From NCBI GenBank assembly GCA_951406725.2, contig OX597816.1:149048001-149112000 (forward strand): a DNA stretch of 64,000 nucleotides, written 5' to 3'. The DNA comes from Octopus vulgaris (Eukaryota). Position numbers and translations under genes: made by a program. Positions 1 through 64,000 of the stretch are shown here, piece after piece. How positions within the stretch are numbered: position 1 is the stretch's first letter; each line of letters opens with the position of its first letter. The notes beneath the pieces were generated by a model, which did no database searches, was not told the DNA's origin, and worked only from the letters and a program-made list of their open reading frames with translations.

Positions 1-220
1 CCGTTTGCCAGCTCTGTCTGGTACCAGTGCGGGTGGCACGTAAAAAGCACGCACTACACTCACGGAGTGGTTGGCGTTAGGAAGGGCATCCAGCCGTAGA
101 AACACTGCCAGATTTGACTGGGCCTGATGAAGCCTTCTGGCTTCACAGACCCCAGTAGAACCGTCCAACCCATGCTAGCATGGAAAACGGACGCTAAACG
201 ATGATGATGATGATGATGAT
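1..220 (+). mobile_element. 3' part of RTE-related SINE/LINE with (GAT)n tail
   Basis: Ends ...ccatgctagcatggaaaacggacgctaaacg(atg)n; near-identical to the 3' UTR of the RTE LINE end at 8030-8812. Confidence 0.8.
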
Positions 221-268
221 ATGCATATATATGTATGTATATATATGCATATATATGTATATATATAC

Positions 269-328
<60 letters not shown>

Positions 329-404
329 GTATATATATGCATATATATGTATGTATATATATGCATATATATGTATATATATACATATATATGTATATAT
401 ATAC

Positions 405-440
<36 letters not shown>

Positions 441-473
441 GTACGTATATATATGCATATATATGTATGTACA

Positions 474-509
<36 letters not shown>

Positions 510-786
510 CACATACATATATATATACATACATATGTATATATACATACATACGTATACATACATACATACGTATACATACATACATACGTATACATAC
601 ATACATACGTATACATACATATATATATACATACATACATATACATACACATATATATACATACACATATATATACATACACATATATATACATACACAT
701 ATATACATACATATACATACATACATATACACATACATACATATACACATACATACATATACATACATATATATACATATATATAC

Positions 787-826
<40 letters not shown>
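221..826. repeat. Compound (TA)n/(TACA)n microsatellite
   Basis: About 600 nt composed almost entirely of TA/CA/TG units; source of the YI/IY-repeat ORFs. Confidence 0.95.
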
Positions 827-832
<6 letters not shown>

Positions 833-1060
833 CACGTACTGTGCTGGTGGCACGCACTGTGCCGGTGGCATGTAAAAAGCACCCACTACACTCACGGAGT
901 GGTTGGCGTTAGGAAGGGCATCCAGCCGTAGAAACATTGCCAGATCAGACTGGGTCTGGTCTGGTGCAGCCTTCTGGCTTCCCAGACCCCAGTTGAACCG
1001 TCCAACCCATGCTAGCATGGAAAGCGGACGCTAAACGATGATGATGATGATGATGATGAT
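827..1060 (+). mobile_element. RTE-related SINE/LINE 3' end with (GAT)n tail, second copy
   Basis: Same cactacactcacggagtggttggcgttaggaagggcatccagccg core and (GAT)n tail as 1-220. Confidence 0.8.
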
Positions 1061-1689
1061 ATATATGTATGTATATATATATGTATATGTATATATGTAT
1101 ATATATCAATAATACAGTAATTGTTTCTTATCAGGAACAAAATGTTTAATAGGACTGCTATAGAAGTGCTCAATTAAATGAGACAAATATATTAAACTGT
1201 GGTTGCAGAACAAACAAATACAAGGTCATCCACGTAACATTTCATATCTCGAACATTTAATCACATAATGCTTTTTCTTTCACATAGAATATACATGTAT
1301 AACATCACGGAAGATGAAACACAACTCATCAGTACAAGCATATAAGAAAATACAAGAAAAATGCGTGAATACAGTTCATCTCGGTTAAAAGTTAACGCTT
1401 AATATTTTAGCAATTAAGAAATATATATTTTTTAAAAAACATTACAACACCTAGAATAATAAAAATATAAGAAATATATAGATATATAAAAATACATATA
1501 TAAGTATAGGAAGCATATAAATAAGTAATATATAATATATAAGGTCAGATAAAAGTTCATTGTTTAGAAAAATTTTTTCCGATTCAAAATTACTTTTCAG
1601 ATAAGGGAAACCTATAGTTAAAAGCCAGTGTCCAAGCAAAAATGAAGAAAACATATTTACATTCCCTATGGCCATAGGGAATGTAAATA

Positions 1690-3169
1690 CGGTGGAGGTG
1701 ACTACAGCAGTTGTTTCGGGTCATAAATCTGTATGAGTAGAAGTCCATGCAGGATATTGGCTTGTTGAGATGTTCATTAAGATTTTTGAGGATGTTGCTG
1801 TAGTAGACCAATGTGGTAGTCATCCTCATCGTTAATAAACAGAAGTGGGTATTGGAGTGTATCGTATGATCTGTGTGTTTCACTAATTCGTTGGAGGGTG
1901 GTGTCACGTCGCCTGAGGACAATGTCTCTGGGATTGTGCTGTTCACCGTGAAGGAATACAGCTATTTCATTGCATGTGGGTGCATTGTAATGGCCTGCAT
2001 GTTCCCTAGATGGTCTTTTCTGGGCATCAATGATAACATTAAAATTTGATGAATCTTCAGTTTCCAAGGTATACTTGAAGATGTGTACATAGCTGTTTTT
2101 CTGGTGCAAAAGGTCTTGCAGTTGCATTATCAAGTGAAAGTTAGTACCTGTGGAAATGGAATTTCGTTGGGTGGCTTGCTCATGTAAATTACCTACAAAG
2201 TACAGTTGAAGGAATTGAGGATCTTGATTTTCAGCAGGTTTGAGTGATCCTATCCTATGGTAAACCTGTCCCTGAACTTTGAAAGTTGGCATAAACCCGC
2301 CTTCTTGAACAACATTAGCGCCGAAAGATGTCATTTGGAATGCACAATTGTACTTCCGGATGTTATTCAGGAAATGCTTCGACTCTGTAGTTGTGCCAGC
2401 GTAGAGTGACTTTAAGAGCTGTGGTGGATCCATTAGCGCAACACATTGCAGGAGTTTCTCTTGACCACTTCTTAGCATTGCAGAAAGAGCAAGTGATGGA
2501 CATATTGCCAATGTTCATATCTGGGTGGCAATCATAATGAAGGTTAGGGTTGTATTGGAAAGCCTTTAATAACCATCGTTAGCTGCATGGCGTTGAAAAT
2601 CCTCGTCTATGAGCTCTTTGTTGAGTTGAAGTCTGCAGCATAGTACATCTCTGTTGTAAGGTGTAGGAAGCTTGCGCAGCAGCCATGTTGGCAGCATTCC
2701 TGAGCAGACGTGTAGTGCGTTCGTTTTTATTCTCTGCAGCTTGTGCAGCAGCAGTTGAGGAAGCATCAGCAGTTCGTCGAACTTTACGCTGGAGTTCTGT
2801 TTCTGCAGCTTGTGCAGCAGCGGTTGAGGCAGCATCAGCAGTTCGTCGAACTTTACACTGGAGTTCATTTTCTGCAGCTCGCGCAGCAGCAGTTCGTCGA
2901 ACTTTACGCTGGAGTTCATTTTCTGCAGCTAGCACAGCAGCAGTTCATCGAACTTTACGCTGGAGTTCATTTTCTGCAGCTTGCACAGCAGCAGTTCGTC
3001 GAAGTTTACACTGGTGATCTTTTTGAAGTGCTCTTGAATTGGCAGTACGTCGAGCATTTTGTGATCGTCTAATGTAAGTTTTGGCTGACGATTCATTGGC
3101 CCTCCTTGCTGATGTTCTTGCAGCTTTCGCAGTTTTGCGTCCAATTGAAGAAGTCTTCCTTCGGGGCAT
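1690..3169 (-). pseudogene. Helitron RepHel, N-terminal part (basic leader, 17/23-aa repeats, zinc-finger region, pre-Rep region); frameshifted and 3'-truncated
   Basis: Motifs IRKYNCAFQMTSFGA, TFKVQGQVYHRIGSL, PQFLQLYF, YNAPTCNEIA and ETHRSYDTLQYPLLF are typical of Helitron RepHel; starts MPRRKTSSIGRKT after a ttttag acceptor-like site; ORF is broken into several frames. Confidence 0.88.
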
Positions 3170-3599
3170 GATCTAAAAGAAGCATGATGAAATGCAGTGA
3201 GATACACTGTGAAGTATGAAATATTAATTGAAGGGTTAGTATGTAACTGTAGAGCAGTTGAAAACTTGCAACTGCTGCGGTAATAATGAAGTGGTAGTAA
3301 GAAGAACGGTAACTGTATAAAATTAGATGATATTAGTGTTATGAAATGAAAATGAGAATGGAAACAGTTGTGAAAAGGAAGGCGAGAAAAATGGTAAGAG
3401 CAAAGGAGAAATTGTTTATGAATTGCGTTGAGAATGTTGTCGTTTGTGTGAACATGAAGTGTGGGTGTTGTTTGTCAATGTATGGCTGCTTTGTCGTATA
3501 GATTGGATAGGGAAAGGGTTAATGAAAGAGCAAGTGGATGAGTTGCTTAGGTTTGTTTAGTGGTGCTAGTGGGGCAGAAACTGCCGTTGATGCTGCATG

Positions 3600-5210
3600 T
3601 AAGTGTAGGAATGGTTAAAGGTAAGTTGGTAGGTCTGCAGGTCCCCAGAAAGGAAGAAGAAAAAACAGTCACGTGAAATTTAAATGCGTGCATTGGCACA
3701 CATTTCAGTAATGAAAACTGAAAGAAAGTGTGAGTGTTTTTGGTCGTTGTGAAGTCTCCTGTTCCGCTAATCTTAATGTAAGAAATTGAAAAGAATTGAA
3801 AATGTAAGAAATTGACTGAAGAAATGTAAAAGATTGCTCGGCGTCCACATTACGGAAGAAGTATGGAAATATTTAGAAATAAGTGAAAATGTAAAAATGA
3901 GGAGTAGGGACAGGGAATTGAAAATGATTGCATAATTGGAATGTCCGTGATGGGAAACATATGAATCCACTGGAAAAGAAAGAAAGAAGGGTTTGAGGGT
4001 TGATATGCAGGTGTGCTTATAAACATTAACCAATGTGGCTGTTATTTGTAGCACGTCATGCTACCAGTGGACAAGTATTTGCGAGAAGCCATTACGTGGT
4101 AGCAGCACGTGCAAGAAATAGCAGTGAAATATTTCATATTTTCTTAGTGAAATGAGTGTATGAATGATTGTAGGTAAGTTAGTAGGTCTGCATGCCTGCA
4201 TTATTGAAGAAGTGCAGAAGTATCAATAAACTTTATTGCGTGCGCCAGCATACGTTTCAGTAAGGAGAAGGGGGAAAAGTGGGAGTGTTTTCGCTCAGGA
4301 TCAAGTACCGTGTTACCCTGTTCTTAATGAAAGAAATTCAAAAGAAATTAAAATGTAAGAAATTGATTGAAGAAATGTAAAAGATTGCTCGGCGCCCGCA
4401 TTATGGAAAAAGTATGGAATTATTTGGAAAGATGTGAAAATGTATAAAGGAGGAGTATGAACAGGGAATTGAAAATGATTGCATAATTGGAATGTCCGTG
4501 ATGGGAAACATGAGTCCGCTGGAAAAGAAAGAAAGAGAAACTGTGGGAGTTTATATGCAGGTGTACTTATAAACATTAACCAATGTGGCTGTTATTTGTA
4601 GCACGTCGTGCTACCAGTGAACAGGTATTTGCGAGAAGCCGTTACATGGTAGAATCACGTGCTAGAAATAGCAGTGAAATGTTTCATATTTCGTTATTGA
4701 AATGTGTGTAGGAATGATTGTAGGTAAGTTAGTGGGTCTGCAGGCCCGCATAATTAAAGAAGGGCAAAAATATAGGGAACGCGTTTCAATAAGGAGAACG
4801 GGAAAGACTGGGAGTGTTTTCGCTTGGTAGGAAGTACCGTGTTCCCCTATTTTTAATGATGAAGTTGAAAAGAAATGAAACGGTAATAAATTGACTGCAG
4901 AAATGTAAAAGATTGCTGGGTACCCGCATTAGGGAAGAAGTATGGAATTATTTTGAAAGAAATGAACATGTAAAAATGAGGAGTGAATTGAAAATGATTG
5001 CACAATTGGAATGCCCTTAACGGAAAACATGAATCCGCTGTAAAAGAAAGAAAAGTGTTTGGAATTGATATGCAGGTGTACTTGTAAACATTAACGGATT
5101 TGGTTGGTATTTGTAACACGTCATGGTACCAGCGAACAGCTATTTGTGTAAATCCGTTATGTGGTAGCAGCATGTGATAGAAATAGCAGTGAAATGTTTT
5201 ATATTGATGC
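3600..5210. repeat. Three diverged tandem copies of a ~550-bp unit
   Basis: Anchor ggtaagtt(g/a)gt(a/g)ggtctgca recurs at about 3620, 4173 and 4723; aatgtaaaagattgct recurs in each copy. Confidence 0.85.
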
Positions 5211-5369
5211 AATTTACAAAGAAGAAATGTTACATACCGATATCCGGAAAATGAATGAATGTGCTTTAGTTGATCAGTCTTGCTTTGATAGAGCAATGGT
5301 GAGAATGAGAAAATGAGAGAAATAGTAATACGAAAGGACAGAGTGATTATGAATCGTGTTGCGAATATT

Positions 5370-5725
5370 ATTTGGCTGGAAATGAATTCTGTCATATTTA
5401 TAAGAAAGCAGAGAGCTAGAAGGATGAAGGTATCAGTGGTGTGGGGTTGTTTGAATTGTCCGGACACTATGAAGGTTAGAGGTGAAGTGGATGACAATAT
5501 ACTTCACTTGATAAGGTAGCATCTGGTAAATATCTGTTACCATGGCTGGAAACGAATTTTGTCGTATTTATAAGAAAGCAGACAGTTAGAAGGATGAAGG
5601 TATTAGTGGTGGTATAGTGGTGTGGGGTCGTTTGAATTGTCCATACGCTATGAAGGTTAGAGGTGAAGTGGATGACAATATACTTCACTTGATAAGGTAG
5701 CATGTGGTAAATATCTGTTACCATC
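5370..5725. repeat. Two tandem copies of a ~180-bp unit
   Basis: tatgaaggttagaggtgaagtggatgacaatatacttcacttgataaggtagcat occurs at about 5468 and 5649. Confidence 0.85.
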
Positions 5726-6369
5726 ATCCATTGTCCCGTAGTGAGAAGTAAGTTTTATTTCCCTATGTTGAGAATGAAATGAGAATGAGATGTAAGGGGA
5801 CAATGTTTTTGAGATTCCGGTTTGAATGTAAGGAAGGTTTGAAAGTGTTCCCAACAGTTATTAGTTGTAGTGGTAGAGTGTTTATGCCAAATATGTACGT
5901 ATGCAAGTATATATATGTATGTGTGCCTGTATATATGTACAAAATCCACTGAGAAGGCTTTTGTTGGTCTGAGGCTACAGCAGAAGACACATACCAAGTC
6001 ACCACACAGTGGGACTGAACCCAGGACCATGTGTTTGGAACGTAGTTTGTTACCAAACAGCCACACCTGCCCCTATGTATGTGTGTGTGTGCTTACATGT
6101 GTATGGGTAGATATATTATGCATGTATATATGTGTATATATATGTGTACATATTACATGTACATCTATATATATACATGTACACATAAAATACAAAATAC
6201 AAAGTTATATCTTGATATCGCTAGTGATAACAATACTCAAAATATATAACAGACTGGAATTGTAGGCCCGTGTCTTGCAATTTCGATCAATTGGATCTTG
6301 TCCTCCCTCTTGTATAGAAGTGTGGCTACAATCCAGCCTACCTCTACTTCTGGGGGTGGGGGTGGCATT

Positions 6370-6790
6370 TTAAATTTTTATCTGGGACGTCCTACGTCCC
6401 AGATATAAAGGTAAAAATAAAATATTTCCACTTTGCAAGGTTTGAGTCAAGTACTCTCTTGCACACTCCGTTGACTCGAACCTTGCTTCTATTGTGGCGA
6501 ATTTACCGCCTCTGGTTAGATATCTTTCATAGTTGCACCACTTTTCGATGGTGCTTTCCTCCAGGTGTTCAAATCTTTTATTTTTCTCTATATTGTATAC
6601 TTTATAGACAATAGTCTTTTCTTTAATTTAATTTTTTATTTCGTTTGGTGGTGTTATCCTAGATTCACCGTCTTTGTCGGTGATCAATCCGTATTTCTTC
6701 CATTTTAATTTCAATGAGTTCGTGCCCGCAGATGGCTGCAGCGAAATTCATTTTTGGACTTTCTTCTATCGAAGGCATTCTAATGAAAAT
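6370..6790 (-). mobile_element. 5' fragment of a Tx1/L1-like LINE ORF1
   Basis: Manual translation WCNYERYLTRGGKFATIEARFESTECAREYLTQTLQSGNILFLPLYLGRRTSQIKI aligns with ORF1 pieces of the LINEs at 42.6 kb (NWGSKFATVQVRF) and 48.3 kb (TYLGRRTAKI). Confidence 0.7.
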
Positions 6791-7806
6791 GCTTCCGTGT
6801 AAATGGTGAAAATATTGTCAATTTCCCCAAACAGGGACACAATTCAATTTTTAAACAATAACCAAAGCTCCTTCTCCCAAAGGGGGAGGGTTACAGTTTA
6901 CAATTATTCAACAAATGCAACACAACAATGTTTCCTTTACGAGGAACCAACAAACGTGATAACAATAGTTAAACAGTAATAATAATAACAACAAACCTTA
7001 CGATGAGTCAGAAAGCAGTAAGCAGTTGAAGTTCTTTATGTATAAGAAATAAACCAATAGGAGCGGCTGTTCGAGAAAACAGATATTACATACAGCCAAA
7101 CTTCATATAGATACTTAATGCTTGCTAATTAGCAGATAATCTAATGTAAAAGCCGTGGTAAAGGGTATTGCACACCTCCATCTGGACTATTCCATTTCTG
7201 CACGCTAATTTTATTTTTAATTTATTCCCATTCATGTGAAACCACTTATTCAAGTTCAAGTCATTGATGCAATTTTATACCAATTGCTATTTTTACTTTT
7301 GTTATGTTACGATTATATTATACTTTAGTTTGATTTTAATTATTACTTACTACATATAATTCAATTGTTATTATTATCTCTAATTTTTATTGTTAAAGTG
7401 AAAGTAACTGACATAAAATAGAGAAATGTTTTTGTTTCACTTTTAACACGTAATACTGAAATAGTGGAGAAGATATGATATTGCTATGGGCTCGCTCTAG
7501 GCAAGAAGTTGGACATTTTTTTTGCCCATGAAACTACATGGACCCTAAGTAAGGCATGTGTAAAATTTGAATGAAATTGGTTGTGTAGTTCTCAAGTTTT
7601 AGGGAATCGTAGTGGAGAAGATATGATATTGCTGTGGGCTCGCCCTAGACAAAAAGTTAAAAATTTTTGTCGTCGACACTCCCTGGACCCTAAGTAAGGC
7701 GTGTGTAAAATTTGAATGAAATTAGTTGTGCAGTTCTCAAGTTTTAGGGAAACACACAGACAGATAGACACACATTCTCAGTTTTATATATATAGAGATA
7801 TGTATA

Positions 7807-8973
7807 CTAGCAGTATCACCTGGTGTTGCTTGGGTTTGTTTTGACCCTTTAGAATTGGAATTTTTGAAAAGTAAAAAAATTGCATTATGCAACTTGTTAT
7901 TCTCTTCAAGTGAACATTTTTCCAGTTGAAATACACTGAAAAATGGTGACACAGCTGTCAAAAATCACAAAAAATAGGGATTTCATAGAAAAAAAGCACC
8001 TTTTGATGTAAATAATTTTTGGTGTTATCAGTTGTGGTGTGCAAGAGAGACGTTTGCGCTGGTATGGGCATGTGGCGAGAATGGATGAAGATAGTTGTGT
8101 GAAAAAGTGCCACACCCTAGCGGTTGAGGGAACCTGTGGAAGAGGCAGACCCAGGAAAACCTGGAACGAGGTGGTGAAGCACGACCTTCGAACTTTAGGT
8201 CTCACTGAGGAAATGACTAGAGACCGAGACCTCTGGAAGTGTGCTGTGCGCGAGAAGACCCGGCAGGACAAGTGAGACCATAACCCGTGGCCTTCTACAT
8301 GGGATGGAGCCAGCCTACGTATGCATATCTTCCCTTCTTGGGACACAAAACTCTACTTGTGAAGACCTGTTGAGGCAAGTGAGGATCTGAATAGAAATCG
8401 ATCAATGGAAATTGCAGATGTGTTACCAGTGCTGGTGGCATGTAAGAGAACCATCCGATCGTGGCCGTTGCCAGCACCGCCCCGACTGGCCTAGTGCCGG
8501 TGGCACGTAAAAAGCACCATCCGTTCGTGTCCGTTGCCAGCCTCGATGGCCCCTGTGCCGGTGGCACATAAAAAGCACCATCCGTTCGTGGCCGTTTGCC
8601 AGCTCTGTCTGGCACCTGTGTGGGTGGCATGTAAAAAGCACCCACTACACTCATGGAGTGGTTGGCGTTAGGAAGGGCATCCAGCCGTAGAAACACTGCC
8701 AGATCTGACTAGGCCTGATGAAGCCTTCCGGCTTCACAGACCCCAGTTGAACCGTCCAACCCATGCTAGCATGGAAAACGGACGCTAAACGATGATGATG
8801 ATGATGATGATGGTCCGATTTGAATTTTATCTTCTACAGAATGAAGAGCAAGCCTTCTTCTATTATACTCTCAATTTTGGTCAACTTGTGCTGCAGGGTC
8901 TCGAAGGAGATAGTGTTATTTGAAGGCTACCAAACCTGCCACACACAGACAACTTCAGCTTTATATATATAGA
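7807..8973 (-). mobile_element. Non-autonomous Helitron (~390-bp family) interrupted by an RTE insertion
   Basis: 5' TCTATATATATAAAGCTGAAGTTGTC, 3' ...GATACTGCTAG, inserted between A and T; an uninterrupted copy lies at 20227-20618. Confidence 0.88.
8030..8812 (+). mobile_element. 5'-truncated RTE-clade LINE: ORF C-terminus, 3' UTR and (GAT)n tail
   Basis: RRLRWYGHVARM...GRGRPRKTW...DRDLW is the typical RTE C-terminus; followed by 3' UTR with internal repeats and a (GAT)n tail. Confidence 0.88.
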
Positions 8974-9576
8974 TTTCTCAACGGGGATTTCAGGGAGTTG
9001 CTGGCGATATATTGTGATGATCAAAAATCCGGCCTGCTAAAATTTGGTTAAAGTGATTCAAACTGCAGACTCAACGCAAAATGGTCACATTTAATTCAAA
9101 GTGTTAAAAATGTTATGAAAACAATTGGTATGTGTTCACAAAGTCCAAACAATTGATACGAAAAACCCTCCAGGCTACATCCCAAAAATTCATTTCTTAG
9201 CCGAATTTCTACAATTTTTACGGTGATTCATTTTTATAACTTGATTTTTTATTTTTCATGCAATTTACGCATGCTTGCACGCGTGGTGAACACAGTTCAC
9301 GTCAAACAGCTGACTGAGTAAAGTTCACTATTCAATGCATGGGATAAGGCCTAAACAAACACATTATCGATTTTTGCAATTGTGAGATGAATTTTGGAAC
9401 AGAAATAGCGCGGATCAATTTTCATTCGCCTAAACTTTAAGTGACCCATTTTTGGTGGTTCTACGATTTGTTGGCTAGGAGGAGATGTGCTGGGAAGTTA
9501 AACACACAGACACACAAGTTGAGTTTTATATATTTTATATATATAGGTATATATATATATGATTTTATATATATGT

Positions 9577-9697
9577 AGGTGCAGGGGTGGCTGTGTGGTA
9601 AGTAGCTTGCTTACCAACCACATGGTTCCGGGTTCATTCCCACTGCGTGGCACCTTGTGAGTGGATTTGGTAGACGGGAACTGAAAGAAGCCCGTTG

Positions 9698-9700
<3 letters not shown>
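9577..9700 (+). mobile_element. tRNA-derived SINE, internally deleted
   Basis: A-box-like tggctgtgtggt and B-box-like ggttcattccc; related minus-strand copies at about 5940-6075, 11420-11760, 11920-12290 and 27485-27700. Confidence 0.7.
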
Positions 9701-9752
<52 letters not shown>

Positions 9753-10246
9753 GTATGTATATATAACTAGTGACGTAACTTCGGTATACGTACCGGAAGT
9801 ACCGGATACATTTCAAGAAAGTGTTTTTTTTCATAGGGGGGGTAGGATTAGGGTTAAGAGTTTGTGTTAGGGTTAGGGGTGGGAGAAAAAGGTTTCTGTT
9901 ATCTTGATAAATGTAAACAAAGCCATGATGAAGCTTCTTTGCTAGAGTCAACATGAGAAAATAAGTACAATATGATTTTAAACAATGCCAAGATCGACCC
10001 ATATAAGTTCGATTCCAACTTCTTGGATTTACATCAAATGTGCAAATATTTTTTTTTTTATTTAGCACAAAGATAATTGGATATTTTGACGATATTTCAT
10101 TTTAGATGCGTTCTTTAGTTAAGGAATTCAAATTCTGAGTATTTGCATTTTAACCTAATCTTGTGATTACTGCTCGTTTAGTTTGTCAACAGATTGGAAC
10201 GATTGGGTACTTTACTCATTTTGAAGTCTGAAAATACACTATATAT

Positions 10247-10905
10247 TTTCGTGTTTCATTGAAGTACGTTGATAAAACTATTGTTATTAATTTTTGTTTT
10301 TATAAAGTCCCTAAGGCTTCGTATTTTATTACCAGAAAGTTTTACAAGAAAGTATTACAAGAAAGTATTACAAGAAACAATTCGATTACAGAGTTTTTCT
10401 TTGCTAATATTTTTTAAAACGTATTGTGCGTAATGCCGAGTTTTTCTAGATTTTCTATGCATTATATATAATTAAGATATAGCATCACATCTATGTGAAA
10501 GATAGTTACATGATATAAATATTATTCACTAAAGCACGGCAGGCATGATTAACCAGTCATGGCAAGTAAAAAATATGGATGACTCGGAGGAAACAAAAGA
10601 ATTATGCTATTTAAAATGTGAAAATAACACAACCACATTAAACGATTTTCGAGTATTTCATAATAGCAAAGTGAAGGAAATAAATTAAACCTACCCGAGA
10701 AGGGACAACAGTCGCTGAAATACTCGTTTTCCGTGACTCCAGGTTCGATAACTCTTCTTACCTACTGAATTAGCTATTTCAACAAACCTCGGATAAACTT
10801 CAATGATGATGATATCGCCGCTGAGCAAAGCTTCAAATGTCTATAAAATATTATTTAATGTTTATGGATTTGAAATTATTTATATTTAAGTAAATATTTA
10901 TATTC
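10247..10905. repeat. Dispersed ~630-bp repeat, second copy at about 26857-27481
   Basis: Long near-identical runs, e.g. aagcacggcaggcatgattaaccagtcatggcaagtaaaaaatatggatgactcggagg, in both places in the same orientation. Confidence 0.88.
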
Positions 10906-11032
10906 GAGTAAACGAAACCATGAAAATTGGGTGTAATTACGTAGTGTAATCTTTGAAAAAGCAGAAATGATATTAACCAGCCCTTGATGCAGACCAATAT
11001 ATCTAGTTATTTGACGCTATAAAAACCTGACG

Positions 11033-11393
11033 GGATCTTTTCCTTTTGATAGGGAGATCGATAAATTAATTTTTTAAACTAAACACTTTCAAACTTCGGA
11101 TACTGGTAGAATGTGTCATATAGAACATCTTTTACTCTTAGCGTTGTTGAGAAAAGTTCGTAATTTCGAAGTTATTTCATGTTAAATTTGTCCTGACAAA
11201 CAGCAGCAGTAATTTTATTCAACTCAACAGACGACAACTTTAATACGAAATAACTTCATAAATAGAAACTTTTCTCAGCAAAGCGAACAGTAAAAGATGT
11301 TCTATATGACACGTTCTACCTGTATACGAAGTTTCAAAGTGTTTAGTTAAAGAAAGTTAATTAATCGAGCTGCCCATGAAAAGGAAAAGATCC
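11033..11393. mobile_element. Foldback MITE with GGATCTTTT termini
   Basis: GGATCTTTTCCTTTT...AAAAGGAAAAGATCC termini with ~150-bp inverted arms; same family as 25312, 51584 and 63826; TSD degenerate. Confidence 0.8.
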
Positions 11394-11853
11394 AGTGAAG
11401 GACACTTTGAATGGTGTTGTCCTTGGGTACAGTATGTCTATCCTTTGCCAAACTGTTACATTACAGGGGCATAAACACACCAGCAATGGATGTCAAGCGA
11501 TGTTGTGGGGACAAAGACACACACACATACAATGGGTTTCTTTCAGTTTCTGTCAACCAAATCCACTCACAAGGCTTTGGTCAGCCCAAGGCTATAGTAG
11601 AAGATATTTGCCCAAGGTGACACAGAGTGAAACTGAACCTACAAACATGTGGTTTAGAAGCAAGATTCTTATCACGTACTGACACCTGTGTATCCTTCAC
11701 ATAGTTCTCAGGGAGATTCAGTATGACACAGAATGCAACGAGGCTTGCCCTTTTGAATAAAGAATTTGTGGCGAAAATCTTTTCCAAGGGGGTGGGGAAA
11801 GGACTTCGGAAAATTCACAAGATCCAAGTTTTTCCCTAATTACTGTATATATA

Positions 11854-11918
<65 letters not shown>

Positions 11919-11919
11919 A

Positions 11920-12290
11920 TTTACTCTTTTAATTGTTTCAGTCATTTGACTGCAACCATGCTGAAGCACCGCCATTAGTCGAGCTAATCAACCCTGGGAC
12001 TTAGTCTTTGTAAGCCTAGCACTTATTCTATCAGTCTCTTTTGCCAAACTGCTAAGTGACAGGGACATAAACACACCAGCATCGGTTGTCAAGCATACAC
12101 AGACACACAAACATACACACACACATATATATACATATATACAACAGGCTTCTTTCAGTTTCCGTCTACGAAATCCACTCACAAGGCTTTGGTCAGCCCG
12201 AGGCTATAGTAGAAGACACTTGCCCAAGGTGCTATGCAGTGGGATTAAACCTGGTAAGCAAGCTACTTACCACACTGCCATTCCTGCACC
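11920..12290 (-). mobile_element. tRNA-derived SINE with internal microsatellite
   Basis: Reverse complement starts GGTGCAGGAATGGCAGTGTGGTAAGTAGCTTGCTTACC, matching the 9577 head. Confidence 0.75.
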
Positions 12291-12318
12291 TATATGTATA
12301 TGTGTGTGTGTATGTACA

Positions 12319-12360
<42 letters not shown>

Positions 12361-12569
12361 TAGATAGAGAAAGAGAGAAAGTAATAACGAGTGAATGAGA
12401 ATGACGACGAAGGGTTAAAAAAGCATAAAAATAATTGAAAATAAAATAAAATTGAAGCCAAAACATTAAAAATTATTGAAAGTGGATAGAAATAAGCACT
12501 ATGTAGTGTAGTAATACTACGCTAGCGTATCTTTAGAAAGTTGAATGTGATTTCGGAATATAACGAGAA

Positions 12570-12920
12570 AAAATTCGGATCTTGGCAATTTTCCGAAGTC
12601 CTCTCCCCACCTCAAAATTTTCTCCACAAATTACATTATAGTCACAATGTATGCCATTTGAAAGGGATTTATATAAAAATTTCATTGCAAAAACCCCATT
12701 TCCTAAAAGTTATGAGGGAAAACTCAGATTTTGTGAATTTTCCGAAGTCCTGTCCCCACCCCCTTGGAAAAGATTTTCCCCACAAATTTCTTTATAATCA
12801 TAATGTATGCCCTCTGACTGGTATTTCTATAAACTTTCATTGAAAAATTCCCATTTTCCTAAAAGTTATGAGGGAAAAGCTCGGATCTTGTGAATTTTCC
12901 GAAATCCTCTCCCCACCCTC
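12570..12920. repeat. Tandem ~150-165-bp repeat (about 2.5 units) with an inverted copy at about 11762-11843
   Basis: aattttccgaa(g/a)tcct(c/g)tccccacc recurs three times. Confidence 0.75.
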
Positions 12921-13814
12921 CTGTTGCTTTACGCACATTTTTTTTCATATTCGTTTCTTCGTTTCCTACACATTGTTTTACACCCATTCCAGTATTTTAT
13001 ATTTTGATTTTCATTCCTGGGACAAGATGTATCTATTAACCGTAAGTTTTATTTGCCTGTCGTGGTAATGAAATGAGAATAAGATGTAAGGGGACAATGT
13101 TTTTGAGATTCCGGTTTGAAAGCATGTCTGAAAGGGTTCCCAACAGTTATTAGTAGCAGTGGTAGAGTGTTTATGACAAATATGTATGTATGCATGTATA
13201 TATATGAAGTTATAGTTTTACTATAATAGTGAAAGTATTAAACTGAAAGTAACTCACATTGCAATACAGAGATATTGTTTCACTTTTGACATGTAATACT
13301 GAAATAGAGTAAGAGATTGCTCTGGCCTTGCATTAGGCAAGAAGTTCAAAATTTTTTGGGCCCATGATATTGCAAAGACTGTAAGTAAGATTCTTCAATG
13401 GTAGGCACAGTGTCAACTAATTATGAATTTATACATGTGCAAACATTGTAATTTGCCATATTACCTTACTACACTATTTGTTGTTTGACAGTAATTTGAC
13501 TTCTCATGGAGATATATGGGAGAGCCTGATATCAAGTTTTACCTCAGTACTTGTTGATTCAATATGGTATTTGTATTCAATTCTGTTCATGAACTGGTGC
13601 AATAGCTCTGTGAATAAATCAAATAAGTCAAAACCAATCTGAACGAAAACATCTCCGTACAGTTTTGACACATCTGTCTTTGTGGTTGTTTGACCTATTA
13701 GAAATGCTACCGTATTAAAAGGAATATAACTATGTATAATGTAGTTCTAAATATATTTGAAAGTAAAAGTGCTTGGAATAAACACAGACCTTCCCATTTT
13801 GGTTAATTCAAAAT

Positions 13815-14170
13815 CATCATCATTTAACATCCAATCTCCATGTTGGCATGAGTTGGACTGCAAACTGGCAAGCCACAATGCTGCACCAGGCTCCAATTTG
13901 ATCTGGCAAGGTTTCTACAGCTGGATGCCATCCTAACACCAACCACTCCAAGATTGTAGTGGGTGCTTTCTATCTACCACCGGCATGGGAGCCAGTCAGG
14001 CGGCACTGGCATCGACCGTGTTCAGATGGTGCCTTGAATGTGCCACCAGCACAGGAGCCAGTGGAGGGCACTGGTATCAACTGCATTCAGATGGTGCTTT
14101 TACACCCCGCTGGCACGGAGAGCAAGTCACACAGCGTTGGCATCAACCCATGCTTGAATGGTGCTTATTC
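13815..14170 (-). mobile_element. Diverged RTE-related SINE/LINE 3' end
   Basis: catcatcat tail plus ctggatgccatcctaacaccaaccactcc core; further diverged copies at about 29205-29352, 31083-31290 and 34650-34830. Confidence 0.65.
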
Positions 14171-16457
14171 AGTTTCCTTATGTGTTTAGTCACAGTGGGT
14201 CTATCAGCAGTGTCTCTGTGAACAGTTGAACAGGGAGCTCTGTCACTGATGATATTCCAATCCAATAAAGATCTGAAATTTGTCCAATTGATATTTTCTT
14301 TTCTATCCACAAAAATATTGTGGATATATATAGAGAGGTTGCTTACATCTGTCTATTATGTAAAATTTTCGCTAAAGATATTTCAAATATCTAAGAATCA
14401 TTGTCAATGTCTTAAATTTACACACATACTGATCTAACCTAAGGGTGAATATTTAGTAACACAAAGAACTATTTTCCAAGGCATGTGCCACTAAACTTTA
14501 ATATACTCAATAACAATAAAAATATTTCTGTACATGTCGCCGGTGTGATGTCTTCCTTGAGCTGAAGACAATGGAAAGAGCATAAATTGCATTGTGATTT
14601 TCAACACAAAGATATTTAGTTTTATCATAAACAAACTGGCTATCATTATTACTGTAAACGTTGGAAAAGATATTTACACCATATGACCCACTGGAATGAT
14701 TTGGTTAATTCCTGCAGCTAGGTAGTTTAGCTGAATAGTCATTGACATTGCCAGCCATTGGTCTTAATGCTACACTGCTTGCAGCCAACTGGTTTTAAAA
14801 TGTGCACCTTTACAGCTTGCCAGTGGCAAAAAAAGGCTCTATTTACAGCTATATCTTTCAAAGAGAAAACAGTGCTAGATGGAATTGTGAATAAGAACCT
14901 GTTTTACAAAATATTTGAGTGGTCAGTTCCTTAATGACATCATCAATAACTGCACAAATCATATTCATATAGTTGTTGTTTTTGCATCAGATACAGTGAT
15001 CCGCATTCAATTTCTAAGTGTGTTCGGACTGCCAAATATTCCTTCAATTTTGTAGTACAGAACAGCATTCAAATAAAACACTGCTGACACTAGCAATTTA
15101 TTGAGTAAATCAAACTCTTAGATGTCATATAAACTCTGGTATTATTTTGTTTGGCTGATTATTCTAATAAAGTCAAAAATTTACAGAAAGGAGCCCATGA
15201 GACTAATTTAAAAGTCCTTAAATAAAGCATCTCCCCAGTAATCTTTCAACTACCCTTGACAAAAATGAAGAAGCTGACCAAGTTTTTAATGATACTCATA
15301 TTGATGATTGCCCATTTACAGAGACAGAGTACGTGAGAGCATGGACATTCCTAAAGACTGGTGAGAGCTGTGGTAAAGACGGAGTAGTTCTTAGAGTACT
15401 GGACTATGCTTTAGTCGACAGCATTATATTAAGTTACCTCAAAAGCAGAGAGGGATCTATTTCAGTTCCATTCTTAGCAAAAACTGTAACAGAATGTATG
15501 TCAACCATTTTCAGCCTGTTAAAACCTCTGCTAGGGTTTCAGCAGAACAAATTTCAAGAGAAACAGACAGCCATAAACATATCTTGGTGCTGAGTAGGAT
15601 CATCAAACAAGTGAGGAACAGAAAGCTCTTAATAATCATGAGTTTCATTGGTTTTAAGAATGTATTTCTTACACTTCATTGACGAAAACTTGTCTGTATT
15701 CTGAAAAGACAATCCTGAGAATCTAGCGCAAGCGACCAAGTCATGCATGAAGGCTCAAGTGAAGATCAACTTGCTCGACAGTGAAATGAATGTCTCCAAC
15801 ATCTACACCACTTATGTAGCGGGGAGATAGTCATGTTCCCTCCCTCTCTATTACTTAAACGTATTATTGAAAATTATGTAGAGAAGCACTGCAGCCAAGA
15901 AATGGAATTCATTATGAGTCAGATATTAGTTGTTAATCTTGGTTGTGTCAAAATCACACGTCCCTGAAATATTGCTGAGCAAGCTTGTAAAATCCTGCTT
16001 GCAGTTAATACAGAATACATAAAAGTATAACTATTCTTAAAGAAAACCACTGATCTGAACTTCAAACACCAATGATACAGTCATGGGTAACAGCAATGGA
16101 GAAGCCTTCCAGGTAGCAAAGGATTCGAATTCTACAGTGCTTAGATCTCATCTTTCTTTGGCGACTTCAAGGCAGCAGCACTGCTACCACCACTGTTATT
16201 GTTAAATCACCCAACTCCTAGTAGTACAAAGGTAATAAATGAGGATAACAACAGGTTACATCTAGCAGCAGTAGTCAACAAACAACAAGTTTATGTAGAC
16301 AATATTGAAATTTATCAACAATTTATCACAAGACAGAAAACTCTTCTGTATTTTTCATTAGAAAATAAAACAAGGCAGGTATTTCAAAGATTATTTATTA
16401 CAAAATTAAAGCTCAATTTATCTGTGTGTGTGTGTGTACTGAAAACTATTTCTGATA

Positions 16458-17837
16458 TCAAGTAAGACCATCTGCTTTATATAAACCTGTATTTTTGACA
16501 TTGGTAACTTGTGTTGATGATAATGGTAATCTGTCCCCTTCTGCTGTAAAAAGTCCTACAGGATAGACACTTTCACTGCTACCATAAGTCACATTGTTGT
16601 CAATTAATGGAGTTGTTATTGTTCGATTTAGTGGTTTAGAAGGGTCTTCTTTTATGAGTCTAGATTGAGAACACAGTTTTCCTTCACTATATGACACAGG
16701 AGATAAGTCAGAAACTGGAGAACTTTCAAATACATTAGATTTTAATTTGGGTGATGTTCCATATATCTTATTTATTGTTGCTTTGCTATTTGTGGTATCT
16801 GAAAATGGTAAGCTAAAATCTGTAGTGGATATAGCTATAGAATTCAAAGGAGTGTTTAGCGCCTGAGAACTATCAGAAACTGAACTAGATGTGCAAGCTC
16901 TTTTATTCATTTGACCATATTTATCATCAGGTCCTACAGTCTCGATTTTTACAGTGGGAAGGATAACTGAACCAAATGGAGAGTTGCCACTGTTAGTGTC
17001 CAGAGATGCAGCCTCAAACTCTCGCTTAACGGTTCTGACTGTACCTTCTTTAAGCTGTGCTAATTCATTCTGGGAAATCTGCTTAATATCCTCTGTAGGA
17101 ACAGTTGAAACAGAAGATGGCATCTGCCTGGTATCATCAAACGCAGTGACTGTTGAAGTAAGTAGCTGACATGCTCCACTTGTTGTTGCTTTGCTATTTG
17201 TGGTATCTGAAAATGGTAAGCTAAAATCTGTAGTGGATACAGTTATAGAATTCAAATGAGTGTTTAGTGCCTGAGAACTATCTGAAACTGAACTAGATGT
17301 GCAAGCTCTTTTATTCATTTGACCATATTTGTCATCATCAGGTCCTACAGGCTCGATTTTTACAGTGGGAAGAATAACAGAACCAAATGGAGAGTTGCCA
17401 CCGTTAGTGTCCAGAGATGCAGCCTCAAACTCTTGCTTAATGGTTCTGACTGTACCTTCTTTAAGCTGTGCTAATTCATTCTGAGAAATCTCCTGCTTAA
17501 TATCCTCAGTAGGAACAGCTGAAACATCAGATGGCATCTGCCTGGTATCATCAAACGCAGCGACTGTCAAAGCAAGTTGCTGATGTGCTCCACTTTGAAG
17601 ATGAGCATCACACATATTTTGTAAGTCTTTCATGTCTAATTGTTTTGCAATGACTTTTAGCTGTTGTAAAATATTAAGATCAAGATCTAATAGTCCAGTA
17701 TACATGTATTCAGTAAAAGCCATTAAAGTTTCTGTGCTTACTTCAGGAAATTTCACTTCATAAAACTGAGAAGAGATGCATGTACTAATTACTGAGAACA
17801 GTTTTGGAGACACAGCAGACAAGACTATTTTATGGAC
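16458..17837 (-). CDS. BTB/POZ-domain protein paralog 1, last coding exon (C-terminal part of BTB, duplicated S/T-rich linker, conserved tail)
   Basis: tttcag|GTC acceptor; VHKIVLSAVS...FPEVSTETLMAFTEYMYTGLLDL...AKQLDMKDLQNMC is a BTB signature; 1380 nt open to TGA. Confidence 0.9.
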   Translation of the reverse strand, partial: VHKIVLSAVSPKLFSVISTCISSQFYEVKFPEVSTETLMAFTEYMYTGLLDLDLNILQQLKVIAKQLDMKDLQNMCDAHLQSGAHQQLALTVAAFDDTRQMPSDVSAVPTEDIKQEISQNELAQLKEGTVRTIKQEFEAASLDTNGGNSPFGSVILPTVKIEPVGPDDDKYGQMNKRACTSSSVSDSSQALNTHLNSITVSTTDFSLPFSDTTNSKATTSGACQLLTSTVTAFDDTRQMPSSVSTVPTEDIKQISQNELAQLKEGTVRTVKREFEAASLDTNSGNSPFGSVILPTVKIETVGPDDKYGQMNKRACTSSSVSDSSQALNTPLNSIAISTTDFSLPFSDTTNSKATINKIYGTSPKLKSNVFESSPVSDLSPVSYSEGKLCSQSRLIKEDPSKPLNRTITTPLIDNNVTYGSSESVYPVGLFTAEGDRLPLSSTQVTNVKNTGLYKADGLT

Positions 17838-18315
17838 CTGAAATATAGTAAATGATAACAGTATGTTTACAGCTTGCCAACAATACATTGATAGACACTT
17901 AAGAATCATGTTCATAAAATAGAAAAATGTAAGTTTGTTTTTCCAACTCTTACAAAAGCAATTGACTACCAAAAGTCGTAAGTCTCTGGAAGTTGATTTT
18001 AAACTTCATTCATTTCAAAGCGTTTCTTTTTCTGTAAAATATTCTATTTTATATTAGTAAACAAATGTTTCAGTAAAAGCTATTTTCAAGGATTGAATCA
18101 TAAAATTTTCTGATAATAATAAAACTTAAAGCATATCAGTATTTATATATAACTTGATAAAGGCTACACCTACCTTTAAGAAATATAGAGGGAAGCAGAA
18201 GAAAGAATAGCTTGATATTAAGCACATTAGAAATTAAGCATAATTTTTTAATTATCATGATAATGACATTGGAAACAGTTGATAAATGTGAAAAAGTTTA
18301 CAACTGTATACTTAC

Positions 18316-18657
18316 CATCACAGTAGACGAGCCATTGCTAATACTGGCATCACATAATTTTCTACTTCTCCACATAGATGCTAGGTTAGACATGACAGAA
18401 TGTTCATGACTAGTAACTAGCAATTTTTGTTTCGGTAAATCTGTTTTTCTAATTATTGATTTAGATACAGTTGTTTGATTTGGATCTTTCACCAGCTTTG
18501 ATTTGGATGGAGTTATTTCAAATGGTGAAGTCAACACCTGAGCTGGCTTTGTAATATTTTGCGATGCTTGTGCTAAACTTGAATCTTGCTGGACTGGCGT
18601 TTTAGTAGTTAGTTGTACACATTTTGAAATCTTTGGAGTTGGTAAAGCACTGTCCAT
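18316..18657 (-). CDS. BTB/POZ-domain protein paralog 1, first evident coding exon (predicted protein 573 aa)
   Basis: ttttag|GCAAATG acceptor at 18661; ends ...VMSNLASMWRSRKLCDASISNGSSTVM|GTAAGT, joining phase-0 to VHK at 17837. Confidence 0.85.
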
Positions 18658-20226
18658 TTGCCTAAAATGAAAATGTGCAATTCATTGAGAAGAAATATAT
18701 ATAAGAGAAGAATAATAACTCAATAGTATTGTCAAAATACCATTTTAGTCATCACATACCATCTGTCATGTGATTGTTGATTTCTTAACCTTTGATTCTT
18801 CACGTGTTGCTCCCCAATGTGCTCTACCTTGTTCTGTTTTTTTATGTATCATTTTCATTTGAGTGTTGAGGAAGTGAGGCATGATCAAACAAAGAAATAA
18901 AGATTTCAGTTAAGTGGAAATAATTTGGACAGTGATGAATAAATAAATTATGTTAATGAAAATGTCAATGATAACTAAAAATTCTTGTTTGTAAGACTAA
19001 CAAATAATACTGAATTCCCATATTGAAACTTCCACTAAGGAAAAATGGAATCTGTTAGGCACATAAGTATACGGCAAATCCCAAAAGCATTCAAAATCAA
19101 CATGAACAGAGAATCTCTACAGAATTCTAAAACTGAAATGAGAATGGAGCTGGATGTTATACTTATCCTATTCTGAAATCTGACATGATGGTAACATGTA
19201 ATTTGTCTTCAACATCAAATATATAGTAACTGCTGCCACAATTCACACAGATTTTCTATGGTAGCTTTTACCCAGAAAGGTTTTCAACATTGTAATTCCT
19301 GACTGAATTTATAATTCATTTGACAGTAGTGTCATTACATTTGTATTTTTATCACATACATTGATTCCAAAATTATACTCAATTGACATGGATAGCGATC
19401 CCTCAACACTGTATAGTATTTAACTCATTCTTAATGAAAATTGTGGAGTGGCTACAATACTAAAAGTTTACATCACAAGAAACTTCATATCATGAGGCTT
19501 CTTAATACATTTATCCTACATGTATCTTTGGTTTCTGAAATTAACTGCAATATCAATGACCTTCCAAACAAATTCTGGAAGCAAATGTTTGTTCTATTTC
19601 TCCTATATGTGTGTGATGCTTAAGAAGGTATACCTGATTTATCTACCTTGAGAGCTGCAAGATGAGTTTTACTCCACCATTTCTGAGCTTCTAATCTTGC
19701 CTGCCATTGTTCTGCTGTTTCTGCCAGCAAACTTTGGCTTTGGTAAGGAATCAATGGCACTAGACGTGCTAGGATTGAGCTGAAAATTTACACACCTATA
19801 GAAGGTGTGGTGTAGTTACGGCCAGAGTAGGTTTTAAGTCTCTATCTCGATAACAAAGCCCGAAACGATGCATTTTCTGCGAGCGAGTGGATGTCATACA
19901 CTATTGCCTTGAGTTGTGTTCACGCAACATGTTGGATTCTATGTATGACTGTGCACGTGTTTGCACGAATGCAACAGAAAAATGGGGCGAAAACACATTC
20001 AAATTTTGAGCTTTCTGAAAAACAAAATATGAGCATATACGTAGAAAAATTTCCTGAATCGGTTGGAGCAAGTTTGAATTCTCTAGCTTGAAAAATGCAA
20101 ATTCTAGCAGTTTTGAGTGTGCCTCTTTAAGGAGTTCTCAGTTGAAAATGGTGTCAAAAAATAGCTCAAAATGAGAGAATTGTTTTGCAGACTGCTTCAA
20201 AAATCGAACGGGAAGTGTTCTTAATA

Positions 20227-20618
20227 TCTTTATATATAAAGCTGAAGTTGTCTGTGTGTGGCAGGTTTGGCAGCCTTCAACTAACACTATCTCCCCCGAG
20301 ACCCTGCAGCGCAAGTTGACCAAAATTGAGAGTACGATAGAAGAAGGCTTGCTCTTCATTCCGTAGAAGATAAAATTCAAATCGGACCATGTTAAGACCA
20401 AAAATTATTTACATCAAAAAGCTGCTTTTTTTTCTATGAAAATCCCGATTTTTTATGATTTTTTTTACTGCTGTGTCGCCATTTTTCGGTGTATTTCAAC
20501 CAGAAAAATGTTCACTTAAAGAGAATAACAAGCTACATAATGCAAAATTTTTACTTTTCAAAAATTCCAATTCTAAACAATTGAAACACACCTGAGCAAC
20601 GCCAGGCGATACTGCTAG
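20227..20618 (+). mobile_element. Complete 392-bp non-autonomous Helitron
   Basis: A|TCTTTATATATAAAGCTG...cctgagcaacgccagg hairpin...CTAG|T; no TSD. Confidence 0.9.
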
Positions 20619-21021
20619 TTTCAATAATATGTTTTGCAAGTTAGAATAAGTAAAAATCAAATGCATGAACAGTATGAGGGTAAGGCAAGACATCTCACAT
20701 TTTCTAATTTTTCTTAGGTACTATTCTACCACATAAGCATACAAAATAATGCATAAATTCAACATTTTTGCTAGATTTCTGAAACTCTATACAACACAGA
20801 GCAGTGGGTGGAAGGACATTGTGATATTGCGCTAGCAGCAATGTAAGGAGAGTAGCGAGGCAAAAAGTGGAAGGGATGAGAGTAATGGAGAGTGGCTGGA
20901 AAGGATAGTGAATTTATGGCGTTGAATTAAATCCATAAATGTGAGGAGAGTGAAGGAGATGGGAGTGATGGAGAGACTGACATGAGGATGGCCGGACTGT
21001 GGTGGCATTAGTGGAGTTGGC

Positions 21022-24000
21022 TTATTGCAGCGCTTCTTTGTAGACGACGTTTCTTGTTTTTGCGGATTGCCGCATATGAAGAGGTTTCGCGGATCTCCAA
21101 TACGTGAGCAACCAACGTAAAGTTGACCATGAGTAAAAACATCTTGGGTCAGGTTTAGTCCAACAACTTAGAGTGATTGGCCCTGAGCTTTATTTATACT
21201 CATGCCAAAACAGACTTTTATTGGAAATTGTTTGCATGTAAACTGGAATGGACTGTCAGACGGACTTAGACTGATTGGAGTTAGCAGTTTTGTCATGCCT
21301 GCAGATGGCCCGCTTAGAATGACTGTTGTGAGAATGCGAGTGCCAATATCTTTGATGATAAGTCTCGTCCCGTTGCACAGTTCTGGTGGGTCGATGTTTC
21401 GAAGCAGCATAACTGGAGTGCCAACTTTGAGTCGGAGGTCATGAGGTGGAAGTCCAGAAATTTGTAACGTGTTGAGGAATTCGGTGGGATAGTTGACAGC
21501 ATCATCAGCGTTGTTTGTAGTGTTGATGGACTTGAATGAGTGTTCGTTCCCAGGAATATGGTTGAGGAGATTTTGATTAATGGCGTCGACATTTGCATTG
21601 TGTGGGGCTAAAATGGCTCTACCTTGCAGCCAGTTGGAATCATGAAATTGAGCTTCAAGATCAGGAAAAACTACCAAAATTAAATCATCAATACTTTCAA
21701 CAAAATTTCCGAAGAGAAGACTAATATGGTCTGCATCGATTGCAGTTGCAGTTCCGTTTCCAACATCGAGTAATTGTCTGCAGAATACTTCAGTATCTGC
21801 GTCCCATTGCAAATGTACTCTCATGTTGGTGGTGAGGTGAAGTTTTTCAACATGACGCCAAAGGTAAGACGATGTGATGCATGCTTTCACTTCATCTGCT
21901 CGTGTGCCCCCAGTGATGACAGGAAGGGTTTGCCGGAAATCTCCAGCCAAAATAACTGTTGCTCCACCCATAAGTCTTGGATTTCGACGCAAGTCCTTGA
22001 GAGCTCAATCCAAAGCCTCAAAAGCCGACTTATTGCTCATTGTTGCCTCATCCCAAATAATTAGACAGCAATCGGAAAGGAGTTTACCTCTTGGCGTGCC
22101 TCAATCTATTTCGCAAGATGGATTCTCTTTCTTTGCAATAACCAAGGGAAATTTGAAGGCTGAATGTGCTGTGCGACCGCTATGCAACAAAGTTGCAGCA
22201 ATTCTGCTTGATGCAACTGCCAAAGCAATTCTCCTGTCTTTTCGCAGATTTGCGAGGAGAAGGTTGATGGCAAAAGTTTTACCTGTGCCATCAGGTGCAT
22301 CCAAAAAGAAAAGCATGCCTTCATTTGAAACGGCACTGGTGAAAATTCAGTTGTATGCAAGTTGCTGTTCAGGCAAAAGTTTTGGTTCATCTCGAGTCAC
22401 CATTTCAGTCAACTCTTCAATGTTATAGTCCAATTCAGAAATGTATTCTGAATCTAAAACGCCATCTCTGTAGACAGGGCTTGGAATACCGAAATGACAA
22501 ACACCATCAAATCCAGCAGCTCTGAGACGTCTGTCGATATCAAGTAGAGCCTCATAGTAGATCTCATTGTTGTATTCGCGTGCATGCAGTCTTCGCAAAA
22601 TATCTTCTGACATGCTGTCTTTGTGTGCCTCCCACAGTTGGAGGGGTTCGCTGACATCGCAAAATCGTAACATACTGCAAAACAATCGCCGCCTTTGTTT
22701 TGGCAGTTTACAATCAGCAGCCTCAACGCCAGGTGCAGATGATTGTCGTCTTCAAGAAGTCCGTGCCTCACACACACCTCCCTGTAAGTGGGACAAATTG
22801 TGCTGTCAAACATTCTGAGGTCAGCAAATGACTTGGGTCCTCTAACTTGATGCAGTAGGGTTCTCAAGAAGAAGCACTCTTGTGCACGTGGATGAACAGT
22901 GAAAAGACGTCCGATTGCATCACTTCTCTTTACACCGGGCCAATTATCGACATCTCCATTTTTCCTTCGACTATGTGATTTCTTTGACCATGTATAGTAA
23001 ACTGGTACATCGTCATAGAGAAGTGTTGCAGCAAATGCATCTCAGGAGCAAAGTTTGAAGAATGCCATAAATTTTGTCTCCAGCAGCTGTTGAGCGACAA
23101 TTTGGGCATTCCGCTCCGTGAAATAGGTGCGCTGCCCATTCTCCAAATGAACATCAATGAACTCGTAAATGTCAAAACCGAAAATCCTCCAAGCCGCCAC
23201 ATTGGAAGAAATGTATCACCCCATGACATATTGCTGGATTTCGTCATTTTGATTCATGCCACCGCTGATGCCAATCACCACCCTTGTTGATGTATTTGGA
23301 TATGTATTTGATGCTTCTGACAGAGGTGCAGCTCTCAACGTTGATGTGTGCTTTGAAGATTTTTGCGAGCAGGGGGCTGTAGGGCACAACCCAGCAGTTG
23401 TCAACGAAGTAAGTGACACCGTCTCTCTTTACCTGAACTGCAATGCCACCGAAATCAGGAGCGCGCCACCGATAAATGGGATAGCTGTGGGTTCTGGTGC
23501 AAGCTGTGCTCACGAAGTCTTTGGGATAATGCTTGCTGCATTTGTTATTCTCCATGCATGCTTTTCTGGGGTTGAGAGGAACACAAGGTCTGTGCAAAAG
23601 ATTGGTCAAAACAATGTTATGAAGCTCTGGATCAACGGTGGGATCTGGAAGCTCAGCACTGATAACTATCAATGTCTGCAGGTCTAATTTTTTCTTTGCA
23701 CCAAATAAGAATATGTGCATACGGAAGGCCCCGCTTCCGCCATTCCACAATGTACATCCAGGCATTAAGAGGACTGTAGATTTTCTCCTTCTTCAGCAAG
23801 GACATCAGGAGATTAAGCTTGAGTTTGAAGACTAATTTCATCTCAGGTCTTGAGTTCAAAAACTCTGCAGCAGTTTTTAGCTCACGGACGTAAGGGTGGC
23901 TGTAGTGAAGCATTGTTTGAAGCTCTGCAATGATATTGCGACTTAAAGGAGGGTTTTTGCTGCATCTATGAGAAAGTTCTTGCTCATGTCCACCCATGAA

Positions 24001-24780
24001 GAAAACCTGCATAAATCGTGGCTCCTCTCCTGATTGTGGGAGAAGGCTCCCAATTTTGTGGTAACATTGGCCATGAATTTGGAAAGTAAAAAGCTTTTCT
24101 TTGGGCCTTGTAACAGTGGTTTGAGAAGTGCTGGCAACCTCAGTGTTGTCAGTGTTTGTCCTTGTTATTCAGCTGTCACTCACACCAAAAGACATCATCG
24201 AAAAACATGAGTTGTATCTCTATAAACTCTTTCGAAACAGCTTTCCGTGGTCAGAGTCACTGGTGAGGTCCTGGATTATTTTGGGAGGAGCAGCCAGTGC
24301 CTCAAGATGAACTTTGCCCCCGGAACAGCAGAGACCTGGAGTCTCCCCTCTCCACTTTTTCGCCCCGCAGTATTTGCAGACTTGATCCATCTGTCCTATA
24401 GAAACGTCGGCTCGCGTAGTCATAAGTAGGATCATAGTTGAAACCTACCATCAACCAAAAATTTTGTTCTGGACGATGTCGTTGTTGTCTTCAACGTTGC
24501 TGGTCCTGCAAACGAATCTTCCTGGCCTCCTAATTCTCAGTCATACGGGTGAATCGATCCCTTTCGCGCTGGGCAGAAAGACGTGATTCTCTGGCAGCAG
24601 AAGTCTCGCTTCTTCGTGATTGCCTGGTGGATTAGGAGAAAGGGCAACGCTCACATGCCTCATTACTCTCTTCGATGCATGAAAGGGTCGAACTATCATT
24701 TTGTTCAGCAACAGGAAATTCCACTGATTGCGGCGTTTCCTCAGAAGGAAGACCCTGTAGAGACGGATAGCATCATTCAA
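21022..24780 (-). pseudogene. Helitron 2 RepHel (zinc finger, Rep HUH endonuclease, PIF1-like SF1 helicase); many frameshifts and stops
   Basis: CKYCGAKKWRGETPGLCCSGGKV; EWRKRGLPYAHILIW (degenerate HUH motif); SIKYISKYINKG; FFLDAPDGTGKT (Walker A); LAGDFRQTLPV; FPIKVCFGMSINKAQGQSL; FTHGQLYVGCSR. Confidence 0.93.
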
Positions 24781-25311
24781 AATGGTATAGCTAATGATTA
24801 TATGGTAAAGCCAATGTAATAGTAGTAGATTGTATTTTTGGATAGTCAAGTCTGGTATACTTCTTAAATAAAAAAAAAAAAAACCCAGAAAAATCAAGTC
24901 ATAATTCGAACAAATTGTGCAATTAATTTTTTTTGATAAAGAATAAAATGTGTGACTTATAAGTAATAATTATTTTTAGATCGACAGGAATACATTCACT
25001 GCCATGGCTTTAATGTTATGTATTAAAAAGAATAATTAAACGAAAATAAAGCAATGGCAAAATTAATGTGTTAAGTTTTAGCAATCACCTAGTATGTGTT
25101 CAATACCAAGATAAGCTGCAAATATTATGGATATTTGGTAGGCAGTCCAACAAACAGTTATTTTACTAAACAAATTGTCCAAGAAAACGTCGTAAATATT
25201 GACACAAACTCGATTTTTCATGAATGCTTAACAGATTTGAATAATTAAGTTCTGATGTAAACATTGCAGCCGCTGTTTTTATGGCAATAATAGATTAGAT
25301 GGTAGAAATAG

Positions 25312-25705
25312 GGATCTTTTCGGTTTGAACGGCAGTTTTTTAAAATAATTTCCACGTAACTAAACACTTTTAAACTTCGTATACTGGTAGAATGTGTTTA
25401 TAAAACATCTTTTTCTCTTGGCTTTATTGAGAAAATTCTATAGTTTGTAAGATATTTGTTTTGTTTTTTTTTTTCAATTTCTGCAATTTCAACCAATCGA
25501 TGACGTCTATTCTGTGCCGTATGAATATGTCCCTCGTTTAAACAACAGATTGGGTTTATTTACATTTGTGAAGAAAACAAGATACCGCCCCCACCCTAAC
25601 CCTAAAACAGATTGAAATGCAATAGATCGATACTAGGGTCATAATTATGGGTGACAATTGCATATGACACCGCTAGAAAAACTGCCATTCAAACCAAAAA
25701 GATCC
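25312..25705. mobile_element. MITE with ~28-bp TIRs and 8-bp TSD AGAAATAG
   Basis: GGATCTTTTCGGTTTGAACGGCAGTTTT...AAAACTGCCATTCAAACCAAAAAGATCC; TSD at 25304-25311 and 25706-25713. Confidence 0.9.
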
Positions 25706-27949
25706 AGAAATAGTAATGAATTGTATGTATAAAAATGTCTGGGTAATATTGTAAGTCAATGGAGATATCACATTTGCACATTTTAGGTTACTTGTAAATG
25801 GGCCGTTTCATTTTAAATATTATGATTATGAAAATATGCTGAATAGAAGAGTTTAAATGAAAAAAAAAAAAACGAACCACAACATTGAGACAGAAGCTTT
25901 GGCTTGGAATGCTGTGTTCGGCAAAGGCGGGTTCACTTGGCCCTAGGATTTTCTCCAAAAGGAGGTTTTGTTGTTGAATAGCAAGAGAAGTAGCCTAATT
26001 GGGAAAGAGTAAACAAAAAGACTACATCAGGGAAGGTATATAAAGTTTACACTGATGTATGGAAATAGCATTAAAACAAAAAGTCCAATTTACAACAACA
26101 TTGAATGAAAATGAATAGATCAGAGAAATTCCTTAGATTCAAATGGTCAGCCAGGTTTCAAGTTTTAAATAACGGAACGGAAAAAGAGCAAGTTCAGCAA
26201 TATTTCAACGAAAAAATGTAATATTTAGGCAAAAAAACGTACCTGTGCACGGGCCTTCCTTCTTTGCATTTTACGGGTTCTATTTCGCTTATCAGAAAGA
26301 TTTGAGCGTTTTCGGTTTGGCATATCGTAAAATATACTACAAAAGAGTGACAAAAGGTTCTTAATTATATTTAAATCAATGATTTATAGCACCTGTCTGA
26401 TAAATTTCACTATGTCAATCGATGAACAGCCATTAGACAATATCATGCATCTCATGTTAAGTCCTGAAGCGTACGAAGATGCTTATATGGTGTAAAAAAT
26501 CGAATTTTAGATTAAAATGGGAGTTTAAAAAGAGCAAAAATACAAACAAAAAGTCTGCGTGAGCAAAGCACCTATCAAGAGAACAGAATGTACTCGAATG
26601 AAACGTTGGCAGAAGAGTGTCACAGCAAGTAATAAATCGAAAATTATTTACTTTGCGTTTTATTTACTTCGTTCACCAACATGTATCGTGCACGTGCGAT
26701 ACAAACATGTATCGCGAATCTATTCATTTGCATACGCGCAAGTCGTTGTAGGATCTACTACTTATGACTAGCTAGCGCGGATGCGCGACTCCGAGTGCGC
26801 GCAGCACCGGGACCGCTGTTCGCTTCGCTAGTAGTACCAAATACACTACGTTAGTTTCGTGTTTCATTGAAGCACGTTGATAAATTATTATTAATTTTTG
26901 TTTTTATAAAGTCCCTAAGGCTTCGTATTTTATTCCCAGAAAGTTTGTTATAAGAAACAATTCGATTACAGAGTTTTTCTTTGCTAATATTTTAAAAAAC
27001 GTATTGTGCGTAATGCCGAGTTTTTCTAGATTTTCTATGCAGTATATATAATTAAGATATAGCATCACATCTATGTAGAAGATAGTTACATGATACAAAT
27101 ATTATTCACTAAAGCACGGCAGGCATGATTAACCAGTCATGGCAAGTAAAAAATATGGATGACTCGGAGGAAACAAAAGAATTATGCTATTTAAGATGTG
27201 AAAATAATAGAACCACATTAAACGATTTTCGAGTATTTCATAATAGCAAAGTGAAGGGAATAAATTAAACCTACCCGAGAAGGGACAACAGTCGCTGAAA
27301 TATTCGTTTTCAGAGACTCCAAGTTCGATAACTCTTCTTACTTATTGAATTAGCTTTTTCAACTAGCCTCGGATAAACATCAATGATGATATCTCGGCTG
27401 AGCAAAGCTTCAAATTTCAGTAAAATATTATTTAACGTCAATGGATTTGAAATTATTTATATTTAAGTAAATATTTATACTCAATTTCTGTCTACCAAAT
27501 CCACTCACAAGGCTTTGGTCAGCCCAAGGCTATTGTAGAAGATACTTGCCCAAGGTGCCACACAGTGAAACTGAACCCAGAACCATGTGGTTTGGAAGCA
27601 AGATTCTTATCACACACTTACACCTGTGCATGTATAACATAGTTCTCAGGGAGATTCAACATGACATGGAATGCAACAAAGTTTGCCCTTTTAAATTCGG
27701 GTACATACATATACTGAGGCCTATTCCCCATTTTTTTATTTTTCAGGAGTGGGTAGCCACAGCAAGACACACACCAAGCATTCCATTTATTTCCCAGCTC
27801 AAAGGGGCAAGTCCCATTCTATGCTTGGGTCAAGGCGTAGAACACAACCTCCAATATCAGCAGTGGGGCCTGACAGCTTATGCTGGTTTACACCCACTGT
27901 ACACTTTTGAGCAACATCAAAATTCACTTATCCATCTACAAACACTCTC

Positions 27950-28300
27950 CAAACTTTCCTATCATTTATAAACTCTCTTGCCTCTAACACTCCAACACCT
28001 CTAACTACAAGAACTTTTCTCACTCCATCTATCCTCACAGAGGTCTGCCTCTGGTTCTGCTGCCTACCATTTCAGCTTTCATCACCCTCCTTACCATCTG
28101 CTCCTCTTCCTCTCCATGTGGCCAAACCACCTCATCATTCATCTATCCAATTTGGTTGTTTTTCATTCATTCCTGCTCATCATCGCACTTCCTCATCCTA
28201 TCCATCCATATCACACACATCATAGCCCTCAGACATCTCATCTCTAACACATCTAGACGCCTCCTTTCCACCTCTCTGCACCATATAACATTGTTGGCAC
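27950..28300 (-). mobile_element. Highly degraded RTE-like LINE 3' fragment
   Basis: Reverse strand reads MRWFGHMER with GR-rich downstream remnants. Confidence 0.5.
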
Positions 28301-29459
28301 AATCACAAGAGGACTGAGAATTTTCTCCTCCTAATAAATCAATATTCCTGAGGTACAGGTACTATGTGCAACTGAAAGTCTTTGTCAAAATCTACAATCT
28401 GAAGAGAATCTTTCTGCATTCAACTTTTAGAATTTAGATCAACCTTCCAGAACCTGTAGTTAGGATCATCTCATACTTCAATATTTGATTTCCTAAATAG
28501 CCAGCAGTCATTTTCTTACAGAAACCATGAGCCAGTGACTGACCCTTTCAATTTCCCATCAAGAAGAAAACATGGATAGTCTTTCAGAAAATAAAGACTA
28601 TGAAAATTTTCCTTATTTAGAAAAATTTAGTACACCATTTTCTATGTTTGGAAAGGATTGATAGATTAATAAGGAGTTAAGATTATAAATGAAGACATCA
28701 ATGGTTAAGATTAAATTTTCCAAGTATATCCATCCTTTTGTTAATCAGTGGAGGCTACTGAGCATACAAATCATTGAAGATAATGTTAGACACATGGACG
28801 CAATGACCAATGGTTTGGGGATTTTGTTTAATTATTTTCTATTTTTTATGGGAAAATTTAGAAAACGAAGGAAATGAAATATTCAATTTTGTAAATAGAA
28901 AACTAGAAACAAGACTTGACAATTCAATTCAAATTTTACTTTGTTTTCTTTGTTATTGCCATTTTGTATGGCCAAACTGTTTTTTTTATTAGTGTAATTG
29001 TTTTTACTGATAAATACTCTTCTTACTAATAACCATAACATAAGAGTAGAAAATGTTTTATTTGTCAGGCACTCTGGAGCAACACATTGGCTGTAGAATT
29101 CCGTTTCCACCCACAATAATGTAGTCAGAGACCTAGCACCCTAATATTAGAGCCATTAAGCTTTCATAATATATTTTATAATGTTGTAAATTCTAAGCAT
29201 TAGAAGGGTTAGTGTTAGGAAGGACATCCAGCCATAGAAACCAAGCCAAAACAGATTTCCGTACTCGGTGCATCCCCTGGCCTTGCCAGTTCTTGTCAAG
29301 GTGTCCAACCCATGCTAGCATCGAAAACAGGCATTAAATGAGGATGATGATCTTTTTTATATTAAAATAAACAATTTAATACAAATTTATACTGTTATAA
29401 TTTTATTTAAATTTATATCAAATACAAAAATATCATCAGTACCATTTATACATAAGGCT

Positions 29460-30135
29460 ATCTTACCAGAGACTGGTTGTCATGCTAATATTGTTCATAA
29501 AATAATCAAGAAGATGATATCTTTTTTTGACATGGAATTGCCATTAGGACAGCAGAAATATTTGGTAAATTATCCTTACAAAACGGAAATTTGTCAACAA
29601 ACAGCCATGGGACTCGAACCCACAGTCTCTAGGACTCTCACTGACTGCTTTATCATTAAGCTCAACTGCCTGCTGGCAAATTCATATGCAAATTTAGATG
29701 TGAAATAGGTAATAGAACAACAATCTGTATATAAATATAAACAAACTACTGTTTCTTTTTTATAAACGTCAAAATGTGTATTGTGCCATACAAATAAGAA
29801 AATATTTTTCGAATGCTTATAAAAAACAAATGTTGATTTGCTTACATTTATATATATGTAGCTGTTCAATTAGCTATTTAGCGTCTAAATTTGCTAATGA
29901 ATTTGTTAGTGGGCAGTTTAGCCTAATAGTAAAGCACTCAACTAGAGTTCTGATTTCCACGGCTGCTTGATGACAAATTTTTCTGTTTTGTAAGGTTAAT
30001 TTATCCAGTGTTTCTGCTGTTCTAACAGTAATTCTGCATTTGAAAAAATATCATCTTCTTGTTTGTATTGTACAATATACATTTTGATGCTTATAAAAAA
30101 CAAATGTCGGTTTCTTTATATTTATTTACATATAA
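29460..30135. repeat. Imperfect ~300-bp-arm inverted repeat containing a tRNA-like (A/B box) unit
   Basis: acagcagaaata...ccttacaaaac (29550-29584) mirrors gttttgtaagg...tttctgctgt (29985-30020); minus-strand GGTTCGAGTCCC B box near 29609-29620. Confidence 0.7.
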
Positions 30136-31797
30136 ATGTTTTCTGATCATTTGAATTGCTGCCTTGAATCAAATATACAATTTCTGTTGACACACCAAAT
30201 ATCATGAAAATCAAATATGTGCAAAACTTAAGTAATTCCATTCAGATTATTACTTCCCTGTATTACTCCCATACTTTTTCTTTGTCTAACTGAAAGCACG
30301 TTTATAGTGACCGCAAGAGTTTTAGGTGTTTACGTTTTGTTCACAAAAATAGGAAGATTGGGTACAAAACTGTTTCCTTGATATGTGTAATGAGTGATTG
30401 AGTCTTTGAGTTGTTGAAAGAAACTTGGTTAGCATGTTCCCATAGAAGAGGGTTCTCACAGTCCTTGTTCACAGAAGCATTGTATATCTGGCATAAGGGG
30501 TTTATGCTGTTTATAGCTGACACTTGTGCACTGAAGATAAAGTATCATCCTACGTAGGACTGCATGTTGTTTAGTGTAACAGCAAATTGATAGAAAGCAG
30601 TGTTCTTTTATATATATTCTTTTACTAGACCCAATAACTGTTTGTGGTCATATGACTCTACTGGTGGATTCCTTCCAAAGGTTTTATTAATAATATCAAC
30701 TCCAGCATTTATTTAAGTCATCTACTTATTTTATCACAAGACACCATTCACAACCATTTTGTATTGGTAAACACAGAAACACTCTCACTCAACTTCAAAG
30801 TCAGGAAGGGGGGAGAGAGAGAGTGTGTGTGTGCTTGACAATGTGTGATAGCCTTTCAATTGAAAGCAGTAGAGAAGTTAACTTTCTAACTTAATGAGAG
30901 CCTCCATTACAGTTATAGACAACCCTGCTATCTAAGATATGTCATCAAAGGATTGGTTAAGAATATCTTGATTATGGTTTCCATTTTTTTCAGGATAGTG
31001 ATTTATAAAGTTGCAGTATTAAGTTTATCCCAGTCACCAAGCCATTGACCCTCATATATACACACACACTCATATATATATATATCATCATTTAACACTT
31101 TTGTTCCTATTGGAATGAGTTGGACAGTTTGACTGTATACAATGAGTCTAAAGATTACATTCTGTTCCAGTGTCTTCTTTGGCATGGTTCCTACTCCTGG
31201 ATATCCTTCCTAATGCTAAACAATACAAACTATACTGGGTGCTATTTTCATGTCACCAACACTAGCGAGGTCACCATGCAGCTGGCAAGACTACAAATTC
31301 TAAGGAGAGGATGGTTTTATGTAAGATGAAGGGTTAAACTATCATACTGTAGAGGAGCTACATAGTTACATATTGAAGTCACAATGATTGGGGGAAGCTG
31401 GGAAGAGATGAAATAGTGGTGATAAAGTTATGAGGTGTGTAGAAGTGAGTGGAAACATCTTTGGAATATTGGACAAAATGCTTTGTAATATTTCACATTC
31501 CAAATTCAAATCTCTACTAGGCTGACACTGCATTTCCTCCTAGCATCCCTTTACACCAAAGATGATCCTAAGTGCAGATGAACATAAAAGCCCATGACAG
31601 AATCACAAGGCATTTCTGTTCACACTGCAATTTCATCATCACCTACTGATACAAAGTTTCCATCGACTAACTTTCCCTCACAAGAAACTGAAAATGCAGA
31701 GCAATGGAAACAAACTCAGAACCACAATTTTGTAAAACGAATATCTTAACATCACAGCCATACCTGCACATGAAAGGTTATTTAGTCATTTTCTCTA

Positions 31798-32766
31798 TCA
31801 CATAAGATCATCTGCTTCATATAAACCTACATGTTTAAGATTTGTATGTTGTGTACATAATGGTACGTTGTCCCTTCCTGCTGTAAAAAGTCTTATAGGA
31901 TAGACACCTTCATTACTACCAGATGTCATAATGTTCTCAATTGACTGGATAGTTGCTATACTTTGGTGTAGCATTTTAGATGCATCATTTTGTATGGAAA
32001 TAGACTGGGAAGACCTTTTCTCTTCAATGCATGACACAGGAGGTAAGTCAGAAACTATAGAGCCTTCAAATACATTAGACTTTAATTTACATGTTGGTCC
32101 ATATATCACATGTGATACTGTATTGCTTGAAACTGGAGTGGATATGTAAGCCTCATTGTTCAGTTGACCATATTTCTCATTATCAAGCCCTACAGGTTCA
32201 GTTTTCACTCTGAGAACAAAATCAGAATCATTTGAGCAGTCACCATATGTATTAGCATCCAATGAGTCAATTTCAGATTCCTGTTCAATGACACCAGCAG
32301 TACCATTTTTAACTTGTGCTAATGCAGCCTCACATATCTCTTGTTTAACATCAATGACTTGTGTAATGAAAGATGGAGTAGATTGAGATGTAACTGATGT
32401 GATGGATGATGAAGGCAGAGATGGTTGAACTGTTGGCACTGTGATATTGGTTGGAACTGGCAGACCGGCTTGTGTCTGGTTCTGCCTAAGATCAGTCGAC
32501 GGTTGGTTTATTTTGTTTATAAGATTGTTATCACACATTTCTTCAAATTTTTTCATTTCTAATTGTTTTGCAATGATTTTTAATTGCTGTAAAATATCTG
32601 GATCAAGATCTAAATATCCATTGTACATGTATTCTGCAAATGCATTTAAAGCTTGTGTACTAACTTCTTCTGGAAAGTTTATTTGGAGAAACTTCTGAGA
32701 GGAAATATTTGTACTAAATACTGACAATAGTTTTGGACACACAGCAGATAGAATAACTTTATGTAC
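31798..32766 (-). CDS. BTB/POZ-domain protein paralog 2, last coding exon
   Basis: tttcag|GTA CAT acceptor; VHKVILSAVCPKL...FAEYMYNGYLDL...AKQLEMKKFEEMC; 969 nt open to TGA; tail homologous to paralogs 1 and 3. Confidence 0.9.
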   Translation of the reverse strand, partial: VHKVILSAVCPKLLSVFSTNISSQKFLQINFPEEVSTQALNAFAEYMYNGYLDLDPDILQQLKIIAKQLEMKKFEEMCDNNLINKINQPSTDLRQNQTQAGLPVPTNITVPTVQPSLPSSSITSVTSQSTPSFITQVIDVKQEICEAALAQVKNGTAGVIEQESEIDSLDANTYGDCSNDSDFVLRVKTEPVGLDNEKYGQLNNEAYISTPVSSNTVSHVIYGPTCKLKSNVFEGSIVSDLPPVSCIEEKRSSQSISIQNDASKMLHQSIATIQSIENIMTSGSNEGVYPIRLFTAGRDNVPLCTQHTNLKHVGLYEADDLM

Positions 32767-33793
32767 CTGAAATACAGAAAATAATGAGAAATTTTTTTAG
32801 CCATCTAATAATTGAATTGCAAAACATTTTTAAATATTACAACTCAATTAAAACAAAAAAATATTTATTCCAAGAAACTTCATGGAAATATCAATTGAAA
32901 GGTAAAAAATATATTTATTCATTCATAAATTGTCACTAAAGTTTCTGATACTTTATGTATAAAAATGCTATATTTTGCAGTGAGAAACTTGATTCAAACT
33001 TCATTTATTCCACTAGGATATTTAATTAATCTCTCTCTATATATATAATAAGCCAAATCATATGGCTTTTTTGTGGGGTTCATCTCTTTCTGTCACACAA
33101 CAAAGAGGTAGAAGAAAGTAGTAAAATTTTGCTGGGAGATATGGAAGAAAAGAAATTAAGCATTATAAAGAGAGGTGGATGAGATAGAAAAATAGATACA
33201 TGTCAGACAAATAGAGAAATAGCTACCAGTTAGTTAGCTAGTCTGACAATCAGGTGTAGCCAACAGTGAAATATAGGGAGAGATGAAAGAGTGAGAGAGG
33301 AAGAGATAGTGTGAGTAAAAGAAAAGATGTGCAATAAAGAAAGAAACAGCTCTACAATATAGGCAGGTAAAAAGCTATCATGATGAAATAAGTAGATAAA
33401 GCAGTGACTGTGCTGAGAGAAGTGGAAAAGAGAGTTTTATAAAAAGAGGTGGATTGGATATACAAATAGAAAATGAAGCAGGACTTGAGGAAAAAGATCA
33501 TGAATTAGTGAAAGACCAGAAAAGAACATCAATGTTGGTATAAAATAAACTTTACTTTTACTTTGCAAAATATTAACTAATAAACAAGATGTTTGTCATT
33601 AAGAAAATCCAAACATTGCTAAAAATAAAGATCAGTAAAAATTAATAATTTTAACCATCATCTCTGGCATGAAAACAAAGCTTCTTGAAAGATGTGTATA
33701 CTTGAGATATTTTGAACAGTTACATTTTGAAAATTATGATGAGTCAAATAGAAAAAGAGATAAGCATTTTAAATGTCAAGACAAAACACTTAC

Positions 33794-34094
33794 CATTACA
33801 GTTGATGAACCATTACCAATACTAGCATCACACAATTTTTTACTTTTCCACAGTGCTGCCAGGTTGGACATGACATGGAGCTGATGATCAGCAACAGCAA
33901 GTATTCTTTTCCTCTGATGATCATCAATAGCAAGTATTCTTTTCCTCTGATGCCAAGGCTTCCTAACACCATTTGGTTTGGGTACAGGTATCTGTGCTGA
34001 CTGAGCAACATCCATACACTGTTGGACTGGCATTTGGGAAGCAATTTGAAGAGAATTTGCAATTATCTGAGATACCTGAGTGTTAATCATGTGT
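33794..34094 (-). CDS. BTB paralog 2, exon carrying the BTB N-terminal half
   Basis: tttcag|ACACATG acceptor; ...HVMSNLAALWKSKKLCDASIGNGSSTVM|GTAAGT phase-0 donor at the same position as in paralogs 1 and 3. Confidence 0.85.
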
Positions 34095-34183
34095 CTGAAA
34101 TAAAAGATTATAATTTACTTCAGAATAATTTTATGGGTGAAAATGCAAATTCAATCATCAGAATAATTTCAGTTGCAACATAC

Positions 34184-34278
34184 TTATCAGCATCAAACAG
34201 TTGATCATCAGTCTGCACCTGCTCTGTATATTGTTGCTTCATTGATTCTTCCGAATAACATTGATTTGACAATTCTGC
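34184..34278 (-). CDS. BTB paralog 2, 95-nt upstream exon (AELSNQCYSEESMKQQYTEQVQTDDQLFDADK)
   Basis: ctttcag|GCA acceptor, AA|GTATGT donor and an 89-nt intron; joins in frame (AA+A CAC ATG) to the next exon. Confidence 0.7.
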
Positions 34279-37200
34279 CTGAAAGTATAAAGAGATACAT
34301 GAGTATCATAAAGAATAGTTTGCTTTGTAATGAATTTAAAAGTGGTGATTATTGACCTAACCAGCCTCTCCAATTCTAAATGAAGCTATTTCACATAAAA
34401 GCAGTAGATAAAAAGTGTATAATAGTAAGAAATGTCTTTCATAATTATTTCATCCACTCACTCATGAAAAATCTTTAGAAAGAAAGCATTTATAAAGGAA
34501 CATAAGGTTTATTAACAGATCTAAGAAATATTGTTCCCAGAAAGAAACATTAAATGAAAATAATAACAGGACAGTTACTAAACACAGAAACATCAGATTT
34601 TATAAAATTGCTTCAACTTATATAAAAAATTCATCATAATAATTGTTTAATGTCCATTTTCTATGCTGGCATAGACTGGACAGTTTGGCAGAGGATAGCA
34701 CCAGGCTCCAATGTCTGTTTTAGCATGGTTTCTATGAGTGGATGCCTTTCCTAACACCAACAACTTGACCGAGTGTACTGAGTACTTTTTACATGCCACT
34801 GACACTAATGAGGTCACTAAATAATTCACAAAACAAGACTACCTCTAACTTGAAACTAAATTAGTAAATATAGAGTCTGAAAAGTTACCTAGGAATCTAA
34901 AAATTTAATAATATTCATTTGTTAACTGTTTATTATTATTATTATTATACTAAAAGACAATTTTAAAATGAATACAAAATTACTTTAGTTATGACAAAAT
35001 GGTGCTGTTTATATCCTCCATTTTCAGCTTTTCAGAGATTACCTCTTTTAGTAGAATTTTCTATACCTCTTAATTTCTACACAGTTATTGTCCTTGAACT
35101 ATTGAATAGTCTTGGGTTTATAGATGTATGAATGCACCTTTAGATAACGCACAGCAAAATGTAATTAGCGAGAAAAAACATTCCTTTTACTAATACTGAT
35201 CATCCTCTCACAAAGATTTGTGGACAGGAAGATTTGGCTTATTATATATATAGAGAGAGATTTTTAAATATTACAACTAAATTAAAACAAAAAATTATTT
35301 ATTCCAAGAAACCTCATGGAAATATCAATTGAAAGGTAAAAAATATATTTATTCATTCATAAATTGTCACTAAAGTTTGATACTTTATGTATAAAAATGC
35401 TATATTTTGCAGTGGGAATATATAATAAGCCAAATCATATGGCCCTTTTGTGGAGTTCATCTCTTTCTGTCACACAGCAAAGAGGTAGAAGAAAGTAGTA
35501 AAATTTTTGCTGAGATATGGAAGAAAAGAAATTAAGCATTATAAAGAGAGGTGGATAAGATAGAAAAATAGATATATGAAAAATTATCAATGAAAAGAAA
35601 ACTTTCATGTTATTCAGGATGACAATCTTTCCTGAAAAAATAGTGATAAAAGTTAGATGCAAAAGTTTGCTATCATAATTTTCAGATGTCCAAATTTTGA
35701 CTATAGGTGTGAAATTTTTGATTTGGATAAACATAATGTCACAAATACATTGTTAGATACTGTAGTTATTGGAAATGGAATGGCTCCATGTCTTTACAAT
35801 GCAACCTTGCATGAAAGACAGATGCCTTAAGAAAATATTATAGGATTCACAAGTAATAATTGTTCTTCCATGATAGGCACTAAAAATAGATTTCACAAAT
35901 TTTCGAAAGATAATGTCTTCTATTTTCGTAATAGGATACACCACTCACCCTGGATACTAACCATGTTGTCATGTTCTCCTAGAGACAAGAGTTACTTCAG
36001 TGGAGGCACAATGGCCCAGCAGTTAGGGCAGTGGACTTGCGGTCGTAAGAACGCAGTTTTGATACTGGGCATTGTGAATTTCTATTGAGCAAAAGCACCT
36101 AAGCTCCATGAGACTCTAGCGGGGGGAGGGGGGAATGAACCCTGCTGTACTCTTTCACCACAACTTTCTCTCTTTCTTCCTACTTCTGCCACAAAGCAGA
36201 GGAACCATGGTGTAACCCACTATGGTGTGGAAAACTTTCAGACCCTAGTCTAGATTGCAAATCCTCTGTACCCCAGGATGGTTCAGCCCTCCACCCGTTA
36301 AAAGCCACCGTTTACGGAATGAGGATAACAACGTAGCTTTCACGTCCGTGCAACTGCCAGTCTATCACATGTGGTGGGTGGATCTTCAAGTTGCCACACG
36401 CATTCTTAGTAGCTTAGAGTAGGCTCGAATTAGAGATTATTCTTTGTGGCTAATGGCGTGAATCTTGATTGGAAGAAGACGAAGAAGAAGAAGAGTTACT
36501 TCATTCTCAGCAGCAGTACACTATAGGAGACTTATTCAAGGAATTGTTGCATCAAGTCAACACAAAATGCCTAAACAAAGTGGTTTTCTTGAGAAACAGT
36601 TATTACAATGATAGCAGAATAATTGAATACTTTATTTTCAAAGTGAATGAAAAGTTGATAAAGTTGATGTTGCCAGAATTTATATGGTATTAAGCAATCA
36701 CAGAACCAAGCACATATGACTTTATCATCAGTAGGTGCTACAAAAGAAGCACATACTAAAGATAAAGATGTGTGTATAGAAGGTGAATTTGCTGAATGTT
36801 GTATTTCAATCTGAGCATTTCAATTTACATTCTCCTTGTCTAATATCATTAGAATACAAAAATCTCAATTAAAAATAAAAAATTTATTGAAGATGAATTA
36901 CTGAAGAACATTACGTAATTACTGAAGAACATAAAGTAATTACAAAAACATTAATGGTGTTTACTTTGGGAGAAAGACAACAGCATATTTACAAAATTTA
37001 ATTTTTGATGATGAAAGCCATGTTAGAAGATTTTAAACTTTTTGAAATTCCTAGTGGAATTCAAGTAAGTAAAAGGTTTTTCTATTTAGTGAAGATGAAA
37101 TTATTGCTAAGTTAAAGATATTAGATCCCAGTATATAGCTTACATCTACCATTTCAGTAGCTGTTCGTTTTCCATACATCTACTGTGTCAGCAAGTAGTC

Positions 37201-37288
37201 TAATGCTTTAGCATTTAAACCAGCCATATCTATCTCAAATATTTTACCTTTTTTATGTTAACACTGGTCACATCCAGCCTCTCATACC

Positions 37289-38968
37289 GGGGCTCAGACA
37301 AAAGCCCCACGATTATATTTTTCGTTTTTAGAATTTTCTGTTGAATGTATTGACCCCAGAATTTTTTAAAAACTTTTTCTACTTAACAATGCTGGGACGC
37401 CACCCTGAAGAATATTTAGATGGCTGTATGGATCCCAGAATTTCTTTTTAAGCTTGATCAATACCACTTCTGTGATATAATTCATTTTTGTTTTTCTTTT
37501 TACTTGTTGCAGTTAATAAACTGCGGCTATGCTGGGACACCACCTTGAGGAATTTTCAGTTAACTGTATCGACCCCCAAATTTTTTTTAGATGATTTTAA
37601 ACCAGCGCATTAAGTTAAACCTGAAAAGTCTCTCAACATGCTAGAAATAACACCCAAATCGCTTGAAAACTTTATACCCCCCCCCCCCACCGTTATATTT
37701 TTTGGTTATTCCTCCTTTTTTTTTATTTTCTAAAAATCTTTTTACTTGCTTCAGTCACTGAACTGCAGCCATGCTGGGTCACTGCCTTAAAGAATTTTTA
37801 GGCGGGTGTATCGACCCCAGAATCATTTTTAAATGATTTTCAACCAGCACGCAGTTGAACCTAGGTCTCTAGATATGTTAGCAATAACAGCCAAATGTTA
37901 CAAATTTTTGGCGATGCTTCGGTATAGGTACACACGTGACTTTGTTTACATTTCTGAAGATAACAGAAACCCTTTTCTCACACCCCTAACCCTAACCCCC
38001 CACCCCATATATAAAAAAACACTTTTTTGAGATGTATCCGGTACTTCCGGAAGTACACCGGTACTTATACCGTAACATCGCCAAAGTTATTTTCCAAAAT
38101 TCCAATTTTTAAGTAAACAAACTATATTCAATCGAAAAACGGTGTCAAAACATCTATGCCTCTCACAATGGTATGCTCCGTGTGTGTCAATTATGTCCCT
38201 CGTTTTTAGAATAATTTCAAAGTTCGAAACTGAAAATAAATCAACCATAGCATCAATAATAGAATAACAGAACACAAGACTCATTACTAATCAGCGTACA
38301 TATTGTCTGAATTCCAACAGAAGGGAAAGTATTTACTTCAAGAAATGTGTAGAAACATAAAAACAATAAGTACGTTTGAATGACTATATAGACACATACA
38401 TAAAATGCAAGTAAATATTACACATGTCACTGACTTTTTTTTTTCCTAACAAAAACCAGAATTTGTCATTTTTATAGAGAAACACCCATCTCCCTATTTG
38501 GGCTAACGATAAAAGTACATGAGTGACTAGCCTTCTGTGAGACTTTCAACAGCCGCAGAAAGTTCAAAAGGCCAACTTATTCTCATTAATCTGTAAGTGC
38601 TGAGAGAAGAAAAAAGACTTTAAATACATATTTTAAAATGCTGATTTTTCTGCGACCAAAAATTCTTGAAGCTGGTGCCTCAGCTTGGCTGCAGTCCAAT
38701 GACTGAAACAAGTAAGGGGTCATAAAAAATTTCAAGAGATTTGGCTGTTATTTCTAGCATGTGAAGATACCTTCTAGTCTTAACTTCATGCGCTGGTTGA
38801 AAATCATTTAAAAATTTCTGGGGTTGTTTCATCCGACTAAAAATTCTTCAAGTTGGTGCCACAACATAGCCGCAGTAAAAGGTGAAAGGAAAAAAAAAAC
38901 GAATAATCGAAAAATGTAACCGTGGGGCTTTTGTCCACTTTCACTATGGGGCTTTTGTCCTACACGCC
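37289..38968. mobile_element. ~1.7-kb TIR/foldback element with a 7-8-bp TSD ((C)TCATACC)
   Basis: Left ggggctcagacaaaagcccc and right ggggcttttgtcctacacgcc; ctcatacc on both sides; long imperfect internal inverted arms. Confidence 0.7.
37910..38082. mobile_element. Small MITE (GGCGAT...ATCGCC termini) nested in the 37289 element
   Basis: GGCGATGCTTCGGTATAGGTAC...GTACTTATACCGTAACATCGCC; relatives at 40801-40925 and 9771-9925. Confidence 0.78.
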
Positions 38969-39660
38969 TCATACCTACCATTCAATGTCATTCTAAAATT
39001 AATCACATCATCAAAATCTCAAAGCTATGAGATAATGCATGATTATTTCAAAACAATGTGAATAAAGAAGCATTATATTTGACAGAGATATCTGAATGCT
39101 AAAGAGTTGGATGATCAATGAACTTCTCATATTGCAGCACACAATTTTCCTAACTCTACAGAAAATATTCCTGAATACTGGTTGGTACAAGTTAAAAGAC
39201 GTAAAAGATAGACTTCATAACGAAAAATACGATTTGCTTTCATATTTCATAACAAATTTACCTACAGTACCACGTTTGCCAGCATTCGTTCTACGTATAA
39301 AGCTAAGTAAAATACAGCTATTTCTATTTCAAACGATATCTTTACTATCTAGGTTTTTTCCCCCCCAAACCTTAACTGGAGTTATGTTAAAGGTTTCAAT
39401 TGCAGCCCTGCTTAAAGTTACAAGTATATCTGGAAAACTCAGCCACTTACACCAAAAATGAGAAGTTAATTCGGTTATATAACTTGTAAACTCGTCAATC
39501 TCGACACACACACACATTTTTATTCTGCCTCTGTACATCTGAAGATATAGGCATGTATCTGCATCTACGAAACTGTAAGTAATGTGGAGCTGAGTCAATA
39601 AGTTATTAAATATTTACAACACCTCAACGGATGAGAGCTGATTCACCTGTATATACTTAC

Positions 39661-40065
39661 AAACATTCTTTGCTGATTTCTAGCGTTCTCATTCCTGGTC
39701 ATCTGTTTCCTTCTCATCTTCCTCTTTTGGTCTTTAGCCAGCAAACCCTGCCCTTCGTCAGTAAGTCGTGCCAGCTTTTTTCTGGCGAATCTTAGCCTAT
39801 TCTTGACCAGTAGTTCCTTTCTCTCTTCATCAGTCATCGCCTTCCTCCTTTTCGCCATTCTTAGCCTTTCCTTGTCTCGTACCTCCTGTCTTTTTTCAAC
39901 AGACATCGCCTGTCTTATTCTGGCAATTCTTTGCCTTTCCTTGGCTAATCGCTCTGTCCTTTCTTCAGGAGACATCGCTTGCTTTTTCTTGGCCCTTCGT
40001 TGTCTATCTTTCGTTCTCTCCTGCTCTCTCTCCTCGGCAGACATCTCATGTCTTTTTCTGCTCAT
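39661..40065 (-). CDS. Exon encoding four basic 23-aa (STPR-like) repeats; candidate first coding exon of BTB paralog 2 (589-aa model)
   Basis: MSAEEREQERTKDRQRRAKKKQA / MSPEERTERLAKERQRIARIRQA / MSVEKRQEVRDKERLRMAKRRKA / MTDEERKELLVKNRLRFARKKLA; ends TTT|GTAAGT in phase 0, compatible with the phase-0 acceptor at 34278. The splice link is inferred. Confidence 0.55.
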
Positions 40066-40800
40066 CTTGTCCAAATATTTAGCGTGTACCTCCACTTTGA
40101 ATGTGGGTGATAAATTTTTATATACTTCTTTTTTTATTTTATTTTACTAGTGTCTGCCTTTACCGATGTCAAATCTTTTACAACAAATGTAATTTATACT
40201 CTCAAGGACTTGACTTGTTATTGTAACAATCTAACGGTGCAGAGCTATTCGCTTGATCCACTAAAAAACTTTTCCGCATTTTTCACTGTTAAAAGTCTAC
40301 AGTAGATTATTACAGAAAACAGTTTTGTTCTCTTATTACATCAGCCGGTAATACCAATCTCTTTTAAATTTCCTTCAAATCACATCCTACCTTCTTAAAT
40401 AAGGAAAGGATGCTTTATATTAAGTAAACCTATTATAAGCCTATACTTCTTAAAAGATGGAACGATCCTTACCCTGAATGTTTCAGATCATAGACCTCCT
40501 GGTCATAGTTGACTTGGGACTGAACGACAATCATTAAAAAAAAAAGAAAAAAGAATTTGTAGGGTTACATTTCGAGATATTATCCTATTGCTGACCAACT
40601 GTTAACCTTTCTTTTTACGATCTATTTCAGGTCAATTTCGTTGCTTACTATCAACACTTTGCTGAGTTGGTGAGATGCGTGAAAAAAACAAACTCACCTT
40701 TCCACACTTTCAGAATAAAACAATCTTGGTAAATTCATATTTTAATTAGTAGTACCGTAGTACTTAGTTATATAATAAATATTTTAACAGTTGCCACTTT

Positions 40801-40925
40801 GGCGATCCTTCGGTATAAGTACACACGTGACTTTGTTTACATTTCTGAAGATAACAGAACCCCCCTCCCCCCAATATATAAAAAAAAAACACTACTTACA
40901 CCGGTACTTATACCGAAGTTACGCC
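40801..40925. mobile_element. 125-bp MITE of the GGCGAT family
   Basis: GGCGATCCTTCGGTATAAGTAC...GTACTTATACCGAAGTTACGCC. Confidence 0.75.
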
Positions 40926-41157
40926 CTTTTATTTATTATTTACTTTTTAGCCTGGAAAATATTCTAAATCGGAACTTTAAATTCCTGCGGCCGCCCACGA
41001 TGATTTCACGACTTCAAATGACATTCAGATTATTTACACTTTAGCTCTTACTTCAAATATGTGAATTATCTACCTCTCTCCGTAGAATGGCCATATTCGA
41101 AACTTTAGAATTCGTGTTTTCTTTATGAAAAACAAACTTACTTCGCACATCATGAAC

Positions 41158-41298
41158 GAAAGGCTAAGAATGGCGAAAAGGAGGAAGGCGATGACTGATG
41201 AAGAGAGAAAGGAACTACTGGTCAAGAATAGGCTAAGATTCGCCAGAAAAAAGCTGGCACGACTTACTGACGAAAGGCAGGGTTTGCTGGCTAAAGAC
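41158..41298 (+). repeat. Near-perfect inverted duplicate of 39730-39870
   Basis: gaaaggctaagaatggcgaaaaggagg...ggtttgctggctaaagac is the reverse complement of the exon sequence with one visible substitution. Confidence 0.92.
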
Positions 41299-41797
41299 TA
41301 AATCATGAACTGATTTTTGCTGAAGCAGATCGTCACTAGTTCCCGAGATTATTAGTCTGTTTAAATCAGTGATTCTCAACAATTTTTTTTCTTCTGTATT
41401 CTTTTGATATGACTCGACAGAATCAAAACACTTCAATTCGGCTGTTTCCGTGAAAGCACGTGTCTGTGTCTTGTCAAATGAAGTAGAAGAAAGCTAATGG
41501 GTTGTACGTACGTGCGTACCTATTCTTGTCTATACCTGTTCTATTTTTATGTATTTATGTATTTATCTATCTATCTATCTCTGGACAGACAGACGCAAGC
41601 CAAACGGGCTCCAAGTAAGTTGGTCATTTTGTACGTTCAAAAGTGTTTATTGTCAAATATTTTGTGTTTAAAAGTTGTGTAACAACATCCACTGCAAACC
41701 TTGATTAATATCTACACAAAATTTCGTCCCTTGTGGGCAAAATTTTTAAAATTCTCATAGGCCTCGTGTTGTATTTTAGCCATTTTTATTTTCAAAA

Positions 41798-43863
41798 ATG
41801 GCTACTGGTCACTACGAGGCTAAGGCGCAAGTCAAGCGTGACGCCAAAACAAAAAAGCAGGATTCCCTGTCACCATGCGCTGAACTTGACAGTTTGAACG
41901 CTACTAACACCACCACCATCAGCATCGACAACAGCAACAACTACATAACAAAGGTCGCAAGGCCAAGCACCGTCACCGCCACCAATGATTCCACCATCAA
42001 CACCGACACCAATGATTCCACCATCAACACCGACACCACCACCATGGCAGCTTCTGCTACCTCTGCTAACGATACCACTAACAACAACAACAAAACCAAG
42101 GTCGCAAGGCCAATCCCTGTCACCGCAACCAATGATTCTACCAACACCGACACCCTCCTTGACAACGCTTACGACGTTGAGTTCCCCATACTGCTTTCAC
42201 CACAATTTCATAAAGCAGGGGAAATGGGGAAAAACAACACGAACACAAATGTGAGCATGAACGCTAACATCGCGACCTCCACTCAAAAACTGGTAAACAA
42301 CCCTACTTCACAGTTATCTACTACTACGAACGACTCTGCCACAAACATCACCACCACCACCACCTCCACAAAAAACAATTTCGTGGAAGCCATACGACCG
42401 AAAAGAAGAATCCTAAAATTTACTCACCAACAAATACAAGACACAAAGTCCTTGCTCACCAAAGAAGGTGACACAATGCATTTAAATATTCCATAGAAGA
42501 AACACAAAAGAAGACCATCATTTACAGAATACTCAACACCAAAACAAAAAGACCAGAAAGCCTACCTAAAGGAAAAATTGAAAAGTGCCTCTCTTCCGTG
42601 TGGAAATTCCGAAATTATGTGAATTGGGGAAGTAAATTTGCTACCGTGCAAGTTCGCTTTCATACGGAAGAACTAGCAAAAAAGTTTTCAACCCTTACTC
42701 TGCGCACAGGACAGGTAACAATGGTTACGAAAGTTACGCAGAGTTACGAAAGTTACAATATACAATGTGCCGCCAGTAGTGAATACCTAGTGGCTGGTAT
42801 CGGCCATCTGCTTCGATATAGAAGAAGCAGATATTTTAGAAATAGCTGATATTCCATAGGAAAGCTGGACTGGTAAAATACTCGAAATATTGCTTCAAAT
42901 CTCCCAAGAAGCAATAAACAATTTACCATCCAGTGTTCAACTGGCAAAAGGTCAAAAATTGTATGTAGTGGTGGAGGACAGGAGGCCAAGATGCTATTTA
43001 TGCAACAGTGAGGCACACCTTAGATATGAGTGCCCAACTGCTGTCAGAAATAGGCAACAGCAACCACTCCCCAAACCTGGAAGGAGACCCGTGCTACCCA
43101 CACCACCTTCAACCCAAAAGACAGGAAAAACAGCGGACGATACAAAAACTGTTTCCCCCTCACCAACCACATCACCAAGAAGAGAATTACCTCCGACATC
43201 ACAACCAACAAAAGAAACAACATCACCACCAACATCAGAAGACAGACCAACACCAGCACCAAGAACAACAACCAAAAAAACAAATAACAATGACGAAAAG
43301 ACAAATTCTGCCCCTAATACCCCAACAACACAAACAGCACACAAAACAACAACACCTTCTACAAACACACATATAGATCCAAACGCTTTGCCTTTACCCC
43401 CTTCTGATTCGTCGAACTCGTCGTCCAACGACGAAAGTTCGACGGAATGGCAAATAGCCACAGGGGGTAAAAGGAAAAGACCAAAAAAGCCCACCAAACA
43501 AGTAAGTAAAGCAGGGAGATATTTAACTTCGGACAGCATCCCCTTAGACAATGAAAAAAAATCAATGACCCCGCAAAACCACACACACAACTAACAGCAA
43601 TAGACACGGACAATAAAAAACTAATGGATTACATTGCATCCAACACGAACATCTGCGAAGATGACTTTAAGACAATCATCCACGCACCACTCCACCGAAA
43701 CACATAAGAATTGTACACATAACACAAACACAACACCATACACTGAAAACCATATTTCCAAATGCGGTTGGGGGGTTTCAAAAATACCTCTCAAAAAAAC
43801 TATTCAAACATCTCCGCAAAGACACTACAAAAGATGAAGAAAAAACTGAAACTTTCGAAATGA
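41798..43863 (+). pseudogene. LINE A ORF1 (T/N-rich leader, RRM-like region, CX2CX4HX4C knuckle, P/T-rich tail); disrupted
   Basis: RRPRCYLCNSEAHLRYECP; several in-frame stops and frameshifts. Confidence 0.8.
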
Positions 43864-43937
43864 GTAAGTCACCTTCCCTCTTGCCTCTTGTCTCTTCCAG
43901 TGCAGTGTGTGAAACACAAATTTCTTAAACGTCAATT

Positions 43938-46900
43938 ATGCTTAAATTAGGTTGTGTGAATGCGCGTGGCTTGGCATCAGCTTGGAAACAAGGTTACCTT
44001 CTAAACAACATCAAGTCACTGAACGTGGATATGGTAGCTATCAGTGAAACCAGACTCAGCAAGCCGCGGGTCCTCGCGTGCATGTTTGGCGACCAATTTG
44101 ACATTTATTTTTCTCTCTGTCTGCCGAACATGGGTGGTGGAGGTACCGTGGTGCTTTTTCGAAAGAATCTAAATGTAAAAGTAAGAACAATATTCCTAGG
44201 CTGGTTGTCTTGGACGTGGATGGCAGAAATGGGTGTGCATTCTGTCTGATGGCAGTTTATGCACCGTCCTTAACGGGTCGGGCGGATTTCTTCAGACGTC
44301 TAGAGGTTTTCCTGGGTACGTCTAGACCTTTACTGTTAGTGGGGGATTGGAACGCTACCTTGGACACGCATATAGATTATGTGGGAATGGATAGGAATAG
44401 AAGGGGGTGTAAGTGCCTCAAAGACCTACTCAGACGTTTCCATTTGTCTGACAGGTTCCGACTCCACCATCCGAACGTGGACTTGGACAAACCGTGTCGG
44501 ATCGTCGAGATCTTATCTAGATAGAATTCTATGCAGGACAGCGGATAGGGATAGTGTAGGATGTCCACAATTTAAAATAGTCAGCTACACAGATCACAAA
44601 TTTGTGACGTGTACGCTCGACTTAGATAAGACACATAGACAGGGTCCCGGTTACTGGAAATTGAACACGTCGCTCTTAGCGCGACAGGTTTACAAGAACC
44701 GGATTAGCGAGCTAATTAAGAGGGCGCTGGCGGGAGCCGTCGTTAACAACCGCTGGTGGTTCGCCCTGAAAATGGCAATAAAATCGGAATCAATTAGGTT
44801 TAGCAAGGAATTAGCGATAGATCGAAATAGAGTAGAGGGAGACCTGGTTAAGAAACTAGAAGAGGCACTTACCACTGGCAGCACAACCAACGTGCTGGCT
44901 GCGAGGATGGCCCTCGACCAATACCTCAACGCCAAGCACGAAGGTTGTGTCGTCAGAGCTAAAATGCGTGCCTTAAGGAACGAAGCTGTGCGAGAGGCCC
45001 GGGTAGCGGAGGCGCAGCGTGGCAACAGAGCCACCATTCGGTCTCTAATAGATCAACAGGGATGCAGTTTACTCGAACCCGAAAGGATGTGTGAGGCCTT
45101 TCAACAGCACTTTGCTCGACTGTTTTGTGCGAGTGGTGGGTCGGAACGCGGGATGGATTTCAGTGCCTACCTGACCGACCTGCCGCGGCTCTCGGCAAAA
45201 GAAGCGGAGTGTTGTGAAAGTCCCATCACAGCCGCTGACGTGCGGGCTGCGCGAGTGATAAGTCGCCTGGATTGGATGGTTTACCCTACGAGCTGTATTG
45301 TCAAATGCCAGACTTGTTTGGCGACCTCTTGGCATCAGTCTACTGCAACTGGCAACAAAACGAGAGAATCCCTGGTTTCGTGAGCCGAGGTGCAGTGACG
45401 TTGCTGAAGAAAGATCCAAACAAGGGGAATTTTATAGATAATTTCAGGCCCATCACTCTGCTCAACGCAGATTTGAAAAAGTAATAGCCGAGAGGTTGGC
45501 GCTTGTCATTGGTAAACTGGTCGACAGGGCGCAAACATGCACCGTGCCGGGCAGAACCATACATGACAATCTCCATCTGATGCGCTACATTGTGGACAGG
45601 GTAGTTAAGGATTCTGACATGGGTGGGGCGCTGATCAATTTGGATCAGTCTAAAGCCTTCGATAGGGTCGACCATCGGTACTTGGCGGCTGGCTTCGGTC
45701 CCGTCTTCCGCGGTTGGATCGCTGCCTTGTATAGCGGCATCCGATCGGTGATTCGGGCGAACGGCCACCTGTCGAAACCGTTTGACATCACGCGTTCGGT
45801 CCGTCAGGGGTGTCCCCTGTCGGCGCTTCTGTATGTATTGACTCTCGAGCCGCTACTGCGGAAGCTGGCGACACTGAGGGGCATCCCATGGGAACTGGGT
45901 TGCGGGACGAGCGTGTCGGCATATGCGGACGATGTCACCGTCATACTGTCGAGCGAAAAACACATCCAGATGATAGGCGAGACACTAAGAAAATACGAAA
46001 CGGTGACGGGAGCGAGGATTAACCCGGAAAAGTCAGTGGGTTTGCTACTCGGCACCTAGAGAAGCAAGCCCATGCCGTCCGACTGCGGCTCAGTAGTGGG
46101 ACGCTGGACGGACGGACCGGTTAAATTGCTCGGGGTCTGGTTCAGTCCGAACCTCCAAATGGATAAGAACTGGAACGAGATCACGAATAGAGTGGTCGCT
46201 CTCAGCCAAACATGGGCCGAGAGAAAGCTGTCTCTAAAAGGTCAGGCGGAGGTGTCGAACGCGTACATCGCATCCGTCATCGATTACCGCCTGACCGTCG
46301 TGCCTTGTCCCGGCGCCACCATCACCAAACTGGAACGCATATTCTTCCGCTTCCTGTGGAAGGGTGGCGTTCCAATGGTGAGGAGGTCCATTTGCTGTCA
46401 ATATCCGTTGAATGGAGGACTGGGCATGCCGTGGTTGATGATGCGCTGAGACTGCGACATCTCTGGAACTTCATCGATGACGGTGAACAGGTGTGGGCGC
46501 CGTTTGTGAGGCGCGCCTTCCCGTAGCACGTCTCACTGACCGAAGTGCAAACGTGGATCAAGAAGAGACCGAAACTGGGCGATTGGCACCAAGAGTGTCG
46601 CCAAGCTCTACAGCAGCTCTGCCGACCGGGGTCAAACTTGTGCAACTTACAAACGACTAAAGCGTTCTATAGAGGACTAGTGGAGGGGAGGTCCGACGAC
46701 ACACTCGGGGCAAATCTGGTCGTCGACGAGAAATTCCTAACCCGCCTGTTCAGGACGACGTTCGGGCCGGGGCTTATGGATAACTTCCAGAAATCCCTGG
46801 CTTGGCAATGCTATCGAGACGCACTACCTGTTCGAGAGAAGAGCTACAGGCACGGTTCGAAAACCATCACCGGACCATCCTGCCCGAGATGCAGTCAGAG

Positions 46901-47298
46901 CGATGAAACCGTTCTGCACGCACTCGTGCAGTGTCCAGATATTTCAGAGCTGTGGACCTTTGTCGAGCAGCTGTTGTCGCGTGTAGGACGGGCCCGCTTA
47001 TCGGCCGAGTCTATCGTGAATATTGTTCCACCACCTTCCTTTAAACGGGAAGGGAAAACGGTTTTCGTTACCCTGATGGCTATGGCGAAATAATGTGTGT
47101 GGTGGACGCGTTTGAAAGGACTGCAAACAAACACCTTCCTCTGGTTAGTCTCTCGTCAACTTTTTCAAGTACCATTTGAAAAGGAGGATGAGAATAGAGA
47201 GGAAGGCTTTGTCGAACGAATGTTTTAATAAAAAGTGGGTAAAAGTGGCAAAAATGGTCAGTATGAAAGACGACACTATTTTAAGCGTAAATCTGTAA
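43938..47298 (+). pseudogene. LINE A ORF2 (AP endonuclease, reverse transcriptase, C-terminal zinc finger); disrupted
   Basis: CVNARGL, ISET, VGDWNA, SYLDRI, YTDHK, GPGYWKLN, FRPITLLNAD, LDQSKAFDRV, VRQGCPLS, AYADDVT, CPRC...ETVLHALVQC. Confidence 0.92.
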
Positions 47299-47412
47299 CC
47301 AAAACAGACAACGAGAGGTAAGGTGACTTACTCGTGTTCATTTTCGAACTGTCTGAGGTGACCTTGGTCTTTTTTGTAGGTTTTTCTTTCCAGGGCTACA
47401 CCTAAACTGTGA

Positions 47413-47416
<4 letters not shown>

Positions 47417-47493
<77 letters not shown>
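47417..47493. repeat. (TA)n microsatellite in the LINE A 3' UTR
   Basis: Pure TA run. Confidence 0.95.
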
Positions 47494-47499
<6 letters not shown>

Positions 47500-47759
47500 T
47501 TTATACACCACACAACCCACAGATCCCTATTAATCGAACGTTTTTTTTTTTCTTTGTGTCCCACCCATCCCACTTCGAAAAGAAAAAACTCTACATTGTA
47601 TTTCGTCCATTTTTATTCTGTGTTTAGCCCTGTGTGGCCACAATAAAAAGTCATGTATTTATGTGTTGTGGAATATAACGAAATTATGCCAGCAATGTCT
47701 CATTTTAAACTGCTTTCGGTTGCTTTATTCTCAATGCTCGTATATTTCAATTGATGCCT

Positions 47760-50700
47760 ATTTGTTATTGTAAGTTCGTTTCTGTGTGTGTTTTTTTATT
47801 ATTATTTGAACTGTTATCTTGCGACAAACAGTAATTTTCGCCCTACGGGGCAGAAAATTTCTGCATTTGTAAAATTTATTTCTTGTCATTTGTGACAAGT
47901 TCCCTTTTTGTACTACCATGGAGTGCGACCTCGCATCGAGAAAAGATTTTCCGGCAATAACAAAGGAAATGAAAAGGACAAAAAAAGTTTTTCGGCAGCC
48001 GTAGGAGGCAATGTCATTGAACTGGAAGTAGCAATGGACAAGCTCTTTCAGTTCAGAAAATTAATTGTAAAAAATGGTGATGAAACCAAGTTGGAACCGC
48101 CCCCGGAAACTGTACAGGCAATACGGGAAAAGACAGTGGTGTAAAAAGTTTTTAACGTCAAGGAAAAAAGAATCTCCGAGGTGAAAAATCAAATGGTGGA
48201 GCAATGTATGACTCCAATATGGAACAAAGTGCGCTACGTTAACCGAGGTGTACGAAGTACTACAGTAGAAGCACATTTCGAGTCTGCTAACATAGCAAAA
48301 GAGATTTCAACGCAGAGGAAATCATGTTGCTGCTGACATACTTAGGCCGGCGAACAGCGAAAATATTTGTGGAAGACATACCAGCAGGGTATGATGTAAT
48401 GTGGGCAGCAACGGCAGTGATATACGACGTGGAGTGCAAGATTACAATCCTGAACATGAGGATGAAGGAAGCCACAAACTGGAGGGGACAGAGTTTAGAG
48501 ATGGTTGTCCAAGGGGACAACCAGACACTCGAAAGTTTGCCCGATAGGGTCTCCGTAGGCGAAGGAATACAATTCGTGTATCGGTGGAGGGATGTAGGCC
48601 CAGATGCTTTAAGTGCGGGGAGAAGGGTCATGTACGCTCTACCTTCACGAAAAAAAAATAGTCGAGGTCCCTCCCCAAAACGAAGTGAGACAGGAGAGCG
48701 TTGCTCAAAAAAAAAAAGCAAAAAGAACAAAGTGAAAAACAAAATGAAGAACAGTAGAAAGAAGGAAAACGACCAAACGGTGATGAAATTTACAACTGTG
48801 ACATATAAACGCAAAAAAGAAAGCACCCCGGACTCCCCTCCCCAAATAAAAAGAAAAACAGCAAACACGCAAGAACAACACCAAAAAATTCCCCAATCCC
48901 TCCCAGCTAACACTACATTTGGAGGTCAGCTTTTTAATAAACCCACCCCACTGTGCTAAAAAGTTTTAAAAAGACTAACAAAATAATTTCGTTCAATGAT
49001 AAGAACGAAAAAGTACTTCGTTTAATCAGGGCTAATCGCCGCATAAAATTTTTTTAATGACTGGCGGGGAGCCCGACACACGTTACGCAAAAGTCGGAGA
49101 GGAGGAGTTGAAGGGAAAGCTCCTCCAGGAACACGTAAACAACAAAACTATAAAAGATGTTACTCAGGAAGTAATAGCTGGGAAGCTAATTATCAGCCCG
49201 GCAGCCACTCCAAACCAGAGCCCGGTGAAAAGCCCAGCAGCTACGGGGAGTGCTGGGGAAGCTGGCAGACAAAAACTGCCATACTCCTTCTCACAACAGT
49301 GAGTAAATTATTTTCTTTTCTTCAATGATTAAGTTAAGTTGTTTAAATGTGCGTGGAATTGGGTCGAGATGGAAACAAGCTTGTTTTCTGAACGACCTCA
49401 TGACATAGAATAGATGTTGTTATTGTAACCGAGTCCAAGATGAGTGGACCTCAAGCGTTCTCGCTTCTTCTGAGTAGTTACGAGAAATTTATTTCTCCGA
49501 GCCGAGGAGGGGGTGCAGGCGTAGTGGTTCTTGTCAGGAAGAACTTGGACTTACAGATAAGTACTGTCTTTCTGGACCCAGAAAGCAGGCTGGTTGTACT
49601 AGATGTGACTCATGTGAGTAAACAGTCCTTCAGGTTGGTAGCTGTCTACACTCCTGAGAAGTGTAGGCAGTCTGGTTTTTACGAGAACCTGGAGCACTTT
49701 CTAGTGACGTCTAAAACGTTAGTTTTGGTAGGGGACGTCAACACTATCCTCGATGCACGGGTCGATAGTGTGGGCTCAACTGATAGGAAAGGGAATCCTT
49801 GCCTCAAGGGTCTACTAGAGAGCTATAATCTAGTAGACCGTTACCGACTGGATGAGCTGAATGTTCCACAGTGGACGTGGAGTAACAACGACGGCTCACA
49901 CAGATCGTACCTAGATAGGGTATTTATTAAGGAAAGAGATAAGAATAGTGTTAGTTGTCCACAATTCTGTATTGTGCCTTACACGGATCACAAACTTGTG
50001 AAGGTGGAGCAAGGTGGAGGCCATAGTACAGAAGTTGTCTTGAAGGGCAGGACGGAGGTGGTGCAGGTGTTTATAGCATCTGTAATCACCTACCGCCTGT
50101 CCGTGGTACCTTGCCCCGATTTGTGGCTAAACAAGTTGGAACGACTCCTCTTCCGCTTTTTGTGGAAGGGAGGACATCCACTTGTGAAGCGCTCCATTTA
50201 CTGCCAGGAACCATTAAAGGGTGGACTGGGGATACCCTGGCTGAAGATGCGCAGATATGCATTGAGGCTGAGACATCTCTAGTGCCACCTGGAGGGTGAT
50301 AGGGTGTGGAGTCCGCTGGCGGAGGAGTTCTTGCCGCAACCGGCCTCTTTGGAGAGATTTAAACCCAGTCTCATTAAAAGATGTAACCTGACTTCATGGC
50401 AGAAGGAGTACCGTCAGGCACTCTGGCTGATCCACAAAACGAGCAAGGCTGGCAGCAGGAATACCACATCAGTGTTCTATAGAGGGCTGGTAGAGGCAAA
50501 AAACAATGACGTCCTAGGAGGGACTCTGGGGTTTAATGAGAACCAACTTGCCAACCTGTTCAAAAAAACTTTCAGGCCGAGGTACTTGGATAACCTCCAA
50601 AAATCCCTGACCTGGCAGTGCTATAGGAACGCTTTACCTGTTCAAGATAAGTTAGCCAGGCACGGAGTACCAGTGTCACCAACGTGTCCAAGATGTGGGT

Positions 50701-51310
50701 TGGACAATGAAACTGTCCAGCACGTTTTTGTACAATGTCGGGAGCTATCCAGCTTGATAAGTTACGTCGAACACGTGCTGTTGCATCTAGGACGAGTACA
50801 GCTGTCAGCTGAATCTATAATAAAGATGATACCGCCAACTGGACTCACAAAGAAAGGTAAGGCATGTTTTTACTGTACGGTTGCAGTACTGAAAGAGTGT
50901 GTTTGGAGGACGAGAATGGAAGGTTCTGTGAAAGGGTCCTTCATCTCTGCTGTCTTACTTCAGATACCATCTGAAGAGCAAGATGGGGTTGGAGAGGAAA
51001 TCCCTGCCACCGAGAGAATATGAGAAACGATGGAAGGATGTGATGAGAAAGTTGGGTGTTAGTAACCCAGCTTAATCATTGCTGAAAGGAAAAGATAGTT
51101 GCTGGGCCTTATAGGCTGCCGGGTTTCGATCTTTTAAACTTTTATTCGTTTTCTTTCTTTGTTTTATTTTATTTTAAAAAAGTTCTAGTTTAAAGGGAAT
51201 TAATCATTGTATAAAATATTTTTAAGTAAATTTTTAAAACGATATTCATACGAACTCATATAACATTTTTTGTTTTTGTTTGTCTTGTAATGTCCCTTTC
51301 TATGTAAGAT
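47760..51310 (+). mobile_element. Tx1/L1-like non-LTR retrotransposon B, internally deleted (lacks RT)
   Basis: Degraded ORF1 from about 47918; ORF2 starts ATG at 49325 (MIKLSCLNVRG); APE ends YTDHKLVKV and is joined directly to the post-RT LKGRTEVVQVFIASVITYRL; CPRC...ETVQHVFVQC; stop at 51073-51075. Confidence 0.85.
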
Positions 51311-51583
51311 CATTTTTTATCATAACAGTTTCGTTTTAAACTTCAAGAAAGAAAGCCTTCAAGTTTATAATGAGACATTGCTGGCATAATTTCGTTATAT
51401 CTATATACCACAACATAAATACATTCGGTACTATTTAAGAAGAGCAGTCCCGGTGAGCGCACTTGCGCTAGTTAGTCGTGACCAGTTGACCCTACAACGA
51501 CTACCTATCCTATAACAAATGTTCGTACAAATTCGGTTGAAAGTTATTAGAAGAACGTAAAATAACGTTTTAAGGGTATGATG

Positions 51584-52224
51584 GGATCTTTTTTCTTTTG
51601 AACGGCAGTTTTCAACACAATTTCTAGTCAACTAAACACTTTTAAACTTCGTATACTGGTAGAATGTGTCAAAATAAAACATTTTTTTCTCTTGGCTTTC
51701 TTGAGAAAATTGTAATTTGTAAGTTTAACGTAGTTTAATTTTTCGAATTTTAACCAATCCTATGCCCTGTATTGAGCTAAAATCATTTGCTGCATCTAAA
51801 ACTGAGAAAACATCCTGTCACCAACCCTAACCCTAAATTTTAGCCTTTCGTTTTTTTTTTTCATAATTGTTAAATTAATTTAAGGATAACAATTAAGGAA
51901 AAAAAAAAACGAAAGCAAAAGCTCAAAACAAAAACAAAACGAATAATTTTAGACACACACGTAACAATTAAATTAATTTAACAATTAAGAAAAAAAAAAC
52001 CCAAAAGGCTAAAATTTAGGGTTAGTGACAGGATGTTGTCTCAGTTTTAGATGCAGCAAATTCGAAAAATTAAACTACGTTAAACTTACAAATTACAATT
52101 TTTTCAAGAAAGCCAAGAGAAAAAAAATGTTTTATTTTGACACATTCTACCAGTATACGAAGTTTAAAAGTGTTTAGTTAACTAGAAATTGTGTTGAAAA
52201 CTGCCGTTCAAAAGGAAAAGATCC
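51584..52224. mobile_element. Foldback MITE (GGATC family) with 8-bp TSD GTATGATG
   Basis: TSD at 51576-51583 and 52225-52232; arms nearly perfectly complementary over most of their length. Confidence 0.92.
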
Positions 52225-52618
52225 GTATGATGAGGGTACCAAAAACAGGTAGTATGTTATTTTTAAAAAAGGATTTCGATTTCAGGAACAATGAATTGCG
52301 GTCCTGCTGGTCTTGCACATACCATTCTGTTCAATTCCAAAGTAAATATCTGGTATTTATGCTGACTTATGTATGTCCTTTTACTAGTTAAACCCCACCA
52401 CCCCAATTTTTATTTACTTTTTAAAACTGAACAATTACCCTAATTTTATAGATACTTCTTTCAAAATTACCGTTTTCATCACTTTTATAGGCTGAACAAT
52501 GTAAAACGTTAAAGATAGAAGCCTCGTTTAAATCTAACACAAGCTAGGTTCAATGTTGTATCTATATCTTGGTCTTGTAGTATAATACCATTCATATCTG
52601 GGATGCTTTATAAGAATA

Positions 52619-53012
52619 CTAGCAATATCGCCCGGCGTTGCTCGGGTTGTAAGGGAAATAACTATATAAGCATTTTTAGAGAGTTATAGCCAAAAAATAG
52701 CAAAAAAATGCATTAAAAATTGAAAAAAAATTAAGGTAAATTTTTTTTAAATCGTTGACACATCGTAGATATTTTTAGAGAGTTACTTCCCTTATATAAA
52801 AGCGAAAAAAATGCATTAAAATGGAAAAATATGATGGTAAATTTATTTTAAATCGTAGACTCATCGTAGACGCACGCTAATACCCAGAAGGGCTCGATAT
52901 GAATCACGACTATAAGATACCCGCTTTTGGTTAAACTGTACCGCAAAATGTGGGAGTAGTTAGGAATCTAAATCGTAGGAGACAGACACACAACTTCACT
53001 CTTATATAAAGA
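52619..53012 (-). mobile_element. 394-bp non-autonomous Helitron
   Basis: 5' TCTTTATATAAGAGTGAAGTTGTGTGTCTGTC; 3' CCCGAGCAACGCCGGG hairpin then CGATATTGCTAG|T. Confidence 0.88.
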
Positions 53013-54172
53013 TGCTTTTTTTTTTCAGTCATAGAGTTAGATTTATGAAGGTCTTCAGTAGAAAATCCTTCGAATTCTGACTCGCTGCTTGATATAATGA
53101 AATTCGTATCCATTTTTTGTCAGAATTACAAATTTTGAAAACACAATAGGAACAAATTTCGGAAAAAAATCTCCCATAATTCACGGAATTAAAATTACAC
53201 TTCGATTTTTGTACAAAACTGTAGTTGAAGTGTTTACGAAGTATAATACGTGTTTTCACGAATGTACTAAAGAGATTTGCTCTGATATTCTCATTTAAAT
53301 ATGAATAGGTAAATTCGGGCGGCTTGGTAACTATATATAAGTGTCGTCTGTTTATACATAAACACTGGTTCATACTGCAATTATATATACATATATCTAT
53401 ATATAATATTATATAATAAAATATATACAGAGTAAAATAAAAACCAATTTACCTTTTCTGTCCGTCCGTGTGTCTTTGCAAATGTGTTGGAATGATAAGT
53501 GAGTTGATTTTTGGCGCCTTTTTTACTAATAACAAACACACACGTGTTTGTATGTAGTTGTATGTGTATGTAGTTGTATATGTATGTGTATGCGTGTGTG
53601 TGAGGAATGACACACACACACTCACGCACGCACACATGTACATCAATGCTTTCGGAGTGATATGTTAAAATATTGAGTTTTCTCGAATTTTGTCTTAATT
53701 GGTGGTAAAATTGAAAGAAATTTTTTATGGCATCACCCACTGAAGTACTCTGAAAAATCTTAGGTAAATTCTAATTGAAGAAATTGTGTGAGGAGTAATT
53801 GGTTATGTATTTATTTGTTTCTGTTTGCTGTGTTTTTTTATTTTTTGAGTAGTGGTTGAAATACTTTCAGTTTAGTCTTCCTCAAATCACTCTGTCGCTA
53901 TTTACTTTCATTTTATTCGTTGCCCACTGTGTGTGTGCGTTTGCGTGTGGTGTAAACCAGACTAAGAAAAGCATTTGACACACACACCAGAATGTGAGTT
54001 TTCTGTAAATTTTGCTTAATTGGAGTTTAAATTTTAAAAACTGGACCTGGCATGACGCGATGCATTGTACTCTCAAAAATGCTAGGTAAATTGTAATTGA
54101 AGAAATGCTATATTGTAGATTTGTATAACTCCCAAAGGGAGGCAGATAATATCTGCCTTTTATAATAAGAGA
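53013..54172 (-). mobile_element. Additional Helitron-like segment with its own 5' TC terminus, stacked on the 52619 element
   Basis: 5' A|TCTCTTATTATAAAAGGCAGATATTATCTGCC; internal repeat taggtaaatt(c/g)taattgaagaaat; no separate CTAG end seen. Confidence 0.5.
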
Positions 54173-54249
54173 TTAAATTGACCGAAACACTTACACTTTA
54201 TTGATCCTTTTTCATCTGAAAGGCAAAATTGACATTGGTGGGGTTTGAA

Positions 54250-55020
54250 CCCAGAAAATAACTATATACCATGCCAACAAAAGCCAGGTACAGGGGCTTA
54301 TCTTTGGTTAGGTATTTCTCCTGCAGTTGTCGAACCAGGAATATGGTATTAGTGGTGCTTCCACCTGGCACAAAACTGAACTACCTCTCATCTAAGCAGA
54401 CTCTGTCCCTGATGAGATGGGCTATGACCCACCTCCGTGACCTTCGTTACCTGATCCAGCAGTTTGATACCTCTGTAGTTATTTCTATCTAGAGCATCAC
54501 CTTTACCCTTGTAGCAGTTGACCATGGTGCTGCTACGCCAGTCGTTGGGTATGATTCCATCATGAACTACCTGGTTTACAATGTGGGTGACTAGGCCATA
54601 GCCTACAGCAGCAGATGTTTTAAGCATCTCAGCAGTGATTTCTGATGGGCTGGGGGCTTTTCCTGGCTTCATACCCTTAATTGCTTTATCTACTAGGGAG
54701 CTGTCTATACGGATAGCTGGTCCTTCTACTGGGTGAACATTTGGCAGGCTCTCCTCCTCCCATTCATTCTCCACATTCAGCAGTCTTTCATAATCGCTTC
54801 TCCAAGCCTCTTTCTTTTCAGAATCATTAAAAGCAAGTGCACCATCATCCATTCGGACACATTTCTCTCCTGTGACATCACAATTTTCTCTCACACACTG
54901 TCTTGCAATCTGAAATGGCTCAGTTCTTTGGTCCTCATGTTCCTGGACACTGGCAAACTTCTTTTCTGCTTCGCTCTTGGCTATGTATACCGGCCACCCA
55001 GTCTCCCTTTTGGCTGGGTG
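54250..55020 (-). mobile_element. Internal RTE-clade LINE ORF fragment (linker plus start of RT)
   Basis: KGMKPGKAPSPSEITAEMLK...IPNDWRSS...YKGKGDALDRNNYRGIKLLDQ. Confidence 0.85.
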
Positions 55021-55551
55021 GCAGGTATACATGCATATATATATATATATATATACACACACTTTTATGTGGTATGTAAGAGCAGCCCTGGTCAAATTGT
55101 TCAACTCATGCAAGCCTGGGCAATGGACATTAAATGATGATGTGCATGTGTATATATGTATATATATATACATAGACACTTTTTTTTATGGGTCAACAAG
55201 GCTACTAATGATTTCATAGAAAGAGGGATAGCTTTTGCCTCCATTTTGGATGAGAATACACGAATTTACACAATACTGTATAGAATTTTGGGATAAATTT
55301 ACAGATCATGGTTGATAACTTATAAAGAAATCTTGTTTTCTTATAAACAGTTTGTGCAAAGGCTTTATGGATTTAGGTATTCTATAGAAAAATCCAACAA
55401 TAAAGGAATCTAGTTGTTAGCTATTGAATTTGTAAAGAGATTCTTACAAAACAAAAAAAGGTTTTTTTTTCAGAGAAATCAAACAAAACAATTATTTTGG
55501 AAATTTTTAATATACAAATATAATTATTTATCAAAATATAAATACTCAGTC

Positions 55552-55598
<47 letters not shown>

Positions 55599-55622
55599 AT
55601 CGAAAGATTAATTTTTATGGTG

Positions 55623-56579
55623 TCAAGTAAGGTCATTTGCTTTATATAAACTTATACTTTTGACATTGGTAACTTGTGTTGATGATAATGGTAAACTGTC
55701 CCCTCCTGCTGTAAAAAGTCCTACAGGATAGACACCTTCATTGCTACCAGAAGTCACATTGCTGTCAATTGACTGAGTTGTTATAGTTTGATTTAGTGGT
55801 TTTGAAGGGTCTTCTCTTATGGGACTGGACTGAGAACACATCTGTTCTAAAATACATGATGCAAGGGATAAGTTAGAAACTAGAGAACTTTCAAATACAT
55901 TAGATTTTAATTTAGCTGTTATTCCATGTATTATATCTGTTGCTGCTTCATTTGAAACTGTAGATGTATCAAAATGTTTATTCAGGTGACCGTATTCGTT
56001 ATCTTCAGGCCCTACAGGTTCGATTTTCAAACTAGGGGCCATGCAAAAATTTTCAGAAAAGTTATTTTTTGTACTACTACTCAGTGATCCAATCTCAGAT
56101 TCTTGTCTGAAGACATTAACTTTATCCTTCTTAGCCAGTGGTAATTCAGTCTCAAAAGGCTCTTGTTTAATATCAAATGCTTGTGTAGTGATGGATGGAG
56201 TAGACTGAGATGTAACTGAAATGATAGATGATGATGATGGTAGAGGTGGTTGAACTGATAGTTCGGTCTGTGTGTTGTAATGGTCACCTAAGACAGTAGA
56301 TGTTGAAATATGTGGTTGAGATTCTTCATATGGAAGACAACTATCACACAGTTGTTCAAATTCTTTCATGTCCAAACGTTTTGCAATGATTTTCAACTGA
56401 TGTAAAATATCTGGATCAAGATCTAATAATCCATTGTACATGTATTCAGCAAAGGCATTTAAAGCTTGTGTACTTACTTCCTCTGGAAAGTTAATTTCAA
56501 GAAAATTGCGAGAGGGGATATTTGTACTAAATACTGACAACAGTTTTGGACACACAGCAGACAGGACAACTTTATGTAC
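55623..56579 (-). CDS. BTB/POZ-domain protein paralog 3, last coding exon
   Basis: tttcag|GTA CAT acceptor; VHKVVLSAVCPKL...FAEYMYNGLLDL...AKRLDMKEFEQLC; 957 nt open to TGA. Confidence 0.9.
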   Translation of the reverse strand, partial: VHKVVLSAVCPKLLSVFSTNIPSRNFLEINFPEEVSTQALNAFAEYMYNGLLDLDPDILHQLKIIAKRLDMKEFEQLCDSCLPYEESQPHISTSTVLGDHYNTQTELSVQPPLPSSSSIISVTSQSTPSITTQAFDIKQEPFETELPLAKKDKVNVFRQESEIGSLSSSTKNNFSENFCMAPSLKIEPVGPEDNEYGHLNKHFDTSTVSNEAATDIIHGITAKLKSNVFESSLVSNLSLASCILEQMCSQSSPIREDPSKPLNQTITTQSIDSNVTSGSNEGVYPVGLFTAGGDSLPLSSTQVTNVKSISLYKANDLT

Positions 56580-56826
56580 CTGAAACAAAGTAAATGATAA
56601 AACATGCTAATAACTTAACTTAAATCAAGGAGTAAGTCTTTATTTCTTGTTTTTCTCCCCCAAAATATTCAATTCCAAACAGGAAAGCAATTGTCTCTAA
56701 TGAAAGATTAGTAAAATTCAAAAGTTATTTTGATCTGTGTATCTTTATTAGCAATTTGAAAAAAATTATATCAATATGATGTACAGGTAACTTTAAAAAT
56801 CTTAAGAAACTGTTTGATAAATATTA

Positions 56827-57133
56827 TGTGGTTTTAGTAGTGTTATGGGCTGTGATGGAGCTATGTGGTGTTGGTGGAAGGGATTGCAGATGAGGTGGAC
56901 GGAAGTAAGGCTTGCAGGGGCCGGCGGAAGAGTCACAGGGGTGTGCGTGGGAAGGAACCACGTGTGGTCAGCAAGCACATGTGGCCAGTTTGAGCAAAGA
57001 TGGCAGAGAGACAAGACATGTTTAATTCATGAGAGTGACCGCTGATTTCACCGAGGTCAACAGGTAAGACCTTTTGTATTTCTTTCTCTCGTTTGCTTCT
57101 TTTTCTGTTGTCCTTTTCCTTCATCACACTACA
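56827..57133 (+). repeat. 5' LTR (307 bp)
   Basis: TGTGG...CACACTACA; matches the 3' LTR with substitutions and a 17-bp length difference. Confidence 0.92.
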
Positions 57134-57169
57134 AGCTATTTCGGTCCATAACAAAAAAAAAAAAAATGA

Positions 57170-57890
57170 ATGATGAGTGTTGTCCGTATTTTGAATGATA
57201 TGATCAAACCATTTTGCAGTGACACAGATGTAGTCGCTTGGTTGAAGAAGATGAAGTTGGTGGCGAAGCTCCACGGTATAAGTGACTTATCGAGTTTTAT
57301 ACCGCTGTACTTGGATGGTTCGGCGTTGGCGCTGTACCTAGAAATGGAAGAGAGGGACCGACTTAGCGTGGAGAAAATAGAAATCCGTTTGATGGAGGCC
57401 TTTGCAGAGGGAATGTTCGAGGCATACGCTCGCCTGGGGAAAACAAAATGGACTGGGGAACAGGTTGACGTATTTGCAAACGAACTCAGGAGATTGGCTA
57501 AACTGGCGGGATATGAGGGAGAATCGCTGGACCGAACGGTTAAGTTGGTGTTTGTGACTGGCTTTCCTGACCACATGTCGGTCGAGTTGCAGAAGCTGCC
57601 GAATATTCACTCGATGGTGATGGCAGACATTGTATCTCGGGCTCGCGTGCTAGTTTCGTGCTGCAGAACAACGTTGGTAGCAGCGACTTCAACAATTAAA
57701 AGTGGCCATGGAAAGAGCAGCAGAGAGGGGTCAAAGAAAGAACATGTGCGATCATTCAAAGGACAGAGTTTCCGGTGTCAGGGCCCGCACATGGTATGAG
57801 ACTGCGAGTCACCCAAGCCTGAGGTCATTTGCTACTGGTGTCGAGAAACGGGACATATAGCCAGCGAATGTTTGCGGGGAAATGGTCTGA
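57170..57890 (+). pseudogene. gag (capsid-like region plus two degenerate zinc knuckles, in-frame stop at 57797-57799)
   Basis: IKPF...DVVAWLKK...IPLYLDGSALALY; SFRCQGPHMV*DC and CYWCRETGHIASEC. Confidence 0.8.
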
Positions 57891-57924
57891 GGGAGACTAC
57901 TGCGCTGGTAGTTGTCCCTTTGGA

Positions 57925-60700
57925 TCAATAGAGGTGCGTTTATCGTCATTACCTGTAGTCGACATTCTGGTGGAGTGGAAGATGTCGCAAGCCCTTGCGA
58001 ACACGGGCTGTACAACGACCCTGATGACTCCAGAAGTGGTAGAGACGTGGAGTGCAGAAAGCAGTGTAAGTGCAGTCAACGGAAGAGAAGTACACTGTGA
58101 AGGCATTACAGATGCGCAGATTGTGGTGCAGGGAATAAGGCTGACGCTACGAGCAATTGTAGTTGGCCACTTGGTGGACGAGATTGACGTGGTGATGGGG
58201 ATGGATGCAATCACCCGTTTGGGAGGTGTCACTGTTAACAAGGCCAGTGTAACGTTCAGGTTTGCGGGGAACCCATGTATGGATGAGACTGTGCACTGAT
58301 GAGAACCATGAAGAAAAGTATGCTGCACACGCCATTGAAGACCAGGATTTTCGGGCTGTCTTCGATGGCCAGAGGTGGACAGTGGAGTGGCACTGGAAGG
58401 GAGAGCCCCCGACATTAAAAAATAAAGTGGGCTGCTATCAGCATACCCTAAAAGGAGATGCCAGAAGTGAGTTTGAGGGGGATGTGGAGCAGTGGATTAA
58501 GGAGGGCATATTGATCCCTTGGGATGAAGAAGAGAGCAGAGTCCTGCCACTGATGGCGGTGGTACAGACCACAAAGCATAAGGTCAGGCCAGTGCTTGAC
58601 TTCCGAGAGCTGAACAACCACGTATCATGTCATACAGGCGGCGAGGCCACAGATGTCTGCGGAGACACCTTGCGAGTGTGGAGACAGATGACAGGGGCCT
58701 CCACGATCGTCGATTTGAAGTCGGCATACTTGCAGGTACATGTGGCTGAGAAACTGTGGAAGTATCAGCTTGTCAGGTATAAGGGCCGGACATACTGTCT
58801 GATCAGGTTGGGGTTCGAGCTGAATTCAGCGCCAAAAATCATGGCAACAATTCTCAAGGCCATCCTGGGAAAGGTGGACAGAGTTAAAAAGGCCACCAAT
58901 TCGTACGTTAATGACATTCTGGTGGATGAAACTGTAATGCCAGCAGCGGAGGTCATAGGCCACTTGAAGAATATGGGACTGATCGCCAAGCTACCAGAGG
59001 CAATAGAGGAAGGTGCTGCACTGAGCCTCAAGCTATGGAGAGATAAGGCCGGCACATTGGTGTTCCAGCAAGGGAACGAGATCCTCGAACTGAGTGCCAG
59101 CATGAGTAGACAGGAACTGTTCTTGGTGTGTGGGAAGCTGGTTGGACACTACCCGATTGCAGGATGGCTCCGGACAACATGTAGCTTCATCAAGAGACGA
59201 GCCGAAGGAGTGAAGTGGAACGATAGAGTGGGGGAGAAGACGACCGACATGATACAGGAAGTCTTGGTCAGAGTGAGAGCAGAGGATCCAGTGAGGGGCA
59301 GTTGGTATGTTCCCAAATCAAAGAGTGGGATTGTATGGTGTGATGCCAGTAGCATCGCAATAGGGGTTGTCTTGGAAGTGGGAGGCGTCATGGTGGAAGA
59401 TGCAGCCTGGCTCAGGAAGACGGATGACTGCAATTATACCAATGTGGCGGAGTTGGATGCTGTGTTGAAGGGAGTGAACCTAGCCTTGAAGTGGGGGCTG
59501 CACACCATAGAAATCAGGACTGATTTGGCCACTGTACTTGGTTGGGTGACAGCAGTCATCACCATTGAGCGGAGGGTGCGAACCAAAGGGGCCACAGAGA
59601 TGCTGGTAAAGCGTCAATTGGGAATATTGCGTAAACTAACCACTGAGTTCAATCTGTAGCTGATCTTTGTGCCTTCCGAGAACAAGGCAGACGTCCTGAC
59701 CAGGGTAAAGCGAGTCTGGTTGCAGGTGCCAGAGGATGCAGAGCAGGCTGTGGCCGCAGTATGCCATCTGAGTGACTTGGAGTTGAGGAGATTGCATACC
59801 ATGCATCACATGGGGGTGGACAGGATGTTGTTCCTAGCTAGGAAAGTTGACTCTGATGTAACAAGATGGAGCGTGGTTAGCAGCTGTGACAGGTGGCAGT
59901 CCATCGACTCTGCTCCGGGCGAACATGAGGCGGGAAGTATTCCAGTGGATCACGACTGGCGGTGGACATAACACACTACTGGCAGGGGACATACCTCTCA
60001 ATGGTTGACTGCGGACCGGGGCGGTTGGCCATATGGAGGAGATGAAGACAGGGACCGCAGAGGAAATTGTGAAAGTATTAAATGAGATATTCCTGGAACG
60101 AGGCCCCGTGGATGAACTGCTTCTGCATTTCGCTTGGAGGTGCTGAAAGAAATGCTTGATGGGTGGCAGGTGAACCCCTTCATCAGGATGGCATACCGGC
60201 TGAGTGGAAATGGGGTGGTGGAAAGGCATCATCGTACCATCAAGACCATGGCAGAGAGGGGCCACATTTCACCAATCGAGGCTGTATTTTGGTACAATAT
60301 GTCGCTCAAGTCAGGACAGGCTGAGGAGTTGGTGCCACACGGAAATATTCAGGTACGAGTGGAGGCATCCATGTACTGCATCAATGTGACCCGGAACAGA
60401 GGAAGAGCATGCCTTTGTGCAGGTCGGAGAAGAAGTTTGGGTAAAACCCCCAAACGTATGGTGTACATCACGATGGGGAAAGGGAATAACCTCCATCAAT
60501 TCGAAGAACAACGTCTCTGTCAATGGTGTGCCACGCTACATTTTGGATGTACTGAAGATTGTCCATGCCTCAGTAGGCAAGAAGATGAAGCAAGCAGCAG
60601 CATGCCAGGAACTCAGGCTAGTCCCGGGGTCGCACGGTGACCACAGAGGGAGCGGCACCCTCCTCCCTGGTTGGCTGATTATGAAACCAGTTAAGGTGTG
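57925..60700 (+). pseudogene. pol (protease, RT, RNase H, integrase), inactivated
   Basis: ALANTGC (degenerate DTG), RPVLDFRELN, IVDLKSAYLQ, SYVNDIL (YxDD changed to YVND), VWCDASS, AELDAV, SGNGVVERHHRTIK; stops and frameshifts. Confidence 0.88.
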
Positions 60701-60745
60701 AGTTTGGGAGCGAGGAGTGAGTGGGAAAGCCAGTTGTAGGGGGCA

Positions 60746-61035
60746 TGTGGTGTTAGTAGTGTTATGGGCTGTGATGGAGCTATGTGGTGTTGGTGGAGGG
60801 GATTGCAAATGAGGTGGACAGAGGTAAGGCTTGCAGGGGCCGGCAGAAGAGTCACAGGGGCATGCATGGGCAGGAAGCATGTGTGGCCAGTTTGAGCAAA
60901 GACAGCAGAGAGACAAGACGTGTTTAATTCGTGAGAGTGACTGCTGATTTCGCCAAGGTCAACAGGTAAGGCCTTTTGTATTTTTTTCTCCTGTTTGCTT
61001 CTTTTTCTGTTGCCCTTATCCTCCATCACACTACA
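60746..61035 (+). repeat. 3' LTR (290 bp)
   Basis: TGTGG...CACACTACA followed by TSD TATTA. Confidence 0.92.
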
Positions 61036-61482
61036 TATTATAAAACACACTGAGAAAGAGAAACTTGTGTTACTGGACACTTGGAACTAACATATTTTTT
61101 ATGGCATATAAGATGTACTTTTTTACCAAAAAAAAAATGTTTCAAAAAGTTGGGCCTCCCATAAGCTTGTATTTTCTCGTATGTTTTATTACTGTAATCA
61201 TGTAGAATATTTTCACTAGCATGATTCCTGAATTTTGGTTGAGTTGCACTGCTAACTTACTTTTTATATACAGTGATGTTTTCTGCTATAGCTAAAATAT
61301 TTCTCTAATCTTTTGTAACATATACTAGATTACTTTAAATATTACATGCTTTTATCCACTAAAACTCTTTTTCTTGAATATGCACTATGGAAATTGTGGG
61401 GGGCATCTATTGTTCTATCAAGTGCAGCAACTATGTTGGAGGCATTTCTAAATACTAAAGTTTTAAAAAGCAATATACTTAC

Positions 61483-61932
61483 CATCACAGCAGATGAACC
61501 GTTACTAATACTAGCATCACACAGTTTTCTATTCCTCCACAACGAAGCAATGTTAGACATCACATGGCGCTGATAATTAGCAATTACAAATATCTGTTTC
61601 CGTGGAGTTTTTCCCACAGAACAGCGGGCTTGTGTTTGTTCTGCGGTTTCAGCTGCCCTTGCTTTGGCTGTGGCAGCGGCATCTAGAGAATGGCGGGCCT
61701 GTTTTTGTTTTGCAGTTTCGGCTGCTCTTGCATTGGCCATGGCAGCGGCATTTCGTGAACGGCGGGCCTGTGTTTGTTCTGCGGTTTCAGCTGCCCTTGC
61801 GTTGGCCAAGGCAGCGGCATTCAGAGCTAATCGAGTAGCTCTGTCTTGGAGTGCCTCTTTGGCCCTTTTGGCCCTATGAGCCTCTGCACCAGCCGTCCTT
61901 CTTCCAATGCGGACCCTCTTCTTTGGGGGCAT
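61483..61932 (-). CDS. BTB paralog 3, first coding exon: Helitron-like N-terminus with 23-aa repeats fused to the BTB N-terminal half (468-aa model)
   Basis: AAAATG start; MPPKKRVRIGRRTAG...AETAEQTQAR repeats...RHVMSNIASLWRNRKLCDASISNGSSAVM|GTAAGT; phase-0 join to 56579. Confidence 0.82.
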
Positions 61933-63512
61933 TTTGGCAATTTATTGAAATAAGTGAACTTTAAATGGATTTAATTTTTGTGGACTAAGTGAGATAGTTT
62001 GGGGCAACCGATAAGCACACGATTTTAAGTAATGGCAAAGCAATAATCAAAACGATAATGGCAGAAACGGTACCCAAATGGAAAACAAAGGGCTATTTAA
62101 AAACAGTAAAAAAAATCGTAGACAGGTTTCAGGTTTTCAAGCACAAAAACTGTTTACTGTGCTTGTAGGTTGGTGAAAAAAACGTTGGCTGCTCAAGAGA
62201 AGCAGTAATCAAAAAGTGATATCAAACACGAAAACGTCTATTTTTTACTCAAAAAATGATGCTGAACTACAAATTCTCTAATTAATACTTTGGTTAATCA
62301 AATCTTGAACTGATATCGAGCACAAAAAGACCAAAAAAATTGGTGTCAAACTGCAGAAGATGCTTTAAGTAAGTGTTAATTTATGAGTTGATAGGCAAAA
62401 ATATAGCCGGGCAACCCAAGTAAAAGTGATAGGTAAAATGGAATTTTATGAACAAAACTTGTGGTCAGTAACGGAAATCGAGTCACGAAGCGTAATTGTG
62501 AAAAGCGTTTGAGTTTGGTCGCCAAAGCATGCATCCTCATGCTTAATTAACGCATCGAATCTTAATTTATAATTATCTAGTACGCGCAAATCCAAGGCCG
62601 CGCATCCAACGTCAGATGTTTACGTATGTCCCTCAGCAGCATTGGCCAGTACACGCACGCATGCATATACGCACACGTTCAAGGTCAAACGCAGTGCCAT
62701 GTTCACGCACAGGATGACTAAGTGCCTACACGGGAAAAGGCTTTTTGTGGTGTTTGATGCACGGGCTAATTAATTAGTGGAAAGTGGATTCAAGTTAGAA
62801 AAACATAGGGCATTTGTGAAGTGAGAAAACCCAATCTATTTGCGGTAGCAAACAAAGAGCTTATTATGTGGAAGTTAAGGCTAAAAGAAAGCGGTTGTAA
62901 TTCAATTTGAATGGGGAAGCCCGTAAGGTATTTTTATGGGCAAACTCTAATCAAATTAAGATTTCACGCACCATAAGTAATAATCTGAGTACCCTTGTCA
63001 CCTGCTATGTAGATAGCGAACGATTCGACCTCAGGCTGAATGCGAACTCAACAAACAATGGTTATGTGTATTTTCAAAATCATGCTGTGGTACGGTCAAA
63101 ATTCGAGTTTTTTCGCATTCTTCTTCCTCCTTTTTTTGTCCGACTATGACATGTGCACAGTTCCGCTAACTGAAAGCTTCATATTATGTGCTTGTTGTTC
63201 GTTTCCGGTGTTTCAATAAAAAGTTCTTACTTAATCAAGGTAGTGCAGAAACACTGTATGACTCGTGAGTTCTAGCCTTGAATTGTCTTAGGTACCGGTG
63301 TGCTTACCTATAAAATGGGGTAAGAACAAGACTCAAGCTTTTTACAGATAAAGATTTCTTCGTTTTGTGCTAAATCCCTTTCTTTGTTTTCGGAAATTAT
63401 GTTCGCCTTTCCTGTTTGCAAACGCGCACGCGCATGCAACTGATAAGGGTAAAATTATCTCCGTCCAATCAAAAAACAGCTAGCAGTCTATTCGGCGTAT
63501 CTAGCTGTACGC

Positions 63513-63687
63513 CACTGACCATTCAGAGACGAAGAGGCCGACCAAGAATCCGCTGGCTTGACACCATCAAGAGTGATACCGGAATAGACATAGCCAATCT
63601 GAAAGAAGCGGCCCAGGAAAGAACTGACTGGAGGACACTGATCCAACGAGTAACCGAGAGTCGACTTCGACTGAGCGGATAGATAGA
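63513..63687 (+). mobile_element. Short 5'-truncated RTE LINE with (GATA)n tail and 11-bp TSD TAGCTGTACGC
   Basis: RRRGRPRIRWLDTIK...ERTDWRTLI; TSD at 63502-63512 and 63688-63698. Confidence 0.85.
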
Positions 63688-63825
63688 TAGCTGTACGCAC
63701 GCACCGCGTACAAATTTCTGTTTTAGCGATTTTGAACGGATATGCCCATAACTTATGGGCATAAGGAATCGGTTTATCGATTTTTTTTAATGGCTTTCTG
63801 GGGTGACGGGGGAAATGAAAAGATC

Positions 63826-64000
63826 GGATCTTTTCGGTTTGACCAGCAGTTTTTAAAAATACTTTCCACGTAAACTTTTAAACTTCGTATACTGGTAGAA
63901 TGTGTTTATAAAACATCTTTTTCTCTTGGCCTTATTGAGAAAATTCTATAGCTTGTAAGATATTTGTTGTTTTTTTTCTTCAATTTCTGCTATTTCAACC
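63826..64000. mobile_element. GGATC-family MITE, cut by the window end
   Basis: Nearly identical to the left arm of 25312-25705. Confidence 0.85.

What the first reader, a model, noticed from the sequence alone, without database searches (positions are those of the whole stretch)
16458..61932. Tandem family of BTB proteins with swappable N-termini and a conserved, unrecognised C-terminal tail
Seen: three same-strand paralogs share the intron position (NGSS(T/A)VM|VHK), an S/T-rich linker, a KLKSNVFExSxVSxL block and a terminal motif VYP(V/I)xLFTAxxDx(L/V)PLx...LYxAxxL(T/M)-stop. None has a C2H2, Kelch/BACK or MATH domain, and the N-termini are unrelated (P/T/K-rich in paralog 1, repeat exon in 2, Helitron-like in 3). 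Known: BTB transcription factors normally place BTB first and DNA-binding domains last. Inference: an inverted-architecture, lineage-specific family. Members with and without DNA-binding modules could heterodimerise via BTB, possibly to target Helitron-derived sequences in the way KRAB-ZNFs target TEs in tetrapods.
Basis: partly seen in the sequence, partly recalled or inferred. Interest (0 to 1): 0.72.

Follow-up and report, generated by a model that had tools for sequence, protein, structure and literature searches.

The report
Octopus BTB genes, swappable DNA-binding heads
Three neighbouring octopus genes are fast-evolving copies of a parent gene that, in database gene models, splices about 19 different transposon-type DNA-binding heads onto one shared dimerising body, a mirror image of the fruit-fly mod(mdg4) design.

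Summary
The three BTB genes are real, all on the minus strand, in Octopus vulgaris. The N-termini are not unrelated: paralogs 2 and 3 carry 23-residue STPR-type repeats, and paralog 3's are fused in mid-exon and closest to a Helitron N-terminus. Paralog 1's 'P/T/K-rich' stretch is a shared constant exon. The tail is predicted disordered. Its similarity among the trio is DNA-level (low dS, dN/dS about 1 or above), and only SUMO-type psiKxE sites and a short YP[VI]xL motif are deeply conserved. The larger result lies outside the window. The trio are fast-evolving daughters of a conserved parent (O. bimaculoides LOC106877732, with an Argonauta ortholog). Its gene models join at least 19 different 5' modules (THAP, CENP-B, FLYWCH, Psq, Tc1-like), 13 of them mapped across about 180 kb, to one constant BTB body. 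This is mod(mdg4)/lola logic with reversed polarity and a non-Tramtrack BTB. A 2023 survey listed these isoforms as separate genes. My searches found no paper describing the array. Isoform evidence is gene models, not reads. DNA binding, dimer pairing and transposon targeting are untested.

The parts
16458..17837 (-). Paralog 1 last exon: BTB C-terminal part, S/T-rich linker with a 138-codon internal tandem duplication, five psiKxE sites, YP[VI]xL tail, stop
   Evidence: Pfam BTB E 2.8e-8; 100% to named O. vulgaris record P0061; duplication; motifs
18316..18661 (-).
   Evidence: 52 of 99 identical to the parent's constant exon; GT donor after NGSSTVM
18760..18833 (-). Paralog 1 small linker exon; weak acceptor, the position where paralogs begin this exon reads CAA and the A-run has one extra base
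   Evidence: 25 of 25 identical to O. sinensis P0062; sequence; comparison with paralogs by eye
25878..25994 (-). Paralog 1 putative exon 2 (from the O. sinensis RefSeq model)
   Evidence: tblastn of P0062, 85% with a 6-aa insertion; in frame
26243..26323 (-). Paralog 1 putative first exon, 27 basic residues with a Helitron-type start; may be the first exon of the decayed Helitron below it
   Evidence: tblastn of P0062; five-exon model open to the stop; similarity to the window Helitron start is weak, 22 of 1000 shuffles
21171..24755 (-). Decayed Helitron (STPR-like remnant, Rep, PIF1) lying inside paralog 1's putative intron 2
   Evidence: Pfam Helitron_like_N E 5.8e-10, PIF1 E 1.4e-20; frames
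31798..32766 (-). Paralog 2 last exon: BTB C-terminal part, linker, two psiKxE sites, tail
   Evidence: Pfam BTB E 3.7e-8; 88% to O. bimaculoides LOC106877744
33794..34094 (-). Paralog 2 constant pre-BTB exon plus BTB N-terminal part
   Evidence: 62 of 87 identical to the parent's exon; four-exon model equals library protein P0014 exactly
34184..34278 (-). Paralog 2 small linker exon
   Evidence: canonical AG/GT, part of P0014
39661..40065 (-). Paralog 2 first coding exon: four to five basic 23-aa repeats, STPR-like but deviant (Met for Glu1)
   Evidence: 69-nt period; lag-23 0 of 2000 shuffles; register; no Pfam STPRs or FMBP-1 match
55623..56579 (-). Paralog 3 last exon: BTB C-terminal part, linker, two psiKxE sites, tail
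   Evidence: Pfam BTB E 4.6e-7; 100% to named O. vulgaris record P0003
56826..61035 (+). Decayed LTR-type retroelement in the BTB-splitting intron of paralog 3
   Evidence: terminal repeats 86% over 308 nt; RVT_3 and DUF7047
61483..61626 (-). Paralog 3: surviving 3' part of the constant pre-BTB exon plus BTB N-terminal part
   Evidence: sister copy P0004 residues 119-167 match here at 92% and stop matching at 61626
61627..61932 (-). Paralog 3 head: Helitron-type start and 3.5 STPR repeats, fused in frame without an intron
   Evidence: Pfam STPRs E 6e-4, 20.6 bits under the cut-off of 27; Atlas top hits STPR and ZNF821; only PDB hit FMBP-1, E 0.82; best match the window Helitron N-terminus, E 7e-15, 0 of 1000 shuffles
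1780..3169 (-). Second decayed Helitron whose ORF begins with 23-aa repeats; internal evidence that octopus Helitrons carry this head
   Evidence: 69-nt repeat; lag-23 0 of 2000; repeats run into a Helitron-type zinc motif and Rep-like ORF by eye; no Pfam match for these ORFs

Best explanation
The window holds three tandem daughter copies of a modular octopod BTB transcription-factor gene. In the parent, many alternative 5' exons, each encoding a transposon-type DNA-binding domain, are spliced to one constant body: low-complexity linker, long-form dimerising BTB, and a disordered tail with SUMO-consensus sites and a short terminal motif (shown at gene-model level). Daughters arose by duplicating the constant body with little or none of the array, and mostly carry a 23-aa STPR-type head. 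Paralog 3's head was captured from a Helitron 5' end by an intronless in-frame fusion after it split from its sister copy (fusion shown, donor inferred). Likely working (inferred): the head binds DNA, with STPR reading AT-rich major groove by shape; the BTB forms obligate dimers, so co-expressed isoforms of the parent pair different DNA-binding domains; the SUMOylatable tail and BTB surface recruit chromatin co-factors. That is an architectural or repressive factor of the mod(mdg4)/BEAF type, with the daughters as derived, faster-evolving modulators.
For: Six RefSeq isoforms of LOC106877732 share an identical 534-aa C-terminus with different heads of 130-224 aa; Pfam gives CENP-B/Tc5 (2), THAP, FLYWCH, a weak HTH and one unassigned. 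Table1.XLSX of PMC10027918 shows 16 distinct heads on that body; 13 have coordinates from 320,408 to 500,350 on scaffold KQ422521, all minus strand, and the splice entry point steps downstream with position in 13 of 13. Union: 19 heads. Other loci show the same: LOC106877745 (CENP-B, FLYWCH), LOC106879774 (two FLYWCH); library pairs P0047/P0048, P0034/P0035. Tree of 40 BTB rows: window genes and kin form a clade (97/96) next to parent plus Argonauta ortholog (95/83); the join of the two is only 86/88. Parent BTB is 99% identical between Octopus and Argonauta; daughters are 87-95% between two Octopus species. BTB dN/dS 0.26-0.36 among the trio. Daughter LOC106877737 carries a near copy of the parent's distal THAP exon (about 104 of 114, by eye). 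Model: confident BTB at 120-231, best folds BCL6/NS1-BP/PLZF type. psiKxE 48 observed against 3.6 expected in 25 proteins; YP[VI]xL in 17 of 25 against 0.1 expected. Two short-contig proteins, P0009 (539 aa on 1788 bases) and P0010 (474 aa on 1961), join a head to both BTB halves without introns, as a spliced transcript would.
Against: Isoforms are predicted models; I saw no reads, and the collinear order is what such a pipeline must output, so it is not an independent test. The parent locus is not in the window; adjacency rests on consecutive LOC numbers and a shared longest contig. Paralog 2's head fails Pfam STPRs and has Glu1 in 0 of 4 and Arg9 in 1 of 4 repeats; an HMM from two bona fide STPR heads hit none of the window heads. 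Paralog 3's repeats are Ala-rich with only 3-5 basic residues. Paralog 1's 5' end differs between annotations (P0061 has none) and looks damaged. Some models lack any head (P0001, P0002, P0004, P0066). No DNA-binding, dimer, SUMO or expression data.
Confidence: 0.68

Rival explanations
1. Transposon surveillance: each head was taken from a transposase and guides the BTB/SUMO body back to that element's ends to silence it, as KRAB-transposase fusions and KRAB-ZNFs do; the STPR daughters target Helitrons.
For: Heads are of transposase types; STPRs are stably carried by HLE1 Helitrons (PMC11417382); paralog 3's head is a recent capture; daughters evolve fast; the window has two decayed Helitrons; SUMO-consensus sites suit a repressor.
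Against: A parent THAP exon is 85 of 89 identical between Octopus and Argonauta (by eye); BTB dN/dS is well under 1; STPR recognition is mainly shape readout of AT-rich DNA, poorly suited to family-specific targeting; no binding data.
Confidence: 0.17
2. The parent is functional but the window copies, above all paralogs 1 and 3, are relaxed or decaying duplicates whose Helitron-like heads are chance exonisations; tail similarity is kept by gene conversion.
For: Overall dN/dS 0.42-0.53, linker up to 0.82; damaged 5' acceptor in paralog 1; truncated pre-BTB exon and an intronic retroelement in paralog 3; tail dS 0.04-0.25 against 0.52-0.79 in the BTB; five O. vulgaris copies of the paralog-1 type.
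Against: All three last exons are open over 318-459 codons; BTB dN/dS 0.26-0.36; orthologs of each type persist in O. bimaculoides or O. sinensis; STPR heads recur in several daughter lineages and pass the Pfam cut-off in other family members (P0035, P0037).
Confidence: 0.2
3. The proteins are Cullin-3 substrate adaptors or nucleic-acid-independent scaffolds rather than transcription factors.
For: Best profile hits in PDB sequences are NS1-BP, KLHL3 and gigaxonin BTBs.
Against: No BACK or Kelch region; best fold matches are mostly BCL6; heads are DNA-binding families; the phi-x-E Cullin-3 motif is not visible after helix 3 (motif recalled, inspected).
Confidence: 0.05
4. The multi-head parent is an annotation artefact: unrelated transposon remnants upstream of one BTB gene were chained to it by the gene predictor.
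For: Only models were seen; one genome-project model (KOF74710) visibly concatenates several heads.
Against: The same THAP head on the same body is modelled in Argonauta (P0013) at high identity; the pattern repeats at other loci; heads are trimmed DNA-binding domains, mostly without catalytic parts (P0024 with DDE_3 is an exception); intronless head-BTB proteins occur on short contigs.
Confidence: 0.06

Closest known systems
Drosophila mod(mdg4) and lola
   Same: One locus, one shared BTB, 20-30+ isoforms differing in a DNA-binding module (FLYWCH, C2H2) (PMC11426971 passages).
   Different: There the BTB is N-terminal, Tramtrack-type (FxLRWN), variable exons are 3' and trans-spliced, and the group is arthropod-only. 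Here variable exons are 5', the BTB lacks FxLRWN (0 of 12), heads come from at least five domain families, and mapped exons are all on one strand.
Drosophila BEAF-32A/B
   Same: Same polarity: alternative N-terminal BED fingers, identical remainder, C-terminal self-interaction (PMC5021357 abstract).
   Different: Two isoforms, one domain family, BESS rather than BTB; no tandem daughter genes described in what I read.
Host-transposase fusion genes (KRABINER, SETMAR, F-box A2, ZBTB11)
   Same: Transposase DNA-binding domain joined to a host regulatory domain; ZBTB11 has an integrase-like domain before its BTB (PMC12062965 passages).
   Different: Those are single fusions per gene; here one body is served by an array of captured heads, and there are no C-terminal zinc fingers.
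STPR proteins FMBP-1 and ZNF821; HLE1 Helitron STPRs
   Same: 23-residue repeats; Glu1 4 of 4, Thr2 3 of 4, Arg9 4 of 4 in paralog 3; relative P0037 matches FMBP-1 at E 1.3e-9.
   Different: STPR joined to BTB: no paper held both terms. Window heads score under the Pfam cut-off.
Octopus THAP-BTB and CENPB-BTB entries of Mukherjee and Moroz 2023 (PMC10027918)
   Same: The same proteins: the paper notes that Octopus THAP and CENPB factors carry BTB/POZ.
   Different: It counts them as separate genes and calls BTB a transposon part; 'isoform' 0 hits, 'promoter' 0, 'splic' only in a reference title. At least 12 of its THAP rows share the LOC106877732 body (it reports 25 Octopus THAPs). STPR daughters are not among its 30 BTB mentions in that table.
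Vertebrate clustered protocadherins and UGT1A (recalled, no call)
   Same: Array of alternative first exons spliced to shared constant exons.
   Different: Variable exons there are paralogous copies of one domain type and do not encode DNA-binding domains.

Membership tests
BTB/POZ, long dimerising form | Pfam BTB above cut-off | tested here: met
   42.8, 47.5, 47.6 bits for P0003, P0014, P0061 against 20.5
BTB/POZ, long dimerising form | N-terminal extension helix and BCL6/PLZF-like fold | tested here: met
   Helix 120-133 precedes the core; Foldseek E 3e-8 to BCL6 and NS1-BP BTBs
BTB/POZ, long dimerising form | Homo- or heterodimer formation | not testable with these tools
   No complex prediction was available; only a monomer was modelled
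ZBTB (BTB-zinc finger) | N-terminal BTB with C-terminal C2H2 array | tested here: not met
   BTB is internal; no C2H2 in Pfam scans or six-frame patterns. Database names 'Ken-like' and 'ZBTB11' are not supported
KLHL / BTB-BACK / MATH-BTB | BACK, Kelch or MATH domain | tested here: not met
   None in window proteins or close kin
Tramtrack-type BTB (mod(mdg4), lola) | FxLRWN motif in the N-terminal extension | tested here: not met
   0 of 12 family members; motif from PMC11426971
mod(mdg4)-like modular gene (works like) | Many DNA-binding modules on one shared BTB from one locus | tested here: met
   Parent: identical 534-aa C-terminus in 6 of 6 isoforms retrieved; 19 heads in all. Gene models only; not shown for the three window genes
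mod(mdg4)-like modular gene (works like) | Trans-splicing | not testable with these tools
   13 of 13 mapped heads are same-strand and collinear, compatible with cis-splicing; needs allele-resolved long reads
STPR domain | Strict 23-residue tandem period | tested here: met
   Paralogs 2 and 3, 0 of 2000 shuffles each; not met for paralog 1's pre-BTB exon (304 of 2000)
STPR domain | Glu1, Thr/Ser2, Arg9 and Pfam cut-off | tested here: inconclusive
   Paralog 3: 4/4, 3/4, 4/4 but 20.6 bits under 27; paralog 2: 0/4, 4/4, 1/4 and no match
STPR domain | Binds AT-rich DNA major groove | not testable with these tools
   Needs EMSA or SELEX
Host-transposase fusion (paralog 3) | Transposon-derived coding segment joined in frame to a host domain | tested here: met
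   Junction at 61626 inside the constant exon; head matches the window Helitron N-terminus. Helitron termini upstream were not found
KRAB-ZNF-like transposon repressors (works like) | Sequence-specific binding and silencing of transposons | not testable with these tools
   No binding or knockdown data

The most novel reading that the evidence does not exclude
Octopods have a combinatorial transcription-factor system built as a capture platform: a constant BTB body sits downstream of a growing array of promoters and first exons taken from DNA transposons. Promoter choice, possibly cell-type-specific or stochastic as in clustered protocadherins, plus dimerisation through an identical BTB gives up to 190 head pairings from 19 heads of one gene. 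Tandem daughters such as the three in the window, still capturing Helitron heads, extend or poison the network. It would be an independent, reversed-polarity origin of mod(mdg4) logic and a candidate for cephalopod insulator or cell-identity machinery.
Probability: 0.3. Interest if true: 0.92.

Novelty: new variant of a known kind. Interest (0 to 1): 0.76.

Why it matters
If the gene models hold, a large share of the octopus 'THAP/CENP-B/Psq expansion' (at least 12 THAP rows of a reported 25) is one gene with a variable-first-exon array, which changes how that expansion is counted and explained. It would be a convergent, mirror-image counterpart of mod(mdg4)/lola, which in flies supply insulator and neural-wiring functions (recalled), and it gives named candidates for chromatin architecture proteins in cephalopods. 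The window shows the turnover end of the system: constant bodies duplicating and one acquiring a Helitron head in mid-exon, so transposase capture can be dated and tested in closely related species.

Tried and rejected
Tail as a new folded domain: rejected; pLDDT block means 36-51 beyond residue 240, no Pfam family at cut-off (one sub-threshold MAML1 TAD hit, E 0.009, in paralog 2 only), PDB best E 0.52, Atlas search of the constant region returned only BTB clusters. Tail as protein-level constraint among the trio: not supported; synonymous differences 1 of 28 sites in the tail against 33 of 81 in the BTB for paralogs 1 and 3 (Fisher p 1e-4; p 0.003 for 1 vs 2; p 0.24 for 2 vs 3; rounded counts, 35-36 codons), and paralog 2's tail is only 69% identical to its O. 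bimaculoides ortholog while its BTB is 95%. Gene conversion or nucleotide-level constraint remain open; high identity ends a few bases past the stop. Downstream zinc-finger or Kelch exons: none by pattern (one THAP-pattern hit near 6006 lies in repeat-rich DNA and is taken as chance). An HMM from P0035/P0037 repeats found P0015 and P0070 weakly and none of the window heads among 1642 targets. Paralog 2's head is not significantly like either window Helitron (357 and 530 of 1000 shuffles). The profile search for long forms (805-2295 aa) gave 1 protein among 8000 candidates, weak evidence. Tree: P0063 and P0036 were dropped (no anchor), fragments without the BTB N-terminus were not included, and long branches meet near the root. 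The script stopped with an error after the rows quoted; the rest was rerun. Complex prediction and cluster-member listing were not available, so dimer pairing, tail-BTB contact, full isoform counts and taxa of unnamed proteins are unchecked. No eukaryotic genome collection was available, so the O. vulgaris parent locus was not viewed.

Full report
Observation. Each has a phase-0 intron inside the BTB, with canonical GT/AG, and a long last exon that ends in the shared terminus. Pfam finds BTB and nothing else in the three last exons. Paralogs 3 and 1 match named Octopus vulgaris records at 100% (P0003, P0061), and a four-exon model of paralog 2 equals library protein P0014 exactly.

The heads. 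They are not unrelated. Paralog 1's P/T/K-rich stretch is the constant pre-BTB exon (52 of 99 identical to the parent's). Its O. sinensis ortholog model begins with an exon at window 26323, and that five-exon model is open in the window; it spans a decayed Helitron and uses a weak acceptor, so paralog 1's 5' end is uncertain. Paralogs 2 and 3 have 23-residue repeats (0 of 2000 shuffles each). Paralog 3's keep the STPR residues Glu1, Thr2 and Arg9 named in PMC4856987 (passages), hit Pfam STPRs below cut-off, and return STPR and ZNF821 clusters in the Atlas (score 0.87, a lead only). Their best local match is the N-terminus of a Helitron at window 3169 (E 7e-15; 0 of 1000 shuffles), and STPRs are a known stable part of HLE1 Helitrons (PMC11417382, two passages). 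The sister copy P0004 is 98% identical in the BTB but keeps the full pre-BTB exon, and stops matching at 61626. Paralog 3's head was therefore fused in mid-exon after that duplication. Paralog 2's repeats are more basic but deviant, and match neither Pfam, FMBP-1 nor the window Helitrons.

The tail. AlphaFold2 gives a long helix for the head, a confident BTB at 120-231 of BCL6/NS1-BP type, and no fold after it. Among the trio the last 36 codons are similar at synonymous sites too (dS 0.04-0.25 against 0.52-0.79 in the BTB; dN/dS 0.96-2.55 on small counts), which points to gene conversion or DNA-level constraint, not to a conserved domain. What survives in distant members (BTB identity down to 34%) is two kinds of short motif: psiKxE SUMO-consensus sites (48 observed, 3.6 expected, 25 proteins; SUMO meaning recalled) and a near-terminal YP[VI]xL (17 of 25, 0.1 expected). 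These 25 are related, so the counts are not independent.

The parent. Searching with paralog 1's last exon returned six RefSeq isoforms of O. bimaculoides LOC106877732 with an identical 534-aa C-terminus and different heads: CENP-B/Tc5 twice, THAP, FLYWCH, a weak HTH and one unassigned. The supplementary table of PMC10027918 (all 30 BTB places viewed, cells cut short) shows 16 distinct heads on that body. Thirteen have coordinates between 320 and 500 kb on one scaffold strand, and their entry point into the shared sequence steps downstream in order; a gene predictor would force such order, so it is consistent, not independent. With three further heads the union is 19. LOC106877745 and LOC106879774 show two heads each, and library proteins add CG-1, ZSWIM3-N/FAR1, DUF3504, DDE_3 and bona fide STPR heads. 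An Argonauta protein has the same body (BTB 99%; 465 of 531 over the constant region) and a THAP head 85 of 89 identical to an Octopus one (by eye). In the BTB tree the window genes and their kin form a long-branched clade (97/96) beside the short-branched parent (95/83), the join itself being 86/88. Named records cover three Octopus species and Argonauta only; the wider range is unknown.

Mechanism. Shown: architecture, shared body in gene models, descent, the mid-exon fusion, purifying selection on the BTB (dN/dS 0.26-0.36). Inferred: heads bind DNA; the long-form BTB dimerises, so parent isoforms pair different heads; SUMO sites and the terminal motif recruit co-factors; the result is an architectural or repressive chromatin factor. 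Rivals are transposon surveillance (0.17), relaxed or decaying daughters (0.2, not exclusive), Cullin-3 adaptor (0.05) and annotation artefact (0.06).

Comparison and novelty. It works like mod(mdg4)/lola (PMC11426971, passages) and has the polarity of BEAF-32A/B (PMC5021357, abstract), but is a member of neither: FxLRWN is absent in 12 of 12 and there is no BESS. It is also a serial form of host-transposase fusion (PMC12062965, passages, with no mention of molluscs in its main text; Cosby 2021 seen only as cited there). PMC10027918 (passages) records THAP-BTB and CENPB-BTB in Octopus but treats them as separate genes and BTB as a transposon part. Ten searches found no paper describing the variable-exon array or an STPR-BTB protein; the library lacks most subscription journals, supplements are not searched, and bioRxiv supplements were closed, so prior notice cannot be excluded.

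Verdict. The trio alone is a modest tandem family with a recent Helitron fusion. Its value is that it leads to a modular BTB gene sitting unremarked in public annotation. New variant of a known kind; interest 0.76.

Noticed in passing
window 41155-41302 vs 39726-39873: Inverted copy (145 of 148 identical) of part of paralog 2's repeat exon about 1.3 kb upstream; could pair as dsRNA if transcription starts above it.
   Followed up: partly
window 16772-17595: Internal tandem duplication of 138 codons in paralog 1's last exon (93% nucleotide identity), raising psiKxE sites from 2 to 5; the O. sinensis ortholog has a shorter duplication.
   Followed up: partly
window 16458-16570, 31798-31905, 55623-55735: Unusually low synonymous divergence in the last 36 codons, ending just past the stop: gene conversion or a nucleotide-level element.
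   Followed up: partly
window 26839-27482 vs 10232-10905: 675-base segment upstream of paralog 1's putative first exon is duplicated at 90% identity 16 kb away.
   Followed up: no
O. bimaculoides LOC106877732 (P0012 and supplement rows): For several THAP heads the last zinc-ligand region and C-terminal motif appear to be completed by a shared constant piece, so the domain itself is split across variable and constant exons (by eye).
   Followed up: no
P0034 and P0035: Different heads (CENP-B, STPR) share an identical 139-aa middle but have different, related last exons: possible choice at the 3' end too, or a model artefact.
   Followed up: no
P0055 and P0056: Distant BTB proteins (E about 1e-4) with an internal BTB and a shared, unannotated upstream block; possibly the same layout in another lineage.
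   Followed up: no
window 41780-46700 (+) and 54391-55185 (-): Decayed LINE with ORF1 and RVT_1 between paralogs 2 and 3, and a second LINE-like fragment just below paralog 3's stop.
   Followed up: no
window 3602-5724: About 550-base degenerate tandem repeats with strong GC skew upstream of the Helitron ORF at 3169.
   Followed up: no
window 20226-20619: Short non-autonomous element, by eye with Helitron-type ends, related to 7806-8030 and 8810-8974.
   Followed up: no

Follow-up and report, generated by a model that had tools for sequence, protein, structure and literature searches.

The window analysed here, 64,000 nucleotides of the Octopus vulgaris genome, contains BTB paralog 2, which belongs to a tandem series of 11 copies derived from a parent BTB gene. 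Upstream of its BTB-coding exons lies an open frame for four basic 23-residue repeats, which raises the question of whether the repeats belong to the BTB gene, where they came from, and what kind of protein results. The reading favoured here is that they are encoded by a transcribed first exon of the duplicated BTB gene, in frame through to BTB; the product is likely a DNA-binding transcription factor, and its four 23-residue helices probably came as a finished array from the 5′ end of an old Helitron.

Gene structure and transcripts of BTB paralog 2

Joined, the four exons of paralog 2 (Table 1) form an open frame of 589 residues, identical in sequence to a public annotated protein (P0001). 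The first-pass annotation had described an intact repeat exon (40065-39661) with a phase-0 GTAAGT donor, and a following exon that opens in phase 0 at 34278 and stays in frame to BTB; genomic sequence and transcript contigs bear out both. Exon 4 matches PF00651 (E 2.5e-9; 37.7 bits, the cut-off being 20.5), whereas neither BACK nor Kelch is identified there by Pfam. The closest solved BTB is of KLHL type, and comparison with the parent BTB gives a dN/dS of 0.26. The FxLRWN motif is absent ahead of the BTB core in every paralog.

Transcript evidence was drawn from four runs, out of 24 listed, covering four studies; these are termed RNA-like, their RNA nature being guessed and none being recorded as RNA. 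Contigs of all four contain the predicted junction from 39661 to 34278 (joint 39660/34277, CT..AC on the plus strand), and one (X4#22) runs from 40467 through the repeat exon to 32407 in the BTB exon. As had been proposed, paralog 2 joins the repeats to BTB by splicing, whereas in paralog 3 they are fused directly. Three of the four runs have only one copy of the 33 nt that are duplicated in exon 3 (P0002), so a 578-residue allele of paralog 2 is common.

The repeat exon starts upstream of the ATG at 40065, as contigs continue unbroken to 40219 (X11), 40246 (X1), 40467 (X4), and 40484 (X3), and the AG preceding this ATG lacks a pyrimidine tract. It thus has the properties of a first exon preceded in the transcript by a long 5′ UTR. 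A start restricted to the ATG inside the 95-nt exon is countered by the spliced joint and the in-frame ATG upstream. The non-coding exon that the first-pass annotation had placed further upstream, ending at 40697, did not hold up: no joint at this donor was found among 15 of the 21 joints in the RNA-like runs, and the window contains AGGTRAGT once on its minus and four times on its plus strand, which is chance level and makes the motif weak evidence taken alone. An additional contig in the 5′ region covers 40461-40714. In public models from a sister species (P0003, P0018-P0020), exons of paralog 3 or of tandem copy A10 are joined to the paralog 2 acceptor; the RNA-like contigs showed no joint of this type, over a stretch that lies outside those exons. 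No editing-type differences were listed for the RNA-like runs in the repeat-exon arm that matches a nearby inverted fragment (Table 1).

Table 1. Features in and around BTB paralog 2 (window positions)
Feature	Position	Strand	Description
Truncated STPR-like exon remnant	19623..19787	-	Upstream of BTB paralog 1; type common to its clade
Exon 4, BTB paralog 2	31798..32766	-	969 nt; remainder of BTB and Ser/Thr-rich tail
Exon 3, BTB paralog 2	33794..34094	-	301 nt; linker and N-terminal part of BTB
33-nt duplication, polymorphic	33881-33946	-	Inside exon 3 of paralog 2
Exon 2, BTB paralog 2	34184..34278	-	95 nt; shortened copy of the parent's last constant exon (AGPSNQ...), phase-0 acceptor kept
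Exon 1 coding part, BTB paralog 2	39661..40065	-	405 nt, 135 aa; donor TTT/gtaagt, phase 0
Four in-register 23-aa units	39769..40044	-	M-S/T-x-E-E/K-R...; predicted helices, break at first two residues of each unit
5′ UTR, continuous with coding part	40066..40484	-	Minimum extent, from RNA-like contigs; short upstream ORFs only
AG/GTGAGT motif	40692..40699	-	Donor proposed in first-pass annotation; no joint seen
Inverted 155-nt repeat-exon fragment	41155..41309	+	96% complementary to 39719-39873; only other genome copy found
Paralog 3 N-terminus, Helitron 5′ end	61619..62300	-	ATG 61932; A-rich STPR-like units; in-frame fusion into BTB exon

The repeat array

The autocorrelation of the encoded sequence is 0.375 at a lag of 23 residues, whereas the best lag in 2000 shuffles gave at most 0.25 (0/2000 reach the observed value). 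As in STPR domains, the repeats are basic, tandem, and strictly 23 residues long, with Ser/Thr2 present and Arg6 kept in all four units. They depart from STPR at position 1, which is Met in every unit and Glu in none, and at position 9, where Arg occurs in one unit of four; substitution of Glu1 reduces the affinity of BmSTPR (PMC4856987). The Pfam family STPRs (PF21107) gives no match in paralog 2 at E<=1. A profile built from Met-type repeats does retrieve Pfam-positive STPR proteins, which make up 4 of the 14 matches scanned.

A single-sequence AlphaFold model of the repeat exon (pLDDT 87) places helices at residues 10-30, 33-53, 56-75, and 79-134, separated by breaks at 31-32, 54-55, and 76-78, giving a short linker and one helix per repeat; with a pTM of 0.34, the inter-helix angles are unreliable. 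This predicted geometry agrees with the two-residue linker and 21-residue helix described for BmSTPR (PMC4856987). Searching solved structures with the model returned 0 rows from Foldseek and generic long helices only from VIA-align (Z<=6.6), and at the sequence level, queries of the PDB with either the repeat exon or the Met-type profile produced chance matches only. ESM Atlas matches were all below 0.9, a single STPR cluster at 0.81 serving as a lead only. The array has the geometry of STPR, and by analogy it may bind DNA. Its earlier designation as an STPR-type module is upheld by geometry, Ser/Thr2, and Arg6, but not by Glu1, Arg9, or the Pfam profile.

The parent cassette gene and its tandem copies

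About 90 kb upstream of the paralog 2 BTB exon lies the parent, in which some 30 first exons are spliced to a constant part that has BTB at its end. The gene is an inverted mod(mdg4)/lola, its alternative first exons being of transposon-type, DNA-binding kinds. Its isoforms are annotated, with numbers up to X36, in a related octopus and were mapped over C3:149.173-149.354 Mb, where 27 of 50 scanned ORFs match THAP, CENP-B/Tc5, DUF3504, Psq, Brk, Tc1-type HTH, FLYWCH, or zinc finger domains. A GT stands at the annotated junction in 19/19 variable exons tested, 15 of these being in phase 0, and for two variable exons RNA-like contigs break off at the donor, their remaining 28 letters aligning at another place. 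All mapped variable exons are on one strand and upstream of their acceptors, an order that fits cis-splicing and does not need trans-splicing.

Tandem duplication copied the 3′ part of the parent 11 times, and the phase-0 acceptor was retained in paralog 2. Compared with 1247 windows of the parent locus, the 95-nt exon matches best at the AGPSNQ acceptor, with a score of 37 (mean 18.0, sd 2.6). The phase of the paralog 2 acceptor is therefore an inheritance from the parent cassette, a point overlooked in the first-pass annotation.

STPR-like exons occur in 7/11 tandem copies, in the parent, and in 3/5 genes of a second cluster. As such repeats precede most copies, and two sets in neighbouring copies (paralog 3 and A03) are Helitron 5′ ends whose donors are still dispersed in the genome, the family has repeatedly acquired these modules. 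Recruitment of STPR-type repeats onto BTB is thus commoner than first proposed, but not every exon is a new gain: the parent already has an STPR-like exon (C3:149,190,032-149,189,856; phase-0 donor, a GRPKKY start followed by ~1.5 Glu-type units), so duplication rather than fresh gain accounts for some neighbouring exons. The parent exon is covered in one of the four RNA-like runs, by a contig ending at the donor, and as a protein query it matched none of 491 candidates at E<=0.01. GRPKKY-type STPR exons have dN/dS values of 0.16-0.34. In the A02-A07 clade, by contrast, related exons have dN/dS values of 0.76-1.60, without sign of constraint; one is truncated and one lost.

Origin of the paralog 2 array

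The array of paralog 2 is well supported as independent of that of paralog 3. Units of the two are 21% identical, compared with 49% within the paralog 2 array, and the tree places paralog 3 as sister to A10 (100/100), not to paralog 2. The paralog 3 N-terminus, fused at 61619/61620, shares 88% identity with a dispersed copy along 683 nt, and three of six such copies checked run on into RepHel; its Pfam STPR score is 19.7 against a cut-off of 27. A shared origin of the two repeat sets is rejected on the tree, the unit identity, and these Helitron donor copies, and the independence claimed initially is supported.

Links to Helitrons extend beyond paralog 3. The Met-type array of A03 has 97 genome matches, 7 of 19 loci checked running on into RepHel-like sequence, and most Met-type Helitron copies contain stops. 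By inspection, 25 of the top 30 PF21107 loci are Helitron-type N-termini. For the paralog 2 exon itself, protein and DNA searches of the genome yielded no donor element among the best-scoring candidates, nor any dispersed copies running on into zinc-finger, Rep, or helicase sequence, and no orthologue was found beyond two very close octopus species. Its units are 28-36% identical, about equally, to canonical STPR, to Met-type Helitron repeats, and to the parent's STPR-like exon, so a Helitron source for paralog 2 rests on analogy. Values of dS between its units are 0.50-1.08 or saturated, compared with 0.37-0.43 between paralog 2 and parent (~15 synonymous sites per pair), which suggests that the array was ready-made when captured. 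A Helitron 5′ end, carrying a start codon, the 23-residue repeats, and presumably a promoter, would have landed upstream and been joined to BTB, as shown for the two neighbours; the join is through a GT donor in paralog 2 and through direct fusion in paralog 3.

Alternatively, the exon could once have been among the parent's variable exons, or could descend with much change from its STPR-like exon, having been duplicated and then lost or diverged in the parent, with function unchanged. The phase-0 donor of the parent's STPR-like exon is in keeping with this, as is the 32% identity of paralog 2 units to the parent unit, equal to that with Met-type Helitron units (23-32%). Duplications also did carry parent variable exons along: A10 has a 75%-identical copy of the STPR-like exon upstream, and A06 a decayed piece of a different parent exon. 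However, blastn detects no similarity between the repeat exon with its flanks and the parent locus, while the coding exons of paralog 2 and parent are 77-83% alike, and the parent has ~1.5 Glu-type units against four Met-type units in paralog 2, their mutual divergence exceeding that between paralog and parent. Descent from a parent exon is accordingly considered unlikely.

Function of the fused protein

If the paralog 2 repeats behave like those of FMBP-1, the tandem helices would follow the major groove in AT-rich DNA, each covering ~4 bp. By analogy with ZBTB proteins, the BTB may dimerise, pairing two repeat arrays or paralog 2 with parent isoforms.

A less consequential role is conceivable, in which the exon is an exonised transposon remnant of low function that supplies a promoter and start codon, the helices act as a spacer, nuclear-localisation tail, or single alpha-helix, and BTB serves as a dimer module or Cul3 adaptor. 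The missing Glu1 and Arg9, the lack of a Pfam match, the generic helices returned by structure searches, the KLHL-like BTB, and the apparently unconstrained, truncated, or lost exons of A02-A07 are all compatible with such a role. Yet the 135 codons form an open frame with the repeats in register, although no close donor was found and most Met-type Helitron copies carry stops; Ser/Thr2 and Arg6 are retained throughout, GRPKKY-type exons evolve under the low dN/dS given above, the BTB exon has neither BACK nor Kelch, and in the parent the same acceptor receives domains of DNA-binding type. This alternative is regarded as distinctly improbable. That the main product is instead a repeat-only protein (141 residues by donor read-through, or from a separate transcript), with splicing to BTB minor, is very improbable: X1 contigs do pass from the repeat exon into the intron (37945-39689, as 39016-39689 and 37945-39030, depth ~4), where the frame stops six codons past the donor, but this cover could be pre-mRNA or DNA, and the spliced joint is present in every run, with a single X4 contig unbroken to BTB.

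Comparison with known systems

The STPR domains of Bombyx FMBP-1 and human ZNF821 (PF21107) likewise comprise four basic 23-residue repeats with Ser/Thr2, Arg6, and a linker of two residues before a helix of ~21 (PMC4856987). The paralog 2 array differs from these in its Met1 (4/4), its single Arg9, its sub-Pfam score, and the attached BTB, and its relatives in the genome are Helitron N-termini.

Drosophila mod(mdg4) and lola similarly combine one constant BTB with many alternative DNA-binding exons, mod(mdg4) having at least 30 isoforms (PMC11426971). In the octopus gene the order is inverted, with variable first exons upstream of BTB, and the BTB lacks the Tramtrack-group FxLRWN. The octopus cassette, unlike its fly counterparts, also gave rise to a tandem series in which every copy has a front end of its own.

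KRAB-transposase fusions are an example of transposase capture. In capture factors, as here, the DNA-binding part of a transposon is joined repeatedly to a host effector domain in a multicopy family, and F-box/Tc1-HTH and BTB/integrase fusions are known (PMC12062965). By contrast, the octopus family captured Helitron N-terminal arrays and not cut-and-paste HTH domains, several times in one tandem cluster. In bat HelibatN3/NUBPL, a Helitron likewise supplied a 5′ exon and a donor spliced to the next host acceptor; the bat elements spread a captured host promoter (PMC4778049), whereas the octopus front end is the Helitron's own coding N-terminus.

That octopus THAP-, CENP-B-, and Psq-BTB proteins carry BTB together with DNA-binding domains of transposon origin was noted earlier (PMC10027918). 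The main text of that paper treats these as separate genes, with BTB as a transposon part, while the parent described here is one cassette gene; "isoform" and "Helitron" are absent from that text, and its supplements may list these proteins. In literature open without subscription, no paper was found that treats STPR and Helitron together, or that describes cephalopod BTB with THAP or transposase first exons or variable DNA-binding first exons with BTB; nor, in the parts of the octopus BTB and mdg4 literature so available, was a description of the paralog 2 locus found.

Implications

The cassette structure of the parent indicates that published octopus THAP, CENP-B, and Psq gene counts include isoforms of a single gene. 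The analysis also links the STPR domain to Helitrons. A wider proposal, offered tentatively as somewhat short of probable, is that STPR repeats were originally the DNA-gripping N-terminal arm of Helitron RepHel and that the octopus BTB cassette family traps them. Modules from different Helitron families would have been captured five or six times, twice recently, each capture making a new DNA-binding factor able to dimerise with the ~30 parent isoforms, and FMBP-1 and ZNF821 would be older domestications. Some 250 kb hold a dated series in which one scaffold gained DNA-binding modules of a single class through splicing, direct fusion, and duplication, and the birth of transcription factors from transposons thereby becomes directly comparable and testable in the octopus BTB cluster.

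Results

Gene model and transcription of paralog 2

The first exon of paralog 2, the second of three BTB gene copies in the window, encodes four 23-residue units resembling STPR, a repeat domain (Pfam PF21107). The period, noted in the first-pass annotation, is borne out by an autocorrelation of 0.375 at lag 23 residues, equalled in 0 of 2000 shuffles. A public protein labelled Octopus vulgaris is identical to the 589-residue model, and a 578-residue version is labelled O. sinensis. RNA-like runs (4 of 24 available, from four studies) were aligned to window 31500-41500. The 5.4-kb joint (39661 to 34278), for which the first-pass annotation had called for junction reads, and both downstream joints are present in 4/4 runs, and a single contig covers 40467 to 32407; the intact repeat exon is spliced in an open frame to BTB, as proposed.

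Contigs extend unbroken for 150-420 nt beyond the ATG, and the repeat exon is therefore the first exon, with a long leader continuous with the coding part. The upstream non-coding exon once suggested by a donor at 40697 is not borne out: this donor has no joint among the 15 listed (six further joints are undisplayed), and its motif occurs five times in the window, both strands together. A 33-nt skip, present in 3/4 runs, was rejected as an intron and is read as an allele because of its non-splice ends and its position within a tandem duplication.

Coordinates of paralog 2 and surrounding features (window positions; C3 and C30 mark whole-genome positions)
Feature	Position	Strand	Remarks
Paralog 2 exons	40065-39661, 34278-34184, 34094-33794, 32766-31798	-	GT-AG ends; 589 aa product
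33-nt skip	33895-33929
Duplicated intron pieces	32826-33202, 35260-35578		flank exons 2-3; 96-98% identity, ~2.4 kb apart
Inverted fragment	41155-41309 vs 39719-39873	+ vs -	155 nt; 1281 nt upstream of matching arm
Paralog 1 last exon	16458-17837	-	in-frame internal duplication, roughly 130 codons
Paralog 1 STPR-like remnant	19623-19787
Broken Helitron in cluster	1777-3172	-	decayed 23-aa repeats at N-terminus
Broken Helitron	21168-24168	-	also in cluster; directly precedes the truncated repeat exon of paralog 1
Retroelement-like stretches	41780-51023, 57170-60640	+	between paralogs 2 and 3; two broken LINE-like elements, one broken LTR-retroelement-like stretch (ORF translations only)
BTB copies	C3:148.965-149.172 Mb		12 copies
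BTB copies	C3:151.27-151.38 Mb		5 copies
A03 arrays	C3:148,998,999-148,998,298		two arrays in one frame
A10 region	C3:149,122,000-149,129,000		preceded by two STPR-like exons, of which one is a copy of the parent's
Parent cassette	C3:149,173,000-149,355,000		~30 alternative DNA-binding first exons, four nested constant acceptor exons
Second cluster	C3:151.34-151.38 Mb	+	three genes, each following a canonical STPR exon of 3-4 units that scores over the Pfam cut-off; dN/dS 0.16-0.34
Tandem array	C30:18,776,000-18,784,000		units score as STPR and repeat every 138 nt; longest open frame 892 aa (PF21107 search)

The parent cassette and the inherited acceptor

A BTB search of the genome found two clusters, with single copies elsewhere. 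The most upstream copy matches an annotated O. bimaculoides gene with isoform numbers up to X36; the BTB part is common to all isoforms, and their differing N-termini map to separate exons across C3:149.173-149.354 Mb. This gene is the parent of the tandem duplicates A01-A11, paralogs 1-3 among them, and has the arrangement of mod(mdg4) and lola, reversed, as those loci are described in PMC11426971. Among 50 ORFs of the parent stretch (the STPR-like exon and 49 chosen by eye out of 115 that passed filtering), 27 match domains (THAP 11, CENP-B/Tc5 4, DUF3504 3, Tc1-type HTH 3, Psq 2, Brk 2, FLYWCH 1, zinc finger 1) and one weakly matches a TERT domain. Some THAP fingers are apparently divided between variable and constant exon. 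The 19 annotated variable exons tested (multi-exon N-termini and a few others excluded) all carry a GT where they meet the constant part (phase 0 in 15, phase 1 in 4).

The 95-nt second exon of paralog 2 scores highest, among 1247 windows, at the parent's last acceptor exon (37; mean 18.0, sd 2.6; runner-up 31). By this alignment it is a shortened copy of that exon, so the phase-0 acceptor used by the repeat exon was inherited.

STPR-like exons across the duplicates

A profile of 23-residue units was searched against 9339 ORFs of regions around the BTB clusters; most arrays recovered had, after first detection in earlier searches, themselves built the profile. Intact STPR-like frames lie upstream of 7/11 duplicates (A02, A03, A04, A06, paralog 2, paralog 3 and A10), with a remnant at paralog 1, one exon within the parent and exons at 3/5 second-cluster genes. 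A05 has lost its exon, and A01 and A11 carry other domains instead. In public gene models from a sister species, A10 and paralog 3 exons are joined to the paralog 2 acceptor, which would yield read-through proteins.

In a BTB tree of 25 rows, A02-A07, paralog 3 with its sister A10, and the second cluster form clades (each 100/100). Paralog 2 sits close to the parent, on a long branch that is unresolved. The A02-A07 exon type has four matches, all confined to that clade, which points to a single gain that would have spread through duplication. Upstream of A10 lies a copy of the parent's STPR-like exon, 75% identical to it, which was therefore inherited. The recurrent recruitment proposed earlier is supported and goes further than was proposed; some exons came through duplication.

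Origin of the paralog 2 array

Units of the paralog 2 array are, in register, 49% identical to one another, 21% identical to those of paralog 3 and 23-36% identical to units of canonical STPR, of Met-type Helitrons and of the parent. Within the regions around the BTB clusters, the exon resembles none of the other repeat exons at the DNA level, and a genome search for other copies of the array found none except an inverted piece of 148-155 nt located 1.3 kb upstream. Unit-to-unit dS (0.50-1.08, saturated in 3/6 pairs, with only ~15 synonymous sites per pair) exceeds that between paralog 2 and parent (0.37-0.43), which suggests that the array may have arrived finished. The independence from paralog 3 claimed at first pass is therefore well supported.

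An RNA running through both inverted arms could fold into a duplex paired at 96%, which might serve as a substrate for editing; RNA cover above 41186 is near zero, and no editing-type difference is listed in the RNA-like contigs.

It is possible that the array was inherited from a parent exon since lost. A Helitron is the likely source, by analogy with paralog 3 and A03, the two gains that have living donors. Dispersed repeats resemble the paralog 3 front end (88% identity over 683 nt), 3/6 examined copies of these run on into RepHel, and homology to A10 begins exactly at window 61619. In A03, a recent Met-type Helitron front end is inserted in frame before the older clade exon. This array has 97 matches in the genome, the best other copy being 74% identical, and 7/19 examined loci run on into RepHel-like sequence. 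Most of the top PF21107 loci of the O. vulgaris genome are Helitron N-termini. The mantis shrimp protein P0050 fuses a similar Met-type Helitron-like array to an HMG box, a parallel capture in a crustacean.

Discussion

KRAB-transposase fusions are known transposon-domain captures. Host effector domains that have acquired transposon domains (PMC12062965) and Helitron exon trapping (PMC4778049) are already described. PMC10027918 catalogues octopus THAP-BTB and CENP-B-BTB proteins as separate genes, and PMC12111275 reports oyster BTB clusters, unrelated to the octopus ones. In main texts of the open literature, no publications were found linking STPR to Helitron or treating the parent cassette and its copies.

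According to PMC4856987, each Bombyx BmSTPR repeat is 23 residues long, with Glu1, Thr/Ser2 and Arg9 conserved, and comprises a linker of two residues and a helix of 21 residues spanning 4 bp of AT-rich major groove. Paralog 2 units share Ser/Thr2 (4/4) but retain Arg9 in 1/4 and Glu1 in 0/4; Arg6 is present in 4/4. The Pfam model PF21107 does not match the array. In the AlphaFold model (pLDDT 87, pTM 0.34), a helix break nevertheless falls where each unit begins (helices 10-30, 33-53, 56-75 and 79-134). The array is therefore classed as STPR-like rather than as a member of the STPR family.

The search for proteins with the repeat exon turned up just two, nearly identical to each other. Evidence for constraint on captured repeats, from exons other than that of paralog 2, is mixed, dN/dS being 0.16-0.34 in the GRPKKY type and 0.76-1.60 in the A02-A07 type. 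The BTB part of paralog 2 is constrained (dN/dS 0.26); among solved structures a KLHL-type BTB comes closest to it, and Pfam places no BACK or Kelch domain after it. The paralog 2 product is most likely a dimerising DNA-binding regulator, with DNA binding, dimer partners and targets all inferred.

Follow-up and report, generated by a model that had tools for sequence, protein, structure and literature searches.

Introduction

The translation of the second ORF of a LINE from a single mRNA, its rarity, and the survival of that mRNA under nonsense-mediated decay (NMD) with 3-4 kb behind the ORF1 stop make up a long-standing problem, work on which has been confined almost entirely to human L1 and SART1. 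In the non-LTR element SART1, ORF2 coupling is structure-dependent: stop and start overlap as UAAUG, re-initiation at ORF2 depends on RNA structure beyond the ORF1 stop (Kojima 2005), and the description given in PMC5972666 mentions no partner at the end of ORF2. Human LINE-1 is also bicistronic, with AUG-independent ORF2 initiation, while its spacer and the 3' end of ORF1 are dispensable for ORF2 translation, its insertions are poly(A)-tailed, and the accounts used for our comparison, which is by description only, mention no ORF2-bracketing stem (PMC4091050, PMC5972666).

Closer in geometry are plant (+)RNA viruses, as described in PMC3542737. In Tombusviridae readthrough and barley yellow dwarf virus frameshifting, sequence at the first-gene stop pairs across ~3.5 kb with a site close to the 3' end, and the two flank the polymerase gene; this short contact, with a local stimulator, leads to a fusion protein, it is needed for polymerase readthrough in Tombusviridae, and a link between polymerase translation and replication has been proposed. 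In engineered constructs in human cells, the mRNA is stabilised, and NMD suppressed, when 20-30 nt just after a stop pair with a segment immediately preceding the poly(A) signal (Eberle 2008; PMC2689704). In the Ty1/copia element EVADE the structural-protein gene ends at a conserved 5' splice site, with a defined short intron and shown isoforms, and no long-range rod in the description given (PMC5580714). Finally, Kibi and Koshi are microsatellite-targeting Tx1 elements with two ORFs and APE and RT domains, for which no such structure is described in PMC4494074.

Here we analysed LINE A, a Tx1-like element in a 64,000-nucleotide stretch of Octopus vulgaris DNA (the window; contig OX597816.1, positions 149,048,001 to 149,112,000, forward strand, numbered below from its first letter). 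The ends of its ORF2 are complementary and covary, and the predicted rod, which closes ORF2 into a ~3.3-3.4-kb loop, may well gate ORF2 re-initiation and bring the 3' end to the ORF1 stop. Unlike the plant virus contact, it is a multi-helix rod of 50-80 bp that belongs to a DNA-encoded retrotransposon and covers a separate start for ORF2; that start follows an in-frame stop, and neither the ORF1 stop nor the spacer keeps a constant frame or length, which argues against readthrough or frameshifting. In contrast to SART1, the ORFs lie 7-70 nt apart across lineages, with 3.3 kb separating this junction from the partner strand; the 3' arm lies ~250-330 nt before the poly(A) signal rather than directly before it; our search, in contrast to EVADE, found neither acceptor nor spliced product; and repeat and host differ from those of Kibi and Koshi. 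If true, this would be a natural case of the NMD foldback in a bicistronic transposon RNA and an extension of a plant RNA virus strategy to retrotransposons. A search of mainly openly accessible literature returned no description of an ORF2-bracketing LINE stem.

LINE A belongs to a young Tx1-like family

LINE A is 93% identical to young intact copies, in which ORF2 has 1146 aa counted from the AUG; an intact ORF2 is present in ~50 of the best 150 matches of this young, multi-copy family. ORF2 matches the profiles PF03372, PF00078 and PF13966 (APE endonuclease, RT and C-terminal Cys/His motif), with human L1 ORF2p as its best solved relative (E 7.6e-95), and a zf-CCHC match was found in 3 of 4 separate ORF1s scanned (E 0.002 to 3e-5); both features are those of the L1/Tx1 group. 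(TATC)n flanks the 3' side of 20/20 intact family A copies and the 5' side of 12/12 scored ones, so that insertion is sequence-specific and into a repeat, as in Tx1. None of the 57 homologues retrieved bears the name of a Tx1 element. The family is placed with Tx1 by architecture and target, not by a tree, and probably belongs there.

Table 1. Features of LINE A and LINE B in the window; pairings are predicted.
Feature	Position	Strand	Remark
LINE A	41581..47650	+	decayed near-full-length copy, Tx1-like family; 5' limit approximate, after TATC run
ORF1	41798..43871	+	broken in LINE A; zinc-knuckle protein in intact copies
5' arm, outer helix	43819..43839	+	end of ORF1; MFE partner 47363-84
5' arm, middle helices	43860..43893	+	43860-75 with 47320-35; 43877-93 with 47306-18
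Putative donor, GTAAGT	43864..43869	+	next to ORF1 stop; match to 5' splice-site consensus only
5' arm, inner helix	43936..43955	+	over ORF2 AUG (43938) and first codons; most conserved part; MFE partner 47270-90
ORF2	43938..47298	+	APE endonuclease, reverse transcriptase, zf-RVT; looped-out segment; frameshifted in LINE A; stop 47296-98
3' arm, inner helix	47270..47290	+	last ORF2 codons
3' arm, 3'UTR helices	47306..47384	+	
AATAAA and element end	47642..47650	+	20/20 intact copies; genomic copies without poly(A) tail
LINE B donor consensus, GTGAGT	49299..49304	+	over ORF1 stop
LINE B 5' arm	49313..49342	+	over ORF2 AUG (49325); with donor 49299..49342
LINE B 3' arm	51062..51092	+	over ORF2 stop (51073-75)

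A predicted multi-helix rod joins the ends of ORF2

A preliminary description had presented 43854-43893 and 47306-47348 as reverse complements. Checked in the sequence, these positions and letters are correct (TTCGAA at 43854-59, TTGTCT ending at 43893, AGACAA from 47306) and the complementarity is confirmed as real, although the arms are interrupted by a 4-nt bulge, a mismatch and a 7-nt insert and form one part of a larger rod, an RNA pairing predicted from sequence and folding. MFE folding of 43600-47420 recovers these middle helices together with an outer and an inner helix that had been missed (Table 1). Pairing between spacer and 3'UTR does exist; the most conserved core, however, is the helix on the ORF2 AUG, and some or all of the 3' arm is coding sequence.

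The pairing scores 48, compared with 20.4 ± 2.9 in 1000 dinucleotide shuffles (z 9.4), and exceeds all 2195 other window pairs of LINE A. The perfect 14-bp core reported earlier is present at 43862-75/47320-33, and every other exact inverted match within the two elements of 41500-51600 is shorter, but the core is private to this copy: the ORF1 stop position 43869-71 reads TCA here, the stop being lost, while the TGA of 37 of the 41 family copies examined leaves a G.G mismatch. By a rough estimate, ~0.06 lone 14-mer inverted matches are expected by chance anywhere in 5.6 kb; such a match is unremarkable by itself, and the evidential weight lies in position and recurrence. The sole longer exact inverted match in 41500-51600 measures 32 bp and lies in flanking DNA.

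The pairing recurs and covaries across lineages

The same topology had been noted in LINE B, and indeed 49313-42 pairs there with 51062-92 (z 5.6). Two elements alone are insufficient for the covariation then claimed, which a wider survey does bear out. The rod recurs in nine lineages of the Octopus vulgaris genome (54-80% ORF2 identity), and pairing is significant in 16/16 representatives (p≤0.015) and in 19/20 further loci (p≤0.010). L099 was wrongly anchored in a microsatellite, and L057, which has a premature stop, was wrongly anchored in one comparison. The arms are element sequence, which excludes an unrelated inserted repeat as their source. When 4-kb RNAs were folded, the rod was recovered unprompted in 3/3.

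Over the whole region, own arms pair at p≤0.010 in 14/14 and score 31-52, as compared to 22.7 ± 3.9 (maximum 35, n=174) for arms swapped between lineages; each arm fits its own partner and not that of another lineage. The inner helix has 9-15 Watson-Crick pairs of 18 with own arms, reaching at least 11 in 10/11 lineages, whereas swapped arms do so in 9 of 102 combinations. At three of its positions all four Watson-Crick pair types occur among 10 lineages, while pair 43878/47317 is U-A in young copies and C-G in older ones. Since the stems of different lineages have unrelated sequences and that of lineage G is shifted in register by 10 nt, complementarity appears to have been rebuilt repeatedly, inside protein-coding sequence. 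Own-versus-swapped arms and recurrence support the earlier view of a selected structural feature of the clade; judged by swapped-arm and shuffle controls and compensatory pairs, the covariation seems to exceed what composition and relatedness would give.

These controls also bear on whether the pairing has any function, or merely reflects chance, base composition (a pyrimidine-rich spacer facing a purine-rich post-stop region) or a one-off duplication-inversion. The private perfection of the core would fit such an origin, as would the other long helices of equal or higher score in the GC-rich ORF2 RNA and the C.A mismatch tolerated at pair 43878/47317 in 6/37 scored copies. Neither composition-preserving shuffles nor swapped arms match the observed pairing, however, and unrelated stems in a shifted register speak against it as well, so that this reading is already largely refuted and, to us, barely credible.

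In 11/13 representatives having an AUG, at least two of its bases are predicted to pair with the 3' arm at p≥0.8, the pairing being weak in the other two; in one young lineage the ORF2 start lacks an AUG in 8/8 copies, yet the helix is kept. The ORF1 stop lies 10-36 nt upstream of the ORF2-start helix in most lineages and ~70 nt in family A, and the ORF2 stop 42-114 nt past a conserved Trp codon. Simple stop-to-start ribosome recycling was rejected as a conserved feature, because the ORF2 stop shifts in position instead of staying across from the AUG.

The rod may gate ORF2 re-initiation

From complementarity, position, covariation and folding prediction, we infer how the rod could act. In full-length bicistronic RNA it would form only with the 3' arm present. 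A ribosome finishing ORF1 would melt the outer helices, while the helix over the ORF2 start and the first 6-7 codons would survive at or just beyond the ribosome footprint, which would explain why it always extends into coding sequence. The ORF2 start would be hidden from free scanning and ORF2 metered to occasional termination-reinitiation, AUG or not. Concomitantly, the distance from the ORF1 stop to the RNA 3' end would fall from ~3.8 kb to ~0.3 kb, the geometry that suppresses NMD in engineered foldback mRNAs. Translation through ORF2 would take the rod apart, leaving enzyme synthesis and a closed, template-ready state to alternate.

By analogy, the AUG-less lineage fits the non-canonical re-initiation reported for human L1 (PMC4091050); the dispensable spacer and ORF1 3' end of that element count against such a gate, as do the representatives with weak AUG pairing and the scarcity of the helix among distant relatives (below). 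The gate is assumed to act on polyadenylated RNA, while genomic copies are tail-less. With a young multi-copy family, a defined covarying cis element, natural compensatory variants and a lineage devoid of AUG, the question becomes directly testable with few synonymous changes.

The rod could instead serve RNP architecture or reverse transcription, by compacting the RNA, by offering the 3'UTR to ORF2p for cis-preferred target-primed reverse transcription, or as a point of pausing or template jumping. The 3' arm abuts a 3'UTR in which a CATTCGA-like motif recurs and a terminal hairpin precedes AATAAA, and in copy L004 the 3' breakpoint of an internal deletion falls at 47306, where the 3'UTR arm starts. 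The internal deletions of L005, L018, L019, L020 and LINE B end elsewhere, though, 0 copies with ORF2 excised at the stem base were found with the one pattern and one helix searched, and the fixation of the 5' arm on the ORF2 start is left unexplained; we give this alternative little credence.

A splice-donor motif accompanies the ORF1 stop

Gating of re-initiation does not explain a second conserved feature. A splice-donor motif lies within 5 nt (-5 to +5) of the ORF1 stop in 13/13 representatives, following it in three different frames and also where it is non-coding; GTRAGT is found 25-86 nt before the ORF2 Gly codon in 19/21 representatives and 0-4 times elsewhere per element.

ORF2 might accordingly be a facultative intron, the rod bringing the donor near an acceptor past ORF2 and yielding an mRNA for ORF1 alone, in the manner of Gag expression in copia-type elements. 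Placement of GTRAGT at the ORF1 stop in most representatives and in an element from another assembly (below) would be accounted for, a U-rich tract with AG lies just past the 3' arm in lineages A, C and D, and a junction at the ORF1 stop would escape EJC-type NMD, which obeys a 50-nt rule. The conserved 5' splice site has, however, no conserved counterpart beyond ORF2, neither branch point nor 3' splice site: by a simple purpose-made score no 3'UTR acceptor exceeded shuffles in 14/14 (p 0.054-1.0), lineages E and F had none, and the acceptor-like tract of A and D itself pairs with the A-rich ORF1 end. Searches of limited sensitivity for spliced retrocopies with the ORF1-end motif ≤30 nt from the 3'UTR motif gave 0 matches, and donor-exon patterns gave 5 in family A (control 3) and 1 in lineage H (control 2), none a junction, the five being unrelated DNA and the last, L084, an unspliced copy. 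Among contigs that cover the element, from runs only guessed to be RNA and with rare forms dropped, two bridge the donor unspliced; none of the 12 joints listed is a GT-AG joint skipping ORF2 (the repeat beside the donor was left out of the scan), and ORF1 sequence is absent from the 4 loose ends over the 3'UTR in a narrow 3'UTR comparison. ORF1-only elements encode ORF1 proteins ~22-50% related, with no DNA match to the LINE lineages and no donor-junction sign. We regard splicing across the rod as rather unlikely. In the same contigs, and without same-animal DNA as reference, A>G changes were not above G>A, giving no sign of A-to-I editing.

Conservation of the donor and not of an acceptor would suit a nuclear check on completeness, in which U1 at the donor guards the nascent RNA from premature 3' end formation until the 3' arm has been transcribed; its folding back would then dislodge or shift U1, allowing the unspliced RNA to form its 3' end and be exported. 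The family A 3' arm carries ACTTAC, the full complement of the donor, and U1 has this splicing-independent role in EVADE, as described in PMC5580714. Against this, pairing of the donor with the 3' arm is predicted for no more than 7/12 scoreable representatives (free in D, E, I, B1 and B2; G and G2 left out), ORF2 offers few AATAAA to suppress (0-2 per element) and the helix inside coding sequence is unexplained, making it improbable. Donor masking as the purpose of the rod was rejected on the same count.

The rod in distant relatives and in an outside element

From 80 loci of distant relatives (24-34% identity), 65 were dropped (no closed ORF of at least 950 aa, endonuclease start unmatched, short flank or duplicates). 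Some such helix is present in 3/15 scoreable loci (p≤0.01), with swapped-arm controls that were not clean, and both AUG helix and donor are absent from all 15. A search of viral contigs gave no match.

The same rod is found in a 41%-identical element from another assembly, with a duplex z of -4.2 to -6.5 in 13/13 distinct copies, including G-C/A-U swaps, and the donor motif in 70/70 matches, whose arrays overlap. It is conceivable, if on balance doubtful, that a virus-style 3.4-kb clasp is a master switch in a Tx1-like branch in more than one animal host, which would hide the ORF2 start, shield the ORF1 stop from decay and, with the conserved U1 site, limit the enzyme to intact full-length RNA, even without an AUG. 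No earlier LINE would then be known to control ORF2 expression by a long-range RNA switch. In this outside element the pre-set window was significant in 0/13 copies (p 0.07-0.75), the reason being an ORF2 stop placed ~50 nt beyond the expected position; after the fact, a shifted window gave p≤0.032 in 11/13, and a Trp-anchored window, set by the same rule for all lineages, gave p 0.003.

Two Tx1-like elements in the window

The window, part of a 2.8-Gb genome, holds two Tx1-like copies, LINE A and LINE B, each with ORF1 followed by ORF2. LINE A is frameshifted but still displays RT and zf-RVT matches, while LINE B has kept the endonuclease and the C-terminus. The whole RT domain of LINE B was removed by an internal deletion at 50003-50045, which fused the endonuclease to the C-terminal region and left both pairing arms in place. 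An inverted match (87%, 32 bp exact) links the segments just past LINE A (47653-47711) and just past LINE B (51362-51424); possibly it is a pre-existing repeat, the landing site or neighbour of both elements.

Features of the window and helices predicted by folding 43600-47420
Feature	Position	Strand	Remarks
LINE A	about 41581-47650	+	non-LTR element
LINE B	about 47900-51330	+	non-LTR element, neighbour of LINE A
Rod helix, outermost	43819-39/47363-84	+	
Rod helix	43860-75/47320-35	+	
Rod helix	43877-93/47306-18	+	
AUG helix, innermost strong helix	43936-55/47270-90	+	ORF2 AUG and first codons with last codons
LTR retrotransposon	56826-61035		LTRs 86% identical, genes broken
Helitron remnant	21168-24168	-	Helitron_like_N, PIF1
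Three paralogous BTB/POZ exons, local gene cluster	16458-18005, 31798-32796, 55623-56606	-	73-85% identical

A spacer query for family A, the relatives of LINE A, returned 1094 candidates in the genome, and some 50 of the top 150 protein matches carry an intact ORF2. When 20 intact copies are compared, identity is 96.5-99.8% to a reference taken from among them and 93-94% to the window LINE A; all 20 are inserted in (TATC)n and end in AATAAAAAG without a tail. ORF1 encodes a zinc knuckle and ORF2 the APE, RT and zf-RVT domains; judged by this architecture and by the target site, in comparison with PMC4494074, family A appears to be Tx1-like. A contig of run X5 has the window LINE A's own 3' arm variant (47306-47335), so run X5 contains this very copy or one nearly identical to it. 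Within ORF1, a strong local hairpin (43386-43480, -47.2 kcal/mol, z -7.7) covers a Ser/Asp-rich stretch and a basic motif, and family A copies both older and young retain it (z -2.9 to -7.0).

A predicted rod brackets ORF2

The preliminary description proposed that 43854-43893, at the ORF1 stop of LINE A, pairs with 47306-47348, just after ORF2, around a perfect 14-bp core, and that LINE B has the same topology. Its letters and coordinates for the LINE A arms are correct on re-reading the sequence, and no exact inverted match inside LINE A or LINE B is longer than the core. A fixed test compared the 160 nt surrounding the ORF2 start with the 160 nt surrounding its stop, using 1000 dinucleotide shuffles as control. 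LINE A scores 48 versus 20.4 +/- 2.9 in the shuffles, and each of the 2195 remaining window pairs in this element scores lower than its arm pair; the topology is borne out in LINE B as well (score 40, z 5.6). The perfect core is private and not a family trait. The ORF1-stop position reads TCA in the window LINE A and one other copy, and TGA in 37 of 41 copies; the family TGA places a G.G mismatch inside the core.

Folding of 43600-47420 as a single molecule predicts a nested rod of four helices, in which the ORF1 end and ORF2 start (5' arm) pair with the ORF2 end and 3'UTR (3' arm). The AUG helix, the innermost of the strong helices, had been overlooked. When 4 kb were folded the long-range rod was recovered in 3/3 elements. 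Position 43878/47317 varies among family A copies: 13 have C-G, 17 U-A, 6 C.A and 1 U.G (4 unscored). In one copy (L018), the 4-nt loop of the 3' arm quasi-palindrome (aligned to 47320-47333) is inverted, the outcome that template switching at a hairpin would produce. A further long-range helix recurs within ORF2 of elements L021-L045, at the same place in 7/11 representatives (counted from the ORF2 start, about +1300-1400 with +1760-1860). Several local hairpins recur as well.

The rod across lineages

Genome-wide Pfam and LINE B searches supplied 60 more elements; 36, both window copies included, were anchorable in the first round. These divide into nine lineages, 54-80% identical to LINE A in ORF2. 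All of the first 16 representatives reached p<=0.015 in the fixed test, and with parameters unchanged 19 of 20 new loci (17 in lineages already seen, 3 in one new lineage) reached p<=0.010. Matrices of own- against swapped-arm scores are block-diagonal: own arms score 31-52, swapped arms 22.7 +/- 3.9 (n=174, max 35), and 12/14 own-arm scores exceed every swapped-arm score. The ungapped AUG helix has 9-15 Watson-Crick pairs of 18 with own arms (at least 11 in 10/11 lineages), while at least 11 occur in 9/102 swapped combinations; all four pair types are found at three of its positions. Counted from the last conserved Trp, its register falls at 36-40 in most lineages and at 26 in lineage G, where the helix has therefore been rebuilt with a different partner segment. 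As the lineages share ancestry, none of these counts represents independent events. The structure is almost certainly real and selected.

Homologues at 38-44% identity are present in other assemblies. P0003, a 41%-identical outside element, is tandemly arrayed on contigs that are assigned to a bacterial MAG but are likely eukaryotic host DNA binned by mistake; the MAG-filed contigs of L187-L224 are made up of such LINE arrays. The same rod was found in 14 (13 distinct) of 38 loci examined, with G-C/A-U swaps between subfamilies; in these the partner of the AUG helix is a set of C-terminal codons, the register is 36 and the duplex z ranges from -4.2 to -6.5. As P0003 ORF2 is about 50 nt longer, the 3' arm is coding and missed by the pre-set window; the shifted window was selected post hoc, and the Trp-anchored window used for all lineages gives p 0.003. 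Among 15 scoreable distant relatives (24-34%), a single helix reaches p<=0.01 in 3, while the AUG helix and the splice-donor motif described below are absent from all 15; within the range covered, the feature is therefore restricted to the clade. At L206 the usual stop is lost, yielding an extra G-C pair in the rod, a parallel to the ORF1-stop loss of LINE A. A second donor-like sequence of the outside element, GGTAAGT/GGTGAGT, lies in L187-L216 about 15-20 nt past the ORF2 stop.

Possible roles at the ORF1/ORF2 junction

The 5' splice-site consensus GTRAGT lies 25-86 nt upstream of the ORF2 Gly codon in 19/21 representatives. Relative to the ORF1 stop it is found at -5 to +5 nt in all 13 representatives whose stop is intact; its reading frame differs among them, and it can also be non-coding. 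This conserved donor is the main support for ORF2 being a facultative intron; this is unlikely, however, as no matching acceptor scored above shuffles in any of 14 elements, and no spliced form was found among the genomic copies searched or contigs from runs presumed RNA. The donor is likewise the main argument for a U1-based completeness switch, which would be similar to EVADE (PMC5580714) and which we consider distinctly improbable.

The 5' arm always spans the ORF1 stop through the first ORF2 codons, while the 3' arm occupies the first site where the protein is not strongly constrained, and the position of the ORF2 stop relative to it varies; a fixed 5' arm with a wandering stop suggests that the rod acts where ORF1 meets ORF2. 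The most probable role, at about even odds, is that of a translational gate which also shields the RNA from NMD. On finishing ORF1, a ribosome would open the outer helices and spare the helix just ahead, which would conceal the ORF2 start and so favour re-initiation that is rare and confined to intact RNA; the rod would also leave only about 0.3 kb between the ORF1 stop and the RNA 3' end. SART1 offers a precedent of downstream structure for ORF2 re-initiation (PMC5972666), L1 re-initiates ORF2 independently of AUG (PMC5972666, PMC4091050), polymerase expression in Tombusviridae and luteoviruses needs 3.5-kb pairings (PMC3542737), a foldback rescues mRNA from NMD (PMC2689704), and ORF2p levels are argued, in general, to have to stay low (PMC3894237). 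In a young lineage (L043, L087-L090, L093, L095, L101) ORF2 starts without an AUG in 8/8 copies; its frame begins behind an in-frame stop, the first Met comes at residue 101 or 172, and the 1138-aa frames are intact and the helix present. The translational gate leaves the donor unexplained. Possibly, with little direct support, the rod serves priming or RNP shape.

The rod would work similarly to known long-distance RNA switches but departs from them on their recoding test, and is thus a variant and not a plain member, not previously described for LINEs in the literature searched. No ORF2-bracketing stem in a LINE was found in that incomplete set of papers. A 2026 Octopus vulgaris repeat annotation gives 13 active L1-Tx1 families, and the portion of its main text covered has no match for ORF2 or splicing (PMC13282606).

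Intact elements also occur in head-to-tail tandem arrays at 5.2-5.9 kb spacing (L027, L024, L041, L044; G000 C47, C50, C4, C30). The 3'UTRs of L021-L057 have no poly(A) tails; a CATTCGA-like motif recurs in them and a small hairpin immediately precedes the terminal AATAAA, both candidate ORF2p recognition sites.

Follow-up and report, generated by a model that had tools for sequence, protein, structure and literature searches.

In this study, we analysed a LINE copy in a 64,000-nucleotide stretch of Octopus vulgaris DNA (the window) together with its relatives, and found that the region around the ORF2 start codon is complementary to the region around the ORF2 stop codon. Sequence comparison establishes the complementarity itself, its register relative to landmarks in the proteins, changes on both sides between families, and restriction to one clade; on the same footing, the complementarity belongs to the whole LINE clade and not to a single copy.

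The LINE B element and its copy in the window

By the domains of its ORF2 and ORF1, the element, here called LINE B, is an L1/Tx1-group LINE. In its intact relatives, ORF1 includes a zinc knuckle, and ORF2, of 1132 aa, comprises endonuclease, reverse transcriptase (RT), and zf-RVT; in one of them, L042, Pfam recognizes Exo_endo_phos, RVT_1, and zf-RVT in ORF2 and zf-CCHC in ORF1 (E 3e-05), and the top PDB match of this type of ORF2 is human L1 ORF2p (E 4e-66). Membership in the Tx1 clade fits the domains and the target preference (PMC4494074). Target-site duplications of 9-18 nt were present at 6 of 13 copies examined, and a relative at 56% comes from Argonauta hians. The L042 subfamily occupies a single insertion site, with a 17-nt duplication, inside a repeat that appears hammerhead-like by eye and has no Rfam match; an empty version of this site is seen in contigs, and copies recur every 5.4-5.7 kb (G000:C2:73.045-73.072 Mb). 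Rfam gave no match at gathering score in L042, L143, L347, or L126.

The window copy is dead: translation and tblastn reveal stops and frameshifts in ORF1 and ORF2 and the loss of ~1.6 kb of ORF2 (aa ~229-782, RT included), so that the loop between the paired regions measures 1.75 kb here versus ~3.4 kb in full-length copies. The insertion target is common to L031, L034, and L039. A splice origin of the internal ORF2 deletions in this copy and eight others was rejected, the deletion ends being without GT-AG. The features of the copy are as follows.

47700..47711 (+): target-site duplication, left copy; right copy at 51331-51342, 11/12 alike
47712..51330 (+): LINE B copy, L1/Tx1 type, dead (translation, tblastn; ends approximate)
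49195..49206 (+): left arm of outer helix P4, in the ORF1 end; predicted partner 51114-51125 (minimum free energy [MFE] fold of a 2294-nt RNA)
49232..49243 (+): left arm of helix P3, in the ORF1 end; predicted partner 51096-51107 (MFE)
49299..49304 (+): 5' splice-site-like GTGAGT enclosing the ORF1 stop TGA (49300-49302) (motif scan)
49311..49333 (+): left arm of helix P1, spacer and ORF2 ATG (49325-49327) (RNAduplex, window scans, MFE)
49325..51075 (+): ORF2 remnant, endonuclease fused to the C-terminal part with zf-RVT; deletion joint near 50001-50010
51071..51093 (+): right arm of helix P1, ORF2 TAA (51073-51075) and 3' UTR start (RNAduplex, MFE)
51096..51125 (+): right arms of P3 (51096-51107) and P4 (51114-51125), 3' UTR (MFE)

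Predicted pairing between the ends of ORF2 in LINE B

A preliminary description of this DNA had placed two complementary arms at 49302-49335 and 51069-51103, with an 11-bp perfect core, and proposed a long-range RNA duplex that loops out ORF2. The positions of both arms, and of the ORF2 ATG and TAA within them, proved correct, as did the core, which pairs 49323-49333 with 51071-51081. With RNAduplex, the arms give -28.6 kcal/mol over 27 pairs, whereas dinucleotide shuffles give -9.2 +/- 2.6 (z -7.5; 0/1000 as strong), and with windows fixed on the start and stop codons the energy is -34.9 (z -7.4). None of 336 other windows pairs better with the LINE B start window than the stop region does. 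Ranked by raw energy over the 7875 window pairs of the element, the core falls outside the top 12, as pairs rich in GC reach lower energies; the case therefore rests on position and covariation rather than on energy alone.

The MFE fold of the LINE B window RNA (2294 nt) holds 72 long-range pairs, including P1 (49311-49331 with 51073-51093), P3, and P4, and P1 is the inner one of three nested predicted helices that connect the end of ORF1 and the beginning of ORF2 with the ORF2 stop and the 3' UTR. The preliminary description understated the extent of the pairing, which is predicted to continue into two further outer helices, and it also passed over the donor-like motif at the ORF1 stop and the dead state of this copy. 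The same helices appear in the MFE folds of all three full-length copies that were folded (~3.9-kb RNAs, with 71, 86, and 81 long-range pairs); nested helices looping out ORF2 are presented here as a prediction of folding models. Within family B, both ends are present in 33 of 38 stretches around start-region matches, and the complementarity persists from one subfamily to the next. The young L042 subfamily has TGG in place of TAA, which still allows pairing through G-U, and its ORF2 ends three codons further downstream. The preliminary description had named absence from the family consensus, or a pairing no better than that of shuffles, as evidence against the duplex; what we found is retention across subfamilies of family B and, for the window copy, a strength reached by none of 1000 shuffles.

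Covariation across ten families

A zf-RVT search of the host genome (G000) recovered ten related families with 53-91% ORF2 identity, which form one clade (SH-aLRT 100 in a quick-method tree) with a sister clade at about 40% identity; given their common ancestry, they are not fully independent samples. One of them, LINE A, also lies in the window. It has about 56% ORF2 identity to LINE B and resembles it in layout with different letters, its features being the following.

43862..43875 (+): LINE A ORF1 end with GTAAGT; 14-nt perfect complement of 47320-47333
43937..43946 (+): LINE A ORF2 start, ATG 43938-43940; predicted partner 47280-47289
47280..47333 (+): LINE A right arms around the ORF2 stop (47296-47298) (window pairing scans)

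With windows fixed on protein landmarks, a matrix of cognate and non-cognate combinations gave the cognate start/stop pairing as the best of its row in 7/7 sequence groups, and the shuffle z ranged from -2.7 to -7.7 in 11/11 representatives. Among about 500 windows (336 for the deleted window copy), the stop region was the best partner in 7 of 11 representatives and within the top 3% in the others; the signal is modest in L137, L152, and L155, where 10-14 of about 515 windows do equally well. Of 12 representatives, 8 have an ungapped register of 36-38 with no realignment, two have 26, and one has 40; in L125 it is absent and the pairing arm deleted, and L370 has a variant start arm and lacks its 3' end. 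Pairs form in 154 of 180 in-register cells, compared to 53-82 (29-46%) when the arms are slid by 1-3 nt, and 12 of 18 columns show two-sided change compared to 4-8 when slid, although the register was picked family by family, which favours the unslid counts. The exchange of CAATG/CATTG for CGATG/CATCG was excluded from the count of compensations, as CpG decay yields the same change. At the level of loci, 94 of 102 that could be anchored reach z <= -2 (79 distinct arm pairs; some loci overlap). The sense duplex is stronger than the antisense one in 12/13 cases, and the cells include 19 G-U versus 10 A-C. Covariation in ten families strongly supports a conserved long-range duplex, still a predicted pairing, that would loop out ORF2.

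The arms lie in coding sequence, and the encoded amino acids differ between families; the letters of the arms differ as well, while position and register stay. In all families the register is anchored to the first ORF2 codons. Three families, for their part, have the ORF2 stop 3-6 codons further downstream. For LINE A and L155, both with moved stops, windows anchored on the stop reach z of just -0.6 and -1.8, respectively.

As an outgroup, we took 80 metagenome L1/Tx1 loci, 35 of which have a complete long ORF and 25 of which could be anchored and tested; none of these 25 distant loci reached z <= -2 (range, -1.5 to +2.1), although two of them, L286 and L287, attain the window rank of the weakest G000 families. 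A first metagenome scan and a viral scan returned no match. An ADAR footprint in the arms was considered and rejected in the absence of an A>G excess (9 A>G versus 7 T>C; 3.75 versus 3.55 per 1000 in ORF2).

These data bear on the alternative that the complementarity arose by chance, from base composition, or through a single inverted duplication, and has no function. Strong raw duplexes are indeed frequent in these elements, and some apparent compensations (CG to CA or TG, in both arms) could have arisen by CpG decay. Yet position and register are constant with different letters in ten families, the pairing is absent from the 25 outgroup loci, and the slide control together with the comparison of cognate and non-cognate pairings largely refutes this explanation, which we consider highly improbable.

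The donor-like motif and families without ORF2 or its AUG

Of 86 loci, 80 carry a donor-like motif, GTRAG[TA] or GTAGG, in the 100 nt that precede the first conserved ORF2 motif, at or just past the ORF1 stop; the background for GTRAGT is 0.054 per 85 nt. The motif is also found in 11 of 12 loci of an abundant ORF1-only (HAL1-like) family (at least 40 matches; L156:1040-2450 [-], L341-L352), where it is followed by a hairpin and a 3' terminus common to the autonomous families, and where ORF2 and P1 have been lost together. Since these 11 loci retain the motif unspliced, the family did not arise by a splice at the donor. Across 11 copies, its hairpin shows one two-sided and two main one-sided changes. 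In L156 there is, in addition, a short internally deleted derivative with an identical 3' end.

The L152 family, which is young (40 matches at 95-100%), lacks an AUG in the spacer and at the ORF2 start in all 19 anchored loci (of 20), and its first in-frame Met lies ~170 codons into ORF2. One copy is nevertheless open for 1138 codons, and the helix is kept with its register unchanged (e.g., L396, L373-L392). We read L152 as a natural candidate for non-AUG initiation. Elsewhere, calicivirus TURBS reinitiation has a UGGGA motif 40-90 nt ahead of the upstream stop, and mammalian L1 ORF2 is able to start without an AUG. Re-initiation at mammalian L1 ORF2 is described as unconventional (PMC5972666).

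Possible roles of the duplex

We propose that the duplex gates ORF2 translation and places the ORF1/ORF2 junction beside the 3' tail, a model that we regard as about evenly balanced between right and wrong. The arms would zip together the ORF1/ORF2 junction and the region of the ORF2 stop and 3' UTR, leaving ORF2 as a 3.4-kb loop. Because the left arms of the outer helices are ORF1 coding sequence, ribosomes ending ORF1 would open these helices and then halt shortly before P1, through which only rare re-initiation, tolerant of a missing AUG, would pass. A ribosome ending ORF2 would open the right arm, so that the new ORF2 protein would be freed beside the 3' tail hairpins it must bind, and re-zipping would hold ORF2 output low and favour action on its own RNA. 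Both the gating after ORF1 termination and the hand-over of the protein to the 3' tail are steps that we infer. Start-codon occlusion, one of the roles put forward in the preliminary description, does not suffice as the sole role, as L152 keeps the helix in register without an ORF2 AUG, whereas translational control of some kind may still apply. Together with the stops moved in three families, L152 indicates that hiding a codon is not the conserved feature. Gating of translation, in turn, leaves the conserved donor-like motif unexplained.

Two further explanations were considered. The duplex could act as a structural scaffold on which the RNP assembles or target-primed reverse transcription takes place, with ORF2 looped out, the ORF1 end, donor-like motif, and 3' UTR hairpins forming one RNA domain, and any effect on translation secondary. 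The persistence of the helix despite AUG loss and stop movement speaks for a scaffold, as does the ORF1-only family, which joins the donor motif straight to a hairpin whose loop resembles, by eye, that of a GTGGGG hairpin in the 3' UTR of L131, L137, L140, L142, and L152. We nonetheless judge a scaffold unlikely, in view of the tie between register and first ORF2 codons in every family, the lack of the GTGGGG hairpin from the B group 3' UTR, the variation of the outer helices between groups, and the consensus fold of the ORF1-only family, in which the outer ORF1-end/3' UTR helix is unsupported. Alternatively, the duplex could serve splicing or U1 binding, either by stapling the ends of a 3.4-kb intron to yield an ORF1-only mRNA or by setting a U1 site near the poly(A) signal. 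The excess of donor-like motifs over background speaks for this, as do perfect AAG/GTAAGT sites in L137, L140, and L142, where the motif is not needed as a stop, and stretches in the 3' UTRs of LINE A and L155 that look by eye like a pyrimidine tract with AG. Against it, a jump from donor to 3' UTR occurred in none of 90 loci recovered by ORF1-end queries; in contigs assembled from presumed RNA runs, none of the joints listed (6 and 16 others were left out) lies at the donor, which contigs cross unspliced; no acceptor conserved across families is apparent by eye; and the ORF1-only family retains its motif. We therefore hold a role in splicing or U1 binding to be unlikely, about as much as a scaffold. 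Back-splicing of ORF2 was also rejected, as no conserved acceptor before ORF2 or donor after it was found by eye. Deletions in L251 and L234 start at the donor-like motif and end in microhomology rather than at AG.

Returning to the gating of translation, a bolder version of it is conceivable, though we would not expect it to be right: the ORF2 loop could be part of one RNA switch, comprising the ORF1 stop, the U1-type motif, and the 3' tail, that permits a single round of ORF2 synthesis without need of an AUG and passes the enzyme on to its own tail. If true, this would provide an RNA-structural basis for cis preference.

Relation to known systems

How LINE ORF2 is made from a bicistronic RNA, why it is scarce, and how it targets its own RNA form a long-standing open question (PMC3894237). 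The clade described here supplies a defined helix together with naturally occurring compensatory changes, a family without the AUG, and a derivative reduced to ORF1, and with the helix and these variants available, the question of ORF2 translation becomes directly testable by compensatory mutations. The comparative evidence argues that the complementarity is real and conserved, and the function given here is our proposal. The preliminary description knew of no such duplex in L1/Tx1 elements, and our survey of titles and abstract openings likewise found no published description of an ORF2-spanning duplex in a LINE.

Tombusviruses and barley yellow dwarf virus (BYDV) rely on long-range pairing to the 3' end for their polymerase genes, and their readthrough and frameshift elements resemble the LINE arrangement in that the ORF1/ORF2 junction pairs with a 3' element about 3.5 kb away (PMC3542737). 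They differ in producing fusion proteins (PMC3542737), whereas the predicted LINE duplex is long and covers the start and stop regions themselves. An ORF1-ORF2 fusion by readthrough or frameshift is ruled out in our families by frame variation, frames 0, 1, and 2 relative to ORF2 all being found among the stops of intact ORF1s. SART1 ORF2 requires RNA structure, and SART1 coupling and mammalian L1 termination-reinitiation share with our elements a bicistronic RNA and low ORF2 after ORF1, structure mattering in SART1 (PMC3894237, PMC5972666). In SART1, however, an overlapping UAAUG is followed by a structure downstream (PMC3894237, PMC5972666), whereas here the partner lies 3.4 kb away and a spacer of about 8-67 nt separates the ORF1 stop from the ORF2 ATG in place of an overlapping UAAUG. 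CYC5/CYC3 cyclization in Ty1 is likewise long-range intramolecular pairing in a retrotransposon RNA, but Ty1 is an LTR element in which the pairing joins the genome ends and acts in reverse transcription, not around one ORF (PMC7969010). Zebrafish L2 ORF2 proteins bind their own 3' stem-loop (PMC4176376). Closest in composition are the target-preferring Tx1-clade LINEs, with an EN-RT-zinc ORF2, a CCHC ORF1, and shared targets with duplications (PMC4494074), and the half-L1 HAL1, an ORF1-only derivative (PMC5753468); the parts of these accounts available to us do not describe an ORF2-spanning duplex or a donor motif (PMC4494074, PMC5753468), and the term "secondary structure" has 0 occurrences in the available text of PMC4494074.

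Other features of the window

The left flank of the LINE B copy (47655-47711) reappears inverted just past its right end, at about 51354-51425. Further right, 51590-52219 is a MITE-like inverted repeat with 99-nt arms that are 98% complementary, and about 56830-61035 is a decayed LTR-type retroelement with two similar terminal repeats by eye and matches to RVT_3 and DUF7047. Three ORFs with BTB/POZ domains lie on the minus strand (16461-18005, 31801-32796, and 55626-56606) and are probably a cluster of host paralogues hosting the LINE insertions. The minus strand also carries a PIF1-like helicase fragment, possibly of Helitron origin (21171-22004), and a truncated ORF1 of another related LINE (6286-6666).

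Follow-up and report, generated by a model that had tools for sequence, protein, structure and literature searches.

KRABINER and other host-transposase fusions join the DNA-binding part of a transposon to a host regulatory domain, and the young cases coexist with their parent gene (bioRxiv 10.1101/2020.05.07.082677, in the portion available). Both features recur in an exon of Octopus vulgaris that begins as a Helitron and ends as a BTB gene. The exon lies in a stretch of 64,000 nucleotides (the window, G000:C3:149048001-149112000), and extended window coordinates continue the numbering of the window beyond both ends. In the available text of the preprint the transposon part is always a separate exon captured by splicing, whereas the octopus joint lies inside one exon. 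Purifying selection was reported there in all 81 cases tested, but none was detected on the part captured in octopus (pN/pS 1.04, with low power). The octopus donor is a Helitron, and the words Helitron, BTB and STPR do not appear in that text. What is new against the known fusions is this donor, the joint inside an exon, and a locus with repeated gains of such domains. The transposon-host fusion factors known so far are for the most part old and vertebrate, derive from cut-and-paste elements and arose by splicing; in the octopus fusion the donor family, the parent gene and the exact junction are all still readable, among older genes of the same design. One locus makes testable both the passage of a captured DNA-binding domain from neutral to selected and the question of whether host STPR domains derive from Helitrons.

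The repeats at the start of the octopus exon share with the STPR domain of FMBP-1 and ZNF821 a 23-aa period, a Glu1/Thr2/Arg9 scaffold and at least three repeats, and three repeats suffice for binding in FMBP-1 (PMC4856987, available part). Unlike those of FMBP-1, they have neither Tyr16 nor Arg20 in any of the three full repeats, have Arg6 in one of the three, and score under the Pfam cut-off. STPRs have been reported almost only in HLE1 Helitrons, which fits the STPR likeness of the octopus donor family (PMC11417382, available part). That paper treats them as a domain of the element itself, with no transfer to a host gene, whereas the octopus case is a host fusion.

On the host side, octopus THAP-BTB and CENPB-BTB proteins belong to the same BTB family, and their co-occurrence with transposon-type DNA-binding domains has been noted (PMC10027918). 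The available text of that paper regards BTB itself as transposon-derived, does not contain 'Helitron' or 'STPR', and describes no cluster or first-exon layout. BTB-integrase and F-box-HTH captures are the subject of a further paper, the available text of which does not mention STPR, octopus or mollusc (PMC12062965). No report of a Helitron-BTB or STPR-BTB fusion, or of this locus layout, was found in the open-access literature, supplements aside (those of PMC10027918 and PMC12062965, for example, could list such proteins).

The chimeric exon and its Helitron donor

The chimeric exon (61932-61483, minus strand) translates into 150 codons without a stop and ends in ATG|GTAAGT, a GT donor conserved in 13 of 13 such exons of the cluster. 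Codons 1-104 form the Helitron-derived leader (61621-61932, minus strand), which consists of the RepHel start codon, a basic stretch, PPKKRVR, which we take to be NLS-like, and three full and one partial 23-aa repeat of the STPR type. The host part (61483-61619, minus strand) supplies the last 46 codons of BTB exon 1 and is 97% identical to G000:C3:149119598-149119817, an exon 10 kb upstream and just beyond the window. The two meet at 61618-61619 (minus strand) in a 2-bp microhomology, CT, common to the Helitron family and the parent BTB exon; the junction was placed by comparing the window with the Helitron copies L002, L004 and L008 and with the parent exon in L021. Helitron start and host BTB are joined in frame inside one exon. 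The first-pass annotation of this DNA had proposed a stop-free exon with this donor, a junction at about 61620 and an in-frame fusion with an intact BTB domain, and the comparison agrees with it on each point. An internal acceptor downstream of the repeats, the alternative tested, is rejected on reading the sequence: the only AG nearby lies in what is exon in the parent, and no pyrimidine tract accompanies it.

The three full repeats (aa 26-94) are followed by 9-10 residues of a fourth, so that the repeat region covers residues 26-103. The leader matches itself at lag 23 with an identity of 0.51, whereas lags 10-35 average 0.17, in line with the exact period that had been proposed. The HMM search suggested for the leader gave a mixed answer, since Pfam STPRs (PF21107) matches aa 30-103 with an E value of 2.3e-4, at 21.9 bits that lie under the curated cut-off of 27 bits; the family member L006 scores 34.2 bits against the same model. 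FMBP-1 STPR is the sole PDB sequence match of the leader at E<=10 (E 0.81). Glu1, Thr2 and Arg9 are all present in repeats 2 and 3 and in the partial fourth, and repeat 1 keeps Glu1 and Arg9 with Ala at position 2. The DNA-contact residues of FMBP-1 (Arg6, Leu10, Met13, Ser14, Tyr16, Ala17, Arg20, Leu21) are represented only by Arg6 and Leu10, both in repeat 1. The predicted structure is helical over aa 14-87 (pLDDT 78-95). The proposal of STPR-type repeats stands. Judged from sequence, the leader repeats are of the STPR type, most of the FMBP-1 DNA contacts are not kept, and DNA binding is a prediction.

The leader belongs to a non-autonomous Helitron copy at 61618-63825 (minus strand), which has an internal deletion of about 0.9 kb at 63412. 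Window positions 63412-61618 are 85-87% identical to L002, L004 and L008, and 63825-63688 and 63510-63412 match the 5' part of the same three copies, with the 0.9-kb deletion. Relatives begin at TC and finish in a hairpin and CTAG-type end. The window copy is without its first ~100 bp, which hold the TC terminus, and without its last 35-47 bp, which hold the hairpin and the CTAG-type end (CTRR), so both ends that its relatives possess are lost; the junction sits just ahead of the family's terminal hairpin. A genome DNA search with the Helitron part gave 30 matches from 22 candidates. The more distant copies L006, L007 and L011 have the same repeats followed by a RepHel frame, matched by eye to P0007, which carries Helitron_like_N and PIF1; tblastn found more than 300 aa of RepHel in 12 of 14 distant loci, hand-picked among the 150 matches listed. 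By these alignments codons 1-104 are part of the Helitron copy, and the copy itself is a relic and not a mobile element.

The Helitron origin of the leader had been proposed, and both the identity to genomic copies and the RepHel continuation in relatives bear it out. The proposal had rested on an alignment with another Helitron of the window (Helitron 1, at 3169), and this element proved a distant relative only, with 31-39% aa identity and no DNA match; it is rejected as donor, and the donor family lies elsewhere in the genome. A complete Helitron carrying a captured gene is likewise rejected, since the duplicate is not followed by a 3' end of the family and the 5' terminus is missing.

Several other elements surround the copy. 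A short repeated element with GGATCTTTTC/GAAAAGATCC inverted ends runs from window 63826-64000 on to 64230, adjoins the Helitron and replaces its 5' terminus. Broken Helitrons also lie elsewhere in the cluster (window 21075-24800 and 1689-3169 and L033 near 3188, all three on the minus strand, and extended -14616 to -17323), some of them directly upstream of BTB genes on the same strand; no strand bias of the Helitron relics is evident in the cluster. CpG retention, considered as a possible mark of a promoter, is 38/50 in the window copy, 40/51 in copy C12a, and 27 and 11 of 54 in others. At G000:C30:18776585-18784492 (L060-L080) an array of about 8 kb consists of 69-bp units coding STPR-like repeats, with open stretches of up to 1235 aa.

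The BTB duplicate and its transcripts

The upstream gene that matches the host part is paralog 4, the parent. It is whole and has its own 5' exons at 74456, 72235 and 71941 (extended coordinates). The duplicate corresponds only to parent 71817-69109 (extended) and has none of these 5' exons; it begins within exon 1 at the junction and continues through the intron and exon 2 into the flank as far as 54924. Its own BTB exon 2 (55623-56579, minus strand) is an open stretch of 318 codons with a canonical acceptor, and a deposited 468-aa model labelled Octopus vulgaris (P0002, CAI9720170.1) splices the chimeric exon to it at 56579. In the duplicated 3' flank (54924-55622, minus strand) homology to the parent stops inside a LINE fragment. 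The intron contains an LTR retrotransposon (56826-61035, plus strand, antisense to the gene) with a TAATA target duplication, an LTR pair 86% identical and an RT/RNase-H-like frame on the plus strand; the parent lacks it and has the empty site. Between the LTRs there are 22 transitions and 4 transversions over 291 bp, a divergence that exceeds that of the surrounding duplicated intron and is likely due to CpG decay. The parent (L021, extended 69706-70593) has lost 19 codons in frame since the duplication, and the fused copy retains the older form.

The BTB of the predicted 468-aa product matches Pfam at 42.8 bits (cut-off 20.5) and is modeled with a pLDDT of 83-98 over aa 121-230. The predicted domain aligns with the 124-aa BTB of BCL6 over 118 columns at an rmsd of 2.2, and it also matches the BTB structures of Miz-1 and LRF, so that the product is predicted to have a complete BTB fold. 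The C-terminal half of the model has low confidence, as expected of a disordered tail. BTB dimers are textbook pairs, and the hybrid product would act like its STPR-BTB siblings, with the helical repeats in the DNA major groove and the BTB serving dimerization and partner binding.

The same exon begins an O. sinensis protein, P0023 (XP_036357304.1, isoform X3 of LOC115209901), in which 3 of its 150 residues differ from the window, all in the leader; therefore the fusion predates the split of the two species. The junction is likely to be transcribed, because this RefSeq isoform exists, a single gene model from a sister species, and because the NCBI pipeline has been described as retaining alternative variants only if they are wholly supported by one long alignment or by the RNA-seq of one sample (PMC5737279, available part, on another species and an earlier release). 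The isoform splices to window 34278, skips its own exon 2 and ends in paralog 2; the acceptor belongs to an internal exon of that paralog (AELSNQ..., 34186-34278, minus strand). The first-pass annotation had predicted a splice from 61483 to 56579, and the only transcript-based model takes this other acceptor. Either the 56579 splice is not used in O. sinensis, or reads were lost because they mapped equally well to a pair of near-identical exons. Each of the two products is in frame and has a whole BTB.

O. sinensis isoforms X1, X2 and X5 (paralog 4) also splice to 34278 and end in paralog 2, and among O. sinensis proteins of 174-557 residues, the lengths covered, none contained exon 2 of either paralog 3 or paralog 4. 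The splices from window 61483 and from 71681 (extended) to 34278 are either cross-paralog splicing or a mapping artifact. A Logan-derived protein with the junction was not found, and a search of short proteins for junction-spanning fragments gave one match from 3342 candidates; it is an unspliced frame of the parent type and lacks the leader. No O. bimaculoides protein with the chimeric exon was seen among the matches listed or the members of the 8 clusters listed, a weak test, the O. sinensis isoform itself having been hidden as a cluster member.

Order of events and constraint

The duplicates differ by 12 non-coding transversions in 1140 sites (0.0105), and the window Helitron differs from its three closest copies by 33/1424, 45/1419 and 34/1111 (0.023-0.032; Fisher p 0.015, 0.0002 and 0.0009, respectively, against the duplicates). 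Because its copies are more transversion-diverged than the duplicates, the Helitron looks older than the BTB duplication; the LTR element, with 4 transversions in 291 sites between its LTRs, looks about as old as the duplication. Gene conversion between the duplicates, which have long identical tracts, could make them look too young. The duplicates differ from each other at 14 of 341 residues, and each differs from the O. bimaculoides ortholog at 36-43 of about 350; as they are far closer to each other than to that ortholog, the event is far younger than that split. A Helitron insertion that replaced the N-terminus, as first suggested, becomes the less likely route, given a host part that is a 5'-truncated duplicate and a Helitron that is apparently older.

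The account that we favor, and hold to be probable rather than secure, is that a decayed Helitron start with 3.5 STPR-type repeats was joined in frame at a 2-base microhomology to a 5'-truncated BTB duplicate. The resulting gene, likely transcribed, would encode a nuclear BTB protein whose repeat arm is young and under weak constraint. Insertion of the Helitron about 6 kb downstream of paralog 4, the parent, would have come first. A subsequent break close to the 3' end of the Helitron would have been repaired on the parent's BTB exon 1, with exon 1, the intron, exon 2 and the 3' flank copied in the process, and the LTR element would have inserted into the new intron afterwards. A candidate promoter of the hybrid is the 5' region of the Helitron itself. 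Against this order, no second Helitron copy or 3' end was found downstream of the duplicate, which plain tandem duplication would leave; therefore the break-repair route also requires either that the template switched back or that a deletion followed.

That missing second Helitron is accounted for if duplication of the whole gene came first, the Helitron then entered upstream of the resulting copy, and a single deletion took both the Helitron 3' end and the 5' exons of the copy. The position of the junction just before the terminal hairpin of the family is also in keeping with this sequence of events, or with the less likely 3' transduction, in which a Helitron without a terminator carried the BTB exons. 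Duplication first requires a Helitron younger than the duplication, but the Helitron copies are 2-3 times more diverged, and between 63.8 and 69.1 kb there is no trace of the parent's 5' exons. We regard this route as a real possibility that is nonetheless improbable; transduction would require a donor in which the Helitron lay within the parent exon, and that exon is intact.

For selection, the leader was compared with 9 copies (L002-L004, L006-L008 and L010-L012; L009 has no leader, and other loci are repeats of these), with colinear limits set by eye. Changes private to the window copy are 15 nonsynonymous and 5 synonymous, giving the pN/pS of 1.04 on 20 changes, and the other copies pooled have 87 and 24 (Fisher p 0.77). 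The intact frame had been given weight in the first-pass annotation by contrast with the broken transposon frames of the window, which are a poor control, as 3 of the 9 closest copies are open over the colinear part, as is 1 of the 4 copies spanning all 103 codons, and open frames of 1687-1744 aa occur in Helitrons elsewhere in the genome. With 9 disruptions in 809 codons of the 9 copies, an unbroken leader has a chance probability of 0.20-0.32, so the open frame is rejected as proof of function; by its pN/pS the leader evolves like the dead copies. The long frames belong to L126-L128, near-identical Helitrons with RepHel and STPR-type N-termini, which are a recently active family.

Pairwise dN/dS of the duplicates is 0.36 overall and 0.16 in the BTB core, much of which falls on the parent's branch. 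With changes polarized by hand, 8 nonsynonymous and 5 synonymous changes fall on the BTB branch of the fused copy (ratio ~0.47, p 0.15 against neutrality), and 5 and 6 on the parent's branch (p 0.02); amino-acid changes number 8 and 4. An open BTB body has a P of 0.15, or 0.11 when combined with the branch dN/dS test. The whole 468-codon frame would be open with P ~0.03 if neutral, a value uncorrected for the choice of the exon because it was open, and this hints at more constraint than the favored account assumes. The fusion is real and young, its origin shown, its transcription likely, and its function neither demonstrated nor excluded. It is best read as a proto-gene whose BTB body may be under some constraint and whose repeat arm shows none yet.

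A stronger reading is that the protein is already a domesticated transcription factor, in which the arm from the Helitron directs the BTB to new DNA targets, Helitron copies perhaps among them, and selection keeps the fusion. It would explain why the fusion is kept without a break in two species, why the whole frame is open, and why Glu1, Thr2 and Arg9 are intact in repeats 2-4 (Glu1 and Arg9 in repeat 1) when Arg9 is gone, by eye, in several dead Helitron copies. Six older STPR-type exons of the cluster show that the design can be retained, and three of them are 81-89% identical in O. bimaculoides. The leader, however, is no different from dead copies in pN/pS, and the Tyr16 and Arg20 contacts of FMBP-1 are missing (PMC4856987, available part). 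It also differs from O. sinensis at 3 of 104 residues, against 10 of 1236 in ten other exons of the cluster (p 0.07), and one of the three is Lys for Glu1 of repeat 3. Domestication already achieved is, on this evidence, doubtful.

Still less likely is a dead partial duplicate, open by chance and seen in O. sinensis through low-level read-through from a Helitron promoter: the chance values for leader and BTB body, the branch test, the excess of amino-acid changes on the fused branch, a 4.2-kb LTR element in the intron and the missing Logan-derived protein all suit it, but both splice sites and 468 codons are intact, the pairwise dN/dS is low (largely through the parent's branch), and gene models exist in two species.

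The BTB cluster

The surrounding 424 kb (G000:C3:148928001-149352000; extended -120000 to 304000) hold 12 BTB paralogs in which exon 2 is open. The best period is 23 in six older first exons (74456, 40065, -2040, -30920, -49448 and -61099), and all six beat 200 of 200 shuffles against a Helitron N-terminus profile; the exon at 80936, a seventh, also beats them but does not have the 23 period. Among the older first exons scanned, only -61099 passes the Pfam STPR cut-off. The shuffle and period results show that the older exons are of the STPR type and do not establish a Helitron origin. One of them, the first exon of paralog 2 (39662-40065, minus strand, 23-aa period), has 88% aa identity in O. 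bimaculoides and is absent from the first-pass annotation. The parent gene, with its first exon at 74456, itself carries 23-aa STPR-type repeats. The architecture of the chimera is therefore not new, STPR-BTB being an old design in the cluster, parent included; the fusion re-creates it with fresh material, at a locus that repeatedly gains transposon-type DNA-binding domains.

Other first exons of the cluster encode several THAP domains at 130028-263382, CENP-B HTH domains at 99650 and 302349, and FLYWCH at 112713 (extended). Many of 41 proteins chosen from the 150 matches listed pair BTB with THAP, CENP-B, FLYWCH, CG-1, DUF3504, DDE or STPR. In abalone, LOC124116851 (P0096, P0190-P0203) has at least 14 isoforms that begin with THAP, FLYWCH, C2H2 or MADF domains and have a body of 638-744 residues in common, and it shares a short HFVGG..GPT..HPDP exon with the octopus gene. 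In Drosophila, lola and mod(mdg4) attach many alternative DNA-binding exons to one BTB body, with the BTB first and the variable exons last. In the mollusc family, by contrast, the BTB body follows the variable domains, and in octopus the locus has also undergone tandem duplication. The isoforms in abalone and the exon shared with octopus suggest an old mollusc locus resembling a reversed lola or mod(mdg4).

A wider conjecture, which we think unlikely as a whole, is that this mollusc locus is a standing trap for transposon DNA-binding domains, with an STPR arm that targets its source Helitrons as the newest catch, the six older STPR exons as earlier ones, and Helitron N-termini as the source of host STPR transcription factors. 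The most upstream gene of the cluster appears to use many alternative first exons across at least 175 kb. Exon 2 of paralog 1 (window 16461-17837, minus strand) has 459 codons, against about 324 in its closest paralogs, and contains an in-frame internal duplication.
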